From the NCBI GenBank assembly GCA_047495785.1, contig JBLDXI010000030.1, positions 310,001 to 374,000 of the forward strand: a stretch of DNA of 64,000 bases, in the 5' to 3' direction. The notes under the pieces were generated by a model that had not been told where the DNA came from, did no database searches, and saw only the letters and a program-made list of their open reading frames with translations. This document shows positions 1 through 64,000 of this stretch, in pieces (within the stretch, counting starts at the first letter, position 1; each line of letters starts with the position of its first letter). Source of the DNA: Lepidodermella squamata (taxonomy: Eukaryota; Animalia; Gastrotricha). The translations under genes and the position numbers were made by a program.

Positions 1-438
1 TTTATGCTACCAGCGGTATGGCAACTGGCGAATGAAACTGCTGCGATGATGGGTAACGCCCAGATCGAGTCCGTCAAAATCACTGGCTTTAGGAAGGGGA
101 GCCTCATCTCTGACTATATTGTTGCACTAAGAAGTTTGACGCAACTGACGGAAAACGAGATTGCCAGCAAAGTGGCCGCTGCCGCTGCGAAGATCAAAGA
201 CACGGCTGTCGGTAAACTAGCGAATGGGCTTGACATTTCTAGACTGGGTCAAATATCCGTGCAGAAGGTTGCTGGACCTGTTAAAACGATTGCATCTGTG
301 ACTCTCAAGCCTGCTGTAATGTCCCCAGCGAAAGCCGGGTCAATTTCTATCATGAAATATCCTCTATCTATTCCGATCTCTGCTTTGATTATTGGACAAA
401 TTATCTGCTTTCAAATGCGAAGAAATGTCGCCAGCTAA
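1..438 (+). CDS. 3' end of SEA-domain cell-surface glycoprotein paralogue (partial, window edge)
   Basis: FMLPAVWQLAN...GFRKGSLISDYIVALRSL SEA motif shared with all array members; hydrophobic C-terminal segment. Confidence 0.85.
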   Translation, partial: FMLPAVWQLANETAAMMGNAQIESVKITGFRKGSLISDYIVALRSLTQLTENEIASKVAAAAAKIKDTAVGKLANGLDISRLGQISVQKVAGPVKTIASVTLKPAVMSPAKAGSISIMKYPLSIPISALIIGQIICFQMRRNVAS

Positions 439-895
439 ACATGGCCAGACTTCAGCTCGTTGTAATTATATAATTGCGATTCGCGGAATTAAAATGCAAA
501 ATGTGCAACTACTTGAATAAGACTATGCTATCGTACAAACTCTCGGTGAAGCCGCTCGTGCTGAATTGTATGTGACGAGGCAGCTGCCAAGTCAATACAA
601 TTCTGACCAGTCGCTTGCCGAGTCTCAAATAAATGACGAGGCGTATTTCCTTAGCCTTCTTAGATCTGGGAAATTAGGAATAGGATTCAGGGCGGAACAT
701 TTTACTGCTGAATGAAATAAGGTAAACAAGCAAAAGTTCGACTTTCGACTTCAATAACGCGTACGAACCAGATTGCATCTAATTGATTTGTCATAGGCAC
801 GTTAGTATAACGAAAAGCAAATACAATTTTTAGTCGTAGGATTTGATGGAAAAGCGATATCATAATTATGACTCAAAAATGAAAAACCAGTCGCC

Positions 896-939
896 TAATC
901 CGACATGTTTCAGCTTTTATTCAGCCATCTTCAGGGTCT
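896..939 (-). ncRNA. Minimal type I hammerhead ribozyme (Penelope-like element remnant)
   Basis: Minus strand reads agacc-CUGAAGA-U-GGCU(gaauaaa)AGCU-GAAA-CAU-GUC-ggauu: conserved core boxes, stem II, short palindromic stem III (ACAUGU), GUC cleavage triplet. Confidence 0.7.
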
Positions 940-1722
940 GACAACAAATAAGGAAATCAACAATCAAGTTTCGAGACTAATATTAAAACAAGTTTACCAA
1001 TTTTGTCACCAATCGTTTTTTTCGTGTAATTATCAAAAATTAATCGTATGATTAATCATACGATTAAAATCAAATATTAATCAAAAGCAAATACTAACTA
1101 CTATTATTATTTAATACACCAATAACTTCATTCAATGTAACGTTGTTCACTGATAGATGTTAGATATCCTCACGACTCTGTAGCTGAGTACCACACGAAT
1201 CCCTTACTTTTTTGTACATTAAAATGTAAAATGTACTGCTGACTTGGAAAAATTCACGATTTCTGCGGTGAGGCGCCATAACTTAATGTGAGTGTATATG
1301 ATTTTCCTTCGAAAAGCACAATTCCGAATTCTCTCGGATTTGATTAGTTCTTGGATAGTCTACTAATCACTCACCACGATCGAGCCCACTCTCGATTGCA
1401 AGCTTGCCCTCTACGAAAGCGGTTCGGCGATTTACAAGCTCATTACATTTACCCAGATGAGAACCGCTACTGGGGCTTGCGATTTAGTCATCACTTTGGA
1501 AAGTTTTTGGTTTATTAGCTCAACCAGTTTTTTCCAAGTGATTGGGAACTTGATGAGACAATTAAAATGCGGTAAAACATGTAAATATACCGACTTTTTG
1601 CTATAATTCGCCTGTTTTAACAATAAGCAAACATATTTTATTCCATATAAGTTAGACATCAGACATCAGACATTTAATGCACTACCCAATCCTTACCCAG
1701 ACGCAACTACTATCGCTAGAAA

Positions 1723-3357
1723 ATGTTTAGAAACCCACCGTCATTGTTGCTAGGCTAACTATGTTTGGCATCGCGTTGCGCCCAATATGGAGATTGCGCT
1801 AGATCCTTCGGCATCAATGACGAAGGTGGCGCCAGTTACGATCCTGCAACCTCGGCTGTGAAAGCAACTACTCCTCTGAGCCAAGCCACCACGTCGCTAG
1901 GGAATAACACTACTACCAAGCCTTTAACTAGAACCACTGCACCTTCAAGGGGGACGACCAGCGCTTCATCGACTTCTACTGTTAAAACAACTAAGCCTGT
2001 GACCACAACCACTACGATTTCAAAGGGGACGACTAGTGCAACCAAGACTCCTACGATCAAAACTACAACTACTAAGCCTTCGACAACAATCTTTTCAATT
2101 TCAAGGGGGACAACTAGTGCTACTATGACTTTTACGACTAAAACTACTACTAGGCCTGCAACCACAACCACAGCAGTTTCAATTAGTTCTTCTACTGCAC
2201 CAGCCATCACCACGAAAACGAAAACTATATCTGAATCCTTCACCACGCAAGGAAATACAATACAACCGTTGATATCGACAAGTTCATCAGCAATTGGGTC
2301 GACGGCTTTCAGTACTTCACTTCAATCTACACAGGAATCCTCTACCACATTTGAACCTACTGAGAATGCGTCGGTTCCGATTGGAACATCGACTTTAGAA
2401 TCGATAACTGAGCTTTCAACATCTTTCAATCTAATAACTGATATCACAACTGAAACCGAATCTGATTCCTTCACTACCTTCAGTGAATCTGATCGGACAG
2501 CTGATATTTCGACTGGATCGTGGACATCGGAATCGGCAGCTGCAGCTGCTACAATAGGTATCACAGAGCAAACTACTGCAGAATTGTTTGATAAAGATGA
2601 GAATACTCATTATTCGCGTCTATCGAACAGTTCCGAGGAATCGTTTCCATCGACGGAGGGAGTATCTACAGTTGCAACAAGCTTATCAGCACTTTCTGAA
2701 ACCCAAAACGTGACCGGTTTCTCAACCTCACCCAAAGCTTCGACGCAATCACTAATATCAACAAAACAAGCAGCTATTTCTGGGCTTTTATCAGCTGGGC
2801 CTGTTTATGAGGTTAACATGAATCTAAAAATCGAGGGGGACAATATCACCATACCCTCGAAAGGTATCAACGTTACTACAGACCCTTGGGACGTAAATCT
2901 AAACAGCCCGACCTCGCCAACTTTCGCAGCCTTAGTTGAATTTATGCTACCTGCAGTGTGGCAAGTGGCAAATCAAATTGCGGCCTTGACAGATAACACT
3001 CAGGTCGAGTCTGTCAAAATCACTGGCTTCAGGAAGGGCAGTATCATCTCGGATTACATAATTGCTTTAAGAAGTTTGACGCAGCTTACCGAGAACGAGA
3101 TTGCCGTCAAAGTTGCCGCCGCTGCTGCGAAAATTAAAGAAACGATCGTCGGTAAACTAGCAAATGGGCTGGATGCTTCTCGAATGAGTCAAATAACTGT
3201 GCATAAAGTCGCTGTACCTGCGAAAACCCCGGTCGCATCTGTGACTCCAAAGCATGTTGTGCCTCCAGCGCATGCCGGATCAACTACTCTGGCGTATCAT
3301 TCGTATTTTCCGATCGTTGCTTTGATTATCGGAAAACTAATCTGCTTCGAAGTGTGA
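1723..3357 (+). pseudogene. Short-form mucin-SEA-GPI paralogue with nonsense codon in signal peptide
   Basis: ATG 1723 MFRNPPSLLLG*LCLAS; TAA at 1756-1758 lies where paralogues have Y (LLSYLCL); otherwise open; long S/T stalk, SEA (FRKGSII), hydrophobic tail; intronless. Confidence 0.75.
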
Positions 3358-4109
3358 AGAAAGATCGCCAGATTTGCGCTTGTTGTAATAATATTGGTGA
3401 GTTATGTGGATTCAATTTGTCAACTCCTATGTCAGTCACGCTCGAATGTAACTTTCTATTATCTATTATCCTGGCGTGACCGGATGCATTGAATTACGAT
3501 CGGGGATATACATTCTACTGCTGGATAAAATGTCAAGCATTAACCTGACCTTACGATGCCACTGACGAAATCCTACCTACAACTAGATAAACTTTCACAA
3601 AAATACTTATATTTCACCAGCTTGTTAAGTCATTGATAAAGAAACATGGCAGTAAATTTCCGACATAGTACCTACATCTGCGTTGGCGGTTAGAAAAAGT
3701 GCATTCGAGCTCAAATCTGAGTTATTTTACGCCGCTAACTATGTGTAAACATTAGATGAACCGAAGTTTTCAAAGCTGCCAACGACTCGGAAGAAAAAGT
3801 ATCCTCCAGGGCATTCGCAAACGTCAAGGTCATTCGCTATATATCGTATTCGTATCAATAGTAGCCCATTCGCTAATAATCGCCCGTCCCTAATGGTTGC
3901 CCAAGGGGTCAAATCGGTTCGAAAAATTAAACAAAAACGATTCACCAATAATTAATCTCCGAATTTTACAAAATTTCGAGGTTGAAATTTAAGTAGCCGG
4001 GCTCTTTTAAGAACAAATACGGTAGGCTGTTTTTAACGAGAAGCTAACAAATGTTAGGCACCAAGCATTCATCGTGCTCCCCAATGCATGTAATTTCTAT
4101 CTTCTTAAA

Positions 4110-5315
4110 ATGAGTGGAAAATCAGCGACATTGTTGCTAAGTTACTTGTGCTTGGTATCCCATTGTATCCAAAATAGAGATTGCACCATGGTTGGCCGTG
4201 GCGGGGATTACGATTTGGATGACAAACCTGCAAATTCGGCTACGAAAGGAACTAATTCTCTGAACCAAGTTACGACATCACTAGGGACGACTAAGGCTAC
4301 CACTTCCACAGTTACTAGTACTAGGCTTGCACCAAAAACAAGCGTTGCTACAACGGCTTCTTCGGTTAAATTTACTACTAAGCCTTCGGCTGAAATCACT
4401 TCGATTTCAAGGGTGACGACCACTGCAACTACTATCAAGCTTGCGAGCTCAACGGCTTTCATTTCGAAAGGGACACCTGCTGCTACCGCGAGTTTGACGA
4501 CTAAACTTACTGCTGAATCAACGCCGAAAACCACTGTACTGTCAATTGGGACGACCTCTGCACCAGCTTTATAAAAATCATCCACCGCCAATGACAATAC
4601 TCTATATTCGGTCATTTCTAACAGTCCATCAGCATCTTTTCAATCGACAGGCATCATATCTTCGGCTGCTTCTGCTTCGGGCCCATCAACACAAGGCATA
4701 TCTTTGGCCAAGACTTTGACTCAATCACCAAGGAACCAACTCGCCATTTCAGCTGGGTCTTTTTACGAGGTTAACATGAATTTGAAAATCGAGGGTGACA
4801 ATATCACCATACCCTTGAAAGGTATCAATGTGACTACAGATCCGTGGGATGTCAATCTAAACAACGCGACCTCCACAACATTCGCAGCTTTGGCTGAGTT
4901 TATGCTACCTGCAGTGTGGCAATTGGCCAATAAAACTGCTTCAATGATGGATAACACTCAGGTCGAGTCGGTCAAAATCACTGGCTTCAGGAAGGGAAGC
5001 ATCATCTCTGACTACATTATAGCCTTGAGAAGTTTGACGCAACTGACTGAAAGCGAGATTGCAAGCAGGGTAGCCGCTGCTTCTGCAAAGATTAAAGACA
5101 CGGTTGTCGGTAAACTGGCTAACGGGCTGGATGCTTCTCGAATGAGTCAACTATCGGTCATAAAGGTGACAGGAGATGCAAAAACGCAGGTCGCATCGGT
5201 TACTCCGAAGCCTTTGCCTCCAGACGCAACTGCAAGTTCGACTATTCTTGCGTGTCCTTTCTCTTTTCTTGTCTCGGTTTTGATTATTGGACAGCTGTTG
5301 TATTTCAACACGTGA
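4110..5315 (+). pseudogene. Short-form mucin-SEA-GPI paralogue with one in-frame stop
   Basis: ORFs 4074-4574 and 4704-5315 are in the same frame, separated by a single TAA at 4572-4574; signal peptide MSGKSATLLLSYLCLVS, S/T stalk, SEA, hydrophobic tail. Confidence 0.75.
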
Positions 5316-5667
5316 ATTAAAATCACGGCACTCCTAATTTTTCGTCAGCTTGATAGACTCCTTATTTCGCCTGTTTTGGTTGTATTCATTCAAATTCTGA
5401 AATTTGAAATAAAATATATCAACGACCCCTCCGGGAAAGTACGATCGAAAGTGCTCAATGGATCGTGTTGATCCTGTATCCACTCAACAGAATCGACTCG
5501 AAGATTCTTGCATTAACATCTCGAAAATTTCCCTATTCCACTGTACTTCGAACTCTGGGGCGAACAAACATACCACCAGATAAAATGTAAACAAGAATAA
5601 ATTCGACATTTTCAAATCCGTGAACGAAATGAAAAACCAAAGATTTCTGAGCTCGAAATTATCGATT
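5177..5667. repeat. 491-bp direct repeat, copy 1 (left flank of LINE)
   Basis: Near-identical to 8490-8980 (one mismatch noticed). Confidence 0.9.
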
Positions 5668-8489
5668 GGCAGTTTTTCAGATTTATTGTTTCAAGTCCAT
5701 CCAACATTAAATAAAGTTGCTCTCGGACCAGGGGCAGAGTCAGGTAGTTCATCATATCATTATATCATCAAATTATCATACATCATTATGATTAATTTGT
5801 TTATCATTATATATTTTATTATTATTTTTTTTTGTTATATTGACTCGTTTTGATTCTGAGTGACTGGTTTGCAGCTGGTTTGTTTGGGTGGTTCGCTTGG
5901 CTTGACGCTTTGTTCTGTTCGTAGGATTGCTCCGTTGTTCCGAGTCGAGTTCGGGTTTCGGGATTGGTCCTCAACACAAAATAAATTAAGCACGAGGGGA
6001 GGCTCAAGTTTACTCAATAAGATTTTTCCGCGACTGCAGGTGATGGGTGAGTTTCTCAGACGAAGGGCTCAGATGAAGGCTCAAGGCACGTAGGCACGTA
6101 TGACGTAGGCTCAGGGCGAAGGCTCAGTCAAGGCTCTGTAAAAGGCAAAGCACAATTGTTTACTATATTTCCAGGGCTCACCAGTTGGCTCGGTCAGGGC
6201 TCCAACCAGGCTCAGGCTCGCGGGCTCAGGGTGGAGGCTCAGTCAAGGCTCTGGGCTCAAAGGCTTAAAGGCTCAGTCAAGGCTCTGTAAAAGGCAAAGC
6301 ACAATTGTTTACTATATTTCCAGGGCTCACCAGTTGGCTCGGTCAGGGCTCCAACCAGGCTCAGGCTCGCGGGCTCAGGGTGGAGGCTCAGTCAAGGCTC
6401 TGGGCTCAAAGGCTTAAAGGCTCAGTCAAGGCTCGCCAAAATGTTTGAATTTGAGGCCTCAGGGTTCTGGGCACGGACAGGCATTGGCTGACGCTGAATT
6501 AGACGAGGGCAGGATATTCTCGGTAGGCTCGAGGGCTAAGGATCTAAAGGCAAGGATGAGGTGCACAGCTGTAGAGTAGAAGTTTCTGGCAATGATGGCC
6601 GAGCTTCAAATATCAACCAGTTAAAATTTGTGCGCCGAGGCATAACTGGGATTAAGTCGACCAAGTGCCGTATGCGCCATGCGGGAGAATGATCGTTCAT
6701 GGTCTTATGGCCGAAGCTATCGAAAGATAGTGAAGCTATGTATTTAATGTAGTCGGCCATAACATCGCCAGCTGCCAGGCAGCGTTGGCCGTAGCGTTCC
6801 AGACGTTCGTTGAAAATGTCTTCAATTGAGGGCACATCAGCCAGAAATAAAGTGCCAAAGGAATCGGCGTCGTAAGGCAAATCGAGGGCAGCGCGAAGCC
6901 CGTTCGCCTGTATTTCAAATAGTCTGTTGATAGAAGACTTGGGTTGACAGGACCATGCTGGCGAGCCGTATGTGGCCAGGCTTTCGGCCATCGATTTATG
7001 AAACATGATTCCTAGTCTCTGTGGCAAAATCTTACGTGTCATGATGCCTCGTAGGACACCAGCTCTCGGACGGCACTTCGCGGAGATGCTGGATATGAGA
7101 GGCTCCCAGCTGAGTTGAGGGGTCAGCGTGACACCCAGGTACTTAATTGAGGGTGTTTGTTTTATTGTGTGCTTTCCGAGCTTGAGCGAAATCGAGGGCA
7201 CTGAGTTACTGAGTTATTATAATATCCAAAAAGCATGACCTCGCATTTTTCGAGATTTAAGATCAGGCGCCATTGTTCGCACCAGCCGACCGTGACGTCT
7301 AGCTGTGCTTGAATTCGGCGGGTACAGTCGAGCAGCGACTTGCCGTAAGCCCAGTTGAGGGCGTCGTCAGCATACGTTCCGTTCGCTACCTTCCGCTTGC
7401 CATCGTCGGGCTGCAGTCCCATCGGCTGCATATCCGCCGTGAAAAAGATGAATAACAGTGGGCTCAGCGGTGAGCCCTGAGGCACACCACAGCAGATCGG
7501 GTGTTGTTCGCTGAGCTCGCTGTCGACTTTGAGCTTGAAGCAACGGCCGCGCAAAAAGTCGGCCACCCAGCGGATTATAGGCTCGGGGACACCGGCTTCA
7601 ATAAGCTTATGCAGGAGTCCATTGTGCCAGACAATGTCGAAGGCACTCTTGAAGTCTAGGGCAGCTGCGACGAGCTTCCAATGTCTGGCCAGCGCTATGG
7701 CGACGTCGTTGACGAGCCTGAAGGTGGGGTCGGTGGCACTTCGACCTTGCCAAAAGCCGAACTGGTGTTGCGGCAGCAGGTTTTTGCTTACCAGGAAATC
7801 GAAGAGAACTTTTGTCACTAGCAGTTCTAGACACTTGCCGAGTGCTGGCAGCAGGGCGACTGGTCTATAGGACTCAGGTAGCTCTGGATCTTTGCCTTCT
7901 TTATACACTGGTGTGACAATCGCAATTTTCCACGACTTGGGTACGTAGCCTGTGTTTAGACTGAGCTCGAAGAGCCGGCGCATGTGGCTAAGCAGACTAT
8001 TTCCTCCGTTTTTTAGCAGAACGTTTGAGACTTCATCGTGGCCGGGTGCCTTGAAGTTTTTCAATTTCTTGAGGAGTGTCTTCAGAGAAGACTTCGGTAA
8101 ACGGACGTTTAGCGAGCCAGGTATAGCAGCCAAGGGGCTTGTCTTCTCGGAGCTCTCAACTCCTTCGTCTACTGTTGCCCAAAACTTTTGAGTTGCGGGG
8201 GAATCTGAGGTTTTGGCAGGCGCGGAAACAACTTTGGCGAAGGTTTTAGCTATCGGCTCAGCTTTTGCCTTGCTATCAATCACCGCCTTGCCTAGCGATG
8301 TCTTCAGACCTGGAATCGGCCGTCTGCGTTGTTTCTTGTTCAGCAATCTGGAGGCTGCGGACCATGCCGGTCTCGGGTTGTGGTTATTGAAGTTTTTTGC
8401 TATTGATTTGAGGCATCTTTCGCAGTCTTTACGATTTTCCTCGCCGACAAGGTTTGCAATTTTCTTCGTGATCATGTTAAGTGCTGTTT
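5668..8489 (-). mobile_element. 5'-truncated non-LTR retrotransposon (jockey/I-group-like RT), frameshifted
   Basis: ORF 7162-8475 has KAPGHD, YRPVALL, QFGF, LDFKSAFD, GVPQGSPLSP and YADD; continues after a frameshift near 7200 into 6536-7201 (KYLGV); no endonuclease; long 3' UTR. Confidence 0.88.
6119..6434. repeat. 149-bp tandem duplication (about 2.1 copies), GGCTC-rich, in the LINE 3' UTR
   Basis: Unit starts recur at 6121, 6270 and 6419. Confidence 0.85.
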
Positions 8490-8980
8490 TGCAAAAACGC
8501 AGGTCGCATCGGTTACTCCGAAGCCTTTGCCTCCAGACGCAACTGCAAGTTCGACTATTCTTGCGTGTCCTTTCTCTTTTCTTGTCTCGGTTTTGATTAT
8601 TGGACAGCTGTTGTATTTCAACACGTGAATTAAAATCACGGCACTCCTAATTTTTCGTCAGCTTGATAGACTCCTTATTTCGCCTGTTTTGGTTGTATTC
8701 ATTCAAATTCTGAAATTTGAAATAAAATATATCAACGACCCCTCCGGGAAAGTACGATCGAAAGTGCTCAATGGATCGTGTTGATCCTGTATCCACTCAA
8801 CAGAATCGACTCGAAGATTCTTGCATTAACATCTCGAAAATTTCCCTATTCCACTGTACTTCGAACTCTGGGGCGAACAAACATACCACCAGATAAAATG
8901 TAAACAAGAATAAATTCGACATTTTCAAATCCGTGAACGAAATGAAAAACCAAGGATTTCTGAGCTCGAAATTATCGATT
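8490..8980. repeat. 491-bp direct repeat, copy 2 (includes a duplicated GPI-tail coding end, stop at 8626-8628)
   Basis: Matches 5177-5667 at offset 3313. Confidence 0.9.
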
Positions 8981-8996
8981 CGCAACAAGCGTGTTA

Positions 8997-9012
8997 TAAC
9001 GAGAAGCTAACA
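8997..9012 (+). promoter_or_regulatory. Conserved upstream motif TAACGAG(AAGCTAACA/AAACAAATT), representative copy
   Basis: Recurs 76-120 bp before the ATG at 4034, 8997, 17969 (TAACGAT), 22673, 26687, 43639, 59731, 62800. Confidence 0.55.
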
Positions 9013-9080
9013 GATTGCAATTAAATAAAATTTAGGTATATCTGACATTCACATTTTTTTGAAACTTCATTCCCTGAAAA

Positions 9081-12000
9081 ATGTTTCGAATCAGCTCGAC
9101 AGTTTTGCTAAGTTACCTGTGTTTAGTATCACGCGCTGTGGAGATATGTAACTGGAATGCTTCTACGGCCAACGATGTCTCCATTTATTATGCCGTGCCA
9201 AACAGTGGCGGTTGGATTAATATTCCACAAGGAGGTGCTAAAGTCTTGCCGATTTGGACAATCATAAAATCTACTTGCACAGCGAGCAGTGCTGCAACTT
9301 CATCCATTTGCCTGAATGGCGGGGTTTGGTCCCATTTGTTTTCGGGATGCGACAGTTTCAGTAGGTCCATTATTAGTTGCCACTTTCATGCATCTCTGTT
9401 ATTTCAGCCTCACCTGCTAAATCGTGCACGTGGAGCACTGCAGACCAGCCTACGCACACCTACTACTTGTCTAACAATGTTGAACCGACATGGACACCCC
9501 AATCTTCCGTTTACAATGCAATTTTCGAGAATTTCGCGGTCATTAGAGACACCTGCCTATCTGGAGCTTATCAGCTTTCAGCTTGTATCAATGGGAAATT
9601 TGTTCCAGATCCAGCAGGTTTCGACTGCGGGGAACCCTATCCAGGCATACGGTCAAAACTAGTCGCGTTTTGGCCTTTGAATAACAACACTGGGCTGAAC
9701 GCTCTAATCCCATCCCCGCCATTCATACCTAGTGCAATTCTCTCTCCGTCATTCATAGGCACTTTCAAAGAGAGCGGTTACTATTTGGGTAATTGCCCCG
9801 CATACGCTACCGTGGAATTCACCCCAGCCATAACTGGGCAGTCATGGACCATGGCTATCCTTGCGGATGGTGCTTACAGAGGGCAACTGATCCGTTTCTT
9901 GCAAGGCAGCAATACATACATTTTCTCTGTTGACAACGGGGCTGTCACTGTAACTATGGGAAAACCGTATACATTAAGTAATCCTAAGTTCGGAACCCAA
10001 TCCAAATGGGTGCTATATATGTTTGGATGCAATGGAACAGCCTTGACACTGACTACTGCTGGAGCATTTTCCTCTTCTTTTATCACATTCTTGGATTCAA
10101 GCGACACTGGAGCGATTCAGTCGATCCAGTCGGCATTTATACAAATTGGAAGGGAGTAAGTTTTAACGAGGCCATTTCAGCTTTTGATTAGAGAACTACG
10201 TTTAACCAGTGCGATGAACTGCGGGCCTATGTCATGTTTGACAATGTTCAATGCCCAATATTCCGACTCGAATACAGCGGACCGTCTCCACCAACACTGC
10301 GTCGCAGGTTTGAGGCATTCAAAGTTCAACTCATGCTAAATATCAAATTTTTCAGCTGCATCACCACCCATTGTGCCATCTCAAACCGGCGACTGGTATT
10401 ACGATGAATACTTTTCGATTCACATAGCCAATTACGGTAGGGAGTCTATTCCCGAAAAATGTCACTCGCACTAATTAAATTTCGCTAACGATAGATAAAC
10501 TCTCCCGCCGAGGAGCCGCAGTAATCACAGAGAACGGACTGAGTATACGCCTAGCTGCAACGAAGGAACAAGGCTGTGTTTGGTCACGAGAAGTATGTTC
10601 GAAATTTGAAAGGAAAATTTTTTTATTGGCAATGACCCAGCAGTTTACAAGGTCTACGGTTTGAAACTTCTAGAGATTACCCAGCCCCAAAAAAGCAATT
10701 CGATTTTTTTTGGAGATAAAAGTAGCTTGCTCCGGTTTCAAGTAGAATGCCTCCAAAACACGCTAGAATCCTTAGAATCCTACGGCTGTTGTAATTACGG
10801 ATCACTATCTGTTTTTCGAATAACCATTCTTTCTTCGCAGAATGGCCTATTTCGGAGTTTTAATATAACATAAAAGCATTAGATGTTTTGATTGATATTT
10901 TGTTGCCTCGCGCGATTATTTGTAATTTCTGGTCAACGATGGCAATTTTTTCATGGGGTTTTTGCAATATATATTTCCGATTAAGGTTAGTCACGCTCAA
11001 AAGATGAATTTCAATTGATCAACGCCGAGCAAGTTTTGCAGTTCAACATCAAATATGTTCGATATTTCAGAAACATTTTAAAAAAGTGAAACACGACATT
11101 TCTTTGCCACATATACAACGATAGCTAATATATGTTTAAAGTTCTCATCGCATTGGATCTATCTGCGTATTGGTGAAAACCGCATGAAAATAGTCGTCAT
11201 TGTTGAGGAGATATTGAAAGAATGCGGGGCAAACAAATATTGGCCATACTTGAATCAATTTAATTATTATTTTTATTTGCCTATCCCTTTCTCAAGTTAT
11301 TTGACTCTACCATGGATTTTCGGGCAGAGTTCTTCCTCGACTGTGACTTTGCTTCAGTAGATCTGGACCTGTACTTCGTTTCTGCATACGCCACTCTGTA
11401 TTTGCCATCAGGCAATATAGCGGATGATGGCATCAATGTGAAAAACACTTATTTTGCTGGGATGTTTTTACGTCGCTTTGCGTCAGGGAATTACAGCCTT
11501 TATCAATCCAGAAGCCCAACTTCAGTGTACACGATGGAAATATCGTATAGTGGCAACTACGCCTGTTCACCTACTGCATTGATTCTGGAGAAAATCGGAT
11601 CGAAATTATCATTCATTTGCCGAACAGAAACAACAATTGAACTAATTACGACGTATGACGTTACTGAATACATCTCAACAACTGGTGGCATCTACTATGG
11701 AGTTTGCGCTAGAAACAAAGGTGACTACTTCACAGTGACGAAGGCTTATCTGACCCAAGTGAAATTCTTCACCTCGTCACCAAGACCGACTACTACTAGC
11801 ACCACCACAACTTCTACTAGCACAACTACAACATCGCCGGGTACCACTACAACGCCGCCGGGTACCACTACAACATCGCCGGGTAGCACACCCACTAAAG
11901 CACCAAGTTCGACTACTAAACCAGCTATCACAACCCGGACTGCAACTGGATCTGTTTCTACAATGTATTCTAACAGTTCACCGGCAACGTACGGGTCGAC

Positions 12001-12661
12001 AATCCGGCTTCAAACAGCTACTAATCCTACAACCACATCCCAAATCGTTGCAAGTCAGGGCGTATCAAGTTTGGCTACTTTATCCACGGCTTTGACACTA
12101 TCAACAACACAGCAAGCAGTCGTTCCGGTTTCGCCTGTTTTCGAGGTCAGCATGAATTTGAAAGTCTTTGGGGACAATATCACCATACCCTTGAAAGGTA
12201 TCAATGTGACTACAGAGCCTTGGGATGTAAACCTGGACAACTCGAGTTCACCGACTTTCTTAGCCTTGGCTGAATTCATGCTGCCTACCTTGTGGCAAGT
12301 GGCGAATGAAACTGCTGCGCTGATGGATAACATTCAGGTCGAGTCGGTCAAAATCACTGGCTTTAGGAAGGGAAGTATCATCTCTGACTACATTGTAGCA
12401 TTGAGAAGCTTGACGCAACTGACCGAGAGCGAGATTGCTAGCAAAGTGGCCGTAGCAGTTGCGAAGATTAAAGAAAGCATCGTCAGAAAGCTAGCAAATG
12501 GACTTGACACTTCCCGACTGGGCGATGTATCAGTTATAAAAGTTATTGGACCCAGTAGCACTTTACCGGCAGCAGTTACTCCCGCGAAATCAACGGCTTC
12601 GCAATTTTACTACTCCAACTATTTAATGGTCCTAATAGTTGTGTCTTTGATCTGTTTCTAA
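9081..12661 (+). CDS. Full-length array gene A1: SP, 2x sushi-like, LamG-like, L-type lectin-like, mucin, SEA, GPI-type tail
   Basis: Phase-consistent exons 9081-9360, 9408-10155, 10210-10307, 10356-10436, 10495-10592, 11297-12661 with GT-AG introns; SEA FRKGSII. Confidence 0.85.
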
Positions 12662-13940
12662 CTGGAATTCAACATTTTCGCTTGGCGAAGCCGCATTTAC
12701 TAGTAATCGACGTTGAATGAATCATTTTGTTAGCTTAAAGCAGCAATACATATCACAAATATGACAAATAACGAGCAATATAAAACAAATAAATATAATA
12801 AAATCTGAGTATTCTTCATTAACCAGATGACTAATTGGTAATCATAATGGTCTTTTGAAAGATTGAAGCAACCATCAAAGAACTCGGTATTAATTGCGGG
12901 TCGCGCCCTTTACCACATAATGTTATTTATGTGATTTTGTAGTATTGATTTAAGCAGCGTTTAAGTTTCAGACATGCAGCAGCATTTCATGGCAGGAGAT
13001 GGCAGTCGTATCAGCTCCGAACTCGAGCCGCGGGCTTGGGTCATCCTACAATCAACGCCCTACCCGATAACTGTACCAAGTCCCGGCCCAAACCCGGCGG
13101 CCCGATTACGGCACGCGCGAGCGCAAAACATTAGCGCTGGTTCCTATTTATCTCCGCCGTGCTCAGGCCGTGTGCGGTGAAGCGTGATTCTATTGAATTT
13201 GTTAAATTAATAGTGAGCGTCGCATAAGGGCACATTACAGCGGAGTGGTGAAGTGATGTTACCCGGTCGCATACGGGCCGGCCCCAACGCGTAAGGGCCA
13301 AAATCGGGCTCGGGCCCCAAAAAGACCAAAGTGGAAAGCCTCCAAAAAAAACACTGGGGGACCCATTATAGGCATAAAATAGTCATAAAATAGTTCAAGG
13401 ATCCTACTTCGGGCGCTGCAGCGATCACATTGACCTAGTTGTTGGGAATCTTCGATTTCCTTTCTCTATCCATTTTCACCCATTTTCTCAGGTATTAATG
13501 AATGTATGGATTGTTTTGTTAGATTTGCACGTAATTATTGCCCTCTGTCCAAAAATCATACACATTTACCATGAATTATGAATAACAAGGCTCGCTTGTA
13601 AGCTCGCATAGTTTCAACAAAAGCATAAATTCATGCCCTAATTTTCTGTGCGGACAAACAAGGCGTCAGAATGTTCTATGAGCTGTGGCCCATTATTGCG
13701 TGGTTGAGCTTGGGCCCAGACTTATCTCTGACGTATTTTGATATTCATGATTCATGAGTCCCATCTATCCAATCAATTATGCACTTTCAGCAAGTGTAAG
13801 TAGCCATCTCCTTAGCAACAGTAAGTAAACACTGAAAATGTGTTAAACGCTATGGTTTAAATGCGCGCGAAGACCTGGATTTTCTCCAGTTTCAAGTGAA
13901 CTTCGCCTTGGAACATTGATCTGGCTGATTCGTTGGCAGG

Positions 13941-15173
13941 ATGCTCCAAGAGTTACTTTTTCTCCTGAAAACAGCTTTGGTTGTAGTTGTAGCAGTCTCA
14001 GCTCGTTGCGAACCCGTCCCATACGTTCCATCTTACGACCTTGTGGTCAGCAACTCGAATGCCAATAGCGCACCGATTCCTGATATTTCGGACGGGAATT
14101 ACGAGCCTAAGGTCAAGTATAAAGACCTTGAGCCATGTCCCTACCTTGACGTGGAAAGATATTCTCCTCAAATGAATACGCAGATCTACCTAACATTCTC
14201 AGTTGAAAGGCTGGTCTCAATCAACCAGGTTGTAGGCGAGATCAGTCTGTGGGGCTCGTTTCTCGTCCAATGGCCAGTTTTGTCCTGTTCAGCTGAGTAC
14301 ACCGCTCCAGAAGCTAACGTGACAGAGCGGGTAATCCCGGCGAATCACATCAACTTTTGGAAGCCGAAAATAGCATTGACCAACTTAACGACTGATGTTT
14401 ATTTGACTAACGACAATTATGGGGAGAGGGCTCAAATAATGTACTACGGAACTACGCCCAACCGAACGCTGTTTTTCCACTGGGACCGAGTTGGCGCATT
14501 TTCATCAGCCTGCCGGATGGACCTGGCGAAATTTCCATTTGATTCTCAGACCTGCGAGTTCACTTTTCTGATAGACGAGCCTGCTGAATTTGTCGCTATA
14601 GCCGGAGTTTATGTTAAAGCCTTCGACTCTCTATCGACTAACATTTGGACCTTGACGAGTTCGCGCACCACTCAAGGTAGATGCCCTTCTCCTTCAAGAA
14701 CTGGGGCCGCTGTTTCTTACGGTAGGATCGCTTTGACCTATGAGCGTGATCCTACTTACTACATTGTCAATCTAATGATTCCTTGCTATCTCCTTGTTTT
14801 TCTTGGCTTCAGCTCGTTACTCATGGAGCCTGATTACTCGGACCGATCCATCTTATGCGCAACTATAATGCAAGCTTTGGTCATAGCCCAGTCCGATGTT
14901 CTGGCTAGTGTATCTCAGAATTCGAAACAGCTGCTGTACACTGACTACGTACTAATGCTGACGGGGACGGTCGCTGCGATTGCTGTTTACGAAGTCTTCG
15001 CCGCACTCATGCTCACCAACAAAAGGATTCAGCGTTTAGGCACAATGGAAGTTGGGATAGTCAGGGAGCTCAGCTTGCCGCTTGTTCGATTGGTCGATTT
15101 GCTGGTCTTTTCCTTCGCTTTCGAAGCTGTGCTCGCAGCAAATATGAACCTTGTCGTATTCACCAAAAATTGA
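13941..15173 (+). CDS. Intronless divergent Cys-loop ligand-gated ion channel subunit (nAChR-like)
   Basis: Signal peptide; FWKPKI; Cys-loop CRMDLAKFPFDSQTC; pre-M1 ERDPTYYIVNLMIP; four TM segments with a very short M3-M4 loop. Confidence 0.88.
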   Translation: MLQELLFLLKTALVVVVAVSARCEPVPYVPSYDLVVSNSNANSAPIPDISDGNYEPKVKYKDLEPCPYLDVERYSPQMNTQIYLTFSVERLVSINQVVGEISLWGSFLVQWPVLSCSAEYTAPEANVTERVIPANHINFWKPKIALTNLTTDVYLTNDNYGERAQIMYYGTTPNRTLFFHWDRVGAFSSACRMDLAKFPFDSQTCEFTFLIDEPAEFVAIAGVYVKAFDSLSTNIWTLTSSRTTQGRCPSPSRTGAAVSYGRIALTYERDPTYYIVNLMIPCYLLVFLGFSSLLMEPDYSDRSILCATIMQALVIAQSDVLASVSQNSKQLLYTDYVLMLTGTVAAIAVYEVFAALMLTNKRIQRLGTMEVGIVRELSLPLVRLVDLLVFSFAFEAVLAANMNLVVFTKN

Positions 15174-15259
15174 CCCTTACTCATTTTAATTTCTATGTTC
15201 GCTATCCTTATTTGAAAGTAAATTCAAAAATTAAAATTCGTGCCAGAAGTTCGCAAAAA

Positions 15260-17532
15260 GTTCGCAGAAGCAAAAGAGGCTATTCAAAAGGCCAAATATG
15301 CTTATGGGCAGTACCAAGAAGGGAAGATGAGCTCTGAGGAAAACAGAAAAGTTCTCCATTGGAAAAACAAAATTCTCGAAAAAGTAAAAAAAGATTTCGA
15401 ATCCAAGCAATTCAAAGACCTGGATGACCTCCTCAAAGATGGCCAAGATTGGGAAAATCTTAAGCGGTTTTGGACTAAAATAAAAAACCTCCGAAATCCT
15501 AATTCACGAAACAAAAATATAGATAAAATTGAAACTATAAACGGAGAAATTGCTACGGAACTCGATCAAATTTTAGAAGCATTAAAAGATTATTTTATGG
15601 AATTGCTAGATGGTCAGGAAATTGATGAACTTATCGCTATTTGTGACAAACACTTGCATCCACCAACAGAAGAACCAGATATGGAAGGAAATAGTTTACC
15701 TGTCCCGAATGAAGGTATAAGCTTGGCAGAGTTAAAAAACGCTATCAAGCATATGAAAAATGGCAAAGCCGCTGGTATTGACGACATAACCCCCGAAATG
15801 ATCAAGGCCCTTGATGATACAAATATTAATTGGCTCCATGATTTATTAAATAAAGCCTGGGTGGATAAGTTAATCCCAGAGGAATGGTCAACTGCCATCA
15901 TAGTCCCTCTTTATAAAAACAAAGGTGAAAAATCTCAATGCAAAAATTATAGAGGTATCTCGCTTTTAAGTATTGTTGGAAAATTATACGCCATCGTGCT
16001 AGAAAGAAAACTTAGGAATGTCATAGGGTCAAAAATTTCCAACAGACAATTCGGATTTCAACCAAGAAAAGGTACCCGAGACTGTATTTATATATTACGC
16101 CAAATTATAGAGAAAATTATTCTTCACAACAAACAACTTCACTTAGTATTCATCGATCTAGAGAAAGCGTACGACCTTATTGATAGAGACAAAGTTTGGA
16201 CAACCCTCAAAGACATGGGTGTGAAACCTGATCTGTTGGAAGCAATAAAAAGTTTTTATAGCTCAAATAAGGTAGCGGTTAGAGTAGGCGACAAACTCTC
16301 AAAATTTTTCCAAACACAAAAAGGTCTGAGACAAGGTTGCCCGATGTCACCTCTCCTTTTTATAGCCGTGTTTAACAAAGTATGTGAAAAATTATACAAC
16401 AGCGAAGGAGGATTTCCCCTCGATGAAAAGAAATTATTGAATCTTTTGGCTTTTGCCGACGACGGCACGCTTATAGGTATGACTGAAGAGGAGATTCGAA
16501 CTCTCCTTGACATTTTCAATAAGGCATGTATAGAACTCGGACTTAAAATTAATGTTGCGAAAACCCAATACATGGTTGTAGGAGGCAAAGGAGATGAAGA
16601 ACTATTTTTAGGTGATCAGAAACTCGAAAAAGTCGACTCTTTTAAATATTTAGGAAGCATAATTACTAATGACGGAAAAATGGATAAAGAACTGAACGCT
16701 CGAATCGCCAAGGCAGGGAGCTGCTTTGGGGCAATGAACAAATTTATGTGCAACAGAGGCCATATAAGTATAGAAACAAAAATGAAGGTTCTAAATTGTG
16801 TGATTATTCCTACCATCATGTATGCGTGTGAAACATGGAATCTAACAGTCGCACAAGAAAATAGCCTGAATGTAATTGAGATGCGATGGCTTCGAACAAT
16901 TTTGGGCATAAAATTATTGGACTTCATACCTAACTACGACCTCAGATTGGTTTGCGGTGGAGTCATAGAGGTCGGAAGGTTGATAGAAAAACAAAGAATG
17001 AGATACTTAGGCCACATTATTCGAGAAGATGAATATAACGCTAGCAGCTTGACAAACGCAATGCTAAATTGGAATAACCCCGAAAAATGGAAAAAACCCA
17101 AAGGCGCACCTAAAACTACCTGGCGTCACGCAATGAATAGAAGCCTCAAAAAAATAGGATTGGTCAAATTACAATACAAAAATATTTATGAAGGACCCCC
17201 GAAAGTTGGGAGACCGGCGAAAACAGCGGTCGTGATAAGGGTTGAAACTAAGGAAGTAGCTGATTGGGAACTGACGCAAATAGCAGCGCGAGATCGCGAC
17301 GAATGGCGAATGCTAACTTTAACAATAGCGAATTTCGAATTTCATGCGAAAAGCAGGCTCTTCATGAATGTGACCAATGGCGGCACCCCGTGATCGCTGA
17401 TCGTCACCCTCCCCTAAACCTTGGCGGTAAAACGGTTCCTCTTGTTGTGCGAATATTACCATCACAAGCCAACAATGAACCAGCGGAGGAGGAAAAATAA
17501 AACTTTTCATTGTTTCATTGTTTCATTGTTTC
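15260..17532 (+). mobile_element. 5'-truncated RTE-clade LINE with 13-bp TSD
   Basis: Open RT frame to 17393 (GLRQGCPMSP, FADD, FKYLGS, YACETW, YLGHIIR, ARDRDEWR); (TTTCATTG)3.5 tail 17505-17532; TSD AAGTTCGCAAAAA at 15247-15259 and 17533-17545. Confidence 0.9.
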
Positions 17533-18064
17533 AAGTTCGCAAAAAAACGTATGGCACTTTTGGGTTTGGCTAATGCTTTTTACGCATATTAGGATTTAGA
17601 TGGTTTTCACTGTTGTCAATGCACTTCTCCTCTTAGTATGTACGCTGCATCTATATTGTAGGAACGTCAGTAATAAAATACATAGATTTTCCATAGGTTA
17701 GTGGAGCTATTGTTTTGTTAACATAATACAAAGACAACTACTTTTGAAGACAAAAAGTCAAGAAGATATGCATTTTTGGGAAAATCGGCAACACTAGTTA
17801 GATGCGCCTGGCGCTTACTCGATTTCTTTCGAAATCTGAAAATAGGGCGGACAATTATACCGCTCGATGAAATGTAAACAAAAGATTACAACCGACGTCT
17901 TCAAATAAAGAAAAACGTATGAGCCAGAGTTTTCTGAACTTGAAATCGATGGGCATTTGAGAATTTCATAACGATAAGCTAACAAATTGTAATTGAAAAG
18001 ATTGAAGCCCCAGACATCATTCAAATATCAGGTAGCTGATATGTTTTCGGTAGCTCCCTGCAGA

Positions 18065-21000
18065 ATGCTCGGGATCATCACGTCTGTGTTGCTAAGTTAC
18101 CTATGTTTAGTATCACACGCCGAGGAGATCTGCACGTGGAATTCAACTACGACTAACGATATCAACATTTTTTACGCGGCACCAAACAGCGTATTTTGGA
18201 CGGATTTTCAACCGAGTGTTGGGAAAATCTTTCCGATTTGGTCAATCCTCAAATCTTCTTGCACAACGATCAACGTTGTAGGTTCATCAGTTTGCCTAAA
18301 TGGCGGGGTTTGGTCTCATTCGTTTTCAGGATGCCGAAGTATCAGTAGGTCCATTTTTCTCAAATGTATGCTATCATAAATCTAAAATAACACAGCTTCA
18401 CCTCTTAAATCGTGCACGTGGACAGCTGCAGACCAGCCTTCGCACAAATATCATCTGTCCAATGACTTAGAATCAGCATGGACGCCTCAAAGTTCCGTTT
18501 ACAATGGTCTTTTCGCAAATTTCGCTGTCATTAGAGAGACATGTCAATCTGGAGCATATCAGCTTTCAGCTTGTATCAATGGTCAATTTATTCCAGATCC
18601 GGCTGGTTTCGATTGTGGAGAACCTTATCCGGGCATACGGTCGAAACTTGTCGCGTTTTGGCCGTTGAATGTTAACACTAAAATGATTGCTCTCACCCCA
18701 TCCCCACCATTCCCGCCTGCTAAGAGTTCCTTCATGTCAAAAGTTGGTACCTTCCAAGAAAGGGTGTACCAGTTTGGCGGGGTTTGTTCATCCGTGGCAG
18801 TGAACATTACTCCGGCCATCACCGGACAATCGTGGACTATTTCTATCCTAGCGGATGGTGGCTTCGTCGGGGAACTGCTCCGGTTCAAGCAAGGCAGCAC
18901 CATATATTTTTTCTTGGTTGAAAATGGAGCTGTTACTGTAACTTTGGGAGTTAAGGGAAATGCGTATAGATTCAGTAACGCCTTGTTCGGATCCCAATCC
19001 AAATGGATGTTATATATGTTTGGCTGCAACGGAACAGCCTTGACATTGGGTACTGCTGGCGCAATTTCTTCATTTTTCAGCGCAAATTTGATTTCAAGCG
19101 ACACTGGAGCGATACAGGCTGTGCCTACGGCATTACAAATTGGAACGGAGTTAGTTTTCGTTGCGTCACTTGACATTTTAATTTGAGTCTCTCGATTATT
19201 CAGCCCGTCAAATTGTGGCTATATATCATGTTTCGCATTGTTCAATGCGCAATATTCCGACTTGAATACAGCAAACCGTCTCTATGAGCACTGCGTCACA
19301 GGTTTGAGGCATTCAAAGTCCCACTCAGTTCCCTTCTAAGCTCTCTCATAGCTGCATCGCCGCCGACTCTATCTTCTCAGGGTGTCGACTGGTATTATGA
19401 TGAATACTTATCGATTCATATAGCCAATTACGGTAGGGATTCATTTCGATAAACGTCGCTGAACTTCAATTTTGCCAACGATAGATAAACTCTACCGCCG
19501 GGGAGCCGCAGTAATCACAGAGAATGGACTGAGTATACGCCTAGCTGCAACGAAGGAACAAGGCTGTGTTTGGTCACCGGAAGTTTGTTAGAAATTTGAG
19601 AGCAATTTTTTTAAACTATAAAAAATAGACAAGGTGAAAAAAATGCTTCAAATTGGCTAATCTTGCATTCATTTTTTCTAGCCATTTTCAGCTACCATGA
19701 ATTGGCGGGCAGAGTTTTTTATTGACAATGATCCATCCAACTCGGTTGATCTGGAACTTTACTTCATCTCTGAAACTGCCACGTTGAATATAGCAAATGG
19801 CGATGTAGAAACTCAGGGCATCAACATCAATAATTCCACGTTCGCCGGGATGCTTATTCGTCGGTTGGCTAACGGGGATTTCAGCCTGTTTCAATCTTCA
19901 ACACCTAAGCCAATGAGTACGATAAGCTCAACGTTCAGAGGTACCATCAGTTGCTCGCCTGATGCATTGATTTTCGAGAAAATCGCCTCAGTACTGTCAT
20001 TTATTTGCCGAACAGAATCGACAATTTACCCAGTTGCTAATTATGATGTCCCTGATTTCGCAGCGACAAGCGGTAACATCCGGTATGGAGTTTGCGCTAG
20101 AAACAACGGTGAATACGGCACAATAACGAAGGCTTATCTCACCCAAGTAAAGTTCTTCACGTCATCGCCAAGATCGACCACTACTAGCACCACCACCACC
20201 TCTACGAGTACTCCTTCAACAAAGCCTGAGGCAACCGAAGTACCCAGTTCGACTACTACCCCAGTTCTACCAACGCAAACTTCATCTGAATCCTCATATT
20301 TGGCTATGAATCCAATTATTTCGACCAGTCCGGTTAATCTGGAATCAACAGTCATAAATCCAACTACTGGTAATCCTAAGCCAGAAATAACGACTGGAGC
20401 TACATCTGATTCCACTACTACCCGTGGAATGACTTCAAATCCTGCGATAAAGGCTAGTTCTGTGACTTTTGAATCTACAGTTGGACTTACAGCAGTTACT
20501 AATCCTACTCAAACTACATCTGCATCAATTACTCTGAGATCAACAAACGCTGCTAATCAAGGCAAAGCAGGTTCGCCAGCCTCATCCATGGCTTTGACTA
20601 TACCATCGACGAAGCCAGCGAGCATTTCAACTGCGGCAATTTACGAGTTCAGCATGAATTTAAAAATTGAGGGAGACGATATCACCATACCCTCGAGAAG
20701 TATCAACGTGACTACAGAACCTTGGGATGTAAACCTAGATAACGCGACCTCGCCGACTTACATAGCTTTGGTTGAGTTTATGCTGCCTGTAGTGTGGCAA
20801 CTGGCAAATGAAACAGCTGCGCTGATGGATAACACCCAGGTCGAGTCTGTCAAAATCACTGGGTTCAGGAAGGGCAGTATCATCTCGGATTATATCGTTG
20901 CTTTAAGAAGTTTGACCCAACTGACTGAGAACGAGATCGCTGTAAAAGTGGCGGCTGCTGCTGCGAAGATTAAGGAAACGATTGCCGGGAAACTAGCAAA

Positions 21001-21202
21001 TGGGCTGGTTGCTTCTCGCCTAGTCCAAGTTTCTGTTGTGAATAAAGCTACAGGGCCAAGTAGCAATTCAGCTGCGGCAGTTACACTACCTTCGAAGCCT
21101 GTTGATTCGTATTCATCGCATGCATTAGGCTATTCATCATACTCTTGTTGCGCCAACTATTTCATCATGCTCCTCGTCATTGCGTTTTCGATCTGTTTCT
21201 AA
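18065..21202 (+). CDS. Full-length array gene A2 (multi-exon)
   Basis: MLGIITSVLLSYLCLVS signal peptide; same six-exon layout as A1; last exon from 19682; SEA and hydrophobic tail. Confidence 0.83.
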
Positions 21203-21354
21203 CTTTAAAACGCAATGCATAATTACATCTACTGAAAATTACTTTTCAAGTGACCTACAATTTATTGTATACACAAAACAACAACAAATCCCGTGTCACA
21301 CTGATTTTAATTCTGCTGAATAAATTAGAGTCTCAAAAAGTTGGATAATTGTCC

Positions 21355-21600
21355 AGGTTAATGCCTCTCGCCCTGGTTCCTGTGGTCAAAGCAAACAGCT
21401 CTGTGCCACCGCAAAACATTATTTAACATCAATATCATCAACATCAGTACATGTCGGATGGTGACAAAAAATATTTCCGTTCGTTCCACCGCGAACCGTA
21501 GATTCAATAGCCAAATCCAATGGTTCTGCAAGACTCTTAGCTAACCGTGTTATACTCAGCTTGTTATGGGCCTGAGTTGATCACTGTATAATCGAATGAC
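21355..21600 (+). pseudogene. Decayed 3' remnant of a B-type array gene
   Basis: Similar to 29585-29780 (cgaaccgtagattcaa...gatcactgtataatc) with indels and a stop. Confidence 0.7.
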
Positions 21601-21760
21601 ATACATCGTTATTTGACTTGTATAACAGGTTATCAATCACGGCAATAGACAGTACTGATAGACTCGCGGATTCAACTCGCAGTGCCTCTAGAGGAAGTTG
21701 CTTCCATAAATCGGGCCCTTGGTAACCCAGACTCAACGTTCCGCGCATGGAATCGAAGAT

Positions 21761-21952
21761 CATGAGACGTACCAGGACGCCGGAGCTTGAGAAAAGCGTA
21801 GTTTCTGTGTCATCTTTTAATGAGCAAAAAAAACTATTTTTTGCTGAACTCGGGCATCAAATCAATGCGATCAGCTCATGAATAGTCCGGCACGTGACGC
21901 AGAGATTTTTATTAAGGAGGATGCAAGCCCCGGCGTCCTGGTACGTCTCATG
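21761..21952. mobile_element. hAT-like MITE (192 bp)
   Basis: TIR CATGAGACGTACCAGGACGCCGG at both ends; 8-bp TSD TCGAAGAT/TCGAAGGT. Confidence 0.8.
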
Positions 21953-22786
21953 TCGAAGGTCGGTTTGAACATCGGTTAGAAGTGATGCATTTAATACTGG
22001 CTCGGTTCATTCGATTTTTTTCGATGTTGGTGTTAAAAATGCTATTGTAATTTCATCAAACCGCAAATCGGCCGAAATCGTCCTATCCGCCTAGACTTAT
22101 ACAGGCGGAGTGCGTGATTTTTGTGCTGCAAAAACTGTCGTCAGCGGAAAAAGCTGAATTCAGATCTGAATGCTGAGCCTCTAAAACTTTTTCAAACTAA
22201 ATATTTTCGGTGATGGAGAATCTCACGGACATTACTCATGGGAGTAATGAAGGCACCTGAAACAGAAATTAGGGTGCTCGAAAAATCGACTGAAATCAGC
22301 AGGGCGGATAGGAGGATTTCGGTCAATTTTTGTACAGCATTAACGGTGATAGATAGAGATAAACGGGTTTCAAGAACGGATTTGAATAACCAGCATTCAG
22401 TTGCGTCATTTGTTCGTCCATTCGTGGTGGAATCGTTTCGCTGTGGTGGTAACACTTTTCAAAAGCAGATTTAACGTGTTATCAAACTGGCGATAAAAAT
22501 TAGCTGCTCATTTGCGTGCTCAATTTACCAGCTATTTTCTAAAGACAATTTTGTCGCTGGATGAAATGTAAACAAGAATAAATCAAACTTTTCCAATCCA
22601 GCAAATGATCTGGAGAAAAACATGCGAATCTGGAAATTCTGAAATTGAAATCGATTCCCAATGAGCATTTTATAACGAGGAGCTAACATATATTATAATT
22701 AAATAAAAAGTTAGTCAACAGGCAACAGACAGCAGACATTCAAGTCGTTCATTATTATTTCTTTTTGTAACGTCAATGCCTGGATA

Positions 22787-25700
22787 ATGTTCGAATTCAG
22801 CACGACTGTGTTGTTAAGTTACCTGTGTTTAGCATCACACGCTGTGGAGTATTGCATTTGGAATGCTTCTACGACAAACGATATAATTAATTATCAAGCA
22901 GCGCCAAACAGAGACCTTTGGTCGGACTTTCCACCAAATGCTGCAAAAGTCTTTCCGATTTGGTCAATCCTCAAATCTTCTTGCACCACGAGTAGCATTG
23001 CAACTTCATCAGTTTGCCTAAACGGCGGGATATGGTCTCATTCGTTTTCAGGATGCGAAAGTATAAGTAGGTACATTTTGTTGCAATTAACGCTAGAATA
23101 CATCTGAAATTACGCAGCGTCACCTGTTAAATCGTGCACGTGGACGGCTGCAGCTCAGAATTCGCACAAATACCACTTGTCTAAAGACGTGGCACCGACA
23201 TGGACACCCAAAAGTTCCGTTTACAATGTACTTTTTGATAATTTTGCGGTCATTCGAGAGACCTGCCAATCTGGAGCATATCAGCTTTCAGCTTGTATCA
23301 ATGGTCAATTTATTCCAGATCCGGCTGGTTTCGATTGTGGAGAACCTTATTCGGGCATATCGTCGAAGCTTGTCGGGTTTTGGCCGTTAAATAGCAACAC
23401 TGGGCTATACGCTCTCATCCCATCTGCGCCATTCATACCTAGTGCAAGTCTCACTCCGTCATACGTTGGTACCTTCAAGGAGGGTGGTTTCTATTTGGGT
23501 GCGGCTTGCCCAGCATACATTACCGTGGAATTTACTCCGCCCATAACTGGACAATCATGGACAATGGCTATCCTAGCGGATGGTGCCTACAGAGGGCAAC
23601 TGATCCGGTTCATGCAAGGCAGCAGTACATACATTTTCTCGGTTGATAGCCAGGCTGTTACTATAACTATGGGAACCACATACACATTGACTCATCCCAA
23701 GTTTGGATCCGAATCTAAATGGGTGCTGTATATGTTTGGATGCAACGGAACAAGCTTGACATTGACTACTGCTGGAGCATTTTCCTCTTCTTTTATCACA
23801 AACTTAGCTTCAAGCGACACTGGAGCAATCCACGATTTGTCGTCATTTATAGAAATTGGTAGGGAGTAAGTTTTAGCCATGCCATTTCCTCTCTGACAAC
23901 CCCGATTAACTAGATCGATAAACTGTGGTCCTATGTCGTGTTTCACAATGTTTGAAGCGCAATACTCCGACTCGAATACAGCGGATCGGCTCTACCAACA
24001 CTGCGTCGCAGGTTTGCGGTTTGCGGGATGCAAAGTCCAACTCATGCCATCATATTATCAATTTTTCTTAGCTGCATCACCACCCATTGTGCCATCTCAA
24101 ACTGGCGACTGGTATTATGACGAATACTTTTCGATTCACATAGCCAATTACGGTAGGAAATTTATTTCGACAATTAACTAGTTCAATTTTCTAACGATAG
24201 ATAAACTCTACCGCCGGGGAGCCGCAGTAATCACAGAGAATGGCCTGAGTATACGCCTAGCTGCAACGAAAGAACAAGGCTGTGTTTGGTCACCGGAGGT
24301 AAATTCAAAAATTTATAGAAAATACCGTATCACCTGAAATTGAAACCCGGGCTGTTTACTGTTTGGGTGGCCCCGAATTTCTCAAAACGCAACAACAGGT
24401 GAATCATTAGTGGATCAATACATCTTGTAAAAAATGGACATTTTTGAAGATAATGCAATGTAAAATTGACAAATCAAATTAATTTGCTTGTTTATTTATT
24501 TCAAGGTATTCTTAGCTACCATGGATTGGCGGGCAGAGTTCTTTTTCGACTTGGACCTATCAAAAATAGACCTTGACCTGTACTTCGTTTCTAGCATCGC
24601 TTCGTTGGTTATGACAATAGGCAATTTAAACATCGATGGCATCAATTTCAATAACGGCACTTTTTCTGGGATGCTTTATCGCCGCTATGCTAACGGGGAT
24701 TATCGCCTATATCAATCCGCAAAACCAAGTCCACTGAGTTCATCAGGTGCTAATAATGGCTATGACAGCTGCTCTTCCGATTCATTTATTTTTGAGAAAA
24801 TTGGATCGACCATGTCATTTATTTGCCGAACAGAATCGACAATTTATAAATATGCTGATTTTGACGTTTCGGAATTCATTAAAACATTCGGTTACATCCG
24901 GTATGGATTTTGCGCTAAAAACAACGGTGAATACGGCACAGTAACGAAAGCTTATCTCACCCAAGTGAAGTTCTTCACGTCATCGCCAAGATCCACTACT
25001 TCTAGCACCACCACCACTTCTACAAGTACTCCTTCAACAACGCCTGAAGCAACCATAACTACCGAAGAACCTAGTTCGAGTACTACCCCAACAACGCAAA
25101 CTACATATGAATCCACATATATGGCTATGAATCCAATTATTTCGACCAGTTCAGTTAATGTTGAATCAACAGCTATAAATCCAACTACTGGTAATCCTAA
25201 ACCAGAAATAACGACTGGAGCTACATCTGAATTTATTACTACGGCTGCGAATCCATCGATTTCGACCACTTCTGTGACGTTTGAATCTACAGTCGGACTT
25301 ACAGCAGCTGCTAATCCTAAAAATCCTATTGCTACACAAACTACATCCGGATCACTTACTGCTACGTATTCGAACACTACATCGGGAACGTTCCAGTCGA
25401 CACCAGGAGTAATTGATTCTCCTAATACTACTATATCGAAAAGTCAAGGCATATTTAGTTCACCAGCCTTGGCTAAGGCTTCGACATTATCATCGATGTT
25501 CCAGTCGACACCAGGAGCAATTGATTCTCCTACAACTCTATCAAAAAGTCAAGGCATATCAAGTTCGCCAGCCTCGACTATGGCTTTGACATTACCATCG
25601 ACGAAGCAAGCGAGCATTTCAACTGTGCCAATTTACGAGTTCAGTATGAATCTGAAAATCTTTGGGGACAATATCACCATACCATCGAAAGGTATCGAAG

Positions 25701-26176
25701 TGACTACAGATCCATGGGATGTGAATCTAGATAACGCGACCTCTCCAACTTTCGCAGCTTTGGTTGAGTTTATGCTGCCTGTAGTGTGGCAACTGGCAAA
25801 TGAAACAGCTGCGCTGATGGATAACACCCAGGTCGAGTCTGTCAAAATCACTGGGTTCAGGAAGGGAAGCATCATCTCGGATTACATTGTTGCTTTAAGA
25901 AGTTTGACCCAACTGACTGAGAACGAGATCGCTGTAAAAGTGGCTGCTGCTGCTGCGAAGATTAAGGAAACCATTGCCGGGAAACTAGCAAATGGGCTGG
26001 TTGCTTCTCGTCTAGTCCAAGTTTCTGTTGTGAATAAAGCTACAGGGCCGAGTAGCAATTTAGCTGCAGCAATTACACCTTCAAAGCCTGTTCATTCATC
26101 GAAATCAACAGCTTCATTTTATTCATATTACGCTAACATTTGCATCCTGATCCTCATCATTGCGTTTTCGATCTGA
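22787..26176 (+). CDS. Full-length array gene A3 (multi-exon, long stalk)
   Basis: MFEFSTTVLLSYLCLAS; conserved exon layout; SEA FRKGSII; hydrophobic tail. Confidence 0.83.
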
Positions 26177-26806
26177 TTCTACCTTGAAAACGCAAAGATT
26201 CAGTATATTACCCACTAATTATTTTTAATTTACACGCTGCTACACTTATAGCATTCACATTCTTCACACTTAGCAATGAATCCCGTTACACAATACATAA
26301 TTATCTTTCTGAACCAATAAAAGGCTGGTAATTGTGGTGAAATACTGAAAATAAATGACTCACTGGCAGCAGTAACCAATTCAAAGAATCAGCGAATCGT
26401 CAACTGTTTCACTGATGTTTCTAATTTCGCATTTGCCAGATTTTGTCATTTTTCTAATTAGACAAATTCTCAACTCGACTTATCGAGGCTGGTTGAAATG
26501 CAACACGGTGAAAAAATTCGCTACAGCAGATGAATGAAAATATCGCATCATTATTTTGTGGAATTAGGCACTACGTTATCGATTCGTCAAAGTTCGATAT
26601 TTTAATTGGTATTTGAAGTTTAAATTTGAGCCTGCGAACCCTTGTTTCAGGGCTCGTCAAGAAATCCGAGGTACTTCACGGACTAATAACGAGAAACAAA
26701 TTCTTCACCTAATTGGCTTCTTCGCTCGGGAAGCGATTTCACATGAACCTTATTTTGATTTTCCTTATATGTGTTAGTGGCTGTAATTCAAAGCTGTATT
26801 AGTGAT

Positions 26807-29778
26807 ATGGCTTTAAAATTGTCTACTTTAGCTTTTTGTGCTTGGTCGTTAGCCATCCAAGTCAGAGGTGACACTCAATGCGCCACAATGGGAACTTTGG
26901 CTGACGTTACCATGCAGTACTTGGTGAATCACGAAGATGGCTGGAAGGACCTAACCGCATCTTCGCCAGCGAATTACCCGGTTGGGACGGTAATCAAGGC
27001 AGGATGCTCGCAAAAAATAAGTGGCTTGTTTTCGGTGCAGTGTTTGGACAGTGGCTGGTGGTCGCAACAGATAACAAGCTGCAGCAGCATTCGTAATTTC
27101 TTTCCCTTGAAAACACCACCTGCATCAAAATGATTTCTTGTTACTATTAAGAATCAACTCGAGCAAGTTGCAAATGGCCAGCGCCCGTCGATGGGACATC
27201 CATATACGCCATCTCCTCGGATTTCTTAGAAGCCTGGAACATAGCAACTAATTTAAATACAACGGACTTCGCGATATACGATTCTATTAAACAAATCTGC
27301 TTGTCTGGGCTATACCGCATCAGCACTTGCATCAATGGACAATTTCTACCTGACCCTGCCAGCTTCCAATGCGATCAAGTTACGGCAATCATCCCGTCTA
27401 AGCTAGCAGCAAGCTTGCCACTCACTTCGGATACGTTACTGACGGAAATAACTGCATCGGGTATCAATTTCCAGGGTTCAAATGCAGTACCATGGCAAGA
27501 CGAAAGTATTTTCGGGATCAATGGATATCGTGTTGACGGACAGACCCAGCTCAGCCTTGTCAGCAACGCTAAGCAGCTATTATCTGGCGAATTGTGGACC
27601 ATCTCAGTAATCGCTCATGGAGATTACACTGGAGTGCTCACGAGGCTTACTATGTCATCTTACAGCTACGCTATCGCGGTTGATTTAGGCAACGTTTCGG
27701 TAACTTTGAAATCCGGTAGCACTTACAAATTTGAGAAGAATACCTTCGGAAATGTGGGGGGATGGGTTCTCTATATGGTTAGTTTGAATAAAGCAACGCT
27801 AACATTCCATGCTGCTGGCGGTGTGAGCTATGTTTCCAGCACATCACTAGCAAATGGCGATACCGGTTTTATTCCGAGAGAAAATCAGAAAATCTCTATC
27901 GGCGGAAAGTTAGTCGTTCAAATTCTGTCTGCTTTCCTCTAACAAGAATTTTTACAGAGGTTCATTAATTGGAGCTGTTGCATGCCTGATGCTATTCAAT
28001 GCCAGTTATTCTGACCAGAACACGGCCGTCTTGCTCTATCAATACTGCCTTGCAGGTTGCTTTAACTGATAATACTTTAGATGGAATATGACCCTTTCAT
28101 ATCACTTCCGCCCTTCTAGCAATGTCAAAGCCCTCCGCAGCTCCCAACTTCTGCACGACCTGTGGATGGACCTACAACAGAGAATTATCGATTAGCATGG
28201 CAAACATACGTAATTAAGAGAATTCCACAAATCTGAATCCTCCAATTTCAAGTTATAGATAAAGCTACTCTTCGAGGCTCTGCCGTACTTTCTGACAATG
28301 GAATGTCCATTCGCCTTGCTACCTTTGGAACGAAAGGAGTTTTTTGGTCTCGAGAGGTAAAGCTTGCTTAAAGCATCTCTCGCTAAATATTCATTTTATC
28401 CAAGCCGATTTCGCCCAAAGCTGATTGGAGAATGGAGATTTACATGGCGTTTGACGCGAGCAATACGAAAGTTGACATCTTTTTCGCCTCAGCAAGCTGT
28501 GTCAACGTTGCACAGCGCAGGCCAAATGTTGACGATGCGAATGTCGACATCGACAAGTTTTCTGGCATTTATTTCCAGCGACCTGCAACTGGCCCATGCA
28601 ACGTTTACGTCGCTTCGACGCCCGTGGCATTGAGCACAGCTGGGAGGACTGGTTGGTCGCAAGTATCTTGCTTCTCACAGGGCTTGATCCTAGAGAAAAA
28701 TGGTTCGACTCTGTGGGCGTACACTCGAACAAATTCGGAAGCCACTTTGCTTCTCAGTGCTTCAGTCGCTGCCCTGGATAAAATCATAGACAACCTTTAT
28801 TTCGGTATAGCCGCTGCCTATGCGGCTCATATCTCACCTTTCACTACCATGGCCTCCCTGCACCAGGTAAAATTTTACACAACTAATTTGCCCACATCAA
28901 CATCATCCTCAACAACGCCATCAACAACTTCATATTCATCCACGACATCTTCTACGACTACAAAAGTTTCGAGCAAGTCCACAACAACTACAACAGCACT
29001 ATCAAACACCCCATCGTCTTATATTGCAAATAGCTCGAATAGACCCATAACAACTACTACAACTGAGCCATCAACAATCACGTCGTCTGCTACTACGAAA
29101 GGTTCAATCATACCCACGACATCTACAGCAAGGCAAACAACGCCCTCTTCTACCACTTCAAAAGCGTCAATGATAACTTATAATCAATATGTTACTGGGG
29201 GAAAATCGACAGCTGAACCATATTACGAACTGAGCATGAATTTAAAGGTTTATGGGGATGAAATTGTGATACCGAATAGCGGCGTCAACATATCAACGAA
29301 CCCATGGGATCCAAGCCTTGACCAGCCGGGTTCAGCAAATTTCAAGGCCCTGGCTAATTTCATGTTACCTGTAATCTGGGATCTGGCTAATCAAACAGCT
29401 GTGCTCATGAATAGCACACAGGTAGTTTGGGTAAACATCACAGGATTTCGAAAGGGCAGCATTATATCAGACTACATTGTCGCCCTCAGGAGTTTAACAC
29501 AATTTACAGAAAGCGAAATTGCGTTGAGAGTATCTATCGCTGTAACGAAACTGAAGGAAGCTGTGCTCAAAAAGCTGGCTAATGGTCTTGATGCGTCTCG
29601 TCTTGGCGAAGTTTCTGTGGTCAAAGTAAACGGCTCCGTGCCACCACAAATCGTTCCCCCGCGAACCGTAGATTCAACATCTGAATCTAAAGGATCCAAC
29701 GGTTCTGCAATACAAGTAGATAACTGCATCATACTCAGTTTGATATGGGCCTTGGTTGATCACTGTATAATCAAGTGA
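26807..29778 (+). CDS. Full-length array gene B1 (multi-exon)
   Basis: MALKLSTLAFCAWSLAIQVRG signal peptide; intron 27093-27151; same domain order and intron positions; SEA FRKGSII. Confidence 0.82.
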
Positions 29779-31123
29779 CACAAATCGCTAATTAACCATG
29801 CTTTCTCCAAGTTTTCAAGTGAATTCATAATTTTTCTATATACGATCTTTCTTCAACTGACTTTATGAAAACTGCGACTTCAAAACGTTAGTAAACCGCG
29901 AGCGAAATATGAAAATGGTTAACAGTTATGAAATACGAGCTAATTGGAACAAGGCTGATGGCTGATAACCTTAAAAACGAATGATTCAAATTCATCACCG
30001 GTTGCTACGGTGGCTCTTGGTCAAGTCTAGACTAGGATTGGGATATGAATTCATAAACAAATCTCCTATGAAGTTTTTATGTAGCTGGGGAAGTAGTACA
30101 GGGTGTTTCATAAAAAACCGAACTCCTATAAAAATATGCTGCTGCTGCGCGTTATCGATTTTTTTCGCGAGCGCGTTTTTTTCCAAAAATGCACCAAAAC
30201 CGCACGGTCACCGCAAATTTTACGGGTTTCTCCGAGAGAAAGCCATGCGGTAGCAGCAACAAAAATAGCGGTGTTTCAGGCACATTTTCTGTTACAGTGT
30301 GAGTTTTACACGGTGAAATCAAAATTCCTCCGGTGAATTCGCACATTTTATTACGATCTACATTTTCATATGAGGCTTATTCGAAAATTCGTTAGTGACA
30401 AGTTGTTTGGAGCTACTCTGTTACCAAAAATTCCATTTTTGCTTCAAAATCAATTCCAATATACGGATAAGCGTTCATTAATGTATAATTTCCTAGAAAT
30501 TCGACATGAAATAGGGTTTACTCAGTACTTGGAAACATAATCTCTTGTTGAGAACGACAGCATTTTTGCCTGAAATTCCATCTCTTAATGCCAAGGGTGT
30601 TTGTTATCCAATGAATAACATTGATAACAGTCAGTGTATTTTTGGGCATGTCTAATTCCGCGGGGCTCGGGCTCCGGCATGATACCCGAGACCCGAGCGA
30701 AAAGAGCGACGGTCGTCCGCACGGTTGTCGAGGTCCACATTATGGCCAGATTCAGAGGTTCCTCACTAGGACAGCCCAAGTACGGCGACAACCCAACGTT
30801 TTCCACCGAGCTCGGGCCGACACCTCGACCCGCACGTGTGCAGTCAAGCGAGATTTGGTAAAATTCGTTGAATGTACCGTGTTTCATACAGGCACGTTCT
30901 AGGGAAGCGCGAGCGCGGAATGGCAAAGCGCCGTTGTCCGACCGCAAACGGGCCGGCCAAAACGCATACTGGCCGAAATCGGGCTTGGGATAGGGCCCCT
31001 ACACCAAACAGCGGTAAGAGCTTTTCCATCAGCGAAAAATTGAAGTTTTTATTTCCAATCCATTACCCTGGACGGATAAGCGGTCATTCATGTATTCATA
31101 CTGGAAGTGGAGATGAAAATATT

Positions 31124-31264
31124 GTTAGCGTCGTTGAATAACTCGGATTTGAGCTTGTTTACATCCCTTTCAAGGTGACGGGTAGCGCGGGTGACAAGCA
31201 AAAAGCAGCGTTTTTCAATGTGAATGAAGAAGCAATATAGGACGCGATATTCGACGACGCTAAA
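31124..31264. mobile_element. Small TIR element (GTTAGCGTCGTTGAATA family), copy 1
   Basis: Imperfect TIRs; second copy at 34593. Confidence 0.55.
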
Positions 31265-33790
31265 AATATGACTTGCTCGATTCCTGGAAACATAAAATCA
31301 GTTCCCAGCGGAAAAAATTTTCGCAGCGCCGGACTCTCCATATTTTGATTGCTGCAACTAGACATGCATGCCATAAGCTCTAACGGTGTCGAGAAAATAC
31401 CGAAATAGGCACACCTCTTGAGGTGCCCAGTGCATACATCTCCCTGAAGAAGTCGCGGCCTAGTAGTAAATGGAGTCGTTGAACGTTAAAGCAAGGGCTA
31501 TGCAGAGATGCTGCGCGACTCGATTATAGATACGACGCAGCGTTGTCGTACTTCTCTGGCGTGTTCACCTAAAGGTTAATAGTTAAAAGACCAAGAATCA
31601 TGACCCGTTGCATGTTTAGACAGGATTCTGAATCATGCATCCCCAGATCGAAACGAGGGAAGTCTTTTTCGAAAAAAGGGATTAGCAGAAGTATCAACCA
31701 CCGATGTAGCGCCAAAAAAAGCCGATCAAAGACCAAACACGTGATGAGGCATGAGAAATTTATTTAAAGCACATTGGTCAAATTTTTTGTCGGTTTTTAC
31801 GCGCACTGTGAGAATTGGAGGCCGCGCACATCTTATGGATGATAAGCAATAGGCGAATGCACTAAGGCAATTGAATTCATTGAGAAAATGAGGAAAGGGC
31901 ATTTTCTTTAATAAGCGCAATAGCAGCACATCGCGTTGTCGTCGGTCAGTCCTGACAAATTTTTCGGTCGATCACTCGTGTCTCAGCGGCGAATTATGAC
32001 GCCGCAAACGCCCAGTGCACGGCGATACATACATTGCTCTCTTTGCGATATAGTCTTCTTGGCAGATATCCGTATTCACTATATGAGATGAAATTGTTCG
32101 CAGATTTTTCCAATTTTGTGCTGACAGTTTTTTGTTTGAGCGTAGGGTTTTCTAAAAGTAGCGCCATCCCCAGGTGATATGTGGATTTACCACAGGTAAC
32201 CAACGTAGAACCCATTGACACGGCGTCCATGCGTGACATCCGTCGTTCTGAGCGAATTCTGGATATTGATTCATGGAAGATAGTCAGCCGAGCTATGCTG
32301 ATTTGTCTCAACTCTATCATAGCCTTTACCAAGCTTTGCAGCGTATGGACAGTAGCGGCATCATGTTCTTCTCCCCTTCCGGTTTCCCGCTAAAGTGTGT
32401 GCCGCGTCTTTTGAGAGAGATATCCTGGTGTCGATCCCCCGATATCGTTCGTGTTGCGACGTAAGAGACCGCGTTAGGCAGTACCTCCATGCTGTTTGTA
32501 ATAAAATACTTGGTACTGGTATAAGCTACTTTTTATTTGCCGGTAATAGCATCATTATTTCGGCGCATCCGATACCGAACGGTTGCAACGCCTACCAGAA
32601 TGCGAACTACGCACAAACGCTTCAGAACATTTCTCCGTTATCATGGCTAAATTCTAAAGATCAACCAAATTTATCCGCCTCTTCTTGATTTCACCTTCGT
32701 TTCCTTTGAGCGTAGTCTAGGATAATTATCTATCAATTTTATAATTATAATAATATAATTTTTATTTTTCAATTCCATCAATTCTATCAATATCCATAGG
32801 GTTAACTCATACGGTAACGTCTCTGCCTCTGTCTCTCTCGCTCTCTCTGCATAGTCTTGTTGAACCATGACTATCACCACTTATTGTTCAAACATGACCA
32901 GAGTCTGCTTTCGAATGGGCACAATTTTTAGTTTCCAATTCCCGGAGCATAATTTTATGCGACCCATGCAGCTATCATCACGAAAAGTGCATATTACGGA
33001 ATTATGGACTATGACTATGGCCAATTTTTATACTGTGCCAAGAAAATTCCAAGAGAGAACTTATTACGCTACATATTAGTTATCAACAATTTTGTGGTTA
33101 TCCTTCTCCATTATCTCGCAGCTCGGAGGCATTTCGATATCCTACTTAAATTGTATTGCATGAAAAAGCGATCAAGTATTTTTCTAATCGCATTTCATGT
33201 TTTATCAAATATGAGCCGTTGAGCTGTTGCGACAAACTGAACTACAACCTTGCGCGAAGCTCGCGGAATCGCTAAAGTAGATTCGCAGCCACATGAGGTC
33301 AATAGTGGAATAACCCAAAGTTTACAAAGTTGGTAGCATTCGAGAATTGCTAGGATTACTTTTTTCCTTGCATCCTAAGAAAGATGCGGATTGTCTTGGT
33401 AATGTGATCTGTGATCTGGTTAGCGATTTAGCGATGATTGATGATTAGCAATTAGCAACGAAACCGCCGTATTCGAGGAATGCTTGACATGCAACTCGCT
33501 TGGCATGATTCGTATACGACAAAAAGTGACCCACCATTTAAGTTTAGGTTTCACGTTTTTTGCGCGGACTTCTTAATGAAATAGTACGTCACATTTAGTC
33601 TGATGGTGTTGAACCGATTGCAAAATGCCACGGACTAATAGTTATCAAAGAAAGCAATCATGCGCAGAAGTATAATTTACAATGCGCATCCACTTGATCA
33701 TTTTAGCTGTAATCTTGACTATAATTAGGTCAATCAGGAATCCCTACGGCACTTCAATCTTATGGCGAAAATGCAGAAAAACTTTCAGGG

Positions 33791-34284
33791 CAGTGTGGTT
33801 CAAAGTGTGACTCCCAGTCATTTTGACTCTTTTGAGATTTTTTACTCATGTGTGACTCCGATTTAATTATATACTAAGCCGAGCTTGACTCAGAAAAGAG
33901 TCACAAATATTAACCTAGCTAAGCTTGACTCCGGCTCTCAGTTTGACTCCAAAATGAGATGCTTTAACTCCACACTCATCCAAAATGTCCAAAAAGTCGA
34001 AGAAATATCGTCAGCTGACGCTCGCTTCGCTCGCAGATAGCTATTTTTCTACAAGTTACAAAGGCGCAAAAATGACGAATTTTGTTAAAAACCAGTCGAA
34101 CCCCGCAAAAAGTTGCAGCGACAGGTGAATATAGAGAGCAATATTCGCGCTAGAACGGGAATTGGAGTGATATTTAGACGTAAAATTTATCCGTGTTTAT
34201 CGGCGTTTTAATGGTTTTGACTCTTTTTGGCCCAATTTTGACTCCGGTTTGTGACTCGCCAGTTTCCGGCCGTGGACCACACTG
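33791..34284. mobile_element. hAT-like MITE with GACTC subterminal repeats
   Basis: TIR CAGTGTGGT(T/C)CA; perfect 8-bp TSD TTTCAGGG. Confidence 0.82.
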
Positions 34285-34592
34285 TTTCAGGGTTTCAGAT
34301 GAATTGAAGGCAAATAAGTGGCGCGTACTTCATGATGAGAACGCCTTGGGGGTAGATTTCTGAAGCAATGGAGCAATTCGTTCTCCTTGTCAAGGCTAAA
34401 TCGTAAATCAAAGCGCAGCTTTTTAGAGACAAATCCTATCTGCTCTAGGTATTGAAATTCAACACTTAATTGGTATCCAATAGATATAGACATTCTTTGT
34501 TTTTAAATGGAAGAAAAAAGCTAAACCAAAACTGTCAAAGCAAAATGAACCGCTATCGCCTACTATCACTGCGCCGTAGTCGTACCGTAGTC

Positions 34593-34760
34593 GTTAGCGT
34601 CGTTGAATACAACTCAGATTTGGGCTTGTTCACGTCAGTTACAGACAGTTGACGGGTTACAAGTTTGCTTCCCTCTTCGTTCACATAAAAACTCTGCTAT
34701 CACCTTTTACTTGTCACTGACGTAAACTTGCCCAAATCAGAGTTATTAAACGACGCTAAC
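34593..34760. mobile_element. Small TIR element (GTTAGCGTCGTT family), copy 2
   Basis: About 45-bp imperfect TIRs. Confidence 0.65.
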
Positions 34761-36579
34761 GCTCCCATATTTGTGGCTTATCAATTTAGTTATCGTTAGT
34801 TATAGTTAATTAGTTAACCAATGGAGTACCACCGTCATCGATTCTTGAAAAGTGTTAGTTCATTTCGGTTTTAAGTGATACATTTTCAGAAAACTCTAAA
34901 GACCTCTTGTTTCCTAATTCAAAGATTTATCCGCCGAAATTTCCAGGGGCGAGATCTACTTTCAATAACATTGCATGTGCATGAATATCATTCTATAATT
35001 TTTCGTAGAAATCAGAGGACCTTTAAATTTAGAATGGCTCGTTTCTAAAATACGTAATAGGAATTCAGTAACATCTGATTGCACTTTCTCTCGCAGCTAT
35101 TAAAGTAGCAAAGTACATCCTATTAGCTGCTGTATTAAATTATAAATTCTGCATTGTTGATAGGGTTATTATACCTCAACTTTTACTCGAATTCGGCACT
35201 CAAGTTATAGCTGATCGGATAAAGATTGGATATTGGATATTGATTGGGAATCGGAAAAGGAAAATTCCGGCATAAGGTCGCTACTAAACTATTGCGGAGT
35301 GCTGGCTCTTTCGATATATTCAACCTGTTATCGCCATTTCTGTTAAACAAAGTGTGATGAATTATTCTCTTAGTTTCATTTCCTTGGTTCGTTTTCAATT
35401 ATTTCGCTGCATTGAAAATAAAGATTTATGGCACCGAGTCACGGATAGTAATAGTTTTTCATTGGTCACGGCAGCTCGTTTTTCCACCTGTAAAATCTGC
35501 AATCAAAGAATTCCAGAAGAACGCGAGAAAACTTAGATTAATTATAGGCGAAAAAGCTGAGTTTCTCTTATCTCTTCAAGAGTCCAAGAACGCACTATAG
35601 CAATCGCAGCTAATGGCAATTTTATAGCCATTGAACCAAAGATAGTAATTTGGGATGCAACCGCTCCGCAGTTGTAAACAACCGCCATATAGCGGTATAA
35701 TGATATATAGAAATATGCGCTAGTACTGGCGGTCCCTTACGTCGCAACACGAACGATATTTGATCACCCCGACTGGGTGAGGCAGTTTAAAACACGAGAT
35801 ATGGATGCATAGCCGCAATCGCACGTTCAAGTTAGCTATTGTGCGCGAGATGAATAAGATCTCAGTCGAGAGCCAATAGAGAGTGACGCGGGTGTGGACT
35901 GAGATTTTAAGTTATTTAAAAAGAGAAAATCAAAGACTATCAATATCCCGCTGTTAGTCTTATTTATTTCCTATTCGAACATCTCACCGTCGTTTTACCG
36001 TTGATCCACTTTCAGTTTGCCTCAAAAGTCCTCTAAACCAAAGAAACCACATACTCAGAGATTAAACGCTACGAGGGAAAAGCAGGTAACGTTATTTTTC
36101 CACGGTGAAACTTATTCAATTTCCTATTGGAAGATTCGCTCAAATTTTCAGAACTTTTCACCGTCGTTTCACCGTTGATCTAGCCGCAGTTTATCTTAAA
36201 ACTGCTAGATATATAGGAAATCGCACACTTGAACCCGCTTCACAGCCAAACGGATGAATGCGCGGCAATAATTTTGACAGCAATGTTAGCCTTTATCATC
36301 GAGGATAATTTAGGTTAAATTTCACAGAAATTGACCGCAGATTAACCGTGAATTTACCGTGAACACACCGTAAAATGCCACGTTTTCACCGTAAAAATGC
36401 CGCATTCCTGCCGGTTTTTTCTCCCGGCGACACAGCAAAAAATAACATGGCGAAGGAAAAATCGATAACGTCAGTGCTTTTTCTATATTATATTATATAA
36501 ATATCTGCGTATCGACTTTCGAATTCTAAGACATTTTATTTGTTCAAAAACCGGACTTTGAACCGTTCACGTGCCTACC

Positions 36580-38295
36580 ATGGAAACGGCACGTGGTGCG
36601 TCCGACGAGGATGACGCACGCGAGCTTCTCAAAATAGAGGTTCACACCGACGAGTTCAAATGCGACCAATGCACAAAATCCTTCAGCAGCAGCAGAGGGC
36701 TGAAAATGCACATCCTTCGTGGCCACACAGCGACTAACGACAACACTGCTAGTTAACAGGAGCCTGTGAAATGCGAAGATTGTGGTAAACCATTTAAAAA
36801 CCAACATGGTTTAGCTATCCATCGAAGCTCTGCGCACCCTGATCGAAGTCGTGCGGCCGTCGTGTCCAAGTATGAAAATCGGTCAAGCAACAAAGTGCCG
36901 AAGCCCTCGAATCCGGAAGAAAACGAAACCATCTGGCCAGCAACCGTAATTAATGCCTCGAAATCAGTCGCGATCATTGTCGAAGACGGAGAGCTTTCCG
37001 AAGAGCCTCTAGTAGTTGACGACAAGACGACGATCCCAGCCCTACGACACGGAGAGCTCATCAAGTACCTGGGCTGCTCCTTTAGCGACGAACTCGATTT
37101 CGACGCCCCCGGTACCATCAAAAAGTTGGAGCAAAACCTAAGCCAGCTTGCCGAATCGCCGCTCCTACGGCCGGACCAGAAACTCAACATCATCAATCAC
37201 TATGTCTGGCCAACTCTGGTCTTTCCGCTCCAGAACGCTCCCCTCAACAAGCTACCAGCCTCGTTCTTGAACGACGTCGACGGCCTCGTGCGCAACGCTG
37301 TCAAGCAAACACTGGAGCTGCCGAGAGACACACCCAACGCGTACCTGTACGCGAGCCGCAGCTGGCGTGGTCTTGGGCTAATGAAGGCAAGTTGGGAATG
37401 TTTTATACAACATTTCTGCATCTCAATGAAACTTGCCAGGCTCAACCACCCTCACCTCAGTATCTGCAAAGATTTCGAGGCAGAAATGAAGAGCTGCCTA
37501 GCATCACTCGCCATCGACGAGCAATCGGTCGACTTCGAAAGGAAACAAGTGGGACAACAACTGCGCGCGATCCTGCGAGAAAGATCGTTCAACGAATGGG
37601 CTGAAAGCCATAAGGGCCGGGGTGCCCACCTGTACCGAGAAATGCCAGCCTGCAATAAGTGGATCAGTAACAAGTCCGGTCTCTCAGTCAACGAATGGAC
37701 TACGGCGATCAAAATGACGACGGACACCTGTGCGGTTCGTGCACTGCCTGGAAGAAGCCTTGATGGACCCCGCTGCCGCCACTGCGACTGCGAGTATGAA
37801 TCCCTCTCACATGTCCTTGGTTTCTGCCCTCGCGGTGCTCTGCTTCGCAACGCCCGCCATCATAGAGTGCGAACTATGATCGCAGACTCCTTGCGCAAGA
37901 ACAAGACCCTCGAAGTCTACGAAGAAGTTTCCTGCCTCGCAGAAAATGACGGCCTCAAAAGGGTCGACATTATCGCCTTCAATAAAAACACGAGAGAAGG
38001 GTGGATCTTGGACCCTACCATCCGCTTCGAAAAAAGCCCAGATCAAGCCCTGGAAGTCGACAAAGAAAAACGGGCACACTACGAGCCTTGCGCAGAATAC
38101 TTCAAGGAAAGATACAATCTAACTTCCCTCGAAGTAATCGGTCTCTTCGTTGGAGCCCGTGGTACCATCACCAAGTTCTTCCGCGACTTCGCAAAACGTC
38201 TCGAACTACCGCAGTCACTCATGTGCGACATCGTCATTTCAACGATAAAAGACTCATGCAAAATCATAAATAATCATTTGTACAGAAAGAATTAA
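36580..38295 (+). mobile_element. RLE-type (R2/NeSL-superfamily) retrotransposon ORF lacking the RT core: 2x C2H2, thumb, CCHC knuckle, restriction-like endonuclease
   Basis: CDQC..H..H, in-frame TAA 36754, CEDC..H..H, then directly INASKS...KYLG, RGLGL, CRHC-x7-H-x4-C, RHH, RVDII...ILDPT...K..HY; no QG or YxDD motifs. Confidence 0.82.
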
Positions 38296-38732
38296 ATGTA
38301 AATACCCGTGTCTATAGGCAAACTGTTACTTAGTATCAGTCGGATCATTGTTTTAACAATAAACTACTGCATGCTAATACAAGGCTCATCTCGTACGGTT
38401 TTTTATGAAACACCCTGTATGGCTTGTGTAGTTCGATGCATATCATTGTGTAAAAAATTATTTTTAGGACATCTGTTGATTTTCTCATCGATTTGAAGCT
38501 CGACATGTAATTGGTAGTTTTCTGGAATCGCTGGAATTTCAATCTGTTGAAGTGTGAGAACCCTTGTTCCGTCAACAAATCCGTAGTTTTCAAGTACTGT
38601 TAACGAGAATCAAATTCCGCTTCCAGTTTAATTTTCTCACACGGTAGTCCCTGCAATCAGGAAGTGTTAGGCAGGTGAATGAGCTCGGCAATTGAGCGTT
38701 TCTAAATCCTGTGCTGAGGTGATACTAATTTC

Positions 38733-38930
38733 CGGTGGTCATTAAATTTTGGTTTGATCTTTAAATTCGGTGTATTTGCAAATTAGCCGAAATTAAAACT
38801 ACCGATTATCAATTCTAATTAAATAAATAAATGTTCCCTCTGAGGCCAAACTAAAACCTAAATCAAATTCACCGAAATTAAATGTGCAGGGCCAAAAATC
38901 ATCTCCAAAACCGAAAATTAATGACCACTG
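38733..38930. mobile_element. Degenerate hAT-like MITE
   Basis: Imperfect TIR C(A/G)GTGGTCATTAA..TTTT; TSD only partly matching. Confidence 0.5.
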
Positions 38931-39437
38931 ATAATTAGTAGATACATATTATATGAGTATACGAAACTCAGACAAAAAATTCTGAAAACGCTGCGCAGAG
39001 ATATCATCTGCCGAACTCCGAATAAGCCTCGAACCTGTTTTGAAATTTTTCAGAGATCTTCCAGAGATCCAACTAAATGAAATCCAATGAAATCTCAAGT
39101 TTCAGTCGGTCAGTAATTTTTAGCTGAATGCTGAATTCAAGTCAAACATTAGCTGAAAGTCGAAAAATAAAAAATGAAATGTCTGTGCAAAACAGAAATA
39201 GAAATTTTCGATTCGATTATCTCCCAATATGGGATTGTCCGTGAGAAATGTAAAAATCTAGGAGCTAATTGGAAACAGTAGAAACTTCGAGAGAACTGGC
39301 AAATCCCTCGATAGTAAATAATCACGGTGCCTCAATAGTTAACAATTATAATGTACTACCACCTTTGTTTGCTCGTTTGCTCTAACTCTGCGCCCTAAGC
39401 GATAGAAACGTCGATTCTTATTAGAGCGAAATAAATC

Positions 39438-42164
39438 ATGGGTTTAGCAGCGTTTTTTGTATCCAGCTTTTTCTTGCTTTGCGTTCAAGCGGACGAACTC
39501 TGTATCTGGAATGCGACATTAGGGATCGGTGCATCCAGCAGCTGCACATACATAATACCTTCTAATGATTTCGCCCCCGAGAACCCAGCTAAGTTTCCTC
39601 TAGGAGCGCTGGTTACTGCATACTGCCTAAACGATGTTAAGATCGTGACTCGTATCAAGTGCCTAGATGGCGGTTGGTGGACTAAGTCGATCACGTCGTG
39701 TGCAAGTTTTAGTAAGTTACTTCATTACGAATCCAAACCCTTAAGGCTCTTCCTTACCCCGATGAAGGCGTGGCTTCTGAAATTAACAACCAAACCTGTT
39801 CGTGGCCTGTTACAATGCAATCTTTGCACACGTACCTGATTTCGTACAATAACGAACAAACCTGGGAAAAGCCGAGCTCATTATCGACAATTGTTCAGTC
39901 CTCCATCGTAAGAGATAGCTGCCCGTCTGGGGCTTACATCCAAACAACATGCTTGAACGGTCGATTCCTACCTGACCCCTCTGGTTTCACGTGTGGAGAG
40001 CCAACTGCAACTCCGCCCTCTAAACTCGCCGCTTTTTGGCCACTCACTCTTGATACTGAGCGCCGAGCTATCACACCTGGAACTCCGGAAATGAGCACAA
40101 CGAACGAAGTCTCTCTATCGCGGATTGACCCTGCGTACAATCAAACTGCTTACATGATAGGCGGGGCTGGTCAGGGGTTGTTAAATGCCGATAAACTCAA
40201 ACAACTCGCCGGATCAACTTGGACTATAGCAGTTCTGGCCCGTGGTTCTTATCAGGGCGACCTCGTTACTGTTAACTACAACTTGCGGAGTAATAAAGTA
40301 TCGGTTGCTGCTGGAAGCGTGTTGATAAGCCTGCAGGGGACAACAAGCGAAGTGAAAAATACCGACTTCGGCAACTACAACGGCTGGTTCCTCTACATGA
40401 TAGGCTATGACCAAGCAGCTTCCAAAACGCTTTCACTTGTTGCGAGCAAGGGAAGCTCATCTGTGTTCATTACGTTCGTCAATCAGCAGCCGCAAGCAGG
40501 CGAAGGGACTGTAACAGCTCCGGCAGGGGTTATATTAGGCGACATTAAGTAAGTACTTCTGGCACACCCTGCTGGTTTGACTTGATCCTCTATTTCCATG
40601 ATCAATAAGGTCAACTGCTGGCGGTGAAGTAGCCTGCATTATGAAGTTTGACGCATATTACTCCGACGCAACGTCGGCTGATATCTTGTATCGTCATTGC
40701 TTGAAAGGTTTCTTCCAATGATTTAATGAACTTCATCCAGATTCAGTCTTTTAACCAGCCATCTCTTCACCGTTGCATGTGGACAAATCCTGCACCACTT
40801 GCGCCTGGTCTTATGACGAGAACCTTTCAATCAATATTGCGAATTTTAGTATCTACTTTCTGGTTTCTTATACTACACCTTAATGCTTGTAATTGCCAGA
40901 TAAAGTCTACCGAAGAGGGGCTGCCACTATCACTCAAAATGGAATGCTGATCCGCCTAGCTGCAATGGGACAACAAGGCGTAATTTGGTCACCTGTGGTA
41001 TTAAGCTATTATCAAAGCCATCGTAGATAGAAAATAATTGCATTTTCAGTCATTCAGTGCCTCGACCGCGTTGAGTATCACATAGACATGCCGATAAGCG
41101 TCATTGACCTTGAATTCTGGTTTGTCGCAAGTTCGTCTCTCGATTTAACAATCGGATCAGACACCAACACAGCCTTCAATGTGAAGACGAACTCTTTAGC
41201 TGGCATGTTTGTCAGACGATATGCAACTGGATATTACCGCGTTGAATATTCCGCAACTCCTGCATCGTCAACTCAAACAGTGGTAAATAACATACCAAAC
41301 TCGATCGCTGCCGATGCAATTATTCTAGAGAAAGTCGGCAATACTTTGAACGGATTTTGCATGAGCGGTGTCAGTGTGACACATATATTCTCTGCCCCAA
41401 TCGACGGCTTCAGTTCGATCACAGATGGAATCGTTTTCGGCGTCTATGCAAAATTCAATTACGACAAAGCGCCTGGTCATACAACGGCCTATTTGTATCA
41501 AGTCAAGTTCTACACGAATGGCCCGATAACTACAACTTCAACATCCAGCTCTACAACCATCCCGCTTGCTTCGTCCTCATCTACAGCTGCATCTTTCGTA
41601 TACGAATTGAGCATGAATTTGACGATAACAGGGGACAAAATTGTCATACCCCAGAGTGGTGATAAAAGCAACCTTACGATCTATTCGAATCCTTGGGATG
41701 TGAGTCTTAACCAGCCGAACTCACCGTCTTACAAGGCTTTGGTTGATTTCATGATGCCACTCCTCTGGCAGCTGTCCAACAATTCTGCTCAGGCCCTGAA
41801 TTGTCAAGTCATGTGGATAAACATTGTTAAGTTTCGAAAGGGCAGCATCATTGCTGACTACATTGTCGCGCTGCGCAGTTTGACGCAATTTACTGAAAGC
41901 GAAATCGCGGCTAAAGTCAGAATTGCAACCGAGCGTCTTAAAGCGACTTCGGACTTGAAACTTGCAAATGGCCTTGAAACATCGCGATTGGGTGAAAACA
42001 TGATTCGAGGCATAAGTGGACCACTTTTGCCGAGTGGTGATGTTACTTCGCGGACTAAACCAGCTGATAAAATGGAGAATTCACAAAATAGCGCTGCTGG
42101 GGCAAAGTGGAGCATCTTCATTCTCTTATGCTTATTTCTCCCTATTTTTGGAAAATTCGATTAA
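39438..42164 (+). CDS. Array gene C1 (multi-exon; 7-bp deletion at start of last exon, possibly rescued by an alternative acceptor)
   Basis: MGLAAFFVSSFFLLCVQA signal peptide; conserved exon layout; short stalk; SEA FRKGSII. Confidence 0.75.
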
Positions 42165-42363
42165 CTAATGTACCTAGTGACTACCTTCTAGTGATTGCTT
42201 GCTTCTTTCTTTCTCGATTAAATCGATACTTTTATCTAAGAAACTCACTTGTATGCAATTTAACCCTTTCACGGCGGGAAGGACGATTTCGGAATTGAAA
42301 ATTTGCAGAAAGTTGAATTTGATGAATTCTTGATCGCCATTTTGAGGAAGTTTGCTCTTCAAT

Positions 42364-42913
42364 GTTGGCTATAACCGGGGACAAAATTGTCATACCCCAG
42401 AGAGGCGATAAAAGCAACCTAACAATCTCTTCAAATCCTTGGGATGTGAGTCTCAACCAGCCAAACTCACCTACATTCAAAGCTTTGGCTGATTTCATGA
42501 TGCCACTGCTCTGGCAGCTTTCTAACAATTCCGCTCAAGCGTTGAATTGCCAGGTCCTGTGGATTAACATTACGGGGTTCCGGAAGGGGAGCGTAATCTC
42601 AGACTACATTGTCGCTCTCCGGAGTTTGACGCAATTTACCGAAAGCGAAATTTCGAATAAAGTCAGAATTGCAACCGAACGTCTCAAGGCAACAACAGAC
42701 TTGAAACTTGCAAACGGCCTTGAGAAATCGCGACTGGGTGAAAACATGATACGAGGCATAAATGGACCACCTATGACAAGTGGCGATGTTACATCGCGGA
42801 ATAAACCAGCTGATCCAATCGAGACTTCACAAAATAGCAGTGATACTGGAGCAAATGGGAGCCTTTTCTTACTCGCAGGCTTACTTCTCCTTATTTTTGG
42901 AAAATTTAATTAA
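42364..42913 (+). pseudogene. Orphan SEA plus GPI-tail fragment of a C-type gene
   Basis: Begins mid-SEA (ITGDKIVIP), no signal peptide; diverged from the C1 SEA. Confidence 0.75.
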
Positions 42914-43734
42914 CTAACGTTCCTATGAAATAACTTCTAGTGATTTGTGACTCTTCTCTTTCTCGATTTAATCGATAAATCTATTTGAGATTGTTTGTAA
43001 ATCCAGGGAACTAATTCTTTTTTACAAACTTATGGATCTGTATTTTCTTGCGCAGTAAAACACATACACTTCTCCTCAGAAATCAATGGCTTTGAAGAGT
43101 TACTGTTGCTTGATCAAACTTACGGTTGCTTGATGTACTGATACTATGCCTGCAAATACACAATGCTTCGCCGATAATTGCACCCAAGCATTAAACAAAA
43201 TCCTTTGCAACTGGCAAGATCTCTTTCCAGCGAAAAAATTAAAATCCTTCGTCAGCTGTTTCCCTCGTTTCCTCGCGGGTCTGGACCGGATCTCTACCTC
43301 AACCTCAACGACGTCAAAGAAATTAAATAAAAATAAAAATGAAATGATAAATCATCGTCATCGGCGCGGAAAAAAGCCTAAAAAGTGTTTTCCAACTTTG
43401 AAAATCTCGCAACATCAAAATTGCCAGTTTTATATGTCACCGATAATTCAGGAGGGTTACTCGCCCCCGCTCTTTCAGTCCAGTGTTTGCATGTTTGTCT
43501 TTTGAAATTGCGCCTACTTAAAATTTTCTGATCGATTTGAGGTTGAAGCTAGATTTTTTAATTGGTATAACACTCTCCCCTGGTTTTTAAAATTTAAACT
43601 CTTGATTTAGAACTGTTCATAGGTATATCAGCGGTTCCTAACGAGAAACAAATTTTCCTTCCTCCACTTCCTTACACAAGTTTCCATTCGTGCCCAACAA
43701 AAGCATTCTGGAATATATTTCGAAAGTAGTAGGA

Positions 43735-46663
43735 ATGTGCTTGCCCTATAGACTCTCCACCTTTGTTTTAACTTCGCTGTTGGCCGGCCACGTCAGAGGT
43801 GACGCCCAATGTGTGACAAACGGAACTATATCAGACGTGAAAATGATGTACTTGGTGAATCACGTCGATGGCTGGAGGGAGTTGACCGCATCTTCGCCGA
43901 CAAATTACCCTGTCGGAACGGTAATCAAAGCTGCATGTTCTTCGGAACAAAGTAGCGAGCTTTCGCTGCAGTGCTTGGACGGTGGCTGGTGGTCGCAAGA
44001 GGTAACAAGCTGCAATAGCACCCGTAAAGTATCTTCAACGTGCAGATGGCCGGCGTCTGTCGATGGAACGTCCATATACGCGATCTCGTCGGATTTCCTA
44101 GAATCGTGGGTAATCGCAGCTAACTTAGACACAACAGACTTCAATGTATACGATATGATTAAACAAATTTGCCCTTCTGGGTTATACCGCATTAGCACTT
44201 GCATCAACGGACAATTCTTACCGGACCCTGCCAACTTCCAATGCGACCAAGTCACGGCCAGCAGCATGTCCTTGCTAGCAGCTGGCTGGCCACTCACTTC
44301 AGATACTTTGTTATCTGAGATAACTGCATCGGGTATCAATTTCGAGGGTTCGAGTACCGTGCCGTCACAGAGCTATGGAAGTTTCGGAGAAAATGGATAC
44401 CAGGTTGGCGGGAATGATGGGCTCAGTCTTATTAGCAACCCCAAGCAGCCATTATATGGCGAGAATTGGACATTATCAATACTCGCACGTGGAGATTACA
44501 TCGGCCAGCTTGTGATGATAAATTTTTTGTCTAATAACTACTCGATCGCGGTTAGTGATGGCCTCGTTTCGATAACTTTGAAAAGGGGTAACCCTATCAA
44601 GATTCCGAACCCGAAATTCGGCAATATTTCTGAATGGGTTCTTTATAAGGTTAGCTTATATCGTGGAATGCTAACATTCAGTGCAGCCGGTGTGTTGAAC
44701 CACGTTGTTAGAAGACCTCTTGCACTGTTGGCCGATTCGGGTTCCATTCCAAGCGAAGATCAGATATTTACCATCGGCAGAAAGTTAGTCGCGAAAATTC
44801 TTGCTATTTTAATTAATACGCCTTATTACAGAAATTCATTGCCGGGAACTGTTGCTTGTCTGATGATATTCAATGCTGGCTATTCAGACCAGAACACGGC
44901 CGACCTACTCTATCGATACTGCCTCGCAGGTTGCTTGAACTGATGTTTCCAAAATATACATGGCCTTTGACCTGAACAATACGAAAGGATATCCACGTTT
45001 GAAGCTGTTTCTCAGAATCCGTTATTATTCTGAGAAACAGCTTCAATTGGTGAAAATGAGGAATCCAGGTATATGAGGTAGAAGTTTAGAAATAACTTGC
45101 TCTTAGGAAGCTATTTAAGTTTATTGTTCCGATTGTCGACTAAATAAGATTGTCGTCTGACCAAGCGCTAAGCATTGTTGATGAATGGTTAAGATGAATT
45201 TTAGCATATAGCATCTGCATCGATTCTTGTTTTCGGCCTTCGGCCTCTCAAGCATTTTAGCCAAACCTTCAATTTAGTCTTTCCTCTTAGCGATATCTAC
45301 GCCTTCGGCAGCTCCAACCCCCTGCTCGACCTGTGGATGGACCTACGACAGAGCATTGTCGATCAACATAGCTAATATACGTAATTCAGTGAATTTCAGA
45401 TAAATCTATAATTTCATTGATTGCAATAGACCAAGCTATTCTTCGAGGCTCTGCCGTGCTATGGGACAATGGAATGTCCATTCGCCTGGCTACTTTTGGC
45501 ACGCAAGGAGTTGTTTGGTCTCGAACGGTAGGTGCCAATCTTATATCCAAAGGAATCAATATACATGAATTACATCACAGCCAATTTCGCCCAAATCTGA
45601 TTGGAGGATGGAGATTTACATGGCTTTTGACCTGAACAATACGAAAATCAATATATTTCTCGCAGCAGCAAGTTGTGTCAACGTAGCCCAGCGCAGAGCT
45701 AATATTGATGAGTCCAATCTCGACGTCGAACATTTTTCTGGTCTTTATTTCCAACGACCCGCGACAGGTCCATGTGGCGTTTACGTCGCTTCGACGCCAG
45801 TAAACATCGGTTCCGCAATTCAGACTGGCTCGTCGGAATCGTCATGCTTCTGGCAGGGCTTAATCTTGGAGAAAAAAGGCTCGGTCCTCTCAGCATACGC
45901 TAGATCAAATTCGGAAGCCACTTTTCTTCTCAGTGCTTCAGTCTCTGGGTTGGATAGCATCAACGATGACCTATACTTCGGAATAGTTGCTGCCTACGCC
46001 CCTCATCCTCCACCGTTCACGACCATGGTTTACCTGTACCAAGTGAAATTTTACACAACTAATGTATCATTTACAACTACAACAACACCAGCAACAACAT
46101 CCTATTTGAGTACAACTGAACCGTATTACGAGCTGAGCATGAATCTAAAGATATATGGTGACGAAATTGTGATACCGACAAGTGGCGTCAGCATAAAAAC
46201 GAACCCATGGGATCCAAGCCTTGACCAGCCGGGGTCAGCAAATTTCATAGCATTGGCTAACTTCATGATGCCAGTCATTTGGGATCTGGCTAATCAAACA
46301 GCAGCGATGATGGGCAATACACAGGTAGTTCGGGTAAACATCACAGGATTCCGAAAGGGAAGCATCATCGCGGACTACATAGTCGTGCTCCGGGGTTTAA
46401 CGCAATTAACAGAGAGCGAAATTGCACTGAAAGTATCTATCGCTGTACAGAAATTGAAGGACGCTGCTACAAAGCTGTCGAATGGTTTGGATTCCTCTCG
46501 CCTTGGTGAAGTATCTGTGGTCAAAGTAAATGGCCCCGTGACAGGGCACGAAAAGCGAATCATCGATTCAACGTCTGAATCAAAGACTTCCAATGGATCT
46601 GCGAGAAAAGTGGCTAACTGTCTCATACTCAGTTTGATATCGGCCTTGGTTATTCTCGAGTAA
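43735..46663 (+). CDS. Full-length array gene B2 (lacks intron 1, very short stalk)
   Basis: MCLPYRLSTFVLTSLLAGHVRG; both sushi-like modules in one exon; SEA FRKGSII. Confidence 0.82.
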
Positions 46664-46772
46664 CTCGCAATATGATGTAAGAGCGCTAAAATTGAATTTA
46701 TAATAATGATATAGGTAATAGTAAAAATCGCAACAATAGTGCAATAAAACAAAACAGCATTTCAGCAGTATA

Positions 46773-46952
46773 CAGGGTGGCCAAAAAATTTTGCAGAAGG
46801 CGAATTCGATGCGCATCAATTTAATGAGCAGTTTCAAGAAATTGAGGAGTTCCATTGGCAAAAGAATACTTAAAATTCTTGAACTTCTTAAAACTCCTCA
46901 TTAAAATGATACGCATCGAATTCGCCTTCTGCCAAATTTTTTGGCCACCCTG
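46773..46952. mobile_element. Tc1/mariner-type palindromic MITE (180 bp)
   Basis: About 70-bp TIRs starting CAGGGTGGCCAAAAAATTT; TA on both sides. Confidence 0.85.
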
Positions 46953-47572
46953 TAAATATAAAGTGTATTGAATCAGGTTAGTATCAGGAATTAAAGTATA
47001 TAAATCACAACAGACCCAGACGAAAATCATTAGACCGAGAGCTCAGTAGATCGCACGTAGATCCAAAAGAAAAAATATTCGTCCAACATTGCTCTTTTTC
47101 TGACTTATTGTCGATCTATTAGACTGGATCTACGGGCATCGATCCTGTGTAGGTCCTAATTTTACCATTCGATCTACACTAGTAAAAAAAAGCTGATAGC
47201 TAGTTTTGGCGTGTTGCGCTACGTAGCAACTTTCCCTGATAGCTAGTAAGGCGTTATCTATAAGCCTGGTGCCCCCCTAACTAGAACATCGTGCGCTATG
47301 TAACAGGTTGCTAGATAGTTGTAACACAGCGCGCTAACTAGTAATCACGTTAGTTAGAACAGTGCTACATAGAGTGCAACGCTAAACAATAGTTGCGCTA
47401 GGTATCGCTCTAGCTATCATGCTCCGCTCTCCAGCTCAGTTACGCATGAGCTAGCTAGAAGTTATTTAGTTATTTAGACTTCACCTAGCTATCAGCTCTG
47501 CTATATAAAATTAACTATAGCTAGACTATAGTGCCCAAAATAAAATCCAGAAATTAATTTCAACCGACGTTT

Positions 47573-50500
47573 TTATTTTACTGGCAAAGAATCAACGAGG
47601 ACATTTAGAAAAGAGCCACATACATAGGTAGAAAACGTTTTTTTCACCTCCAATGCAGAAATATTAACAATACTTTGTGGTGCATTCATGACTGGCCGTT
47701 GTGCAACTACCGCGCAGTCATTCATTGAGAAGATAGAGCTTCTCAGCTCTAATTTTTCTAAAACCACATAAATTTCATCGTTGAACTCGAATACGAGTCT
47801 TATAAGATTAAAGTCAAGAGAAGTTTTGTTTGTGAACCAGTCGTGGTGATAATGACGTAGCAAGGCAGCGCCAGGTACGAATAAGCAACATGAGCGGTAC
47901 TTCCGATGATGGCGAATTTCCGAGGGCAGTTGATCAACGATTTCGCTGTTGATTGACATCCTTTCAGCTAGGGTCTTCGACTTCACCATTTTGCCCCCAA
48001 TGTTCCTCTCTATAATAAATTTAGAAATTAATCACGTATACGAATACATGGCACAGCAATTTACCTTGAACACCTTTCACAGCTTTGACGAAGGTAGCGG
48101 TCTGCAAAGCCGCGTATTTTGATATCGACACCAATATATTTTTCAAACTTTTCACGGTTTTGTTGATAGATTGGTAAGATCTTTCGCTTCGGTACGTTGT
48201 GTGATAAACCGCAGGTCCGTACTCTGAAATAGATTAATGTTATAAGGGCAATAAAGTGAATATTATCACTTACGTTTGATTTGATTTGAGTAGTGAACAA
48301 GAGAATGGAATTTAGGTTTGAGAAACCCACTGCCATATAGAGCAACGCAAAGCCTCAGGAATCGCTCGACCAGTGAATCGAGAACAAGAAGGTCATCGCT
48401 GTTGACGATGGGCGACATTAAAATGGCAGCAATTTTAACTAATTGAACAAAACAGAGCCAATTTCGCGACCCAAAGAAAACAGGCTTGTTCTGAAAATCA
48501 GTCTGGCGCAATACAAGAAACAAATGAGTTGATATAACCCGGATTTGCCCGCCAGTGGCGTGTAATTTGACTTGGCCGTTCTTCACAGAAAACGGCTGAC
48601 CAGTAGGTTTTCCGGAATGTTTCGCTACGCTGGAATATCGGAATTGAGTGACCGCTGCGTTCAACTTGTCAACAGCAAGACAATGCGCTTGCCGTCCGAA
48701 ATTTACAACAGCGCAAATAACGTATTTCATAACCCCCTAAACACTAAATAGAATAAAGAGAAACGAGAAAGCTGCAAAAAATCACCTCGAAAACATCATG
48801 AAGTACGTCAGAGAGTAGACATTGCGGAAAAGCCAGAGTAATACCGACGCCAACAAGCCAGAAACATGTAGCACCATTTAAACCGCACTTACTTTTGCTG
48901 TAGTGAAACACAGCGATTCAACAATGGCGTCTACTCATAATGTGCTAGCTAGCCTGAAAATTCAAATTTCTGAGCTAGCTAGCCTAAAAATTCAAATTTC
49001 TGAGCTAGCTAGCATGCTTATCTAGTTTCAAAATTTGAATTTCTGAGCTAGCTAGCATGCTTATCTAGTTTCAAAATTTGAATTTATGCGCTAGCTAGCA
49101 TGCTTATCTAGTTTCAAAATTTGAATTTATGCGCTAGCTAGCAGCTTAGCAGATTGCAGTTAACTTACGCTGCTGTCTTTTTGGTAGCTGTTTTCTGAGC
49201 GGCTATAACTTTTATCTCCTTCTTCATGCCGTCTTTAGTCCGGAGCTTGAGTTTGCCGTTCTGCCAGGTCTTTTCGATCGATGTTGCACTTTCGACAAAC
49301 CTAACATTGAAAATCAACTCTATGAGCGTTAATCGATCAAAATTATTCACTTTTTTCGTTTTTGCGAAACCAGTCAAGAAACCTCCGACTTCGTGCGCGG
49401 CCAAGGTGTCTGCCGCCAGTGCTACAGGAAGAATAGTCACCGAATGACCTTGAAATGAATTCATGCCATCAATATCTTCCTGCAGTTTCTCCAGAACCAA
49501 ATTAAGGCCTGTAAATGATGAAAAATGACAAAAAAATAATGGAAGAGAGTGAACCTTTTGTTTTGTCTATTTTCGAGCCAATACTTGAAGACTTGGTTAC
49601 CGCGAGCATGAAAACCGACTGTGAGCTAGTTAGCTCTTCAGGACTAGCAAGAAAAGCCCAACTAAATACCGAGAGCTTCTGATTTTTCGCGAAAGGTCCC
49701 AAGGCCGAAACAGTTGTCACTTCATCGTAATATAGAATAATCGGTAGCACGATTTCACTGTTAGCTTCGTCGATGAGACGTTGAACTTCTGATCCGCAAA
49801 ACATCGATGTCCAAATTCCAGGTTCAGAATTCCTTCGAGATATCAGATTGGCTTTACGATGGAATGCCAGAAACTCAGGAATTTCTTCCAAAATGCGATT
49901 GACTTGCCCTGTAACCTCCAAATAATGCCATGAACCAACCACTTTTATGGAACTAGCAGCCGAGCCGTAATTAAGAGTTTGTTGCCGTTTGTAGTTGCTG
50001 TCCAACCCAGAGAAGATCAAACTCCCCCATGAGTAAGCACAACTTGGGGCGAGACAAGTTAGGATCAAGCCAACAAACGTGATCAGGAAACTAAAAATGA
50101 AACTGATAGCGGTGTCAGTTAGATGATGCTTCAATTTCAAATCGAATAGAAAGTTGAACAGTGATGATCTTATCTCCTCGATACGCTCTAGTAACCCCAA
50201 ATCTTGGCCTCGATCTTCGTTGAGAGGTTCAGCAGGCTCGTTTTCAGCTTGAGCTTGGCCTCGATCTTCGTTGAGAGGTTCAGCAGGCTCGTTTTCAGCT
50301 TGAGCTTGGCCTCGATCTTCGTTGAGAGGTTCAGCAGGCTCGTTTTCAGCTTGAGCTTGGCCTCGATCTTCGTTGAGAGGTTCAGCAGGCTCGTTTTCAG
50401 CTTGACCTTGGCCTCGATCTTCGTTGAGAGGTTCAGCAGGCTCGTTTTCAGCTTGACCTTGGCCTCGATCTTCGTTGAGAGGTTCAGCAGGCTCGTTTTC

Positions 50501-52974
50501 AGCTTGAGCTTGGCCTCGATCTTCGTTGAGAGGTTCAGCAGGCTCGTTTTCAGCTTGAGCTTGGCCTCGATCTTCGTTGAGAGGTTCAGCAGGCTCGTTT
50601 TCAGCTTGAGCTTGGCCTCGATCTTCGTTGAGAGGTTCAGCAGGCTCGTTTTCAGCTTGAGCTTGGCCTCGATCTTCGTTGAGAGGTTCAGCAGGCTCGT
50701 TTTCAGCTTGAGCTTGGCCTCGATCTTCGTTGAGAGGTTCAGCAGGCTCGTTTTCAGCTTGAGCTTGGCCTCGATCTTCGTTGAGAGGTTCAGCAGGCTC
50801 GTTTTCAGCTTGAGCTTGGCCTCGATCTTCGTTGAGAGGTTCAGCAGGCTCGTTTTCAGCTTGAGCTTGGCCTCGATCTTCGTTGAGAGGTTCAGCAGGC
50901 TCGTTTTCAGCTTGAGCTTGGCCTCGATCTTCGTTGAGAGGTTCAGCAGGCTCGTTTTCAGCTTGAGCTTGGCCTCGATCTTCGTTGAGAGGTTCAGCAG
51001 GCTCGTTTTCAGCTTGAGCTTGGCCTCGATCTTCGTTGAGAGGTTCAGCAGGCTCGTTTTCAGCTTGAGCTTGGCCTCGATCTTCGTTGAGAGGTTCAGC
51101 AGGCTCGTTTTCAGCTTGAGCTTGGCCTCGATCTTCGTTGAGAGGTTCAGCAGGCTCGTTTTCAGCTTGAGCTTGGCCTCGATCTTCGTTGAGAGGTTCA
51201 GCAGGCTCGTTTTCAGCTTGAGCTTGGCCTCGATCTTCGTTGAGAGGTTCAGCAGGCTCGTTTTCAGCTTGACCTTGGCCTCGATCTTCGTTGAGAGGTT
51301 CAGCAGGCTCGTTTTCAGCTTGACCTTGGCCTCGATCTTCGTTGAGAGGTTCAGCAGGCTCGTTTTCAGCTTGAGCTTGGCCTCGATCTTCGTTGAGAGG
51401 TTCAGCAGGCTCGTTTTCAGCTTGAGCTTGGCCTCGATCTTCGTTGAGAGGTTCAGCAGGCTCGTTTTCAGCTTGAGCTTGGCCTCGATCTTCGTTGAGA
51501 GGTTCAGCAGGCTCGTTTTCAGCTTGAGCTTGGCCTCGATCTTCGTTGAGAGGTTCAGCAGGCTCGTTTTCAGCTTGAGCTTGGCCTCGATCTTCGTTGA
51601 GAGGTTCAGCAGGCTCGTTTTCAGCTTGAGCTTGGCCTCGATCTTCGTTGAGAGGTTCAGCAGGCTCGTTTTCAGCTTGAGCTTGGCCTCGATCTTCGTT
51701 GAGAGGTTCAGCAGGCTCGTTTTCAGCTTGAGCTTGGCCTCGATCTTCGTTGAGAGGTTCAGCAGGCTCGTTTTCAGCTTGAGCTTGGCCTCGATCTTCG
51801 TTGAGAGGTTCAGCAGGCTCGTTTTCAGCTTGAGCTTGGCCTCGATCTTCGTTGAGAGGTTCAGCAGGCTCGTTTTCAGCTTGAGCTTGGCCTCGATCTT
51901 CGTTGAGAGGTTCAGCAGGCTCGTTTTCAGCTTGACCTTGGCCTCGATCTTCGTTGAGAGGTTCAGCAGGCTCGTTTTCAGCTTGAGCTTGGCCTCGATC
52001 TTCGTTGAGAGGTTCAGCAGGCTCGTTTTCAGCTTGAGCTTGGCCTCGATCTTCGTTGAGAGGTTCAGCAGGCTCGTTTTCAGCTTGAGCTTGGCCTCGA
52101 TCTTCGTTGAGAGGTTCAGCAGGCTCGTTTTCAGCTTGAGCTTGGCCTCGATCTTCGTTGAGAGGTTCAGCAGGCTCGTTTTCAGCTTGAGCTTGGCCTC
52201 GATCTTCGTTGAGAGGTTCAGCAGGCTCGTTTTCAGCTTGAGCTTGGCCTCGATCTTCGTTGAGAGGTTCAGCAGGCTCGTTTTCAGCTTGAGCTTGGCC
52301 TCGATCTTCGTTGAGAGGTTCAGCAGGCTCGTTTTCAGCTTGACCTTGGCCTCGATCTTCGTTGAGAGGTTCAGCAGGCTCGTTTTCAGCTTGACCTTGG
52401 CCTCGATCTTCGTTGAGAGGTTCAGCAGGCTCGTTTTCAGCTTGAGCTTGGCCTCGATCTTCGTTGAGAGGTTCAGCAGGCTCGTTTTCAGCTTGAGCTT
52501 GGCCTCGATCTTCGTTGAGAGGTTCAGCAGGCTCGTTTTCAGCTTGAGCTTGGCCTCGATCTTCGTTGAGAGGTTCAGCAGGCTCGTTTTCAGCTTGAGC
52601 TTGGCCTCGATCTTCGTTGAGAGGTTCAGCAGGCTCGTTTTCAGCTTGAGCTTGGCCTCGATCTTCGTTGAATGTTCAGCAGGCTCGTTTTCAGCTTGAC
52701 CTTGGCCTCGATCTTCGTTGAGAGGTTCAGCAGGCTCGTTTTCAGCTTGACCTTGGCCTCGATCTTCGTTGAGAGGTTCAGCAGGCTCGTTTTCAGCTTG
52801 AGCTTGGCCTCGATCTTCGTTGAGGGGCACGATTGGTTGACCTCTGATCGGCGGGGCCACAACGCCAGGATGAGCCGCTTTGTGATGTGCATCAATTTTG
52901 CGCTTAGTGAATTCATAAACGCCGCATAATCCACAGTTAAACCGTTTCTGGCTACGAGGCTCGTGTTTCACCAT
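47573..52974 (-). CDS. EnSpm-type DDE transposase (spliced, N-terminal C2H2, 17-aa repeat insertion, 1-nt frameshift near 52670)
   Basis: LYYDEV..SALG...KL, AADTLAAHEVGGF, DVLHDVFEG, KPKFHSLVHY, YGP...YRSE motifs across GT-AG-bounded exons. Confidence 0.78.
48944..49145. repeat. GCTAGC-rich 29-bp and 49-bp tandem repeats in a transposase intron
   Basis: gctagcatgcttatctagtttcaaaatttgaattt.. x3, preceded by two related shorter units. Confidence 0.7.
50204..52824. repeat. 51-bp minisatellite, about 51 copies
   Basis: Unit ttggcctcgatcttcgttgagaggttcagcaggctcgttttcagcttga(g/c)c. Confidence 0.97.
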
Positions 52975-53142
52975 AGCTTGGGAAAAAATCCAAAAGAGTT
53001 ATATCCTAAATTTGAAACGAAGACATTCAAGAAACACAAGATTTTATTAACTGATAAATTCGCGGAGAAACTGCAAAGTAAAATGAAAAAAAACATCAAG
53101 CGAACACATCATCAGAAATACTACGTCATCCGCAGCAATTGT

Positions 53143-54356
53143 TCAGTTGCTTTTAAACGACGGAGTGCTGGTAGCCGTGATGAAACCCGAATTGAACCTC
53201 CTGCTTGGGCCAGTTGGCGAAAGAAACCCGGGTTCGGAGGTACCAGGGCGATCGTCGTTCAATAACTTGGCAGCACTTTGATTGAGAGGCACGGAGACTG
53301 AGCGACCTAGAACCGAGGATGCGGCTCCCTTGTCAATCGAATTGATGGACAGCGACAGCTCGGCCTGACTGGCATCCGCTGGTTTCTGGCAATTCTCGAA
53401 TTCGCCATTACTAAAATAGCAATAATCAACTATAAACTTCGAAATTTTAGATCAACTAACAGGAATTTTTGCCGCAAAACGTAGTTGATAGTTTGCCGAG
53501 GTTTATCCACGTCTTTACGCTTAGGCGTCTTCTCGGCGTTGTCGTTCGAACTGCTGGCTGAGGTGCCCTTTCGTTTTTTCGCCTGCGGCTCGCCGGTCTC
53601 GTCTTGAGGTTTCACTGCTCCAATACCAGCCTGTTGGGTCCGCCAATGCGACTTTTCATTGGCGACGTATTTTGCCAGATCAGCTCGAAATACATTCTAC
53701 AAGAAATTATTTGGAAAAATCCCTAAGAACTAAGTAGTTTTGATTAGTAACTCACTTCCATCTCTGTTGACAGTAAAATGTTAGGCAGCATTACTTTTAT
53801 CTCGTCGATCACTGGTTTGTAACAGGGCGAGGTCAATTCGGCGAAGCCAGTGATCTAGAATTAGCAAGAACATTATGAAAAAGATGATAACATTGTTTGG
53901 TATTAAAACCTTAGATCGAGATGGCACAGATTAAAAGAAACTCTTCTCTCTGATTAAAAAGTGTCCCGCAGCCGTAAATTTCGTGGTGAAGTCGCGTCGA
54001 CATCACGTTGATCGGGAAGCGCCAATTATCCAGGATCCGTTTTTCAGCCTTGGGTCGATTGGTAAAGCCCAACAGCTTTTCAGCAAGCTTCAAAAAAAAA
54101 TCTGGCTCAAAACTTTACGACATAAATTAATCTAACCTTGAAGAGTCCAAGCCTGCTCTTCAGCATTGTGGAAATTTCCATCAATGAGAGGTCGTAGAAG
54201 TCTTCTTCAGACAAATGATGAGCTAGAAGGAATATCGCTATAATTCGAATGGCAAAAAACATAAAAAAAATACATACCAATGAGAGCCTCGCACAGAGCC
54301 TGCCGTTGATCTACGGTGCCAAGTTCGCTAGCAGCAACCTTGGGAAAATTTTCCAT
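53143..54356 (-). CDS. Second (accessory) spliced gene of the CACTA element
   Basis: Exon pieces MENFPKV..., KLAEKLLGF..., NVFRADLAKY...KKRK, ending FKSN*; GT-AG introns; exon structure approximate. Confidence 0.5.
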
Positions 54357-55862
54357 GTTGAAAATGAAAAACTTGCAAAAGAAAGTTATTGTGGAATAAA
54401 CGATACGAGTCCAGGCTTTTATAGCATCCCCTTTTCCTTTTCCCCGCGAAAAATTGAGTTCATTTGGACACATCCTGGCTCACCCAGACTTGGCACGCGC
54501 CTGTTCAACGGAAAAAACAAGGACACACGAGTGATAGCTAGCAGTCGACTTATTTAGCTGCGTTGCTATTGAAGTAGCTGTGCGCTAGTTAGCAGCTTCA
54601 TCCATCTTCTTCCCAACGGCGTGAGTTATATAGCAGCTTTCCCTGTTATCTAGCAGTTTTCGATCGTGCGCTAGCTATCTAACCTTATAAATAGCGCTGT
54701 GTTAACGAGCTAGATAGCCGCTAGCTAGCCCTGCTAGCTATCAGCTTATTTTTACTAGTGTACGTAGGGTCTAACCCATACGGTCTATCCCAGTGTCAAA
54801 TTTAGATCCAGCCATGGTCTACTTTTTTCGACTGGGGAGTGTATCAAAATTAAGTCGAAACAAAAAATGATCCCTAGGATAACTTAGCGGCATTTATTCC
54901 GCAGTAGTAATGGTAAACTGCCTCGCGACAATTTTCGGCCGATTCAGCTTGCTGTGCCTCCAGAGGAAGTTGGTTCCATAAATTGGGTCCTCGATAACTT
55001 GGACCTATAATATCGCTCAGAGAATCGTAAGTCGGTTTGAACATTGGTTCGAAGAGACGCGTGTCAATTGTCTCATCTTTAGTTTGATATGGGCCTGGAT
55101 TAATTACAGCATTTTCAATAGACCCGTGATGAATAAAATGATTTTATTTACAATGAATTACTTTCATGTGTATATTTTTCAACGGGGTAGAATAAATCTG
55201 CTGAGGAACATTGACGAAGCGAAAATCAGGAATGAGCTCGGCAACTCCCACCTGAGCATTTCTTGATCCAGTGCAGCAATGACATACGAAACTAAGGCGG
55301 ACTAGAAGCAAGCGGCGGGAAGTCTTGAAACTTGATTCGGGGAAAGGAAATCGCTAATCTTTAGGTTAAAAGAAGGCAATCCTGGAATATATTTCAGCAC
55401 CTTCGATAACCCCGAAGAAGTTTCTTTATTCACACTTTTATTTACATTTTCAAAAAATCCATGAAACAATGTGACCACTACGGGAAGCCACCATTCTCCC
55501 AATTATTTCCCTAAAAATTCAAGAATTTCCGCAATAATTTCTTCTAACCAAGTCAAGTCATAGCCGAAAATCGAGAATGAAAATGTCTGTGCAAATCAGA
55601 AATAGCAACTTTTGATTATCCCCTCAGGTTTGGATAGCTTTTGAGAAATCCAGGAGATAATTGGATGCATCGGAAGGTGCGGGAAGCGGGAAGATTTGCA
55701 AAACCCCCGCAAACCAATAATCACGGTACTGTAATAGCTAACAACTAAACTATGCTAACATCTATTTTTGTGCTGTTAGCAATTAAAGTATGCAAGAATC
55801 TATTTTTGCTCTGCGCTCTAAGCGATAGAAACGCGTCGATTCTTACTGCAGCGAAATAAAGC

Positions 55863-58800
55863 ATGAATTTTACGAAGTTTATCGTCTCTTTGCTTTTTCT
55901 CGCTTTTTCTTGCTTTGCGTTCAAGCGGACGAATTGTGTGTCTGGAATGCGACATCAGGGATCGGCGCATCCAGTAGCTGCACCTATGTCAAAACTTCTA
56001 CATCATTGAGTGCAGGGGTCAAACAAACCTTCCCTCTAGGAACGCTGGTTATTGCATATTGCTCTAACAATGCTAAGATAGCAACTACTATAAAATGTCT
56101 TGACGGCGGCTGGTGGACTAAATCTGTCACGTCGTGCGAAAGTTTCAGTAAGTTAATTTCATACCCTTCCATGAATTTCCGTGAGTATTCTCTTAACGAA
56201 GGCTCTGCTTCTCAAATCAATAACCAAACCTGCTCTTGGCCAGTTACTATGCAACCTTCACATACTTATCGTATTTCAAGCGACGACGAACAAAGCTGGA
56301 CAACCGCGAGTTCATTATCGACAATTGGTCAGTCATCGATCGTGAGAGATAGCTGCCCGTCCGGGGCCTACATTCAAACAACATGCTTAAACGGTCAATT
56401 GCTACCTGACCCGTCTGGTTTCACGTGTGGAGAGCCGACCGCTTCTCCGCCTTCAAAACTCACCGCTTTCTGGCCGCTCACTTTTGATACCCAACGCCGA
56501 GCTATCACACCTGGAACTCCGGAAATGGTCGCAATGAACGAAGTCTCTCTATCGCTGCTGGACCCTATGTACAATCAAAGTGGTTACAAGCTTGGTGGGC
56601 CTGGTCAGGGGTTGTTAAAAGCCGATGGGCTCACGCAACTCGCCGGGTCAACTTGGACCATAGCAGTTCTGGCCCCAGATTCCTATCGAGGCGACCTCGT
56701 CAGTGTTAACTACGGCTCGACGAGTAACAATGTATCGATTACTGATGGTAGCGTATTAATAGGCCTGCAGGGGACGATGAGCGCAACCAAAATCACCGAC
56801 TTCGGCTACAACAGCAGATGGTTCCTCTATATGATAGGCTATGACCAATCAGCATCTAAAACGCTTTCGGTTGCTGTTAGCATGGGAGGTCCACCTGCAT
56901 TATTCACAACATTCGTAAATCAGTCGCAGCAAGCAGGCGAAGGGGCTGTACCAACCTCAGCAGGGATTGCATTAGGTGATATCAAGTAAGTAGATTCCAA
57001 TGGCTTTCAGAATTAAATCTCTCAGCTAAGAGCATTATTATGTTCACTAAATTAGAGCTAACCCCTTGGTTATCTGTTATCTTGCTCATCTTTGAGTTCC
57101 CCGAAGGAAACCATTAAAACTAAAAATGTGTCATTTTCAGTAGTCCAACTTGATTTCTGCAAGTTTTATCAAAGAGTTTGTATTTTCATGATCAAGGTCG
57201 CCTGTCAGCGGTGAAGTAGCTTGTCTCATGAAGTTCGAGGCGTATTATTCTGACGCACAGTCGGCTGACATATTGTACCGTCAATGCATGAAAGGTTTCT
57301 GAGCATAATTTCATGAACTTCATCCAGATCAATCTTTTAATCAGCCATTTCTTCACCATCTTATGTGGACAAATCCTGCACTACTTGCGCCTGGTCTTAT
57401 GACGAGAACCTCTCAATCAATCTTGCGAATTTTCGTATCCACATTCCGGTTTTTCATACTGAACTTTAATGCTTGTAATTATTGCCAGATAAAGTCTACC
57501 GAAGAGGGGCCGCAACAATCACCCAAAATGGAATGCTAATCCGTCTAGCTGCCATGGGGCAACAGGGCGTCATATGGTCACCTATGGTAATGATTCGCCG
57601 TTGAAAAAAACTTGGATTTAAGCTTGCTCGGATGACAAATGATAAAAGGTGTTCGAAAGTTTCGAGGTACCACAAGCCTCGAGAGTTCCAATCGGGAAAA
57701 CTCAAAAAACCAGGCCGGAACCCTTTGGTCAGATAAATTGGGGGCTGAAATTACACAAACGAATCCACCACCTCGAGGATCCTACTTAATTTACTGTTGC
57801 TTTGTAAACTTTTTGAATAGGGAAACTAAACTATTTTAGCTAAATTGCCGTAAACAAGCTTTAGTCCAAGGTTTTCAACGATGCTAACAAATTGATTCCA
57901 TTTTTAGGCATTCAGCGCCTCGATTGACTTCCGCGTTGAGTATCACATTGAAATGCCGATAAGCATCATTGACCTTGAATTCTGGTTTGTCGCTAGTTCA
58001 TCTCTTGATTTGACAAGCGGATCCGATACCATCACAGCCTTCAATCTGAAGACGACCTCTTTTGCTGGCATGTTTGTCAGACGATACGCAGCGGGATATT
58101 ACCGCGCCGAATATTCCGCTAGTTTTGTGAATATCACTAAAACTACGACAGTGGCAAATAACATACCAAACTCTAGCCCTGCCGATGCAATTATTCTGGA
58201 AAAAGTCGGCAATACTTTGAACGGATTTTGCATGAGCGGTGTCAGTGTGACACATATATTCTCTGCCCCAATCGACGGCTTCAGTTCGATCACAGATGGA
58301 ATCGTTTTCGGCGTCTATGCAAAATTCAATTACGACAAAGCGCCTGGTCATACAACGGCCTATTTGTATCAAGTCAAGTTCTACACGAATGGCCCGATAA
58401 CTACAACTTCAACATCCAGCTCTACAACCACCCCGCTTGCTTCGTCCTCATCTACAGCTGCATCTTATGTTTACGAGTTGAGCATGAATTTGACGATAAC
58501 CGGGGACAAAATTGTCATACCCCAGAGTGGTGATAAAAGCAACCTTACGATCTATTCGAATCCTTGGGATGTGAGTCTTAACCAGCCGAACTCACCGTCT
58601 TACAAGGCTTTGGTTGATTTTATGATGCCACTCCTCTGGCAGCTGTCCAACAATTCTGCTCAGGCCCTGAATTGTCAAGTCATGTGGATAAACATTGTTA
58701 AGTTTCGAAAGGGCAGCATCATTGCTGACTACATTGTCGCGCTGCGCAGTTTGACGCAATTTACTGAAAGCGAAATCGCGGCTAAAGTCAGAATTGCAAC

Positions 58801-59035
58801 CGAGCGTCTTAAAGCGACTTCGGACTTGAAACTTGCAAATGGCCTTGAAACATCGCGATTGGGTGAAAACATGATTCGAGGCATAAGTGGACCACTTTTG
58901 CCGAGTGGTGATGTTACTTCGCGGACTAAACCAGCTGATAAAATGGAGAATTCACAAAATAGCGCTGCTGGGGCAAAGTGGAGCATCTTCATTCTCTTAT
59001 GCTTATTTCTCCCTATTTTTGGAAAATTCGATTAA
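55863..59035 (+). pseudogene. Array gene C2 with frameshift in the signal peptide
   Basis: ATG 55863 is out of frame with LLCVQADE at 55910 (47-nt offset versus 36 in C1) and no in-frame ATG follows the upstream stop; the rest appears intact. Confidence 0.65.
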
Positions 59036-59827
59036 CTAATGTACCTAGTGACTACCTTCTAGTGATTGCTTGCTTCTTTCTTTCTCGATTAAATCGATAC
59101 TTTTATCTAAGAAACTCACTTGTATGCAATTTAACCCTTTCACGGCGGGAAGGACGATTTCGGAATTGAAAATTTGCAGAAAGTTGAATTTGATGAATTC
59201 TTGATCGCCATTTTGAGGAAGTTTGCTCTTCAATGTTGGCTATAAGGTGTGGAGATCGGGACACCGATATCTTGCATGATCAGGACATACCAGCAATTTG
59301 AAAATAGTCAACCTGAGATTTATATTTCGATTTTTCGACGCTATCAAACCGGCCGAATTCGTCCTATCCGCCCAGACGTATACCGGCGGAGTGCGTGATT
59401 TTTGTGTTGCAAAAACTGTTCATTAAAAAAAGAATCGTAGAATCGTAGGTAAAACTTTCGGCAGCACACGGCGTGTCAAGAAATCTCTGCTTGCATACAA
59501 ATGAGGCTGAATGCGAGACCTAATTTATTCGTAACTTCCATAAAGCGTTTTTGTAACGAGTTTGCAATAAATAAAACAACATTTATTTCGAGGAGCCTAG
59601 CTTTTTTAATGTTGAGTTCACAACATTCCCTTTCTTTTTCAAATTAGCTTTAGTAAAACTTCGACTTCAATAGTTTTACTACGATGCCAGACAAGGAAAA
59701 GGAAATTATAAATAGGAGAAAGAACTGCGGTAACGAGCTGGCAAACACACGAGGAGCATTTTCATCATCTTGTTAGAAGAAATCCCCCTGGCTCCTGGAA
59801 ATTTGAATGTTGATTTCCGCATAAAAT

Positions 59828-62633
59828 ATGCTGATGCTGTTAGCTATCTTGCAACTCATAGCGACGGCCTGGGTCGTGGAGGCCAGCGAAAAATGTAAAT
59901 GGTTAGCAGTTGCTAAATACGAGCTAATTGGGACCAGGCTGATTACCTTCAAAAACAACTGGTTCGAATATGTTACTTACTACGAGTACGACTGGGATCT
60001 GGGGACAACTCTAAATTTAGCATGCAACCAAACAATGGCTGCTACAACAGCCAAATGTTTGGGCGGTGGTTCCTGGTCTAGCCTTGTCACAGGATGCTCG
60101 AGTTTCGGTAGGTCCTGTATTTAACCTTGATATTTTTAATTATTTTCACTCTACAGTTTCGCCGGAACAGCAGAGTAACCAGACATGCAAATGGCCGGAG
60201 ACAGGCTTGTCATCTTTTCAGTATTCAGTATCTATGGACAACGAAGAAAATTGGAGCGATCTACCGCTGGCGTCGCTAACGGGAACCTTTCCAAATTGGG
60301 CGATCATTCGTAAAATCTGCCAATCTGGGTCTTACATGCAATCAACGTGTCTCAACAATCAGTTCGTCCCGAGTCCTATTTCTTTCCCTTGCGGGGAACC
60401 AACTTCAACTGCGCAGTCAAAATTAGCCGTGTTCTGGCCTTTGACTGCAGACACGGGACTTCAGCCGCTTACATCGTCTACAAACAGCTTGATGCCCTCT
60501 GGAACAGCAGCAGAGCTAACAACGAGCCTGGGGAATTTCGACGAATCTGGATACAAAATAGGCGGGGTGAATTTCGACGCGTATGCAGTACAATTTGTTG
60601 CCAACACAGTGAACGGACCCACATGGTCAGTTTCGTTCATGTTAAAAGGCGGCGCGAGAGGAGAAGTTGTGCGCATAGAAACAAGTGGCTTGTCCCATCA
60701 AATAACTTTAGAAACCGGTCAATTAGCAATTAAGCTAGCGTCTGGTACTGACTACGTTCTGAAGGATCAAGCAATTGGTTCTAGCAATGACTGGGTGTTG
60801 TTTCTCATTGCGAATGATGCGACGAACAAGAAGTTAGGTTTAACGATGTCTGGCCCTGTTTCAGCGTTCAAAAGGTTCGATACAGCTGGGGAAGGAGAAA
60901 TCGTTTCATCAGGAGGTGCTCTATACCTCGGTCAACTGTGAGTAAAATTCAATGGTTCCCAATTATTGAAACTTGTCCTTCTGTTAGCGCAACGGGCGAG
61001 GGAACGATAGCTTGTGTTATGATGTTCAAAGCGTATTATTCAGACCAAGGTGCAGGGCAACTGCTTTATCGACAGTGTCAAGGAGGTTTGTTAGATATTC
61101 TGATGAATATATCTCTAAATTTCGTATTTTCAGCGATTTCCAGGCCATCAACCGCGCAGGCGAAGACGACAGCCTACCCGGCTGGTTATTGGATCTACGA
61201 TGATAAGTATTCTGTGAACATGGCCAACCTCCGTAATTTTTTTGAAAGAAAACCCCAGCCCACCTATCATTGTTGTTCATAGATAAGCAGTATCTTCGTG
61301 GAGCCGCTGTCGTGGCACAAAATGGAATGTCTATTAGGCTGGCTCAGATGGGCCAGACCGGGGCTGTCTTATCCCCTCAGGTTAACTCATCGATTTCGTG
61401 TTATTTCATGGTATGTAGAACTTTTATTAGTCATTTCCGATGCATTGGGATTGGAGGATCGAATTTCATGTCGATATCGATTGGAGCAATACCGATGTTC
61501 AGTTCTGGCTAGCTTATAAGGATAAGTCTGTAAATCTCACCAGTGGGGATATCAACCGACTTGGAATCAGCATGAATCTCGACTACTTCAACGGATTACT
61601 GATACAGCGCAACACGAGCGGTTTCGTAATCGTGAACGTCCACAACGCTTTCGTAGCTCTACCATTGAATCAATCGCAAAAACCGATCGAAAGCAAATAC
61701 GATTGCCAGCCACAGGTTTTTATTATAGAGAAGGGAGGCTCGACCTTAACGGTATTCTGCCAAACTGGCTCAAATGCAACCCTGCTATTCAAGTGTGATG
61801 CTGGAATGTTGAACTCGATTACGACCTTCGCCATACCAGCCATTTCCGTGAATTACAAGTACCACTACATGCCTATAGTTACTATGGCATATTTGTACCA
61901 AATCAAGGTGTATATGAAGACTCCTACCACAACTACTACATCTTCTTCCACGACTTCAACTTCAAAAACCTCTGTCCCAACAACTGTATCTCCTACAGCT
62001 TCAACTTCAAGTTCAACACCAAAGACGTCCACACGAACAACCCTTTTTCCAACTTCAACTTCAATTTCAGTTTCAACGAAGTATTACAAATTTGAATATT
62101 GGGCGAACATGAGTTTGAAGATATATGGCGATAGAATCTTTATACCAGTCAAAAATTTGACCATTTTCTTCGAACCTTGGGATACAAGTCTAAGCATCTT
62201 TGGCTCAGCCAATTTCACTGTTCTAGCGACCTACTTACTACCAGCTATCCAACAGCTAATGAATGAGTCGGTTCTTGCATTGAATTGTCGCATCGTTTCA
62301 ATTGAAATCAGAAACTTTCGTAAGGGCAGTATTATAGCTGACTACATCGTTGTTCTGAGGAGTCTAACTCAACTTTCCGAGGAAGAAATAGCCGAAAAGG
62401 TTGAATTTGCTAAGTTGCAGCTCCAATCAGCGGTGGATGCTAGGCTATCGAATGAACTTGAAGCATCCCGCTTGAGGGATTTCAAAATCCAGGAGCTAAT
62501 TGGACCCGGCGGGCGTGCTGATAAGAAAGACGAAACTCCGAAAGCAAATAACCACGGAGTTCTAATTACTAACAATTATTTTGTGCTAGCATCTTTCTTT
62601 GCTCTTTCGATGCTCTTCAAGCGGCAGAAATGA
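59828..62633 (+). CDS. Full-length array gene D (most divergent paralogue)
   Basis: MLMLLAILQLIATAWVVEA signal peptide; same intron positions; LAVFWPLT, LRGAAVV..IRLA..GAVLS, SEA FRKGSII. Confidence 0.82.
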
Positions 62634-62916
62634 ACGAAGTTTCATTCGACGAAATAAATTATGGATCTGAATGCGACCACAATGTTCCTTGTCTATTTTA
62701 AGTTGAAGCTAGATTTTTTAATTGGTATCGAACTTTTTCCTTCGTTTTAAAATTTCAACCCTTGATTCAGAGCTGTTCACACGGAATCCCAAAGACTTTT
62801 AACGAGAAACAAATTATAGACTTGTTATGCTGCTTTGTTGTCGGCGTAGGCTGGATTACCTTGAAAAATTGCATTGCGAGCTAGAATCTATTGATGGAAG
62901 TATAGTTGAATTTCGT

Positions 62917-64000
62917 ATGGCTTATAAAATCTTCTCATTTGCTTTTACTTGGTTGTTAGCCAGCCTCGTCAAATGTGACATCCAATGCGTGATGAACAGA
63001 ACGGCTATTGCCGACGTCAATATGAAATACTTGGTGAATCACGTCGATGGCTGGCAGGACCTAACCGCATCTTCGCCGACAAATTACCCGGTTGGGACGG
63101 TAATCAAAGCTACATGCTCATCAGAACAAAGTGGTGAGCTTTCCATGATGTGTATGGGCGGAGGCAGCTGGTCGGAACAGCTAACAAACTGCGATAGCAT
63201 CAGTAATTCAATTCTCGAGATACAGATAAATCGAAATAAATTTGTTTTTTCCTCAAGGAACTACTTCATCCACGTGCCGATGGCCGGCCTCCGTCGATGG
63301 GGCATCCATATACGCCATTTCGTCGGATTTCCTAGAATCGTGGATAATAGCAACTAACTTAGATACAACGGACTTCAAGATGTACGATATGATAAAGCGA
63401 ATATGCCCTTCTGGATTATACCGAATTAGCACTTGTATCAACGGACAATTCCTACCGGACCCCTCCGGCTTCCAATGCGATCAAGTTACAGCTATCAGCC
63501 CGTCTAAGCTAGCAGCAAGCTGGCCACTAACTTCTGATACATTGTTATCTGAGATAACTGCATCGGGTATTACATTCGAAGGTTCAAGTGCTGTACCTTC
63601 ACAAGGCTACGGAAGGTTCGGAGAAAATGGATACCAAGTTGGCGGGAATGATGGGCTCAGCCTTATCAGCAGTACCAAGAGGCCATTGTATGGAGACAAT
63701 TGGACGATTTCAATACTCGCGCGCGGGGATTACATTGGAGAGCTCGTGATGCTTCATTTTTTATCGTATAACTACACGATCACTATTGGCAAAGGCAACG
63801 TTTCGGTAACTTTGAAAACCACTCACCAGTACCAGTTCCCGAACCCGAAATTTGGCAATGTTTCTGAATGGGTTCTCTATAAGGTTAGCTTATATCGCAC
63901 AATGCTAACATGCAGTGCAGCCGGTGGGTTGAGCGACATTGCTAGTAAAGGTACGTCATTGTTGGGCCCTTTGCCTTCGATTCCAAGCGAAGATCAGACA
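62917..64000 (+). CDS. Array gene B3 (partial, runs off window)
   Basis: MAYKIFSFAFTWLLASLVKC; intron 63203-63257; exon 2 similar to B1/B2. Confidence 0.8.

What the first reader, a model, noticed from the sequence alone, without database searches (positions are those of the whole stretch)
1..64000. Tandem cluster of diversified lectin-like / mucin / SEA GPI-type surface receptors with an unfamiliar architecture
Seen: at least 13 co-oriented paralogues (short, short, A1-A3, B1, C1, fragment, B2, C2, D, B3, plus a partial copy at the left edge) share intron positions. N-terminal domains are strongly divergent while the SEA core is nearly invariant. From established motifs: the two Cys modules resemble sushi/CCP, LVAFWPL...SWT resembles LamG/pentraxin-like folds, and GxAV..NG..IRLA...G.VWS..P....W..E resembles the VIP36/ERGIC-53 L-type lectin start. 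I know of no described family with this domain string. Inference: a rapidly evolving glycan- or microbe-recognition repertoire (immunity, symbiont or self recognition, adhesion) held on a mucin stalk.
Basis: partly seen in the sequence, partly recalled or inferred. Interest (0 to 1): 0.85.

Follow-up and report, generated by a model that had tools for sequence, protein, structure and literature searches.

The report
Gastrotrich lectin-fold surface mucin cluster
A microscopic freshwater animal (the gastrotrich Lepidodermella squamata) carries dozens of related genes for predicted lipid-anchored, self-cleaving surface mucins with a four-part binding-type head; I found this design in no database or paper searched, but its lectin-shaped part has lost the usual sugar-binding residues and its job is untested.

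Summary
Real. The window holds nine six-exon-type genes: two Sushi-like modules, LamG_3-fold, L-type-lectin fold, S/T stalk, SEA with invariant FRKG|S, GPI-type tail. It also holds three headless intron-free copies and one SEA fragment. About 50 head-bearing copies occur genome-wide, some probably allelic. The genome is Lepidodermella squamata (species-specific microRNA). AlphaFold and fold searches confirm both ConA-type folds.

A second, probably gastrotrich, genome in metagenomes has LamG–L-lectin–stalk–SEA–GPI tandem genes with two shared introns but no Sushi pair.

- Only nine copies have introns, and one of these lost intron 1.
- SEA is 57% identical overall; only its cleavage core reaches 80%.
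- The lectin fold lacks the Asp/Asn mannose-Ca2+ residues.
- Heads are mostly under relaxed purifying selection. Positive selection appears only in the tip Sushi module (about 5% of sites, p=0.003).
- Copies are mosaic, and about 30% are broken.

Best reading: a sheddable surface coat with diversified binding heads that cannot signal alone; ligand and expression untested. The scan noted this family before on other stretches of this genome.

The parts
1..438 (+). 3' end (SEA + GPI-type tail) of a headless, single-exon signal peptide-stalk-SEA-GPI gene that starts about 1.1 kb left of the window
   Evidence: 516-codon open frame C30:308888-310435 with signal peptide and no head; SEA match
1723..3357 (+). 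Headless copy 'short 1' (stalk-SEA-GPI, A clade); stop at codon 12 of the signal peptide, probable pseudogene
   Evidence: SEA tree
4110..5315 (+). Headless copy 'short 2' (A clade); in-frame stop at 4572 inside the stalk, probable pseudogene
9081..12661 (+). A1, intact, 889 aa. Exons: 9081-9360 (signal peptide + Sushi-like 1), 9408-10155 (Sushi-like 2 + most of LamG), 10210-10307 (last LamG strand + helix), 10356-10436 (linker), 10495-10592 (start of L-lectin fold), 11297-12661 (rest of L-lectin fold, S/T stalk, SEA, GPI-type tail)
   Evidence: manual and aligner models agree
18065..21202 (+). A2, intact, 943 aa, six exons
22787..26176 (+). A3, intact, 991 aa, six exons, longest stalk (about 218 aa, 45% S/T; 105-bp internal repeat)
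26807..29778 (+). B1, intact, 900 aa, six exons
39438..42164 (+). C1, intact, 815 aa; its 3' part and flank (about 41450-42374) are 96-100% identical to C2, while the 5' part is 68-90% identical
42374..42913 (+). SEA + GPI-tail fragment, sister to C1/C2 (84% nt), joined to the C2-like flank at an ATAA microhomology; probably C1's original 3' end
43735..46663 (+). B2, intact, 805 aa, five exons (intron 1 lost). Its natural open frame 44038-44928, which reads through the in-frame intron 2, was the one folded
55863..59035 (+). C2, six exons; frameshift in the T-rich signal-peptide region (pseudogene or sequence error)
59834..62633 (+). D, intact, 850 aa, six exons; the most divergent copy in the window
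62917..64000 (+). B3, exons 1-2; the gene continues intact to C30:375917 (811 aa)

Best explanation
A gastrotrich family of GPI-anchored SEA mucins, expanded by tandem duplication.

Shown: each full copy encodes signal peptide - two Sushi-like modules - LamG_3-fold domain - L-type-lectin-fold domain - S/T-rich stalk of 23-218 aa - SEA with the G|S cleavage motif - hydrophobic C-terminus with no cytoplasmic tail. Stalk and SEA are a base onto which different heads are grafted: none, a single Sushi, multi-lectin, and SRCR or EGF in the relative. Copies are born by duplication, homogenised or shuffled by conversion or unequal crossing-over, and often die.

Inferred from known SEA/MUC1 and GPI biology: the protein is O-glycosylated, cleaves itself in the SEA, stays non-covalently attached to a GPI-linked stub on an apical or cuticular surface, and is shed under pull.

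Inferred, least certain: the head binds something external (microbes, particles or partner proteins), most likely through the tip Sushi module and the LamG face rather than a classical mannose/Ca2+ site. The family would then work as a diversified, sheddable capture or decoy coat, not as a signalling receptor by itself.
For: Gene models and conserved introns. Folds: LamG_3, Z 17.3, rmsd 2.9 over 178 residues, to the arabinan-binding domain 4 of AbnA; L-type lectins ranked first by both programs, Z 13.4-12.1. Sushi 0.93 and SEA 0.95 by features.

FRKGS is invariant in 23 aligned SEAs. SEA has omega 0.18 with about 95% of sites constrained. A 15-residue hydrophobic C-terminus with 0-9 trailing residues and no internal TM segment is present in all 21 full models scored.

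Positive selection in Sushi 1: M2a vs M1a p=0.006, M8 vs M8a p=0.003. Mosaic trees and identical tracts. About 9 of 31 modelled copies are broken. A separate expansion with shared domain order and two shared introns exists in a second species. SEA cleavage and force-dependent release: PMC10556640.
Against: Canonical lectin-site residues are missing. LamG and lectin domains show no significant positive selection, and their divergence fits relaxed purifying selection. Recombination can inflate the Sushi-1 test. GPI attachment is inferred from hydropathy only. A shared fold shows no function.
Confidence: 0.5

Rival explanations
1. Structural coat or adhesion proteins (cuticle, glycocalyx, egg envelope or adhesive surface). 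The heads bind each other or matrix proteins, and the copy number reflects dosage and drift rather than a recognition repertoire.
For: Lectin site degenerate; omega below 1 in every domain and no selection signal in LamG or lectin domains; headless copies exist; LamG, Sushi and SEA are common in matrix proteins such as agrin and perlecan (established knowledge).
Against: Positively selected sites in the most distal module; heads only 31-42% identical while SEA stays constrained; high pseudogene rate and independent expansions in two species.
Confidence: 0.27
2. True carbohydrate-binding pattern-recognition repertoire that uses remodelled, non-canonical sites: for example the Arg pair that replaces the DTYxN loop and His/Tyr-rich loop D for acidic glycans, or the LamG face as in CBM-like LamG_3 domains.
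For: Two ConA-type folds; the best LamG match is a sugar-bound bacterial module; loop D varies by clade.
Against: No canonical Asp/Asn; no selection signal in these domains; fold matches are at 10-14% identity.
Confidence: 0.13
3. Ligand-presenting co-receptors or decoys for the lectin-headed Cys-loop channels of gastrotrichs (a sensory system).
For: The LamG type is shared with a genome-wide expansion of at least 96 matches. A LamG ORF abuts a Cys-loop ORF 1.4 kb from a SEA-GPI gene in the relative. An intronless Cys-loop gene sits inside this array.
Against: The channel at 13941-15173 has its own signal peptide and no head. My head profiles find no match at the place of that note's channel. 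Adjacency is not partnership.
Confidence: 0.07
4. Much of the array's copy number or mosaicism is an artefact of whole-genome amplification or uncollapsed haplotypes.
For: The assembly was made from multiple-displacement-amplified DNA (PMC11660948). Clusters on C42/C50, C30/C60 and C42/C85 look paired. The C1/fragment junction has a microhomology.
Against: Window copies differ at dS 0.3 to above 1 and keep open frames and splice sites under purifying selection; the family exists in unrelated samples.
Confidence: 0.03

Closest known systems
SEA-domain transmembrane mucins (MUC1, MUC3, MUC13, MUC16, MUC17)
   Same: S/T-rich stalk above a membrane-proximal SEA with the G|S autoproteolysis motif; predicted sheddable ectodomain.
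   Different: No transmembrane helix or cytoplasmic tail (GPI-type end); mostly short, non-VNTR stalks; a four-domain folded head; about 50 paralogues.
Animal L-type lectins VIP36 / ERGIC-53 / VIPL and yeast Emp46/47p
   Same: Top structural matches of the second head domain; colinear motifs with this genome's VIP36 (HHalign E 1e-4).
   Different: No loop-A Asp, no DTYxN Ca2+/mannose loop, no TM or sorting tail; sits on a surface stalk and is multi-copy.
LamG_3 (PF13385) / pentraxin-like domains, as in ADGRG6 (PTX + SEA), ADGRG4, SVEP1 (Sushi + PTX) and agrin (SEA + LamG)
   Same: Jelly-roll fold; the pairwise domain combinations occur separately in these proteins (established knowledge).
   Different: None has the Sushi-Sushi-LamG-L-lectin-stalk-SEA-GPI string; no pentraxin HxCxS/TWxS signature; no 7TM.
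CD55/DAF (Sushi x4 - S/T stalk - GPI)
   Same: Sushi modules on a mucin stalk with a GPI anchor; one deleted copy (C30:283461) approaches this layout.
   Different: Only two atypical Sushi-like modules below Pfam threshold; extra ConA-type domains and SEA; complement regulation not implied.
Fungal Flo/Epa adhesins and staphylococcal SraP/Aap (analogy from my own knowledge)
   Same: Lectin-fold head on a glycosylated S/T stalk with a surface anchor; the fungal ones form recombining gene families. SraP and Aap L-lectin domains appear among the fold matches (Z about 11).
   Different: Not homologous as whole proteins; no SEA; their sugar binding is proven, whereas here it is not.

Membership tests
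L-type lectins (VIP36/ERGIC-53) | Legume-lectin beta-sandwich fold | tested here: met
   AF2 pTM 0.77; Foldseek and VIA top hits VIP36, ERGIC-53, Emp46/47, Entamoeba L-lectin; galectins follow within about 1-2 Z
L-type lectins (VIP36/ERGIC-53) | Asp (ERGIC-53 D121) and Asn (N156) of the Ca2+-dependent mannose site | tested here: not met
   GDG and DTYxN motifs are absent in 25 of 25 models and present in the genome's own VIP36 (residues from PMC3912170); tested by sequence alignment, not by superposition
L-type lectins (VIP36/ERGIC-53) | Type I TM helix with cytosolic sorting tail | tested here: not met
   No internal hydrophobic 19-mer above 1.8; hydrophobic stretch ends 0-9 residues from the stop
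L-type lectins (VIP36/ERGIC-53) | Carbohydrate binding | not testable with these tools
   needs glycan array
SEA-domain transmembrane mucins | SEA domain | tested here: met
   Pfam PF01390 E 7.5e-5 (below gathering); Atlas 0.95 with recognition 2396; the profile retrieves bona fide multi-SEA proteins. SEA itself was not folded.
SEA-domain transmembrane mucins | G|S autoproteolysis motif | tested here: met
   FRKGS invariant in 23 of 23; cleavage itself not tested
SEA-domain transmembrane mucins | S/T-rich stalk | tested here: met
   23-218 aa, 31-66% S/T
SEA-domain transmembrane mucins | TM helix and cytoplasmic signalling tail | tested here: not met
Sushi/CCP (PF00084) | Four conserved Cys and Trp in a module of about 60-70 aa | tested here: met
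   Four invariant Cys in module 2; modules 1 and 2 homologous, HHalign E 2.5e-6; Atlas top hits all in the Sushi clan, 0.93, but recognition 1915 is under the 2300 mark
Sushi/CCP (PF00084) | Pfam gathering score or structural match | tested here: inconclusive
   best Pfam E 0.41; fold searches were filled by the LamG domain and the module was not folded alone
LamG_3 / ConA-like (PF13385) | Jelly-roll fold with terminal strand and helix | tested here: met
   Z 17.3; Atlas rows mostly PF13385/PF02210; the relative's homologous domain passes PF13385 at 30.9 bits against cut-off 27.6
Pentraxins (CRP/SAP/PTX) | HxCx[ST]Wx[ST] signature | tested here: not met
   absent in alignment A5; the PTX-like ADGRG4 domain ranks 26th, Z 12.5
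GPI-anchored proteins | Signal peptide, omega-site region, spacer, terminal hydrophobic stretch | tested here: inconclusive
   pattern fits by hydropathy; no GPI predictor or PI-PLC test available

The most novel reading that the evidence does not exclude
A gastrotrich-wide variable recognition system. An intracellular cargo-lectin fold was redeployed to the body or gut surface on a force-released SEA/GPI base. Head modules are swapped among dozens of paralogues by conversion, and possibly shared with lectin-headed Cys-loop channels. This would give the phylum its first candidate immune or self-recognition repertoire.
Probability: 0.2. Interest if true: 0.78.

Novelty: new variant of a known kind. 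Interest (0 to 1): 0.5.

Why it matters
Animal L-type lectin domains are known mainly as few-copy ER/Golgi cargo receptors (established knowledge). Here the fold sits on a surface mucin, in a family expanded separately in two probable gastrotrich genomes. I found no paper on the molecular make-up of gastrotrich surfaces or immunity in the library searched, so these genes are concrete candidates for the cuticle or gut coat and for microbe handling. The array also shows domain grafting onto a conserved SEA-GPI base. The surprise is tempered: lineage-specific surface-protein expansions with new domain strings are common in invertebrates, and no function is shown.

Tried and rejected
Searches that gave nothing:
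- Pfam and PDB sequence searches of the head exons found nothing significant.
- The word-index homologue search with the SEA region was blank.
- No COX1 in the assembly for identification.
- Literature searches for the domain string or for gastrotrich surface lectins found no description.

Steps that failed or were cut short:
- Alignments mixing exon fragments (A2, A3) misaligned and were discarded.
- IQ-TREE codon runs returned no omega, so I wrote my own codon models.
Exons from it were rows of alignments A1 and A4-A6, which went to PDB, Pfam, representative-protein and folding tools; from then on I kept the stretch out of searches. No contig looked human.

Joined step left out: joined (spliced) models were built only inside scripts for alignment and selection tests. 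None was sent to a database search or folded, so the whole-protein search and fold were left out.

Considered and rejected:
- Toxin kinship: botulinum HCN hits reflect only the shared LamG_3 fold at 8-17% identity.
- True pentraxin; true L-type lectin; TM signalling receptor.
- SEA invariance caused only by gene conversion: dS between most paralogue SEAs is 0.6-0.9 while dN is about 0.1.
Full report
OBSERVATION. The window is G000:C30:310001-374000. Self-comparison and ORF lists show repeated, co-oriented genes. A hand-made model of A1 gave six exons and an 889-aa open frame. A spliced aligner, seeded with it and then with a six-gene profile, recovered the same five GT-AG introns (phases 1,2,1,1,0) in A1-A3, B1, C1, C2, D and B3, and four in B2, which has lost intron 1. 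Scores of 1880-2400 stand far above controls of 236-314. The left-edge copy and the two short copies are headless and intron-free, and belong to the A clade where placed. Both short copies carry premature stops and C2 a frameshift. 42374-42913 is an SEA-tail fragment. So 13 members is right, but eight are intact full-length genes and only nine have introns.

ORGANISM. The assembly (121.2 Mb, 151 contigs) fits the published Lepidodermella squamata assembly (122 Mb, 157 contigs, 43% GC, amplified DNA; PMC11660948). Both arms of the species-specific microRNA Lsq-Mir-Novel-6 (PMC6468455) match exactly, 121 nt apart on one strand. I take the identification as near certain.

DOMAINS. Sequence libraries see only SEA, below Pfam's cut-off.
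- B2 44038-44928 (pLDDT 73) matches LamG_3-type jelly rolls, best Z 17.3, rmsd 2.9 over 178 residues.
- L011:1978-2607 (pLDDT 75, pTM 0.77) matches L-type lectins first: VIP36, ERGIC-53, Emp46/47 and the Entamoeba domain, Z 13.4-12.1, with galectins close behind.
- The two Cys modules are homologous to each other and Sushi-like by language-model features (0.93, moderate evidence).
- SEA is supported by features (0.95) and by retrieval of true multi-SEA proteins. Its FRKG|S motif is invariant.
- The 21 full models scored end in a hydrophobic stretch with at most nine trailing residues and have no internal TM segment. This fits a GPI signal; it is inferred, not predicted by a dedicated tool.

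LECTIN SITE. ERGIC-53 binds mannose through Asp121 and Asn156 next to Ca2+ (PMC3912170). This genome's own VIP36 keeps the GDG and DTYSN motifs. The family domain aligns colinearly with it (HHalign E 1e-4) but lacks both motifs in all 25 models; the second is usually replaced by an Arg pair. It works like a lectin fold at most, and is not an L-type lectin by the defining test.

FAMILY SIZE AND KIN. Genome-wide there are 54 matches to exon 2, about 50 lectin exons and 84 SEA matches, on C30, C42, C50, C60 and C85, plus a more distant SEA group on C24, C19 and C9 with other heads. Several clusters look like allelic pairs, so the haploid number may be lower. Of 31 modelled head-bearing copies about nine are broken (one flagged copy is a modelling error).

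An SEA profile against 1.84 billion proteins gave 38 hits. About 14 are family members; the ten looked up by name carry none and come from metagenome assemblies. Their contigs hold tandem signal peptide-LamG-L-lectin-stalk-SEA-GPI genes without Sushi modules, one with a doubled head, and SEA-GPI genes with SRCR or EGF heads or none. Head similarity is weak (HHalign E 0.003 and 0.002, against 0.14 and 0.49 for crossed controls), but domain order and two intron positions and phases are shared. A neighbouring mannosidase is 81% identical to L. squamata's and at most 60% to any other scored protein over the same stretch, so that animal is probably another gastrotrich. Its SEA domains form their own clade, which points to separate expansions. 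A third source (Logan contig, 53% GC) shows the same tandem layout.

EVOLUTION. Mean identity is 31, 42, 33 and 38% for Sushi 1, Sushi 2, LamG and lectin, 57% for SEA and 80% for its cleavage core. Codon models on four clades give omega 0.51, 0.25, 0.38, 0.33 and 0.18. Only Sushi 1 shows positive selection: M2a vs M1a p=0.006; M8 vs M8a p=0.003, with about 5% of sites at omega near 5 after trimming the splice edge. These are my own implementations, and recombination can inflate such tests.

Copies are mosaic. C1 and C2 are 68-90% identical over the head but 96-100% over about 900 bp of SEA, tail and flank (624 bp identical). A3 groups with A1 in LamG (support 100) and with A2 in Sushi (97) and SEA (100). 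Each domain rejects the other domains' trees, although those trees were chosen post hoc. The fragment is best read as C1's original 3' end, left behind when a C2-derived tract was copied in and rejoined at an ATAA microhomology. An amplification chimera cannot be excluded without reads.

HOW IT MOST LIKELY WORKS.
- Shown: architecture, conserved cleavage motif, no cytoplasmic tail, birth-and-death with conversion, selection at the tip.
- From known biology: SEA domains cleave themselves, the halves stay bound, and force can separate them (PMC10556640).
- Inferred: a GPI-tethered, O-glycosylated coat whose heads catch external ligands and are shed under load (about 0.5).
- Rivals: purely structural or adhesive coat (0.27); non-canonical glycan receptors (0.13); partners of lectin-headed Cys-loop channels (0.07); artefact affecting counts only (0.03).

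NOVELTY. Each domain is known, and pairs occur in MUC1-type mucins, CD55, ADGRG6, SVEP1 and agrin. I found the full string in no database or paper searched. The scan noted the same family on other stretches of this genome; those are AI notes and not independent support. Verdict: new variant of a known kind, interest 0.5.

Noticed in passing
window 5177-5671 and 8490-8984; element between, RT frames 6536-8475 (-): A frameshifted non-LTR retrotransposon is flanked by a 495-bp direct repeat (99.6% identical) that includes the 3' end of the short-2 gene; unusually long for a target-site duplication.
   Followed up: partly
window 13941-15173 (+): Intronless 410-aa Cys-loop channel subunit (PF02931, E 1e-9; Cys loop present) inside the array, with its own signal peptide and no LamG head; 29% identical to the channel in L026.
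   Followed up: partly
L026 6451-8567 and 10001-10741: In the metagenome animal a LamG ORF directly abuts a stalk + Cys-loop channel ORF, 1.4 kb from a headless SEA-GPI gene; tandem LamG and Sushi genes lie next to it.
   Followed up: partly
L030 13-2226 (-), L031 1435-3729 (+), L032: L. squamata has long open frames for LamG-stalk-LamG-trypsin-like proteins; at least 96 matches of this LamG type genome-wide.
   Followed up: no
window 15240-17393 (+): 717-aa reverse transcriptase ORF of a non-LTR element directly behind the Cys-loop gene.
   Followed up: no
window 36766-38295 (+): Zinc-finger plus restriction-like endonuclease ORF without RT (also noted as s1-379841).
   Followed up: no
window 47500-53000: Transposase-like fragments on the minus strand with a 51-bp x 51 tandem array (50203-52824, 99% matches) and 30/43-bp repeats; separates B2 from C2.
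   Followed up: no
G000:C30:283461-285348 and 381593-382778 (L007, L010): Deletion derivatives: Sushi 1 exon followed directly by the last exon in the first, and by SEA only in the second.
   Followed up: partly
L019, L020 (C24:1.96-1.98 Mb): Distant SEA-GPI subfamily with L-lectin-like heads; its SEA groups with the metagenome animal's copies (100/99 support) rather than with this window's.
   Followed up: partly
L027 5213-9072: Tandem of four short, secreted-looking, two-Cys proteins of unknown kind next to a family member in the metagenome animal.
   Followed up: no
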